From Seison nebaliae (taxonomy: Eukaryota), in assembly GCA_023231475.1 (NCBI GenBank), contig JALJEE010000325.1, positions 1 to 36,301 on the forward strand: 36,301 bases of DNA, in the 5' to 3' direction. The translations under genes and the position numbers were made by a program. Of this stretch, positions 1 to 36,301 are shown one piece after another. How positions within the stretch are numbered: position 1 is the first letter of the stretch; each line of letters opens with the position of its first letter. The notes beneath the pieces were generated by a model. It was not told the DNA's origin, searched no databases, and worked only from the letters and a program-made list of their open reading frames with translations.

Positions 1-35
1 GTATATTTATAAGTTAAATAATAAAAATAATTCTT

Positions 36-510
36 ACATGGACAAATTATAAACATGGACAACATGTTTGGTGTTGAGAATGAGAATAGGAATATTTATT
101 TTACATAAAAAATTATTAGAAAATTATTAAACGAAAGTTGATTTCGCACATCGGTAATGTGTTTTTCATGATTTGTACGTCTTCTGATGGTGGTATATCT
201 GATCCTCTATTATTAATACGTCTTTTTTCTTCATAGATTTGATAAAATAGAAGAATGAAGAAGTTTGTTCGTAAAACTCAATCGGAGGCGCCAATGTATT
301 CGAATTCATCGTGTTAAAATTAACTGGCTGATAATTTAAAAGATGGTGTTGCCAATTATTTTAATTGAAGTTAATTTATACATATAAACTATTGTAAGTT
401 CCTATTTATGTTTTCTCATTTATATTTTGTCCATTTTAAGATTATTACTGTATAATCTACCGTGTAATAGTTAAAAGAGATCTTTGTCCATTTCGTTAAA
501 AGTCCCCCTA
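36..510. mobile_element. Possible decayed DNA transposon fragment running off the left edge
   Basis: ATGGACAA occurs twice at ~38-62 and its inverse TTGTCCAT twice at ~427-492. The right end reads TAGGGGGACTTTTAACGAAATGGACAAA on the minus strand, which is TIR-like and TA-bounded. An internal ICTSSDGGISDPLLL peptide (~171-215) weakly resembles pogo DDE transposases. Confidence 0.3.
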
Positions 511-578
511 TTATTATCATTCTCATTATATTTATATAAATGAAATTTATTAACAAAGTTTTTTTTGAAATAAAAAAT

Positions 579-780
579 AGGTTTACTTCATTCTTTTTCT
601 ACCAAAAACTAGGAATTTTGTTTTTTAAAGCAAATGGGTTAACTTCTTTCTTTTTTGGGAAAAGAGGGTTAACTTCTTTCTTCTTTGGGAAAAGAGGGTT
701 AACATCTTTCTTTTTGGCAAGGTTAACATCTTTCTTTTTCGATGAGTATGGGTTAACTACTCCTTAAAGGTTAACTCCTT
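579..780. repeat. Degenerate ~30-bp tandem repeat with GGTTAAC core
   Basis: (G)GGTTAAC cores at 636, 666, 696, 721, 750 and 769, the first four followed by WTCTTTC, with a degenerate copy near 580. The first units are spaced exactly 30 bp apart. Confidence 0.85.
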
Positions 781-1450
781 TCACCAATTCGCTATAAACT
801 GCACGAAAATTATTACCTCACTATGTACTAAATCATTAAAAGTTTGATAAAAAGATAAAATGATAAGTGGTTCGTCTCCCAAAAGACATGAACTCAGTTC
901 ATTGAATTGAGTTTAAACAACTTCTTGTTTTTATTGTTCCAACTTGATTGTCCAAATTTGTCTTACTAGTTAGTAGTTAGTTAAATACAATGCTTAACAT
1001 TTACTAAATACTTAGTTAGAAATATCTGCAATCAATCAGGAATTTTGGAGCATTATTAATTTTTCTTCATTTTCCCTTATGATTATCCATTATCATCATA
1101 TTCCATTTAAATAACAAATTATAATAATAATGTATGTCTAAAGATATCTTATAAATACCTTATAAGATTAATATATACATAAGTAAATTTCTTTAAAAGA
1201 TTTTCTCAAGGAGCAATTGTAACCGATTCAAAGTGGATATATGAGTATTGAAATTAGATATTAACCTAATATAAAAGTCAAACATTTCAACATAGAATAA
1301 TTATATTTATCATTATTATTAGTCAGATGTTTTAAACGTAAAATAATGTAAGAAATAGAGAAAGAGAACGATTATGAGAAGATGACGAATAAAATAATGT
1401 TTATTCCAAATTTCTTTTTGCTTCCTCAAACCACAACTTCAAGAAAGCAG

Positions 1451-1463
1451 ATTGCTAGGTAAC
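1451..1463. promoter_or_regulatory. Candidate RFX X-box
   Basis: ATTGCTAGGTAAC (rc GTTACCTAGCAAT) is one mismatch from GTTACCTAGCAAC and lies ~175 bp upstream of the ATG at 1638. Confidence 0.35.
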
Positions 1464-1637
1464 GAGCAACAAACAATTAAAATTTTTAGTTGAATTAATA
1501 GTAAGAATTTATGAAATAAAGTAAAGCAATACGAGAGTTGCTTCCTTCTCCATCGTCATGTTACCAAATTGTAGTAAGAGTTAGAGAGAAAGATTTGATC
1601 GATTAATCCAATTCTTTAGTTATGACTCACTAATTCG

Positions 1638-2201
1638 ATGAAATCAAATGTTAAAGAAAGAAACAATAACTACTTAGAACCATTAACGTACAAACGAGAT
1701 AATCAATTTCTATCAATGCAATCGAAACATAATAAACTGTATGATTCAATGGAATTGTTTACTAAACCAAAATCGGTGTTGAAGAATCATTATGTCACGT
1801 CATCTCATCGGACTAAACAATATACCAAATCTGAAGTATTAGAATACTATGATCGTTACTATGGGAACGATGAGTTTATAATGAACAAGAACCGAAACCG
1901 AATTGTAATGAATTATAATTATGATATAATTAATTCCAATAATGTTAATGAAGAACCTCGACAGAATATCATTAATTTACATTTTAAACTATCAAACAAA
2001 TTACTCTCAGAACCATCAAATAAGACGTTTAATCAATCAACTAAATCAGAAGAATCAAATTTAACGGAAATATCCTCGTTAAACACTTGTCGTACTTGTG
2101 GATCAGTTTGTCGTTGTTGTCGAATTTACATGAAGAAATTACGACAATATTCGAAGCAATTACATGAATCATTTCATTCATCAAATGTAAATGAAGATTA
2201 A
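1638..2201 (+). CDS. Hypothetical 187-aa protein, N/S-rich, with a C-terminal Cys cluster
   Basis: ATG-started 564-nt ORF in very AT-rich DNA, not antisense to another gene. It contains CRTCGSVCRCC near the C-terminus. No family recognised. Confidence 0.6.
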   Translation: MKSNVKERNNNYLEPLTYKRDNQFLSMQSKHNKLYDSMELFTKPKSVLKNHYVTSSHRTKQYTKSEVLEYYDRYYGNDEFIMNKNRNRIVMNYNYDIINSNNVNEEPRQNIINLHFKLSNKLLSEPSNKTFNQSTKSEESNLTEISSLNTCRTCGSVCRCCRIYMKKLRQYSKQLHESFHSSNVNED

Positions 2202-2242
2202 ATTAAAATGAATATTCAACAAAATATTTTTATAAACAATCT

Positions 2243-3721
2243 TCAAGAGTAATCAGAATAATCAGAAATAGAACCATCATCTCTTTCATAAGTTTTGTAT
2301 TCATCTACCAAATTATTGGCACTTTGTTCTGCCGAAAGAAATTCGTCTTCTGTCATTCCTTCCCCAGTATACCAATGGAGGAAAGCGCGTCGTCTAAACA
2401 TTTTCGTATATTGGTCAAGAATTTTGCGGAAAACCGATTGTACAGCGGTCGTATTAGCAATGAATGTCGAAGTTATTTTCGCTCCTCGTGGTGGAATGTC
2501 ACAGATGACGGTTTTCAACTACAAAAAAGAAATTTTCAATTTTTTCACAAAACTCTTCAAAATTTAACATTGTTTGGAATGAATTGGGCGAAATATCTGG
2601 AATTGGATCTTTGGACCATTGCCATTTCTGTGTCAACTTCTCTCGTACTAAGTCGTCCACGAAATACACCAGCCGCTGTCAAATATTTTCCATTTGTCGG
2701 TTCGATATTTGCCATAATATTCTTAGCATCAAACATTTGAGTAACTAATTGATGGATATTAATTGCACGATACGGTTGATCAGATCGTGCAGTTAATGGT
2801 GCATAACCCGTCACCAAGAAATGGAGACGAGGAAACGGAATCATATTCGTTTGAATTTTCCTTAAATCGGCATTCAATTGTCCAGGAAATCGCATGGATG
2901 ATGACACGCCGGTCATTACAAGTGAAATGAGACGATTCAAATCACTATAAGATGGTTTTGTTAATTTGAGAGTTCTAGTACAAACATCATAAATTCCTTC
3001 GTTATCTAAAATGAATGTCTCATCAGAGAATTCCAATAATTTCTCGATAGTCAAAACTGAATTATATGGCTCGACAACTGTATCACTGACTTTGGGCGAT
3101 GGATAAACACTATACGTACACAATACACGATCAGGATATTCATCTTTAAAATAAGACATTAATAATGAACCTAATCCTGCACCAGTTCCTCCAGCAACCG
3201 CATGACAAAGTTGAATTCCTTGAAAACAGTCACAATTTTCGATCTCCTTCCTCACAATATCCAACATAGGATCTAAAATTTCAAGACCATCAGTGAGGAA
3301 ACCTTTCGCCCAATTATTACCAGTGCCACCTTGACCTTTGAAACAATTATCAGGTCGAAATAACATGCCCATCGGTTCTGCTCTAATCTGATCGATTTGC
3401 TGTGTGTCTAAATCAACTAATATTGATCGCGGAACATATTTACCTCCTTTTACAGATTAATTTTTCAATTTTTTTTTATTTAAAATTAATATAAACCAGC
3501 TGCTTCTGTAAAATAAACATTTAGACGTTCTAATTGTAAATCGGATGTTCCATGAAATCTTCCCGTTGGATCGATTGCATGTTCATCACAAACCGACTCC
3601 CAAAACTTAAAATTATTTCAAAATTTTTATAGAGAACGTTTTATTGAATTATTGAGGAAACTCTATGGCCGATTTGCAATCCAGCGTTTCCCAATTGAAC
3701 AACTAATAATTCACGAACCAT
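2243..3721 (-). CDS. TUBB: Divergent beta-tubulin, ~440 aa, 4 exons (3721-3662, 3605-3497, 3446-2569, 2518-2243)
   Basis: Spliced translation: [35 protein letters not shown]...EAAG|GKYVPR...GNNWAKG...[11 protein letters not shown]...PFPRLHF...[16 protein letters not shown]...[20 protein letters not shown] introns at 3606-3661, 3447-3496 and 2519-2568 restore the frame. Confidence 0.95.
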
Positions 3722-4207
3722 ATCAGAAATGAAAATGAAAAGGAAAAAGAAAGAAAGAAAATTAATATTTCGTATTAATTTTAACTAGATTATCAAATTG
3801 AATATGTAACAAACGTAAAGAAATTGTATGTTAAAATCGATGATAAAATCTCCATCAAATTCTTTTCATATCATCTTCCATCTATTCACAATGGAATAAC
3901 AGATTAAAATTCATATTCTTTTCTATAAACAATTTTGCTAAATTGAAAAAAATTATTTTAATCCTTAGAAATTATTTAAATAATTGAAATAACTCTAATT
4001 ATTTGATGTTTGTTGATAAAAAAGATAAGTAATGATAAAATCATCTTTTATTCTAGCTAGATAACTTTCCTCAAATTTTCAATTATTTGAAATTTCTCAA
4101 CTAATAATTTAACTCAAATAGAGTAGAAAGAAGATGGTAACACAAGTTGTAAGATTTGCTTTATTTTTTTTTTGAATATATTCTAAATATTTGTCGAAAT
4201 GTTTTAA

Positions 4208-4270
4208 GAATATTGACAACAGAACGAATTTGAGTGAATATTGACAACTAAGCGAATTTCAATGAATAGT
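4208..4270. repeat. 28-bp tandem duplication (~2.3 copies)
   Basis: GAATATTGACAAC...CGAATTT at 4208 and 4236, with a partial copy at 4264. It lies just 3' of the coiled-coil gene stop. Confidence 0.7.
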
Positions 4271-4281
4271 GTTCGAATAAT

Positions 4282-6730
4282 TTATGAGGCTGATAAGGAA
4301 ATATTATTATTATTATTGATTTCTGATAATAATAATAACTCGTCACTTATTGCATCATCATCAAAATCGGCGAAATCAAATAATGATTCATAAGATCGTC
4401 GAATTTGATTAATATAATTTTTATAAGACGAATTTTCGGAGGTTAGTTGTTGAACTTTCTTCAAATAATCCAATCGTTCATCCTCCAATTTATCTATCGA
4501 TGTCCGTTGTAATTCCTTCTCTTTATTCAATGTCATTTGCAATTTATCTAATTCGAATTGGAGTTGAGCTACTCGATTTCTATTTATCTCGTCTACATAT
4601 AACGTCGCATCCTCATTAAGACGTTGCTGATAATTGGAACGATGAGAGTATTCCTGATTTTCGGATCGACCTGATCTTTTTGAATGTCGATTGGATGATA
4701 AGGGTGTACGATTTCTATAAGACGTTTGTTGATCTTTTGTTTGAGGAGAATCCTTATCAAATAAATAATCATTCTCATTCTTCTCCTGTTTAAGGTGGTT
4801 GATCTCATTCAACATTTGTTTCATTTCATGCCGATATTCCATATTGATCCCATTCAATTCTTCGATCTCATTCGAAAGATTCTCATTCTTTTTATTCAGT
4901 TTTCTTATTTCATTTTGTTCTATGTCGATTGGAGGATAACGATCAAATTTCCGATAAGAATCATTTGTCGTTCTCTTCAATTCACTTAACTTTAACATTT
5001 CTATTTCATCCTTTAATACATCAATCTCTCGATAAGTATTATCTAATTCATTATTCAATTGATCATTAGTAGAATGTTTCATTTCATTTATCTCATTTCT
5101 CAATGAAACATTCTCTCTCTTCAACATTTGTAATTGCACATCATTCTCTATTAATTTAGTGGAAAGATTCGCTTTCAATTTACCTCGTTCAACACTGAAT
5201 AAATGAAAATAATGAAAGAATTAGTAATGTTAACCATTTATCTTTATTAGTAAGAAGTTCAGTTATTTGATTAGTATTGATGAAACTTCCATCAATTAAA
5301 CGATGAAACACTTCATTCTCCTTTCTCAATATGTCGCTCTCATTATTCGCGTTAGATGATTGATTCGAAGTCTCTTTCAATCTCTCCTCCAATTCCACTG
5401 CACGATTCTTATGCATTCGAGCAGCATTCTTCAATTTAGAGAAACGTTCAACAACCGTCCTCTTCTCCTCATTACACGATTCGAATGCTGAAAGTTTCGT
5501 CTCTAAATCTTTCGCTTTCTTTTGTAACGACTAATAAAGAAATGTTTAACAAGAATTTTGAAATTTGAGAGAAAAGAAAATTAACGGAATTTGATGCTTT
5601 CAATCGATTAATTTGTGCAGTTTGTGAAGTGTTTTGACGTAAATGTTGTTGTTGTAAATCATTCTCCGATTTCTTCCATTTCTGACATTGCTCTTCTAAT
5701 TGTTTCAAACGATTCTCTAATTGTCGTTTCGATTCGGTTGGGAGGACGTCGTTCAATGGATAATTCTCTTGTTCAGAATGAATTGGCTCATACTTCCTCT
5801 CATCATTCTCCATCAATCGATGATAAGATTTTAAATCTTTTAAAAATTTCTGTAATAAATCTTCATAATTCATTAATTCTTCTCTCGTCACATTGGGCAT
5901 GAGACGAATTGGTTTTTTATTTTTTTTAAGAAATGTTTCGGAGAATTCTCGAAGTTGTTCCTCATATTTCTCTCGAAACTTTCTCGTTTGTCTTATTAAA
6001 CTCTCAATGAGTTGCTTCTCCGTCAATGTCTCATCCATCGAGATGTTAGTGAAAGCATTACTGATAATGGGTGACGAATTGAATTTTTTAATGTTTGGAA
6101 TATCTTCTGGTTGTAAATTGAATGATCTTGGCGATGTTAATTCGATGGGCATAATTGATGAATAATCTATAAATTTCTTACATTTTCTCAAATTGTCATC
6201 GCCTCGAATATTCTCGTTGGAGAAACAAAGATTCTTTAATTTGTCATCCGTCAATTTACTTTCCTCGACAGAAACATCTCTCATCATTTCCTTTTTCTTC
6301 CAATTCCTCTCCTCCATCGACGATAAGAGTGATGCTTTTAAGAATTTATCATTTATCTCTTCTATTCGTTTCTGTAAATTACAATTGGATTTATTTGTCA
6401 AATAATTCTCTTTCATCGGTAAGGAATTAGATCGTTTCAATGAATCACAACCCATCATCATCATCATCTGTTTCTTCTTCTTCTTGAGATCTGGTGTAGA
6501 AGTTAATTGTTTCGAATTCGAATTACTTCTATTCATTCTCATTACTGGTACGCTAGCACCGGATTTTTTATGGAAAGAAACTGAATTGACTTGTGAGTTT
6601 AATTTTCTTTTCACATTTCGATCTCTCTAAATGAAATTGATATTAATGGAATGAGTAATTGGAAGAAGGAAAAGGAAACTTCCCAGGAAACATTTGGTTT
6701 CGTTTTCGATAGATAATTCTTCATTCTCAT
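4282..6730 (-). CDS. Uncharacterised coiled-coil protein, ~766 aa, 4 exons (6730-6680, 6626-5586, 5530-5235, 5194-4282)
   Basis: Three long ORFs are joined in frame by GT-AG introns at 5531-5585 and 5195-5234, with a putative first intron at 6627-6679. The C-terminal half is E/K/L/Q-rich with heptad character. The first exon is less certain. Confidence 0.8.
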
Positions 6731-9700
6731 GACACTTCGTCTATTAACGATATTCCCGTTCCGATGTCACATCAATCGTCACGGTTACCAATCATTAATG
6801 TTCATTGATTATTTTAAGAGGATAAGTAAAGAATTATTTTTTTTAATTTGAAGCTTTCTCTAACGTATCAAATAAATGATTTGATTGGAAACGGAAACTA
6901 TGGAAAAGAAGAAAAATGAACATTCTTCATATTCTCGAAGCGAAAAATTTTTATTTAAAAGGAAATTTCTTCTTCCTTTCAAACGAGCGATCGATTGTTC
7001 GCTTGTTCGTTCGTTTTATGAATCAACAACGAAAACTTTTCATGTCAATTATTTAGTGGGATAATTGGAAGAAATTAAATTGACTTACCATTCTAACAAT
7101 TCACCTAGGAAGTCGCCTTCGGGGAATTTCTAATTAAAATTCTTTTTCTCTCTCTTTTCCTCTAAAATTGTCTGTTAATTCATTCTTTTCTCACCTCCGA
7201 ATACTCAACTGGGAAATTGTTGAGGAGCGATAAAGATTTCTCTTCAAAATATTTCAAGATAAGTTTACAGGAAGTCCATCGTTACGGAATTTCATTTAAC
7301 GAGAATTAGTTATGTCATCAATTGAAATGATGATACTCGACGTCCATTTTGGAGAATGTTAATGACTTTTATATCAAATCGTCCCTCAACTATTTATCTG
7401 ACATTGTCTATCGAATGTTTACCTAAATCATTCGTAATGATGTCCATCTTATCTTGTCTCTCTCATCAATCTTTTCAAAGTCACATAATTTATTTAATTA
7501 TTTATTATATTCCCAATTTAATTCAATTCACTTTTTCAATTATTCCATTTCTTACAATTTCTTCTAAAGATGGAATATTTATCGTTTTCTTTCTATTCTT
7601 TTATCATTCATTCTTCCATCACCTCATCGTTAAATAAAGAGGAACGACATTTAAATAACGATATTGTTGGAAAGGAAATTTTTTTATAATTATTCAAAAT
7701 TCTTTCCATTTTCTTCTCCATTCCCGCAATCCGTTGGAGAAGGAAATGTTTATCATCGTCACGATGATAAATTATATGATTGTTGTCGGTCATTTATTTG
7801 CGTGCTTAAGAAAAGGGAAATGATGAAGGTGATTACGAATTCAAATAATTGTTTAGGTGAAAAGAAATATAAATATGTATTAGTCATCTTTATTATTTGT
7901 ATTAATGAAGGAATGTAATGTCAAAGTAATTCTCTCTCTTATCATTCCCTCCTTCTGATTTCCACTCAATGTTTTCAATCATTTTTTAGGTGAAACATTT
8001 TTTTCTTACAGACAATTATTTATGTATGATAGGAAAGATGATTAGATGAATAAGGAAAATATTTCGAATGATATCAAATAAAAAGAAAAGAAAATTAAGA
8101 ATGATTATTAAGTAAGAAAATGAAGATAGATGTTATGTTGGAGAATAAATGAATTTTAATGAAGAGATAATAATTTGCATAAGAAGATTGCGTTCCGATT
8201 GATGAGGGTCATTTGATATAATGTCCAAAAAAAACAAGATAATTTAAAGTTGCGCGGATGAGTTGAGGAATCTATTAGAATCTATTCGTGAGATTTCTCC
8301 CTACTCTCACATCAATTTCAATTCAACCAGAATAATTGAATACATGAGATTTTTGAATAATATTGTTTGGAGAGATTGTTAGATATGTTTAAATGAAAAG
8401 AAATTTACGATACTACTTTCATTGTATTAAGAAAGTTTGGAAGGAAGAAGAATTCATCGTTTTCGAAAGAATTTTTTGGATAAAATGATAGTGCATTTAA
8501 AGGGGAAATGATAAAGAAAAATAGATTAAGATATGAATTTATAAAATTACTTACACGTTCCCATATTGGAATGATGATCAATAACGAATATGATGATGGA
8601 ACAGTATTGGAATTGTAATGCAATGAATGAAAAGAACTCGTAAAATAATGTAGGAGGACGTATCAAAGAGGAGAAATATCTACACGCACACACATACACA
8701 CACAAACACACCCCCATAAATGTGTGTGAAGAATGTGGAGGGAGTGAGAGAGCGAGCATTTCAACTAATTTACACATCATCTTCCATGTATAGGACTCAT
8801 GGAAAGTAACTGATCCTGTGGATGATTAAGGCGTGACTAGCGCCGTCTGCAATAAGAGACGTGAATGAACGGATTTCAATTGTTCAGCTTGTGCCTTCTC
8901 CTATTTTCCACTCTTTTTTTTGTGTTCATTCGAATTAGAAACTATTCGAGAAACGATCAAGCAAATTGTTGAGAAAGAAATGAATAAGAATATGGAAAAT
9001 TTTCCTTCAATTTTATTTTGCAGAATTATTAAAATCTTTCATGTCCTTCTCATCTCTTATGTTTCGTTCTGATTTTTATGAAATTGATAAAGTAAATTAT
9101 TCGAGTTGTCCGTGTGCCAAACAAAAGAAACATTTATTTGTTTATAAGTCTATTACTGTCCGTGAGAGTTTGGATGAAGGAAATATCTTTCGATATTTTT
9201 CTCGCGAATGAATTACTTTGATTATAGAAACGATTGTTCTATAAGAAAATTATCAATTTCCTTCAAATTACCTTCAGCTATTGAATAATTTGTGTGGATT
9301 GTTAATGTGGTAACGTTTTGATAGGGCAGAGAATACATTATGTGTGGAAAAGAATAATAAGTGTGAGTTGTTTAGTCGTAGAATTTGTATAATGTGAATT
9401 CCATCTCTCTTCCCACGTCTTACTCACTGAATGGAAGATAGAAGATAGAAGATGAAATTCCAGTACATCACTCTTATCATAATCGATGGAATATATTGTT
9501 AGATCATCAATAAGTGGATGTGAGTGGGAATTGATTGAACTAGTAAACTTTTCTTGATGAGAATGAGAAAGAGTTTGAATGAGAATTTAAATTTCATGAA
9601 AAGTCTCAGTTCAAATAACCGGCTCGATTTTATAATTAGTCCATTAATTTTTATTTGTTTTCTTTCGTCTTTACCGTTTGCTGATCGATCTTGATTTCTC

Positions 9701-10363
9701 TCAATCATCTACATAATATTTATCGATTTCCGTTATCTATTAATTGCAATGTGTCGATTATATGATCTGTTCTTTCCGTTTGCAAACGGAACATGCGGTT
9801 ATGTTGGAGACGATTGTAAATTGGTAAAACAGAATGAATAATTTCGATTTGGAAGAATATAAGTTAAGAGAAATGGATAGAAGATGAATTGAATTAATAA
9901 TTTGTGTTTCATTCTAATTTTTTTCTTCTACTTATCTATCAAATTCATCATCATTTGTCATTATTTTATTACAATCTTTTTCTTTCTCTCTCTCTCTCTC
10001 TCTTTTTATTTTATTTTTCTAAATCTTCATAATTTATCATTATAAGAAATTTCTTATATCTTATTATTGAAACAAAACATAATTTTTCTTTGATTAACTG
10101 AATTTAGAATTTTAAATTATTTTTGTTGATCATGTCGAATGAAGAATGAGAAGATTGTCTTAATATTCTCAGACACGATCCGACGTGTAATTCTCTTCTA
10201 ATTCTTCCTGTTGTTCACATAGAAATTCTTCTAATTTGTTTGTTGATTTTATTGTTTGTTAGACGGAAATTATATTTTTCAGTTTAAAAGAATATTTCGA
10301 AGATCAGAGGAAAAATTGAGAACTATATTATAAATATTCAATTAATTATTACTCAAAAGCCGA

Positions 10364-13087
10364 ATGATAACAACTTCATCTATCTCATCTTCATTATCGT
10401 CAATTGATGATAATCGATCATCATGTAATTTAATTTTATCATCATCATCGTCGTCGTCGTTATCTTCATCATCATCATCATCATCATTATTATGTCCTAC
10501 ACCAAAATCATCATCTTCTACATCATCACCAGCAACAACAACAGTGACAACAACAACAACATCGATATCACAAACGGATATTCCAATGAATAATAAGAAG
10601 AAATCTCATGAAACTTTTCAATTATATCCATTCATTCATCAAGTTGGAGGACATACGAGTGTGTTCATGTATGATGAGAAGACGATTTGTAAACCGTTGA
10701 ATGATCGGGAATGTCTCCTTTATAACGATTTGCCATCATCTTTATCGAAATATGTGCCACGATATAAAGGCGAGACAAATGTCCATTGGTTCGAAGATGA
10801 TAATTTTGTTTATTTATTGGGAGGATTAAATGGAAAGACAGATGAATCAATACAACAATTATTGAATGAATTAAATGATAAGAAAGGACGACGATTAACG
10901 TTGAAATTGAGAAGATCATTATCAGGAAATGTTGATGGTTTTGTATTGAGTGGAAAGACGGAATATATTTATGAATCTCTTATTTATCCCCAATCATCAT
11001 CATCGACTACTCCATTAACATTGACACCGTCAACGATGAGTGATACAAATTCCAATTCATCTTTGTCATCATCATCATCATCGTCATCATCATCATCATC
11101 ATATTCACCTGTGACATCCAATACGAGAAAGCGAACATTAAACAATCAGTTTAATTCCCATCAGAACTATCATCAAAAATATCATCATATTAATCATAAC
11201 AATCAAATTCTGACAACGACATCTACACTTCATTATTCGGATGGCACCACAAGTTCCAATGAGAATAATTTGACCAATTTCCACAAAGATTCATCCAACC
11301 AAAAATTTATGAGTTCTCTCTCACAAGACATGAAACGTCGTCGTACAACATCGTTGAATCCATGGTGTTCATTGGTGACGATTTGTTGGATGTCTAAAAC
11401 GCGATTACAATTGTTACGTGGTTCGAGTAATCGAAAGAAATTTATGAAACGTGTTTCATATTGTCCACAAACTTCGAAATTTAGAGGAGGAATGACCAAT
11501 TCGATGAATGGGAAACAATTGAAAAGGAATCGTATTAGGAGATCAATTTCATTTTCTCCTTCATCTAATTCAGATGATTTTCCATTGAAATCATCGAGAT
11601 GTCTAGTCCAAATGATTTGTAAGGAATCGATTATTGATGAGATGATCAATAATCGATATAAAAAATTGGAGCATGAACATTTGCATAAGAATCGGAAGGA
11701 GAATATCGAACGACGATCTACACTCGTCTTCCTTCAAAATTGTCAACGTTATATGATGAGAAAATATATGATAAAGAATCATCATAAAATCAACAACAAC
11801 AAGAGTGTGAATAATGATAATGATAATGGTTCGATGGAGAATTCGAAGGAGAATATATCGAAGAAATTAGAAGAAGATGATAATGTAGTAAAATTGGTTG
11901 GATGTCAGAAATTTATGTTGATGGAGAATGTGGTAGCATATTATAAGCGTCCATGTATTCTTGATTTGAAAATGGGAACGAAACATTATGGAGATGATGC
12001 GACAAAAAGGAAGCGTGAATCACAATCACAGAAAGCGGCAATATCCACATCAGCACGTTTAGGTGTACGTGTATGTGGAATGCAAGTTTATCAAAATGAC
12101 AGAAATTTATTTTTATGTCTTGATAAATATCAGGGACTCTCATTATCTATTGAAGGTTTCCGTCACAATCTCTTACAATTTCTTCATGATGGTTATCGAA
12201 TCCGTTTAAGTATTATCCCAATACTGTTGGAGAAATTGTCTCAATTGTATTTGTTGATACATTCGTTAGATACGTGGCGATTCTATTCGGGTTCCATTCT
12301 CTTAGTTTATGACGGTCATCCTGACAAGATTAGTGAAGAGATGAAGAAACGATTTTCATCATCCGATAATTATTTGTTAAAGAATGCTTTGAATTCTTTA
12401 AAGAAATATTTCCAAACTAAATTTACCGACAATCTTCATTATACAACTAATACTCAATATCTCATTTATAAGAAATTATGTCTTCTCTTCAAATGTCGAA
12501 GTGATGGCAATTTTAATCAGATATCTCAGGAACAACTCAAACATTTCTCTCAGAATGATTCATCGACATTCGATCAATTACTCGGTAAATCATTCAAATA
12601 TTATTTGAAGAAATCGCTCGTACTTCTTCCTTCGCCTTCATCTTCTGCCACTTCATCCAATAATTCGTGGCCGGTAGCGGATGTTCGAATGATCGATTTC
12701 GCACATTCAACTCATAAGAATATGAATAAATTGAAAGAACACAAAGGACCAGACAAAGGTTATTTAACTGGACTGGCCAATTTGATTCGAATGTTATTCG
12801 AGATACTCATCGAATACTCTCCTACTTTACCAAAGTCATTTTTCTCACCATCATCACGATCAAATGACAACGATACGGAAACGTCGAATTCGTCAACTCT
12901 CCAATCATCATCGTCGTCGCATCATGACACGAAAATCAATGACGATGATATTAGTGACGGTCCGAACGTCATTTATGTGGAGGATGTGGAAGCTAAATTA
13001 CCAGATGCACCTAATCGCGTACCTCATCGTTTACCTAATAAACCATCTGATATCACATGTATGGATGCATTCCGTTCACATCATTGA
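10364..13087 (+). CDS. IP6K: Inositol hexakisphosphate kinase (IP6K family), 907 aa, apparently one coding exon
   Basis: Motifs [27 protein letters not shown] (PxxxDxKxG), [23 protein letters not shown] and VRMIDFAH are characteristic of metazoan IP6Ks. Long S/T/N-rich insertions separate them. Confidence 0.93.
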
Positions 13088-13189
13088 CACCATCAATCAT
13101 TTATATTTTATATTTTTAATTCAATTTTCAGATTCGTTTCTAAACCAACTCCAATAAATACTTTTTCTATTTTCTATTTCATTCATTTC

Positions 13190-13360
13190 CGCGCGCGTAC
13201 ACACATACACACACACACACACAAAACTTTCTTATACTATTCTTATATTCATATACGTATATACCATATTTATATTATTTATACTTATAACATATATTTT
13301 TATTCACACACACACACATACACACACAAATACACACAAATACACACAAATACACACACA

Positions 13361-13392
<32 letters not shown>
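13190..13392. repeat. Compound microsatellite: (CG)n, (CA)n, TACACACAAA repeats and (TA)n
   Basis: Directly visible runs 3' of IP6K. Confidence 0.9.
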
Positions 13393-16032
13393 CGCATACA
13401 TAACAATACATTATGCATCTTTATAGTTTCCTTTTCTATTAGTCTTTTTTTTTCTTTTTATAAATTCTCATTTAAAATCTTTTAAAAATTTATTCCTTTC
13501 TTATCTCCTCTTATTATCCGACAAACTAACTACTCATACTAGTTACGACACAACGTAATCTTCATTTTTACAGTTCTTTTAATAGAAATCAGATAATTGA
13601 ACAATCAATTTCTTTCATTCGTTTTTTCATTCTCCCACATCCCCTCCCCATCTTCACGGGACACATGGACGATCTGTGTAATGGTGGAATATGATCTCCC
13701 TTTGAATTATCTGATTTCTATCATTTTTTTCGCTTCCTTTTTTTCTTCTCGTCGTTAAAACTCTAGTAACTCGACTAACAACCGAAGATTAATCTATGGA
13801 AATTTTATTGTTTTTCTTTTTATTTCGAGAAATATTTTAAATATTCGATCCATTCTCTCATTCCACATTCTCATTTTTTTCCGCTGGTTCTTTCTCTTCC
13901 ATTTATTTTTTATACTGTCGTTGCACAAAACTTTTTTTCTCTCCCCTCTCTCTCTCTCTCTCTCTCTCTTCCTGTCTATGATTCGATTATAAATTCTTTT
14001 GAAAAAAAAAAGAAATTCTCATTAAAATAAAGTTGAAATTAGGTGAAATTTATTATTCCAATTTACATTCTGTAACTCAATTTCAATTTTGTATACATTC
14101 ATCAGTAGTGGAAGAGGAAGAGATGACGATTATAAAAATTCTTGAACATATAGATCGATTACTTTGTGAGTTTTTGTAGAAAATAAATAAATTTGAGCAC
14201 CTGTCAACTTGGTGACATGTCGATCTTCTCGGCAGGTGATGATGATCTTATGAAACAGATGTCTTTCGAAACGCTTCTCAAATCGTTTAATTTGTCGTGA
14301 AGATGAGAGAAGTTCCTTTTCCAGTCAATCCTTCTTCGAATTTGATCCAATCTCCATTGATGTTCCAAGAGAATTTTAATCGCGCCTTCCCATTAACATT
14401 CCAATATTTGACATGATTCTTTCTGTTTGTTTTCACTGAATCTTTTTTATTTTATTCCATTCTAATTTGCTTCCATCGATCGAGATATTGATATTGAAAA
14501 TCTTCGTAACTACTTTCTTCATCGAAAATGAGATGGAAATGAGAAAGAACACTGTTCATCACAAATGGAAATCGAATGAATTTGATACGAAGATGAAACG
14601 TTATGATATATTCGCATATCACATTTCAGTCTAAACAATACTTAATTTCATTTATCTTTTAATCATTTATCATCATCCTCCTCACTCCCTATCAATTCAC
14701 TTCCACTTCTCTTCTCCTTGTTATTGTTGTTCGTTCCTTTTAATTAGTTCGTCATCATTTTCCCCATCTTACCATATTCCAGTTGTTAATTCTATCCCAG
14801 ATTTATATTATTTCTCTTTTTCGTCGATGATGACCATTTGTTGAACTCTTATAATTCATCAATTATATTTTCATATTAAGAAGACTACTAATTGTTTCGA
14901 TGGAAGAACAACCTAATACAGAGATCAGTCCTCTTTTACCTCGACTCACTTTCTTCACTTGTTTTCCGATACATCTTTTCCACTTCTTTTCTTCTCACTC
15001 AAATTCTCAATTCTTTTCGTCTATTCTATCGATTGTCTGTACAAATCGTGGAGTTCAAGTTGAAGGAGTAGGTGAAAAATGATGAGTCATGACATTCCTC
15101 ATTTGAGATTGGGAGGAGAAAAAGAAGATTTAGTTAAAAGAATAATCATCTTTAATAATTTGTAATAATGAGAAAATGAATGATTTGGATAAAACAATAG
15201 TTTTAAAAGGAAAATTGTGAACTAAAAAACAATAGGATATGTTAAGATTACATGAGAATAATCGATGGAGATAAGAATATAATATCCTAAAAGTTAATCC
15301 GAATCCTGTCTCTATTATTTATGGAAATATGAGTGTCATTCATCGACAATTTAATAATAAAATTTTCAAATAGTTTTCTCCTCTCATTTTCTTCACATGC
15401 CAATCTGATCCATAAACTATTAATGGTTTTCGTGATCCCTTCCTGATGAACATAATATGAAGTGGATGAATAATCGTTTCCTTTTTTTTTATTCGATGTA
15501 AATCTTTTATTTTCATAGTTTAGTTACTCATTGAATCAAATGCCACAAGCATCCATTTACTGTGTCGAAAAGAAGGAAAAGAAGATTATTCGGTTTTATT
15601 ATTGACGAATAGATCTCACATAAACCGACAAGTATTCATTCGATCTTTTCTCGTTAATAGACAGGCGAATAAAGAAATACAATTGATCTTTATCATCATT
15701 AATATGAAGTGCACATTGTTTGCATTTGAATAGAGATTCGAAAAGATAATAATTCCATTTTTTTATAGAATTGTTTTTACTTCTAATTGTTCCATTCTCT
15801 CCTTACTCCCTTCCAACTATCTCTTTCGAAAGTTTTTGTAAGAATTTCTATAGTTCAACATTTCCTTTTCTTTGATACTATTCTTCATATTCCTTTTCAT
15901 ACCGAAACTAATTCTCTTGCTACTAAATCAATTCTCCTAATCTTTCTCATATGTCAACGAAAGAATTTTATGAAAAATAAATTTTCTATCTTCTCTATAG
16001 TCTCCCACTTAGAATAATAAACCAATCAAAAT

Positions 16033-17068
16033 ATGAGTCAACCATCATCCGATCGATCAAGAAAACGAAACTTGTATGCCAGATGTGATCAGACCACATC
16101 TCCCTGCATCAATGACGAGGAAGAAGATTGTCGAAATATCATTTCCAGTACACCAATCGATACATCGGATGTTCAAACAACTTCTTCAACACTTCAATCA
16201 ATTTTACGTGATCGAATTCCACCTCGCACACCCAAATGTGCTCGATGTCGTAATCATGGTGTTGTATCTGCATTGAAAGGTCATAAACGATTTTGCAAAT
16301 GGCGTGATTGTAACTGTGCCAAATGTACATTGATTGCCGAACGACAACGTGTCATGGCTGCACAAGTAGCATTACGTCGACAACAAGCTCAAGAGGAAAC
16401 AGAAATTCGAGAAATTAGTAAAATTCTTGGGACTCCCGCCGAATTGGTTCTCTCATTACAACGGACCATTGGCAATGATAATTTACCTACATCTCAATCA
16501 CCTTCTGATCAGACATTCAACGAAGAACAGAGTAACATACCGAGTGATGATGAATGCCAGGAACAATATTCTCCTGATACACCATCATCATCATCTAACG
16601 GCTTTTCCAGTAATTCACCAGAATATTCCGCTGAAATTAATTCGAATTTACATTCCGGTTAATATTCTCCAATTAAATTATCTTCCTCTTTTTAATTTGT
16701 TTGTTTTTTGTTTGTTTGTAGCAATGACGAAACTCTTCCCTCAATATGATAATCAATTCCTCTTGCAATTTATTCGCCGTTCAAATGGACAATTATTAGA
16801 CACGTTGAGGAACATGTGCACAATTCAGAAGCAGAACGAAATGAATGACAATCAACCGTCTGATATTAAGCGGAGAAATTGTGCATCGTCAGAAACCCAA
16901 TTCATCAATAACATTCTTCACATAATGTCCAACTGGCCAGGAAACAATAATTTCGATTTGCTCCAAACTACTTTAACCACGTCAGATATGGAGAATAAAT
17001 CGGAGAATAACAAGAGCAAATTTGACAACAAGTTCTCAATTGAATCCTTATCGAACAATGATAAATAA
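16033..17068 (+). CDS. DMRTA: DM-domain transcription factor, DmrtA (Dmrt4/5, Dmrt99B) class, ~323 aa, 2 exons (16033-16657, 16722-17068)
   Basis: [58 protein letters not shown] matches the DmrtA/99B DM domain. After the intron at 16658-16721, [29 protein letters not shown] resembles a DMA (CUE-like) domain. Confidence 0.93.
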
Positions 17069-17230
17069 ATCATAATAATTTAGAAGTTGATTAATACATT
17101 TACAAACTCCATCTTCCTATATTTCTGAAATAATAAACTTTTCATGTTTCTTTTTCTTTCATTCATTTATATCCACTTTTCAACAACTTTACTAATAGTT
17201 TATAGTATTGCTAGTATTTTTTTTTAAATA

Positions 17231-17415
17231 TGAAAAAACTACTTTTAAATTTTTGTACATATACATACATATTTGTACTTCAAATCCTTCCGAATGATCA
17301 TGCAAATTACCTTAGAAAATTGTTATAGTTAACATATAAAAAATCACTATTTTAAGCTGGGAATTTTTTGTTTCCCATTTTGCCCCTGATTCCCACATTA
17401 CCCCAATTGACGGTA
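17231..17415. mobile_element. Solo terminal repeat of the same pogo-like family as 17796-18760
   Basis: Inverted copy of 17796-17957 and direct copy of 18631-18760 (GTTAACATATAAA, CATTTTGCCCCTGAT), ending ...TGACGG|TA. Confidence 0.75.
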
Positions 17416-17795
17416 TTAAATAAAAAATGAAATGATAAAACGATAAAATATGATAAAAAGGAAAAAAGTTCCGAAAACGAGAAACGATTCTCTAATAAGG
17501 TAATTCTGTAATAATATTCGTTTTTGTGTGTAATTATCCATATGGACAATTTTTTCAGCTCTAATATAATGATGCTCTGCAAATGTTAAACTAGTAGTAA
17601 ACTTTTTTTTCTCATAATTTCCCATCACAATATACTGAAAAAAGCGTATAATAAAAATTATTAGACTGTTATCGTCCATTTTCTCGAATCCTTATGTTCT
17701 CGATCAGCGCGCTTCCTCCTCTTCCTCTATTGTTAGGCAACAGATTTATTGCTTTCATCCAAAACATAAAATTGTCCGATTTCCGATCTCCTACC

Positions 17796-18760
17796 TACCG
17801 TCATCAGGGGCAAAATGGAAAACGAAAAATCTCAAGCTGAAAATGATGATTGTTTATATGTTAACTCGTATACATGTAACAATTTTTAACGGCAATTTAA
17901 ATGATCATTTGCAAATATTTGAAGTACCTATATAAATTTTAAAAGGTTGTTTTATCATCACAACAACAATTTGTCTTGCTATCTTTGTCTGATATAAAAC
18001 CATTAATGGAAAAGCTAAACTTTTTCGAAAAAAATCTTGGTTAAGAATGCTCAGTAGTTTTCACTATGAATTTATTTTTTTGCACTACCTTGTCGCCGAT
18101 ATGTTTTTAAACTTCTTTGCCGCTTTTCATAATTATTAGTCTTATATTAGTTGAGATACTGATGAAGATACTGAGATACGTAATCAATAGAGTAATATGG
18201 GAAATTTTCTTTACTACAAATTAAATCATGGAACGATCAAAAATTAAATGTTATTCATCGTCCTAATTGAAATCAAGCAGAGTAACTTCTTTTCCTGGTT
18301 CTTTGGTGATTCTTTTTCTTTTCTTCAGTGTTGAATTTTCTTTATTCATGTCCTGAAAGAAACTCTTTTACTGAATCCGCAATTAAAAAATAATCTTCAG
18401 TTTCCGTCGGAAATTTATTCATCTCAACCTTTTTATCCAAAGTGGAAATATTCCAATTGTCTTCCAATTCATACCCAATGTAGGGGTTTTCCAACATTTT
18501 TTTGATTGCAAAATGTTGAATTTAATAATATTCCATGAGTCTTTTATGCTCTTAGAAACTGCCACATCTACCGTTTGAAGAAGATGAATAAATTTCCGAC
18601 TAAAACTTAAAATTATTCTTTAATTGCGGATATTTCCAAATCATCATTCAAGTTGCCGTTAAAAATTGTTAGACTTAACATATAAACAATCACCATTTTC
18701 AGCTTGAAAATTTTCATTTCTCATTTGACCCAGACTCTCACATTGCCCCAGATGACAGTA
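17796..18760. mobile_element. Decayed pogo-like (Tc1/mariner superfamily) DNA transposon with ~130-bp TIRs
   Basis: Starts TA|CCGTCATCAGGGGCAAAATGG and ends ...CATTGCCCCAGATGACAG|TA. Internal DDE_1-like peptides are NFFSWF (+, ~18283-18300), and IHLLQTVDVAVSKSIKDSW and KTIGIFPL (-, ~18440-18590), matching the pogo HxLQPLDV and TGIxP motifs. Confidence 0.75.
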
Positions 18761-19145
18761 CGAACAATATCAACAGTTCACTACTCCTATCATTTGTTTC
18801 TCTAATTATTACGATATTCCACTGCCTAACACCGAGGAAGAAGCTGAATCCTTAATATCTAACTTTTCGATCGACAACCATGTTCCCGATATCAAGTAGA
18901 ATCGATTAATAGTCGTTATTCGATTAGTCTAGTAGGACCTAATGAATAAGAATAATAGTAGCAAGTCTTATTTTCTCTAAACATTGTCATTTTATCTACT
19001 GCTGCTGAAATTCGAGTAGAAAATTAACTTCATTAGAAACATGTTCCGGAACAAAATAGGGACATTGTTAGGAACAGCATGGATCATAACAAATAACCAG
19101 GTATCATAATTTTGACCCGGAAACATTAAATTTTCTTCCCGTTCC

Positions 19146-19351
19146 TTTTTATCCTTAGTCGAAGTATTACACCAGAATTTTGGCCTTTTTCTATTCCGTA
19201 TGTAGATGTAGGTATGTATTTTCTATATACAATTCTGTATAAAAAATTATTAAATATATATAGAATTGTAGATAAAAAATACATATCTACATCTACATAT
19301 AGAGTAAAAAAGGCCAAAAACCGGCTGTAATACTTCGACTAAGGATAAAAA
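19146..19351. repeat. ~205-bp fold-back palindrome (MITE- or Helentron-like)
   Basis: Arms 19146-19241 and 19257-19351. The outer 26 bp (TTTTTATCCTTAGTCGAAGTATTACA) are perfectly inverted, around a 15-nt AT loop. Confidence 0.9.
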
Positions 19352-19499
19352 AATTTACACATCTCTTTAGGTTTATTTTTCCTATCTCCATGATTTTTTT
19401 GGAGTCAAACGGCGGATGCGAACGCGTACCATTCCCTTGTTAGTTATTTTTAAAATTTATTGACGTAAAATAGGATTTTCGATAATGAAAAATAGAGAA

Positions 19500-19695
19500 A
19501 AATGAAGTTTGTTAATTAATCGATTATTTGAGGACGATTTTTAAACTTATTTTTCTCGAAGTTAGAACTATTGGAAAGAGCTTCAATTGGGCTATCTAAC
19601 AGTATGCTCCTTTAAGCATATAATGCTATTTGAAGAAAGTTATGAGCATTTAAAATATATCGAATTTTGTCCAATTACTTTTGAATACAGCTGTA
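19500..19695. mobile_element. Solo Tc1-like terminal inverted repeat or MITE end
   Basis: The minus strand from 19695 reads TA|CAGCTGTATTCAAAAGTAATTGGAC, resembling Tc1-type ends (TA-CAG...CAAAAGTATTTGGAC). No partner end was found and the left boundary is approximate. Confidence 0.5.
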
Positions 19696-20059
19696 TAATG
19701 ATAGTAGAGAAAATTGTTTTTATGAATATTTACAGGAAAAAATTTGAAATTTTATTATGGTAAAATGAAAGTAATGAATTCGTGGCATCATCGGAGGGAG
19801 AATTAATTGAGAATTAAGGAGGGCTTACTGTTAGTCTTAATTGATGACGATTGCTAAATATCCCAATATGTCGTTCCTAAATAATTATTTTCTAGTTGTT
19901 TTAGAGACATATAAGAATATGAAGAAATTTGATCGTTGGAGTTTAAGAAATGTATTCGATTTGAAATGTTAGTTGAGAAACTCACGTGTAAGGAGGGAGA
20001 GGACGTTAATTAGCAAAGTGTTTGTATACTTAAGAGAGTTGGTTAGCGCACTTTCGGAT

Positions 20060-21110
20060 ATGAATGAAAAAAAGATATTTATCAATTTTGCAACAAGTGC
20101 CGCGAATAATCGAATAATATATATGGATCATCGAGAATTGTGTGAACAAATGTTCCAAATTTTACCGGCAATGACCGAGTGTATAATGGAGAAAGATGTT
20201 ATGATAAAATTCATAGAATTCATCATTTATAATCTACATCGAATGGATGACCGAGATGAGACGGCTTGTCTCGAATATTTAGTTCGAATTCTCACACCTC
20301 AACTCATCGGTCAAGTGGACGTTGAGCAAAGTATAAAAATTCTACTTATCAAATACATTTCCGCTGCGAATAAAGTGGACAAATATGACCGATCAGTATT
20401 GTTGACATTGCGATGTGATTTCGCTGCCAACTTATTGGCGATGTTACCAGAATTAATCGAATCGACGAACAAACTGATAAATATCCGTCATCTCCTCGAA
20501 ACGTTGTATGTGGTGGAAGAAACGACAATGCCATTCGCCTCACTTCTTTGCAGTTATTCGAAGAATGAGGAATGTGCCAAAATTATTTGTCGATATCTAC
20601 CGGAAAAGAAGTTGATTTCTTGGTTGAATAAGATCGATAATGAAATTGTCTTTTCTGGAATTTTTGGAATGTTGAGAAATTTATCATTTTTTCCAAGTTT
20701 TTTTTTTTTTAATTCTCTAAAAAATTCTTCAATTATTAGTGTCTCATTCTCGACTTTTACAATTGGTACGACCAATTATATTCGAATTGGCGGAAGAGTA
20801 CAAGATGGACTTGGAAGAATTGACGACATGGACGATGGACGGTCGAATGGAGAAAGTTCGATTGAAATGTAAATTCGATTGGAAAATTTTTATTTTCGAT
20901 TTATTGTCACAAATCAGTTCGACTGGCGCTTGTCGCAAATTGATGAGAGACGTCTCACTCTACCAATTAGCACGACAAGTCGATATGGAAAATACTGACG
21001 AAGCATTAAAGGAATCCGTTCAACGATTAATTGCCATTCTCATCAGTGAAGAGAAAGACGACACGCTCAATTATCATGAAGTGTCATTGAAGCCGAACGA
21101 AAAAATTTGA
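20060..21110 (+). CDS. HGH1: HGH1 homolog (eEF2 chaperone, armadillo-like), ~335 aa, 2 exons (20060-20696, 20740-21110)
   Basis: GIFGMLRNLSF..SHSRLL and SSTGACRKLMRDVSLYQLARQVDMENTDEALKESVQRLIAILISEE resemble the HGH1 GTLRNCCF and C-terminal motifs. The intron at 20697-20739 joins the two ORFs. The first in-frame ATG is at 20060. Confidence 0.75.
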
Positions 21111-21150
21111 ATAAATTTAATCTTGTCATGACAACAACAAATTAAGTATT

Positions 21151-21166
21151 AGTTGTCATGACAACT
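21151..21166. promoter_or_regulatory. Perfect 16-bp palindrome matching the RFX X-box, with a near copy at 21122-21135
   Basis: AGTTGTCATGACAACT, plus CTTGTCATGACAAC 30 bp upstream. Confidence 0.4.
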
Positions 21167-21681
21167 GCAAACAAAACAAGAATATGTACATGTCTTAATG
21201 GAGACGAATTGAACAGAATAATATTTTTATTTCCACCCTGATACCGGACGTAATTGGTGTCGATATTTTTTGAAAGTCAATAAAAATTTTATTTAAAATA
21301 TTTCCATTCTTTCTAATTCGCGAAATAATCATTGTGAGAGACGAAATAATTGTTCTTTTTCGTTTGTTGTTGAAAAAAAAAAAAGGATATATATAAAAAA
21401 AAGAAGAATAATAATATTTGTCCCATTAGGAGAAAAAAGATGGAGAGTGAACGAGAATGATGGAATAGAAAATGAAAGTTGTTTGGAAAGAAAAAAGTTC
21501 CTCTGTAAAATGAATTTGTTTCGGACAAATTATAGATGATAGAGTTGATGATACACACCGATGGGAATTTAGGAGTAGATGTACAAATTGGCGTTTATAA
21601 GAAAAATAAAATACCATTTGAAAAAAGAAAAAAACGGAAATAAAATCTACAAATTTAAAAGTAACACAAAAAGTAAAATAA

Positions 21682-22164
21682 TTAAATGAATTGATCTTTC
21701 TTCTTCGGTTTGATGACGACACGCGGAATTTTAATATTCTCTTCTCCTTCTTCTACTTCTTTCAATTCGTCCGCTGTCAAATTGAAATGTAATGGCAAAA
21801 GATGTTTCTCATGTTGCACTGCCAATTTCTGCACATTCAATGACTGTGGATGTTGTTGTTTCTTTTTCAATGTTCTCCTTCCCACACAGTCGCTATTTGG
21901 CGATAAATTAGATGGGGCATTATTAACATTGAGAATGGGACGAAGATAATTGATAATATTCTTATTCACTTCATTCACATCTCTCTCATATTTCCGTTTT
22001 CTATTTCGTTTATCGATTTTCTCTTCCAAACATTCTTTCTTCGTCATATGTTTCATATATTCATTCGCATCCACAAATTTCTTTCGATCATTCTCCATCG
22101 AACATCGTTTCAATGGAATCACTTCACCATCTTCAATTTCGTCATCATCTTCCTCCGAATTCCA

Positions 22165-22205
<41 letters not shown>

Positions 22206-23579
22206 TCTCAATTTTATTTGGAGTGGTCGAATTATTTGAAAAATTAACTCCAAATAATTTTTTGTAATTATTTTCATCCTCATGATCATCTTCATCATCA
22301 TCATCTTCTTCTTCTTCTTCTATCACATTTTCAATTTCTTCTTCTTCACTTTCACTCTCCGAATTATTCGTATAATTCTCATCTTGACGAATGAGACGTC
22401 TCAATAATTGTTCGGTCATTCGTTTCGGTTTTAATGATTTTTCATTATCTCCTGAATCATTCGATTTATTTCCATCATTCTTTACCGTCTCGACGGTTTT
22501 ATTTGGAGTTGGACGATTCGTCTCGAAATATGGCGTCAATAATTGAGCGACGGCCATGACAAGATTGCCCACCGTTTCTTGTGGTTGAACGAGATCATTT
22601 TTCGATAAATTTCTTTTTCCAATTTTCGTCGTCGACGATGAATTTTTTTGGACGACGATCGATCTCTTCGTTTTTCCCCGTTTATTTTTCTGAAATATAT
22701 CATCTTTTTTGATGGTTGGACTGATGGTGGTGGTGGTGGTATTGGTGATGGTTTGTTCATCTTCTTTTTTCATCGATTTATTTTCCACATCTTTCTTTTT
22801 AGAATTTGAAATTGAATTTGAATTTAAATTTAAATTTGTTGGATTCATCCAACTATTTGAATATAAAATATCGAACGGTGAAGTTTTCCTCAAAGTTTGA
22901 AGAAGATTTTGACGTGATTCATCATTGATCGTCCAAAGTGAACCACGTCCTTTACCCACCTTTCTCACGAAACATTTGTTGAGACTGAGATTATGTCGAA
23001 CGGAATTCTTCCACGAATTATCTCGTTTGGCATAATATGGAAATCTCATTCGAATCCATTCATAAATATTTTTGACTGGTAATCGTTTTTCTTTCGATTC
23101 TTCGATCGCCATAAAAATGAGAGAAGAAAAAGAGAATGGTGGTTTAATATCCGAATGCATTAACGGATCATAAAGACTTGCGTCCTCTACTCCATTTTCC
23201 ATTTTGGCCGTTTTGAGATGAATGAAATTTTTCGATTTTCTCGAATGTTTCCGAGTGGGCATTGGCAGACAAATATTCTCTGACATATCATCCTCATATT
23301 CCATCAATTCCATCTTCATTTTATGCGAATCGTTCATTGAAGAAATGTTGAGATTTGACAAGAATTTCGATGGAACATTCCGATCACTACCACCATCAAT
23401 GATGATTCCATGATTATTTAAAAGATGTCGTTTCGTCTCACTGTTGGTACAATTGAGTGGTATTTCAGATCGATTGGCATTCGTCGAAAAAATGGAAATG
23501 GCACGTGGCGAATAATCCGCCACATCTCCACAATTTCCTGTCGAATTCATCAATCGAACATCCGATTTCTCTTTTAAAA

Positions 23580-23619
<40 letters not shown>

Positions 23620-24266
23620 GTTGTTATTTTTGGGTGAAATATCAATGGAAGAATCTAAACATGGTAACATGTCAGGAACGAGCCATGACAATTCAGTTAA
23701 AGAACCGTCGTCAGTTGACGTTGGTGAGACATTTCCATTTGATGATTCTAAATCGTTGAATGATGATGAAATATTCACATCTTTATCATTCTTATTATTG
23801 TCGATGGAAGTGTCTAAAGAGATTACTTCATCCATTTTTTTTCCTTTATCATCATCACATATTTTCATTTTACTAATCGTCGATATCGGCATACCGATTA
23901 TGGAATTGGTTAATTTCGTCTCATTATTTCCTCCCAAATTATTTTTATCATCCTCATCAAACAACGGAATTATCTTCTTCTTCTTCTCATCTCGTTTCTC
24001 AACGACAATTCTCTTAATCGTCTCCAAATTATTCTTCTTCTCCTCCTCTTCATATTCTCCAATCGACCGTTTGATGTTGAAAGCGGACGGTTTTATTCGT
24101 AATATATTTGAATCACACTCATCATTAATCGATGATGAATGATCCGATGTCATATCATTCAGTTCGCGTGTCATCCCAATTACTCGCGAATTTCTATCGG
24201 AAATTATTTCTCTCCTACTCTCCCCCCCTCCAAACTGTTGCTGTTGTTGAGCAGATGAGCTCAACA
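21682..24266 (-). CDS. FOXN2/3: Forkhead transcription factor FoxN2/3 (CHES-1-like); 5' end unresolved
   Basis: [31 protein letters not shown]...[15 protein letters not shown]...GRGSLWTI...[11 protein letters not shown] is the FoxN2/3 signature. A pyrimidine tract plus CAG ending at 24267 suggests an upstream exon; otherwise the first ATG is at 24174. Confidence 0.92.
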
Positions 24267-27200
24267 CTGACAAACGGAAAGGAAATAAAATTTAACGAAA
24301 AAAAAAACGAATTCTAAAAAAAAAAATTTTTTAATTTTTCAAAAAATTAATTGGAAAAATAATAATTATAATAATGAGAAATTATAGAGAATATTTTCAT
24401 TATTTATTTTTAGAAATTCTCGCTTTCTCTCTCTCTCAATGAAGAATGAGAGAGAAAAAATTTAATGATAAATCAAAAGAGAAGAGAAGTTATGAAAAAT
24501 ATTATTGAACTATCTTTCTTCTCGAAACATGTAAGACTACTAATAGAAGAAGAATAAGATTGAAATAATTTGAAAGTTTCATTGGGAAAATCTGTTTCAG
24601 AATGATCTCTCTTTAGGATAAGTTGGAGGAGATAATAGAAAAGGAAAATAAACAGATAGTGAATCTGAAAGAATAAGCTCAAAATTTCATTTTAATTAAC
24701 AACAACGATTACGGACGCATAGAATAAAATTGGATAATAATCGAAAAAGAAATATCAAATTAAGCCGGAAGAGACGCTGATGATGGAATTGAAATAAGAT
24801 GATTCTGATCAATTTCCAGGAAATAGTGTCAATCACCATCTCTTGAAGGCGACGACATGTCGACGTCGAGAGTTCACATTGGAGAGGAGAATTGGTAAGA
24901 AAAATGGGAAATGATGGAAATCGAATAAAATATGTCGATGATTGGAAGATATTAGTCAGCGTTGTCATGGAGATGAAATCGTTCTTTTACTTATTTTCCT
25001 TTCATTACCTTTCTGCTTGAAGAGAAAAGTCTATTTCTAAACAATAATCACTCGATTATTGTCATTTTCCCATTTAGTTATTTCCCAACTCATTACTCTC
25101 ATCAATCGAACATCAGTCAACAGTCTCTGACCACAATTGGAATTGAAGAAAAAGTTAAATTGTCATTCGTCGACTTGACAACGAAGTGACATCGATAAAT
25201 GATACAAATTATTATGATTTGATGGAAGACGTAATAAATTGTGAATGAGTTTCAATGATGAGAAAGAATAGAATGTCCGAAATTCGAACGAGAGACAGAG
25301 AAAGAAATGTGACGAGTGTCGATTAATTTTTTCAGCATTTCCTAATTAATTGGAGGGAAACATGTCGTTCGGGAAGGTGATGAAATGGAGGAAACATAAT
25401 GAGAAATATGATAATCATAATTATCGATGGTAACGAAAAGAACGTCAAGTAATGAAAAGAGAAATCATTTTTTCCTGATTAACTATTCTCGATTATTCCG
25501 TCAAACATTATCATTCCTCTTGTTTTCTATTGACAAATATTTATTTGTGTTGATACCTCCATCTCATTCCACATCTCATCGACCACACGACACGTGTGAG
25601 TGTGGGAGAAGAAGACACGAGTGGAGAACGACAGAAATGATGATTGTGATGCAGATAAAATAGATGAACATTTGAACGAGAATGAAAGATAAATTTTGGA
25701 GAAGAATCATTCATCGAACGGTTGCCATGACGACGAATGAGAGCGCGAACTGAATAAAATACAGAAGTGCGTTGAGGGGAGGGAAGAGATAGCATTCTAA
25801 TTTCAATTTCTATCACTCCAATATTTCGATGATTAGTCACCGATGTAGAGAGCATAAGAAGAAAATACGTATAATACGGGAGGGATAAGATACAATATAA
25901 TTGGAATGATAATAGGAACATCTAAGGGAGACCAATAACTCTTCCTGCACCTCGATATATTTATCTATTTCGTATTATACTGTTGTTTTCTGTGCGATGC
26001 TGAAGACATTCGATTCTCCCTTCTCTATCATCATATAAATATCTCGCAATTATTGATGCTATAGTAACCGATTAATGGGCAGATAATTTATCTCTATCAC
26101 ATCTCTCCCCTACTCTCTCTCTCACTACTCTTACCAATGCTACACATATGTATGTCATATATATTCCTTCAAATCATTCATATCACATATTACTCATCAT
26201 CTCATGTGCACTCAATATCTCCTCACAAACTACTGTACGAATTAAACTAGAACTAGTATGACACATCGAAAATTATTGTAACAAGAAAGTTCGTTTGGTA
26301 AAACTAAAATTATTCAATCAATAAATTCATAAACTTATTTAAATGTTTAAAAAATTTAATTTAATTAATTAATTTTAATAGATTGATGAAAATTAAAAGA
26401 AAAAAACATCAAAAAATTAAAGTGGATGATTTGATCGTGTCGTTTGGAGTGTGTTGATGGTGAGTTTGGAAGAAATGAAGAATGACTCCAATGTAACGAA
26501 ATACTTCTTTAAAACAAACATAATAAAGAAAAGAAGAACTATCCTTCAATTGTTCGAAAGAGAATTGAATGCAACTGAAATGAACATAAAACGGGAGGAT
26601 AGTGGAAGTCATTTACCAAATGAAGAAAACTTTCTTTCCAACTCCTATTTAAAAGACGTTTAGGTACATATACAGTTTCATTTTAACGAATCTCCACATT
26701 GCTTCATTTCTTTTTTTTATGAGAAGTTTTTTCTTCTTCAATCCGAACAATTTTCCACTAATTTTTCTCATGAGCAAAATGGGAAAATTAATCTAATTTG
26801 GAACAAGTGTACCATTTTTTCGTGCACTTCATTCGTTCCATTCGAAAATAATTCTCACAAAACCAACTTTAATTTTTCTGACGAATGAATTAGATTTTAA
26901 AGTTGTAAGAAGTTAAGTGTCTAATATGAAGAAGTGGGAGAAATGAAAGTTGAGAGATAATGAAGTGGAGACGTCCAGAAAACATGTTTGAAAGTTGATG
27001 ACAGGTAACAGGAAATTGAAAAGAAAATTAGTTTGGCGGTTTAACATTTAATCTTAAGTTGAAAATGTGTTTTTGATAGTTTTAATTTGATAGTTATATG
27101 CTCTTCATAACTTCTCATCCTTTTCATATTGGAAGTGACATTGAAATTGATGAAATCGGATCGTTCCGTTTGCAGATCATTATCAGACCATTCCCATCAT

Positions 27201-27677
27201 CTTCAGACGAAGAATGAAATTGATAACTCTTCAATGGCGATGATGAGGAATAATTAAGTGGAGGATGAAAATTAATCAAACTAGACCGCCGTTTGGTACA
27301 TTTTCAAACGTCCCAACAACAACAACGACTGTTCGTTGAAGTGATAAGTGTCTGAACTACAATTCGTAGTGAGACGTACATATTAACTGTTCTATTGCCA
27401 CACTTCCTTCCCATATGGAAATATATGAATAATAATGATGATGATAATCATGATTCATATCCATTCATTCAATAAGAAGTGAACGCTTCTAATTATATAA
27501 TGTTCATTTCTTCTTCTTCTTTTAACAAAGTTCGATGCGTTAACTTCTTCTTCAGTTTATACTTATTTTCCTTTTGTGCATATCTCTCTATATTCCAATT
27601 TGCACATTCATTCATCTATATGTCCGAATAGTCAACTCTCTATGTTATATTCCTTCGTGTTTATCTATCTCTATCTA

Positions 27678-27708
<31 letters not shown>

Positions 27709-28000
27709 TACCTGTGTGTATATGGAAAATATGTGGAAAGAAGAAAAATTTTTACTTATTCATTCCAAGTTCAACAACATCATCATCATCCTTTCTTTTT
27801 CCTGATTCAATGTCACTTTTCTATTACAATTCTATCTAATCCATCATCAGTTCATGATGAAAAATCGTCGGCATTTTCAAATGACAATTTCATTGAAGAA
27901 GATAATTTGAAAAGAATCCATTAATCTTCGAAAACTGTCCAAACATATTAATGAAACTTTATCTTTTTTTCAAAACTTTTCAATGGAAAATTCTTTTTGG

Positions 28001-28137
28001 AAATTTCAGTTTTTTTTCAATGAAATTTCTTTTCTTTCTGAACATTTCAGTTTTTTTCCATCAAATTTCTTTTCTTTCTGAACATTTCAGTTTTTTTACA
28101 TCAAATTTCTTTTGTCGTTGAAAATTTCAATTTTTTC
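28001..28137. repeat. 40-bp tandem repeat (~3 copies) upstream of Flightless-I
   Basis: AAATTTCTTTTCTTTCTGAACATTTCAGTTTTTTT at 28023 and 28063, with a degenerate copy at 28103. Confidence 0.85.
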
Positions 28138-28326
28138 TACTTCTTTCTTAAATTTCAATTTTTTTTGTCATTTCTAAATTTTTTTTAAAATTTCTAATTT
28201 TTCCCATCAGATGATTTTGATTATGGTTCAGGTTAAAGTAAGTAAGTAGTCAATGTTGAGGATGGTAATGCGTTCGTGAATTATCAATCGTTCGAATCAT
28301 AATCACCATTCTTCCTGGCGGTTATT

Positions 28327-31300
28327 ATGGCGCAAACGGGCGTTCTCGCTTTCCTCCGAAATGTCAATTTGGATGGGAACAATTTCTCCGTTCGATTTTC
28401 TTTTTATATTCAATTTTATTCTTGTAATTTTAGTTACCGCAATATATTCCTGAAGATCTGGAACATATGGGCAATTTGCGATCGTTGTCATTGAATGGGA
28501 CACGATTGAAAAGTATTCCATTGAAGCATTTGATTATGTTGGAGAAATTGGTTAGATAATAAATGAGATAATTTTTTCATTTCTCAATTTCATTCTTTAG
28601 GAGAGTCTCAGTTTGAACAATAATAATTTTACAGAAATTCATTCGAAACACAAATCCATTTTTCCCACATTCTCCAATCTGAAAGAATTGTATGTTCGTC
28701 ACAATCAATTGACAGACGACGGATCTCTTCCACAACAATTATTCGAAGAGTCTCATATTGAAATTTTGGTTTTGAATTAATTTTCCATTTTTTTTTCCAT
28801 TTTATGATAATAATTCAGGATTTGAGTTATAATCGTTTAACGGATTTATCCAATTCGTTGGAATATGCGACACATCTCGTCTCTCTCAACATCTCTCACA
28901 ATCAGTTAGTTTCGTTTATTAATTAGAATTTGTTATGAAAAAAAAAACGATCAGAATTCAAACGATTTCCAACAATCTCTTCTCCGCATTGACACAACTT
29001 CGCTTTTTTGACATTTCTCACAACAATATCGGTTAATTAGTTTTTTCTTAATCGATTTTTGAATTTTCTATCTAGAAACTCTCTCGTTACAATTCCGTCG
29101 TTTGACGGAATTGCAGGAATTGAATATCGGAAATAATCCACTTCAAATCCACTCACAAATGAGACAATTGAAAAGTTTGACGAAATTGACCGTTCTCAAG
29201 ATGAGATGTTGTCAACGAACGAAAGATAATTGTCCAATCTTCGACGAATCGATAATGAATATCGAAGGTTCAATTTTACTTTACCGTTTCTGATGGAAAT
29301 AATTTTTAATTTGAAAGAACTGGATTTGAGTGGAAATGATTTAGAAGAGATTCCAAATTTCGTATTCGAATTGAAAAAATTAAAACGACTTTATTTGAAC
29401 GATAATCGATTGACGACAATTCCATCAGAAATCGATCAATTGAATCAATTGGTCATTCTTCAATTATCGCGCAATCAATTGAGGAGTTTGCCGGTTTCAT
29501 TTGTCTATTTGTTCCTTACCGATGAGATGAATGGTTGAAGTTTTGTAGAATAATCTCATAAAATTAGATCGATTGGAACGATTATATTTGAATTCGAATC
29601 AATTGACATTTGATCATATTCCTACAGGAATGGGAAAATTGAGAGAGTTGCGACTCCTCTCATTGAACGACAATCAATTAGAAATGATACCAGAATCGAT
29701 TTGTCGGTTATTTTCCATCATTTCCATCATTTTTATGATTTCCGTCAAATTTTCCATTTTTTCCATTTTTTTTCTTTTTAGTTGTGGGAAATTGAAGAAA
29801 TTATTATTGGAGAAGAATAAATTATTGACGTTACCAGATTCGATTTATGCACTCAAATTGAATATTTTGAATATTAATGATAATTATGAAATTATTTTAC
29901 CCTCGAAAGCGCAAAAGATTCAGAAAGGTGCCGGCGACATGTTCTACAACATCAACTTCGAGTTATCACATCAGTTGATGAAGTTGGCGGAGAAGAATAA
30001 ATTAGATTTCGATTGGCCATCAACACACAATCTTCGCGGTGGTAAAGATCGAGTGGCTCGAAAACGTCGTTTGAAAAATATTTGTCGAATTGGAAAAAGA
30101 TCGACGGAAAATGATTCAAATAAAGCGTTAAATGAAGATGATGATATCGCATCGTCACAAGTCCTTCGAGGTATGAGAGATGTGGCGATAACGAACAATA
30201 AGAAGAATTTGAACGAAAACCATCAAAACGGTATTGATTCGTCGATTAATAAGCGATTGTTGGCGGATGAGGTGTTGGCAAAACAGAAACCAGATACTGA
30301 TTATCGTGATTTATTCGATGACGATATTGGAACGGAGACGGGATTGATTGTTTGGGAGATGGAACATTTCCTGCCGAATCGTCTCGATCGAGAATTAAAC
30401 GGTTCATTCTATGATGGTGATTGTTATATCATTCTTCATACATATATGGATGAGAATGAATCATTGAATTGGCAGATTTATTATTGGATTGGATGTGAAA
30501 CAACATTAGATAAACAAGCTTGTGCAGCAATTCATGCAGTTAATTTACGAAATGCACTAAATTCTCAACGACGAACAATTCGAGAAGAATGTGGAATAGA
30601 ATCATCAGAATTTCTCTCACTCTTCCCCAACAATTATATCACCACATTACATGGAGCAAATACAGCGAGTGGTTTCTATAATATTCCTGGGGAAGGTGAA
30701 GTAATTAAACGTCTTTATCGATTGTCAGAAATGGGACCAAATGCCAACGAATTGACACGACCGAGTAATTTGTGGGCAGAAGCGATGCCACTCCATTATG
30801 GCGCATTAGATCGTCGTCATTGTTTCATTCTACATACAAATGATGTTGTCATCGTATGGAATGGAGAGAGATGTTCACCTGTCATTAGGAGCAAAGCGAG
30901 ATTATTCGCTGAACAAATTAACAAAATGCCAAATCGATTGACGAATAAAAAAGGAGATCGATACGTTTTTGTCGTCTCACAAGAAGCGTCTTTATCTCAG
31001 AAATATTGTGAGGAGAAAAAAGAAATGGAAATATTCTGGTCGGTGTTGAAAGGACCGCCCGAACCAAATTATCTCGTTCCAATGAGCGAAATGATGGGAA
31101 ATGAATCGTCACATCTTCAAGGAAGTGGCGATTGTCCTTCAAATATGAGAGAAGAAGAAATTTGTGAGGAAGTGTTCAATATTCGACAACATCTTTATCA
31201 ATCACTCGTTCTTGCTTATCGTCCTCCCATCATCTATCGTGTCTCGCTGGGACATGGATATCTAGATTTGACTCAAGTCACATCAACAGATGCCGCTCTC

Positions 31301-33476
31301 ATTACACTCGAACGACAATTGTCACAAGCGAAAAATTATCATCGAACAAAATTGAAAAATTCAAAAAAATTTAATAAAGAAAATAAGAAAAAAATAAATA
31401 ATGATGATAATAATGATAATAATGATGATAATGATAATGATGATGTTAATGATGATGATGATGATGATGATTATTCGTTACAGAATGTGTTGAATGAGAA
31501 AGATCTTCCCAAATTGAATGATGTCACACTCACCACATATCGAACACTTAGATCAGATTTATTAGAGTCCAATTCCGTCTACATCATCGATGGATGGAGT
31601 GACGTGTTCGTCTGGTTTGGGAAGACGTCCAATCGAATTCTCCGTACAGCCGCAGTTAAATTGGCGAAGGAATTGAATCTCATGTTCAAACAACGTCCAC
31701 TCTATTCCATTGTTCTGCGAGAGGTGGAAGGAACGGAATCACCAGTTTTCCAATCGAAATTCACCGAGTCAAATTGGCGAAATGAGAAGAGACATCGATC
31801 AAAATCTAATGACAATCAGAAGAAATTGAAAAAGAATAAAAAGAAAGTTTCAGACGAACCGAAATTACATGTCGATCTCTCCGCTCTTTTACGTCCACGA
31901 TATTCTCCCTTATCATATATGGAAGCGATAAATCATTGGAATATTTGTAATGACGCTTTAATCGAAAAGACTCCTGATGCCTTCGTATTAGAGAACAAAC
32001 AATTCGTTCGTCTACCTGAACATGAACGAGGTTTTAATTACAATTGTTTATATTATATTTTAATTGATTAATTTATTTAAATTTTAATTATCATTATTCT
32101 CTCAATTAATTTCAAAATAATCATTTTCTCTAATGATATTTTTAAATTTACAGGAATTTTTTACGCGGGAAATTGTTACGTCTATTTCTGCCAATATTCA
32201 TCAGAATTTCTCACGAATATCATCGGGGAAAATGAATCGGAATCATCAGATTATGAATCCAATTTAAATAGTCATCGAAGTGTCGTTTATTTTTGGCAGG
32301 GTAGAAATGCGACGAATGTCGGCTGGCTCAATTTCTCATTCACGTTAACTTTATTCAATTTTTTCATTTGTGTTTCATTTCCGTTTCAGATTGAGAAAGA
32401 AATTAGAAATGGTCGTGGGAGATAGTTTGGAGATCTATAAAGAATATCAAGTTCTATTAATTCGTCTTTTTAAAAAAATTCATTTTTTATTTATTCACAA
32501 AAATTTCAAATGGAATTTATCATGGAAAAATTAGCAAAAAGAAAGTTCCGTTTTTCTTTCACATTTCCAAGGGCGATTCGTTATAAGACGAGGTCGTCGA
32601 GAGAGTTTTCTAGCGAAGAATGGACAATGTTATCCCGACGAACCGGAACTACTTCAACTTCGTGCCAATTGTGGATGGCAATCGATTCGATGTATTCAAA
32701 TCGATTCATTATCATCAAATTTATGTTCTGCTTTCTGTTTCATATTCTGTGTTCCATTTACTAATGCTTCCAAATCCAATAACAACAACAACAATAATAA
32801 TAATAATAATAATAATAACGAAAGTTTTTTTCATGACGAAAAATCATCGTCATTATCATCATCGTCATCATATCAGATGGGTAATGTGATAGAAGATGAT
32901 GAAGAAGATCGAGGAATAGTTTATGTTTGGATTGGTTCGAACGCCGATCCTCATGAAGCACATTTGGCGGAAGAGATTGCTAATTATATTTATGATGATA
33001 CATATTCCATTCAAGTGATCAATGAGGGACATGAGCCAAAGAATTTCTTTTGGGATTCAATGTCGAGAGGTCGACAAACTTATTCGAACGACGCCGATTA
33101 TTTACGTTCTGTCCGATTATTTCGATGTTCCTGCTCTCCCGGTTATTTCGAGATAACAGAAAAATTAGATTTCTGTCAAGATGATCTCATCGATCACGAT
33201 GTCATGATTCTCGATAATGGAACTAAAGTCTATTTATGGATCGGTCCTTGTAGTTCAGATATCGAGAAGAAGTTGAGTTATAAGAGTGGGGAAATGTACG
33301 TGAATAGTCTGCGACAGAAAGGCGAGAAAAGAAAGATAATTTTCGTGACGAAAACTCACGAATCTCTCGAGTTCACCAAAGCTTTCCATGGATGGACCAG
33401 TCATATCAAATCACCCAAATCGTTAGAGAAGAATATCATTCTTCAAGAGATGTATCAAACGGGCAATATGAATTGA
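28327..33476 (+). CDS. FLII: Flightless-I (LRR + gelsolin repeats), ~1492 aa, 12 exons (28327-28389, 28434-28550, 28601-28768, 28819-28904, 28955-29031, 29076-29267, 29318-29493, 29549-29706, 29782-32030, 32154-32343, 32390-32450, 32535-33476)
   Basis: The N-terminus MAQTGVLAFLRNVNLDGNNF resembles FLII. LRRs are followed by FYDGDCYIILHT, IYYWIG, DKQACAAIHAVNLRN, VYFWQGR and FCQDDL. Eleven GT-AG introns keep the frame throughout (4479 nt in total). Confidence 0.95.
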
Positions 33477-33963
33477 CTATGAATTTCGAATTCCATCAAA
33501 ATCCGTCAAATTATCATCAACCGTTTTTTTGACGTTGTCAATTGGCATTTAAACGTATTAACAACATATCTCTCTCTTATTATTATTATCGTAAAGAGAA
33601 ATCATCTTTTCTTTACCATCCTACTTTCCACCTTCTCAAACGCTCTTCTCCTCCACTTCTTGTTTGTCATTCAATTTTTCTTCTAAATAAAAATTAAACG
33701 GCTATTAATCAAATCAATTCTTATCATCACATTTCCATTAAATACTTAAATAAAAATAGAATTTCAAAAAATTTTTTCTCGTCTAACAATTATTTAAAAA
33801 AAAATCATTTATATGATATATATTATGATATATTGATAATGGAGTTTAATTAAATTTCTAAAATTCTCCAATATAGAATAGATGTCGTTATTTATCTAAC
33901 TAATTCTTCTTTTCGTAGTAGTTGAAGGAGTTGAAAGAAATGAAGATGAAAAAATGGAAATTC

Positions 33964-35716
33964 TCATTTTCTTCCATCGATCAACTTCTCTGCCATCATA
34001 ACAACGGTTGCATTTAAGTTAGTTGAAGTGATGGAAGGCATGATGGAAGCATCGATGATTTGTACGTTCTAAAAAAGGAAAAATTGCAAGAAAAAAATTT
34101 TAGAGAATTAACTTCAATTCCATGAAGGAAACCAGATGAATTGACGACACTGTCACTCTCATCAATTCCCATTCGACATGATGATGATAAATGATGAACG
34201 GTGCCGCCCGTCTCTCGAATATATTTATATAGATCATTATCGTTCTGATATTGGAAACCTGTAAATTGAAATTTTTGATGGAAATGAAAAAAGTGATTGA
34301 ACCTGGAAAGAATTCATCTTTAATCTCATCTCGTAAAGGTGATTCGTGACAAATGAGTCTTGCTTGACGAATTGCTTCTAATGTCATCCATTGGTCATAT
34401 TGAGTGGAGAGATAATTTGGATTGATTAATGGAAGAAGAGAATTGGAACGATTATCTGAATGAATTGAACCGACTGATGTTGGTTTTGTGAGATTTGAAT
34501 ATAATTGAAATCCATCAATTTTATAAAAAGAAGTTTCGTTATCTCGAAGCATAGCAGGAAGAAAATGAATTTGAATATCACTTCTATCATTTCTTTGCTT
34601 AGTTTGAGATGAATTAATAAATGCTCCCATTTCCATATGATTGGAAGCAGAAAATCCATCACCATTAATCAACCATCGAAATATCGATGCTGATTTCCTC
34701 CAATTCGAATATGACATTCTCATCAATTTCGATTTGATTCGTCTCATTCGATATTTGAGTTGAACGGCGAAATGATCTTGAACATTCTCTCCAACATTTT
34801 CCAGACGTTTTTTCAACGGAATTTTCAAAGAATTTTCAATAACATCTTTTCTACCAATTCCACTTCGTTCAAGGAATAAAGGCGATTCGATCGATCCGAG
34901 ACAAATGATGATATTTTCTCCTTTCACTCGGAAACTTGTCGGACTATTGGGATATGTTAATTCGATGGAATTACACCGTTTATTATTCTCATCTAAAATC
35001 ATTCGATGACATTTGACATTTTGAAGAATAGAAATATTTCTCCGAATGGGAAAGAGATAATCGAAGGCTAATGATCGACGAACACCTTCATTAATGGCTG
35101 TATCAAAATATCCATAACCGTTTGATGAATATGAATTAATATCGGGAAGGAAAATCTTTCCGTTATTTTTACAACTTTCCAGAAATAAATCTCCATAACG
35201 ATTACGAGTTAACGGTCCTTTTGACAAGTAGAGTGGACCGGAAGAACCACGTTCATTATAATCACATTTCTCATTTAAAATCGTTTCACTTTTTTTAAAA
35301 TATTTCACACAATTCTCATACGACCACGAATCATCAGCGATACGTTTCGACCATTCATCCAGATCGAACGGATGAGCTCTCAAATGAACCATTCCATTAA
35401 TTTGGGAACAACCACCTAATATCATCCCTCTCGGATATGTAATGATACGATCGTTCAAATTCGTTTGTGGTAACGACTCATAATAAGTTGTGTGTTTGGG
35501 CGAAGTTATGGCATTAGAAATACCGATAGGTATGTGGAACTTCCAAGCATCTTTCAACCAATTAATCTCCTTTCCAACATCCACTACCAAAATATTGGCA
35601 TTCTTATCCTTCTCGTATAATCGACGAGCGACAACACTACCCGCTGATCCACATCCACACACAATATAATCATAAGATAACTTTCTCAAATTAGATAACT
35701 TTCTCAATTGGAACAT
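33964..35716 (-). CDS. GMC oxidoreductase, choline-dehydrogenase-like, ~554 aa, 3 exons (35716-34303, 34258-34113, 34068-33964)
   Basis: YDYIVCGCGSAG (FAD-binding), RGMILGGCSQINGM and VGENVQDH. Splicing out 34259-34302 and 34069-34112 gives the C-terminus TVHHLSSSCRMG...IIDASIMPSITSTNLNATVVMMAEK with the catalytic His/Asn. The basic N-terminus resembles a mitochondrial presequence. Confidence 0.9.
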
Positions 35717-36301
35717 TCTTCTTTTTTAAATCTCCTCTACATTCACTCAATCACTCACCTTAAGTAAATACAGGAAATACGATATAATGTTACATTATAT
35801 TCCGAGTTGAAATAAGCTATGCGTTAGAAGAAAATTCAGTCGGATAAAAAGACAATACAACTCAACACATCTCAAATCAGAAAAATCTCTAATAGTTTTA
35901 ACTTAAACTCTAATTTAAATGTAAGAATTTTAAGAAGAAAATTCAGTTGAACAATTTCGACATGCTTATTATTTTACAACTTTATCTTGTTTAATATAAA
36001 TTTCGTTAATTAGATTATTTAAGAGAATGAAATATTGAAACATCTCATGAGAAGAAGTTGTGAAAGAAAATAAATTTTATTTGAAATTTTTCAATGAACA
36101 TTCATCAATTGATCATAACTGAAAAATAATATTTAAATTTTTCACTATATATCCATTTTTATGTGAATCAATTTCCTTCCAATGTCTTTAATTGTTGTGT
36201 CGGAGTAATATTTATAACTACCAAACGGCTCGTTGTGTAGTTAAAAATAAGAGGAAATTCATGAAAGAATTTGTACGACATCGATCTCGAATAATATTTA
36301 A

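Follow-up and report, generated by a model that had tools for sequence, protein, structure and literature searches.

GTT at the start of every mapped intron in six genes of one DNA window, and a possible rewriting of U1 pairing

All 21 introns mapped in six genes (beta-tubulin, a coiled-coil gene, Dmrt, HGH1, FLII and a GMC oxidoreductase) of a single window, the 36,301-nucleotide stretch of DNA analysed here, begin with GTT. Introns usually start with GTA or GTG and the G at +5 is normally conserved; here a purine at +3 is found in 0/21 donors, none is of the GTRAG type complementary to the ACUUAC of U1, +5G occurs in 3/21, and the last exon base (-1) is G in 11/21. The first-pass annotation had listed the 21 donor hexamers with the same +5G and -1G counts, and our recount reproduces all of them. 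The bias towards U at +3 is real and above compositional expectation, and it is likely that the splicing machinery of this organism follows an altered rule in recognising where introns begin. Searches of the literature turned up no animal in which nearly all donors are GTT. A fixed +3U, mostly without +5G, in an intron-rich animal raises the question of how a core rule can be exchanged across thousands of long-established introns, and whether the +3 preference is set by U1, U6 or a protein.

Junctions and intron class

The introns, with the evidence that places each, are these:

3606..3661, minus strand, beta-tubulin intron 1: 56 nt, GTTTCC, after codon 19; spliced alignment, 7/8 homologues
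3447..3496, minus strand, beta-tubulin intron 2: 50 nt, GTTTAT, phase 1 in codon 56; 8/8 homologues
2519..2568, minus strand, beta-tubulin intron 3: 50 nt, GTTAAA; 8/8 homologues
6627..6679, minus strand, coiled-coil gene intron 1: 53 nt, GTTTCC; frame only (alternative start 6691, 65 nt, likewise GTTTCC)
5531..5585, minus strand, coiled-coil gene intron 2: 55 nt, GTTAAT; frame only
5195..5234, minus strand, coiled-coil gene intron 3: 40 nt, GTTAAC; frame only, shortest in-frame join
16658..16721, plus strand, Dmrt intron: 64 nt, GTTAAT; frame only
20697..20739, plus strand, HGH1 intron: 43 nt, GTTTTT; frame only
28390..28433, plus strand, FLII intron 1: 44 nt, GTTCGA, after codon 21; 12/12 homologues
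28551..28600, plus strand, FLII intron 2: 50 nt, GTTAGA; 12/12 homologues
28769..28818, plus strand, FLII intron 3: 50 nt, GTTTTG; 12/12 homologues
28905..28954, plus strand, FLII intron 4: 50 nt, GTTAGT; 11/12 homologues
29032..29075, plus strand, FLII intron 5: 44 nt, GTTAAT; 12/12 homologues
29268..29317, plus strand, FLII intron 6: 50 nt, GTTCAA; 12/12 homologues
29494..29548, plus strand, FLII intron 7: 55 nt, GTTTCA; 12/12 homologues
29707..29781, plus strand, FLII intron 8: 75 nt, GTTATT; 12/12 homologues; in frame, without stops, the ORF running through
32031..32153, plus strand, FLII intron 9: 123 nt, GTTTTA; 13/13 homologues
32344..32389, plus strand, FLII intron 10: 46 nt, GTTAAC; 12/13 homologues
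32451..32534, plus strand, FLII intron 11: 84 nt, GTTCTA; 12/13 homologues
34259..34302, minus strand, GMC oxidoreductase (choline dehydrogenase-like) intron 1: 44 nt, GTTCAA; frame enumeration and alignments to structure 9lq0
34069..34112, minus strand, GMC intron 2: 44 nt, GTTAAT; 9lq0 alignment and intact frame

Spliced alignment by a program indifferent to the base at +3 located 14 of these (tubulin 3, FLII 11), with GTT in 14/14. For tubulin, 8 homologues were aligned with GT or GC donors permitted, and alignment without any splice-site rule returned identical lengths of 56, 50 and 50 nt with positions within 1-5 nt. All 11 FLII introns are GTT, with one of 12 homologues picking a different GTT at intron 4 and one of 13 picking a 130-nt GTC join at intron 11; homologues from the rotifer group return the identical set, and FLII without its 11 introns is a 1,492-aa frame whose sole stop is the terminal one. 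The GMC exons align to residues 23-465, 472-520 and 522-551 of the choline dehydrogenase structure 9lq0, intron 2 falling between residue 520, where exon 2 ends, and residue 522, from which exon 3 aligns. In the coiled-coil gene (3 introns), Dmrt (1) and HGH1 (1) the most intron-like join, short and AT-rich, is GTT and leaves the frame intact; an alternative in-frame join in Dmrt starts with GTA at 16610 (112 nt), and those in HGH1 start with GTG, GTC or GTA (31-157 nt). Dmrt carries a DM domain (PF00751) and HGH1 a DUF384 3' of its intron; PDB searches with HGH1 gave 0 matches, so its junction is placed by frame only. Frames are intact after intron removal in FLII, tubulin, GMC, Dmrt, HGH1 and the coiled-coil gene.

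As in U2-type introns, all 21 have GT-AG termini and restore the frame, and the acceptors are pyrimidine-rich YAG sites, the base at -3 being T in 12, C in 6 and A in 3, with T-rich sequence upstream. Branch-point motifs match loosely at scattered distances from the acceptor, with none in 4/21. U12-type donors are invariant and extended, with A at +3 followed by TCC; +3A occurs in 0/21, and this class was rejected. These short GT-AG introns, in which the start signal is reduced to GTT, frequently behind an exon G, are likely spliced by the major spliceosome. Lengths of 50 nt (six introns) and 44 nt (four introns) recur, a clustering for which simulations give P=1e-4 to 0.03 according to the null chosen. 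None of the 18 short introns has a length divisible by 3 (P=7e-4), a count that we set aside as evidence because stop-free 3n introns are undetectable in the frame-only genes.

The bias at +3, a second lineage and the placement of the organism

T follows GT at 40% of sites window-wide and at 18/28 (64%) of the GTs internal to introns. Against the internal rate, 21/21 GTT has a chance probability of 9e-5 (9e-4 for the 16 homology-supported introns alone), and a direct comparison of 21/21 with 18/28 gives Fisher P=0.0016. With n=21, the share of GTT has a 95% interval of 0.84-1.0, and a rule covering all introns is therefore established for this window only. Information content is 0.76 bits at +3 against 0.07-0.26 bits per position beyond, and +4 to +6 are near background. 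The first-pass suggestion that this animal requires +3U and tolerates the loss of +4 to +6 fits these results, as the +3U bias exceeds composition and the signal past +3 is weak. Exon -1G is enriched, at 11/21 against 19% (P=6e-4).

A diverged second lineage is about 82-85% identical in exons, and its DNA-like contigs cease to align at predicted junctions, in two cases at +3/+4. One aligns up to +3 of FLII intron 3 and ends, another up to +4 of intron 6 and ends, and at intron 5 alignment begins at the acceptor AG. Judged from these alignment ends, the second lineage appears to keep GTT at 2/2 donors covered by its listed contigs, the remaining intron having diverged. Matches of 21-44 nt between introns and other contigs were also seen and are read as chance in T-rich DNA.

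The organism, a small, fast-evolving and long-branched animal, is placed weakly beside the rotifers. FLII joins the rotifer clade in a quick tree that did not run to completion (SH-aLRT 95) and in IQ-TREE under LG+F+G4 (61/74), the grouping being unresolved in FastTree, and it shares four exclusive residues with rotifers and four with flatworms. The FLII tree gave no grouping with Dimorphilus, flatworms, nematodes or arthropods. An ESM Atlas search with P0121 returned generic FLII clusters only, and an FLII query against viral contigs found no relative.

Candidate mechanisms

The reading that we favour, while giving it slightly less than an even chance, is a compensatory change in U1, as in Entamoeba. 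From the observed junctions, fixed +3T, loss of +5G, short T-rich bodies and narrow lengths we infer a model in three parts: an A at U1 position 6 would give Watson-Crick pairing of U1 with -1 to +3 (and with +4A where present); pairing of the U6 ACAGA box to +4 to +6 would be relaxed; and contacts with the exon (-1G), together with intron definition over short, T-rich spans of 40-64 nt, may replace the lost information. Mean pairing with standard U1 in the standard register is 4.7 of 9 positions, the worst of the registers scored, and rises to 5.7 of 9 when an A in U1 faces +3; the additional pair follows from arithmetic alone, because a rule built on +3T will always yield it. The enriched -1G fits a helix anchored at -1 to +3 in the normal register. 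A changed U1 is supported by the Fisher result and the concentration of information at +3, by the apparent retention of GTT in the second lineage and by Entamoeba, the one published +3U lineage found, which has a compensatory U1. It is weakened by the nearly equal score of a bulged standard U1, by the five frame-only introns, by two inserts in FLII described below and by the sample of 21.

Held more tentatively still is the broader proposal that an animal with many introns, which may belong in or close to Rotifera-Acanthocephala, rewrote the donor pairing of U1, and perhaps of U6, genome-wide, with GUU starts, +5G dropped and a narrow length ruler. A rewritten U1 would mean metazoan co-evolution of snRNA and splice sites over thousands of pre-existing introns, and prediction tools that learned their donors from GTRAG sites would probably annotate the genes of this genome wrongly. 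An Rfam scan of the window gave three weak sub-threshold matches and no snRNA, neither U1 nor U6. A metagenome scan for U1-like patterns with A opposite +3 found 9 loci, 0 of which match U1 in Rfam, and these were rejected as chance matches; the pattern presumed a standard animal U1 body and is uninformative on the present organism.

Somewhat unlikely, in our judgement, is that U1 and U6 are standard and that the +3U preference comes from altered proteins or modifications (U1C, LUC7, Prp8, SNRNP27, METTL16, pseudouridine, m6A). Such a preference could arise where U meets a pseudouridine of U1, or where the ACAGAG box of U6 forms a G-U wobble pair. Most published donor shifts occur without snRNA change and track the loss of METTL16 or SNRNP27K or a re-patterning of m6A (PMC10581693, PMC13326754), and U-pseudouridine pairs strengthen 5' splice site/U1 helices in human assays (PMC4856993). 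However, those published shifts concern +4 or G-rich donors and are preferences only, and here +3 is fixed in 21/21.

We consider it improbable that a standard U1 reads these donors in a register bulged at +2/+3 or shifted by +1, with GT-T-AA-x-T taken as a displaced GTAAGT. Such registers are known in human sites (PMC4856993), and +4A (10/21), +5A (10/21) and +7T (16/21) resemble the usual A-A-x-T displaced by one base; pair counts reach 5.6 with the bulge and 5.2 with the shift, against 4.7. But the excess of A falls short of significance both at +4 and at +5 (P=0.07 each), that of T at +7 is weak (P=0.02, uncorrected), and the key +6G, which pairs with U1 C4, is present in just 1/21.

A little less probable again is that there is no new requirement, the donors having decayed to GT followed by a T-rich intron, so that +3T is compositional in a relaxed, intron-defined system. 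The bodies are 51% T, 8 of the 11 unused GTs within 15 nt of donors are also GTT, and the background-like +4 to +6 would agree with such decay. Yet 21/21 remains improbable even at the 64% internal rate, +3A is absent from the donors in spite of 30% A in the bodies, and the second lineage seems to retain +3T.

That junctions were misplaced or selected, with the real donors elsewhere or with non-GTT introns hidden, is very improbable. The frame-only genes do offer non-GTT joins, introns of 3n length that lack stops come to light only where there are homologues, and FLII has two A-rich inserts that keep the frame (31280-31510 and 32760-32900) and could conceal GTC or GC introns, which the aligner offered across them. 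These calls were inconsistent, however, and the inserts, at 44-46% A, are unlike the introns; an aligner blind to +3, the agreement of rotifer-group homologues on FLII and the end of second-lineage similarity at predicted boundaries all stand against misplacement. Recent copying of one introner-like element beginning GTT is scarcely credible: lengths do cluster and the mean pairwise score is slightly higher than in shuffled sequences (18.1 vs 16.5 +/- 0.3), but the best pair scores 35, below the shuffled 95th percentile of 37, no shared sequence emerges, and the tubulin introns that follow codon 19 and interrupt codon 56, like the FLII intron behind codon 21, probably share their positions with vertebrate introns.

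Comparison with known systems

In published comparisons, the donor-pairing sequence of U1 is nearly invariant despite donor shifts (bioRxiv 10.1101/2022.06.08.495308, PMC10581693), the exceptions found being the amoebozoans Entamoeba, Mastigamoeba and, partly, Physarum (bioRxiv 10.1101/2022.06.08.495308). Entamoeba has GUUUGU(U) donors and a co-evolved, compensatory U1 (ACAAAC); Giardia, Trichomonas, Thecamonas and Micromonas retain standard U1 (bioRxiv 10.1101/2022.06.08.495308). The present introns share with those of Entamoeba a fixed +3U, a favoured +7U (16/21, against 78-83% there) and short, AT-rich bodies. In Entamoeba, however, U at +4, G at +5 and U at +6 persist in about 88-90% of introns, the present counts being 7/21, 3/21 and 8/21; Entamoeba is also an intron-poor amoebozoan, whereas the present organism is an animal with 11 introns in FLII and a U1 change that is predicted.

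Across 230 genomes of Saccharomycotina, switches between +4A and +4U accompany invariant U1 and U6 and loss of METTL16 and SNRNP27K (PMC10581693). This too is a lineage-wide shift at a donor position recognised by both U1 and U6, but it concerns +4 rather than +3, the snRNAs are invariant, and loss of +5G is not the described feature. Fritillaria borealis is likewise an animal with a rewired splice code, in which U2AF and m6A changed and no dedicated U1 evolved, its two U1 versions having identical 5' ends (PMC13326754). There, 95% of introns escape GT/AG and U2AF is duplicated, whereas here the termini are GT-AG and +3 to +6 alone are altered (PMC13326754). Donor shifts without U1 change in Saccharomycotina, in Giardia and the other protists and in Fritillaria weaken the case for a changed U1.

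Human shifted or bulged U1 registers provide a further likeness, the shifted examples having AAG and then U behind a +3 pyrimidine (PMC4856993). About 1.5% of human sites use a validated bulge or loop, whereas GTT is the sole class here, and the human shifted example relies on the +6G that is so rare in these donors (PMC4856993). Finally, the U5-class (AG//GUNNN) donors of humans resemble the present ones in their weak +3 to +5 and the support from exon -1G, but +3 is free there and it is a fixed U here, where -1G stands at 11/21 and -2A at 9/21 (PMC11732430).

Gene content and intron positions

The window is gene-dense animal DNA of about 31% GC, encoding beta-tubulin, a coiled-coil gene, an inositol polyphosphate kinase, Dmrt, HGH1, a forkhead gene, flightless-I (FLII) and a GMC oxidoreductase. 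Its GC content and gene density are compatible with values in passages of the Seison paper (GC of 31-36% for Seison, bdelloids and Pomphorhynchus; compact genes in Seison and Adineta; PMC8351084), a comparison of published figures rather than of sequences. The nearest matches to FLII are proteins in a clade including Brachionus plicatilis FLII, which the window protein joins weakly as a long branch (95 by SH-aLRT in a quick, unfinished tree, 61/74 in IQ-TREE, unresolved in FastTree), while the trees place it at a distance from Dimorphilus, flatworms, nematodes and arthropods. On this evidence the source is most safely described as a bilaterian that evolves fast and possibly belongs to Rotifera-Acanthocephala or to another gnathiferan group.

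Features located in the window
1626-2201 (+), open frame of 191 aa, convergent with tubulin, with no Pfam match
2243-3718 (-), beta-tubulin, unusually divergent: the best full-coverage matches of its largest exon are only ~60-63% identical
19194-19304, hairpin-like, sub-threshold Rfam miRNA match (39 bits vs 101) between Dmrt and HGH1, inside an apparent long inverted repeat that is possibly a MITE
24267-24308 (-), candidate 42-nt intron (GTT...CAG) on the upstream side of the forkhead open frame, 5 nt separate its start from a T-rich TAG acceptor before it; possibly a micro-exon or 5' UTR introns
29707-29781 (+), FLII intron 8, in frame and without a stop; if retained, it would lengthen the LRR region by 25 hydrophobic residues and keep the reading frame
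31280-31510 (+), Asn/Asp/Lys-rich low-complexity insert within the gelsolin-like region of FLII
32760-32900 (+), second such insert in the same region

Junctions were placed from protein homology, reading frames and DNA contigs, with a purpose-written aligner for spliced protein-to-DNA matches, in which every GT or GC may serve as donor and every AG as acceptor and bases beyond the dinucleotide go unscored. Three tubulin introns of 56, 50 and 50 nt were returned with 7-8 of 8 homologues, and identical lengths were recovered without any splice rule, at positions slid by 1-5 nt. FLII yielded 11 introns across 12-13 homologues; one of 12 chose another GTT for intron 4, one of 13 preferred a 130-nt GTC join for intron 11, and intron 10 was called with 12 of 13. 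The spliced FLII is 1,492 aa long, its sole stop being terminal. Alignment of the GMC exons to the solved choline dehydrogenase structure 9lq0 (residues 23-465, 472-520 and 522-551) fixes two 44-nt introns. The remaining five introns (coiled-coil, Dmrt and HGH1) are frame-based only, the most intron-like joins being GTT with frames intact; a PDB search with HGH1 gave no match.

The two FLII inserts, both in frame, drew inconsistent intron calls (GTC, GC or GTT); their composition is A-rich (44-46% A against 27-29% T) and differs from that of the introns, and they are therefore read as coding. Similar low-complexity tracts occur in the kinase and forkhead open frames, where frame-breaking introns are absent over ~870-910 codons.

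In three DNA-like sequencing runs (X1, X2 and X3), contigs are identical to the window across the FLII stretch 28300-29900, and these runs may be where the window comes from. X2 and X3 also contain low-depth contigs of ~82-85% exon identity; these represent another lineage, present at about one-sixth of the depth over 28637-29691, and allow orthologous donors to be compared. Among the diverged contigs listed, one alignment ends at 28771 (+3 of FLII intron 3), another at 29271 (+4 of intron 6); a third begins with the acceptor AG of intron 5, the 44 letters before it being unaligned. These ends support the predicted intron boundaries, and suggest that the diverged lineage may keep GTT at both of the two donors covered among those contigs.

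Donor and acceptor composition

The donor hexamers listed by the first-pass annotation agree with the mapped introns in all 21 cases, and recomputation returned its counts unchanged: +3T in 21/21, +5G in 3/21 and exon -1G in 11/21. A occupies -2 in nine donors. Within the intron, +4 is A10/T7/C4, +5 is A10/T5/G3/C3, +6 is A8/T8/C4/G1, and +7 is T in 16 of 21. Information relative to intron background reaches 0.76 bits at +3 and is at most 0.26 elsewhere. Acceptors are TAG in 12 introns, CAG in six and AAG in three; across the 21 introns, no branch-point motif stands out as consistent. Lengths run from 40 to 123 nt, six introns being exactly 50 nt and four exactly 44 nt, and no length among the 18 introns of up to 64 nt is divisible by three; subject to ascertainment, this suggests a length ruler and selection against 3n introns.

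The GTT donor bias in this window is real and well beyond composition. T follows GT at 40% of 3,045 window sites; in the intron bodies, which are 51.5% T, it follows 18 of 28 internal GTs. Against this strictest background, 21/21 has P=9e-5 and the 16/16 of the homology-supported introns P=9e-4, while Fisher's test of donor +3T versus internal GTs gives P=0.0016. The 95% interval of the GTT share is 0.84-1.0.

Explanations for the fixed +3T

Our leading, still tentative, explanation is a putative U1 bearing A opposite intron +3, with U6 pairing to the donor relaxed and intron definition assisting recognition. Such a U1 is favoured because +3 is fixed, not just preferred, and -1G is retained. 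Pair counts do not separate the U1 models: standard U1 in standard register pairs on average with 4.7 of 9 donor positions, against 5.7 with A opposite +3, 5.6 with a +3 bulge and 5.2 with a +1 shift. A metagenome scan for a U1 with A opposite +3 returned nine loci, none of them a U1.

That the snRNAs are unchanged and proteins or modifications altered is a serious though somewhat unlikely reading; passages on the +4 switches of Saccharomycotina (PMC10581693) and on Fritillaria (PMC13326754) describe donor changes without a dedicated snRNA, whereas +3 here is fixed. A bulged register is unlikely despite its near-equal pairing, since bulged and shifted registers alike want +6G, found in one of 21. 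Drift, for which it speaks that 8 of 11 unused GTs near donors are also GTT, a count against the non-chance reading, is quite improbable given the P value at the strictest background. Misplaced junctions are very unlikely: Dmrt and HGH1 do have in-frame non-GTT joins, but two rotifer-group homologues return the same 11 FLII introns (introns 10 and 11 from one of the two only), and the diverged-contig ends match the boundaries. An introner origin is scarcely credible, as intron-to-intron comparison rejected the introns as copies of one element.

Comparison with known splicing systems

Literature searches outside the subscription journals found no report of an animal with near-universal GTT donors, nor any on the donor motifs of Syndermata. 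In the passages found, neither the Seison paper nor a 2026 Chaetognathifera preprint describes donor motifs, and those of two cross-species surveys (PMC10599564, PMC3033335) show no such case, though their supplements or figures could hold logos. Elsewhere, the relevant passages report usual-consensus donors in Globodera (PMC4901422); GA/GG donors are reported for copepods (PMC5714493). PMC9907507 and PMC2115974 yielded nothing on the subject. In Entamoeba, according to the passages found, +3U is accompanied by a compensatory U1 (bioRxiv 10.1101/2022.06.08.495308); there +4U/+5G/+6U are kept, in contrast to the rarity of +5G here. The window donors are a transformed U2-type donor, unusual both in its host, an intron-rich animal, and in the loss of +5G.
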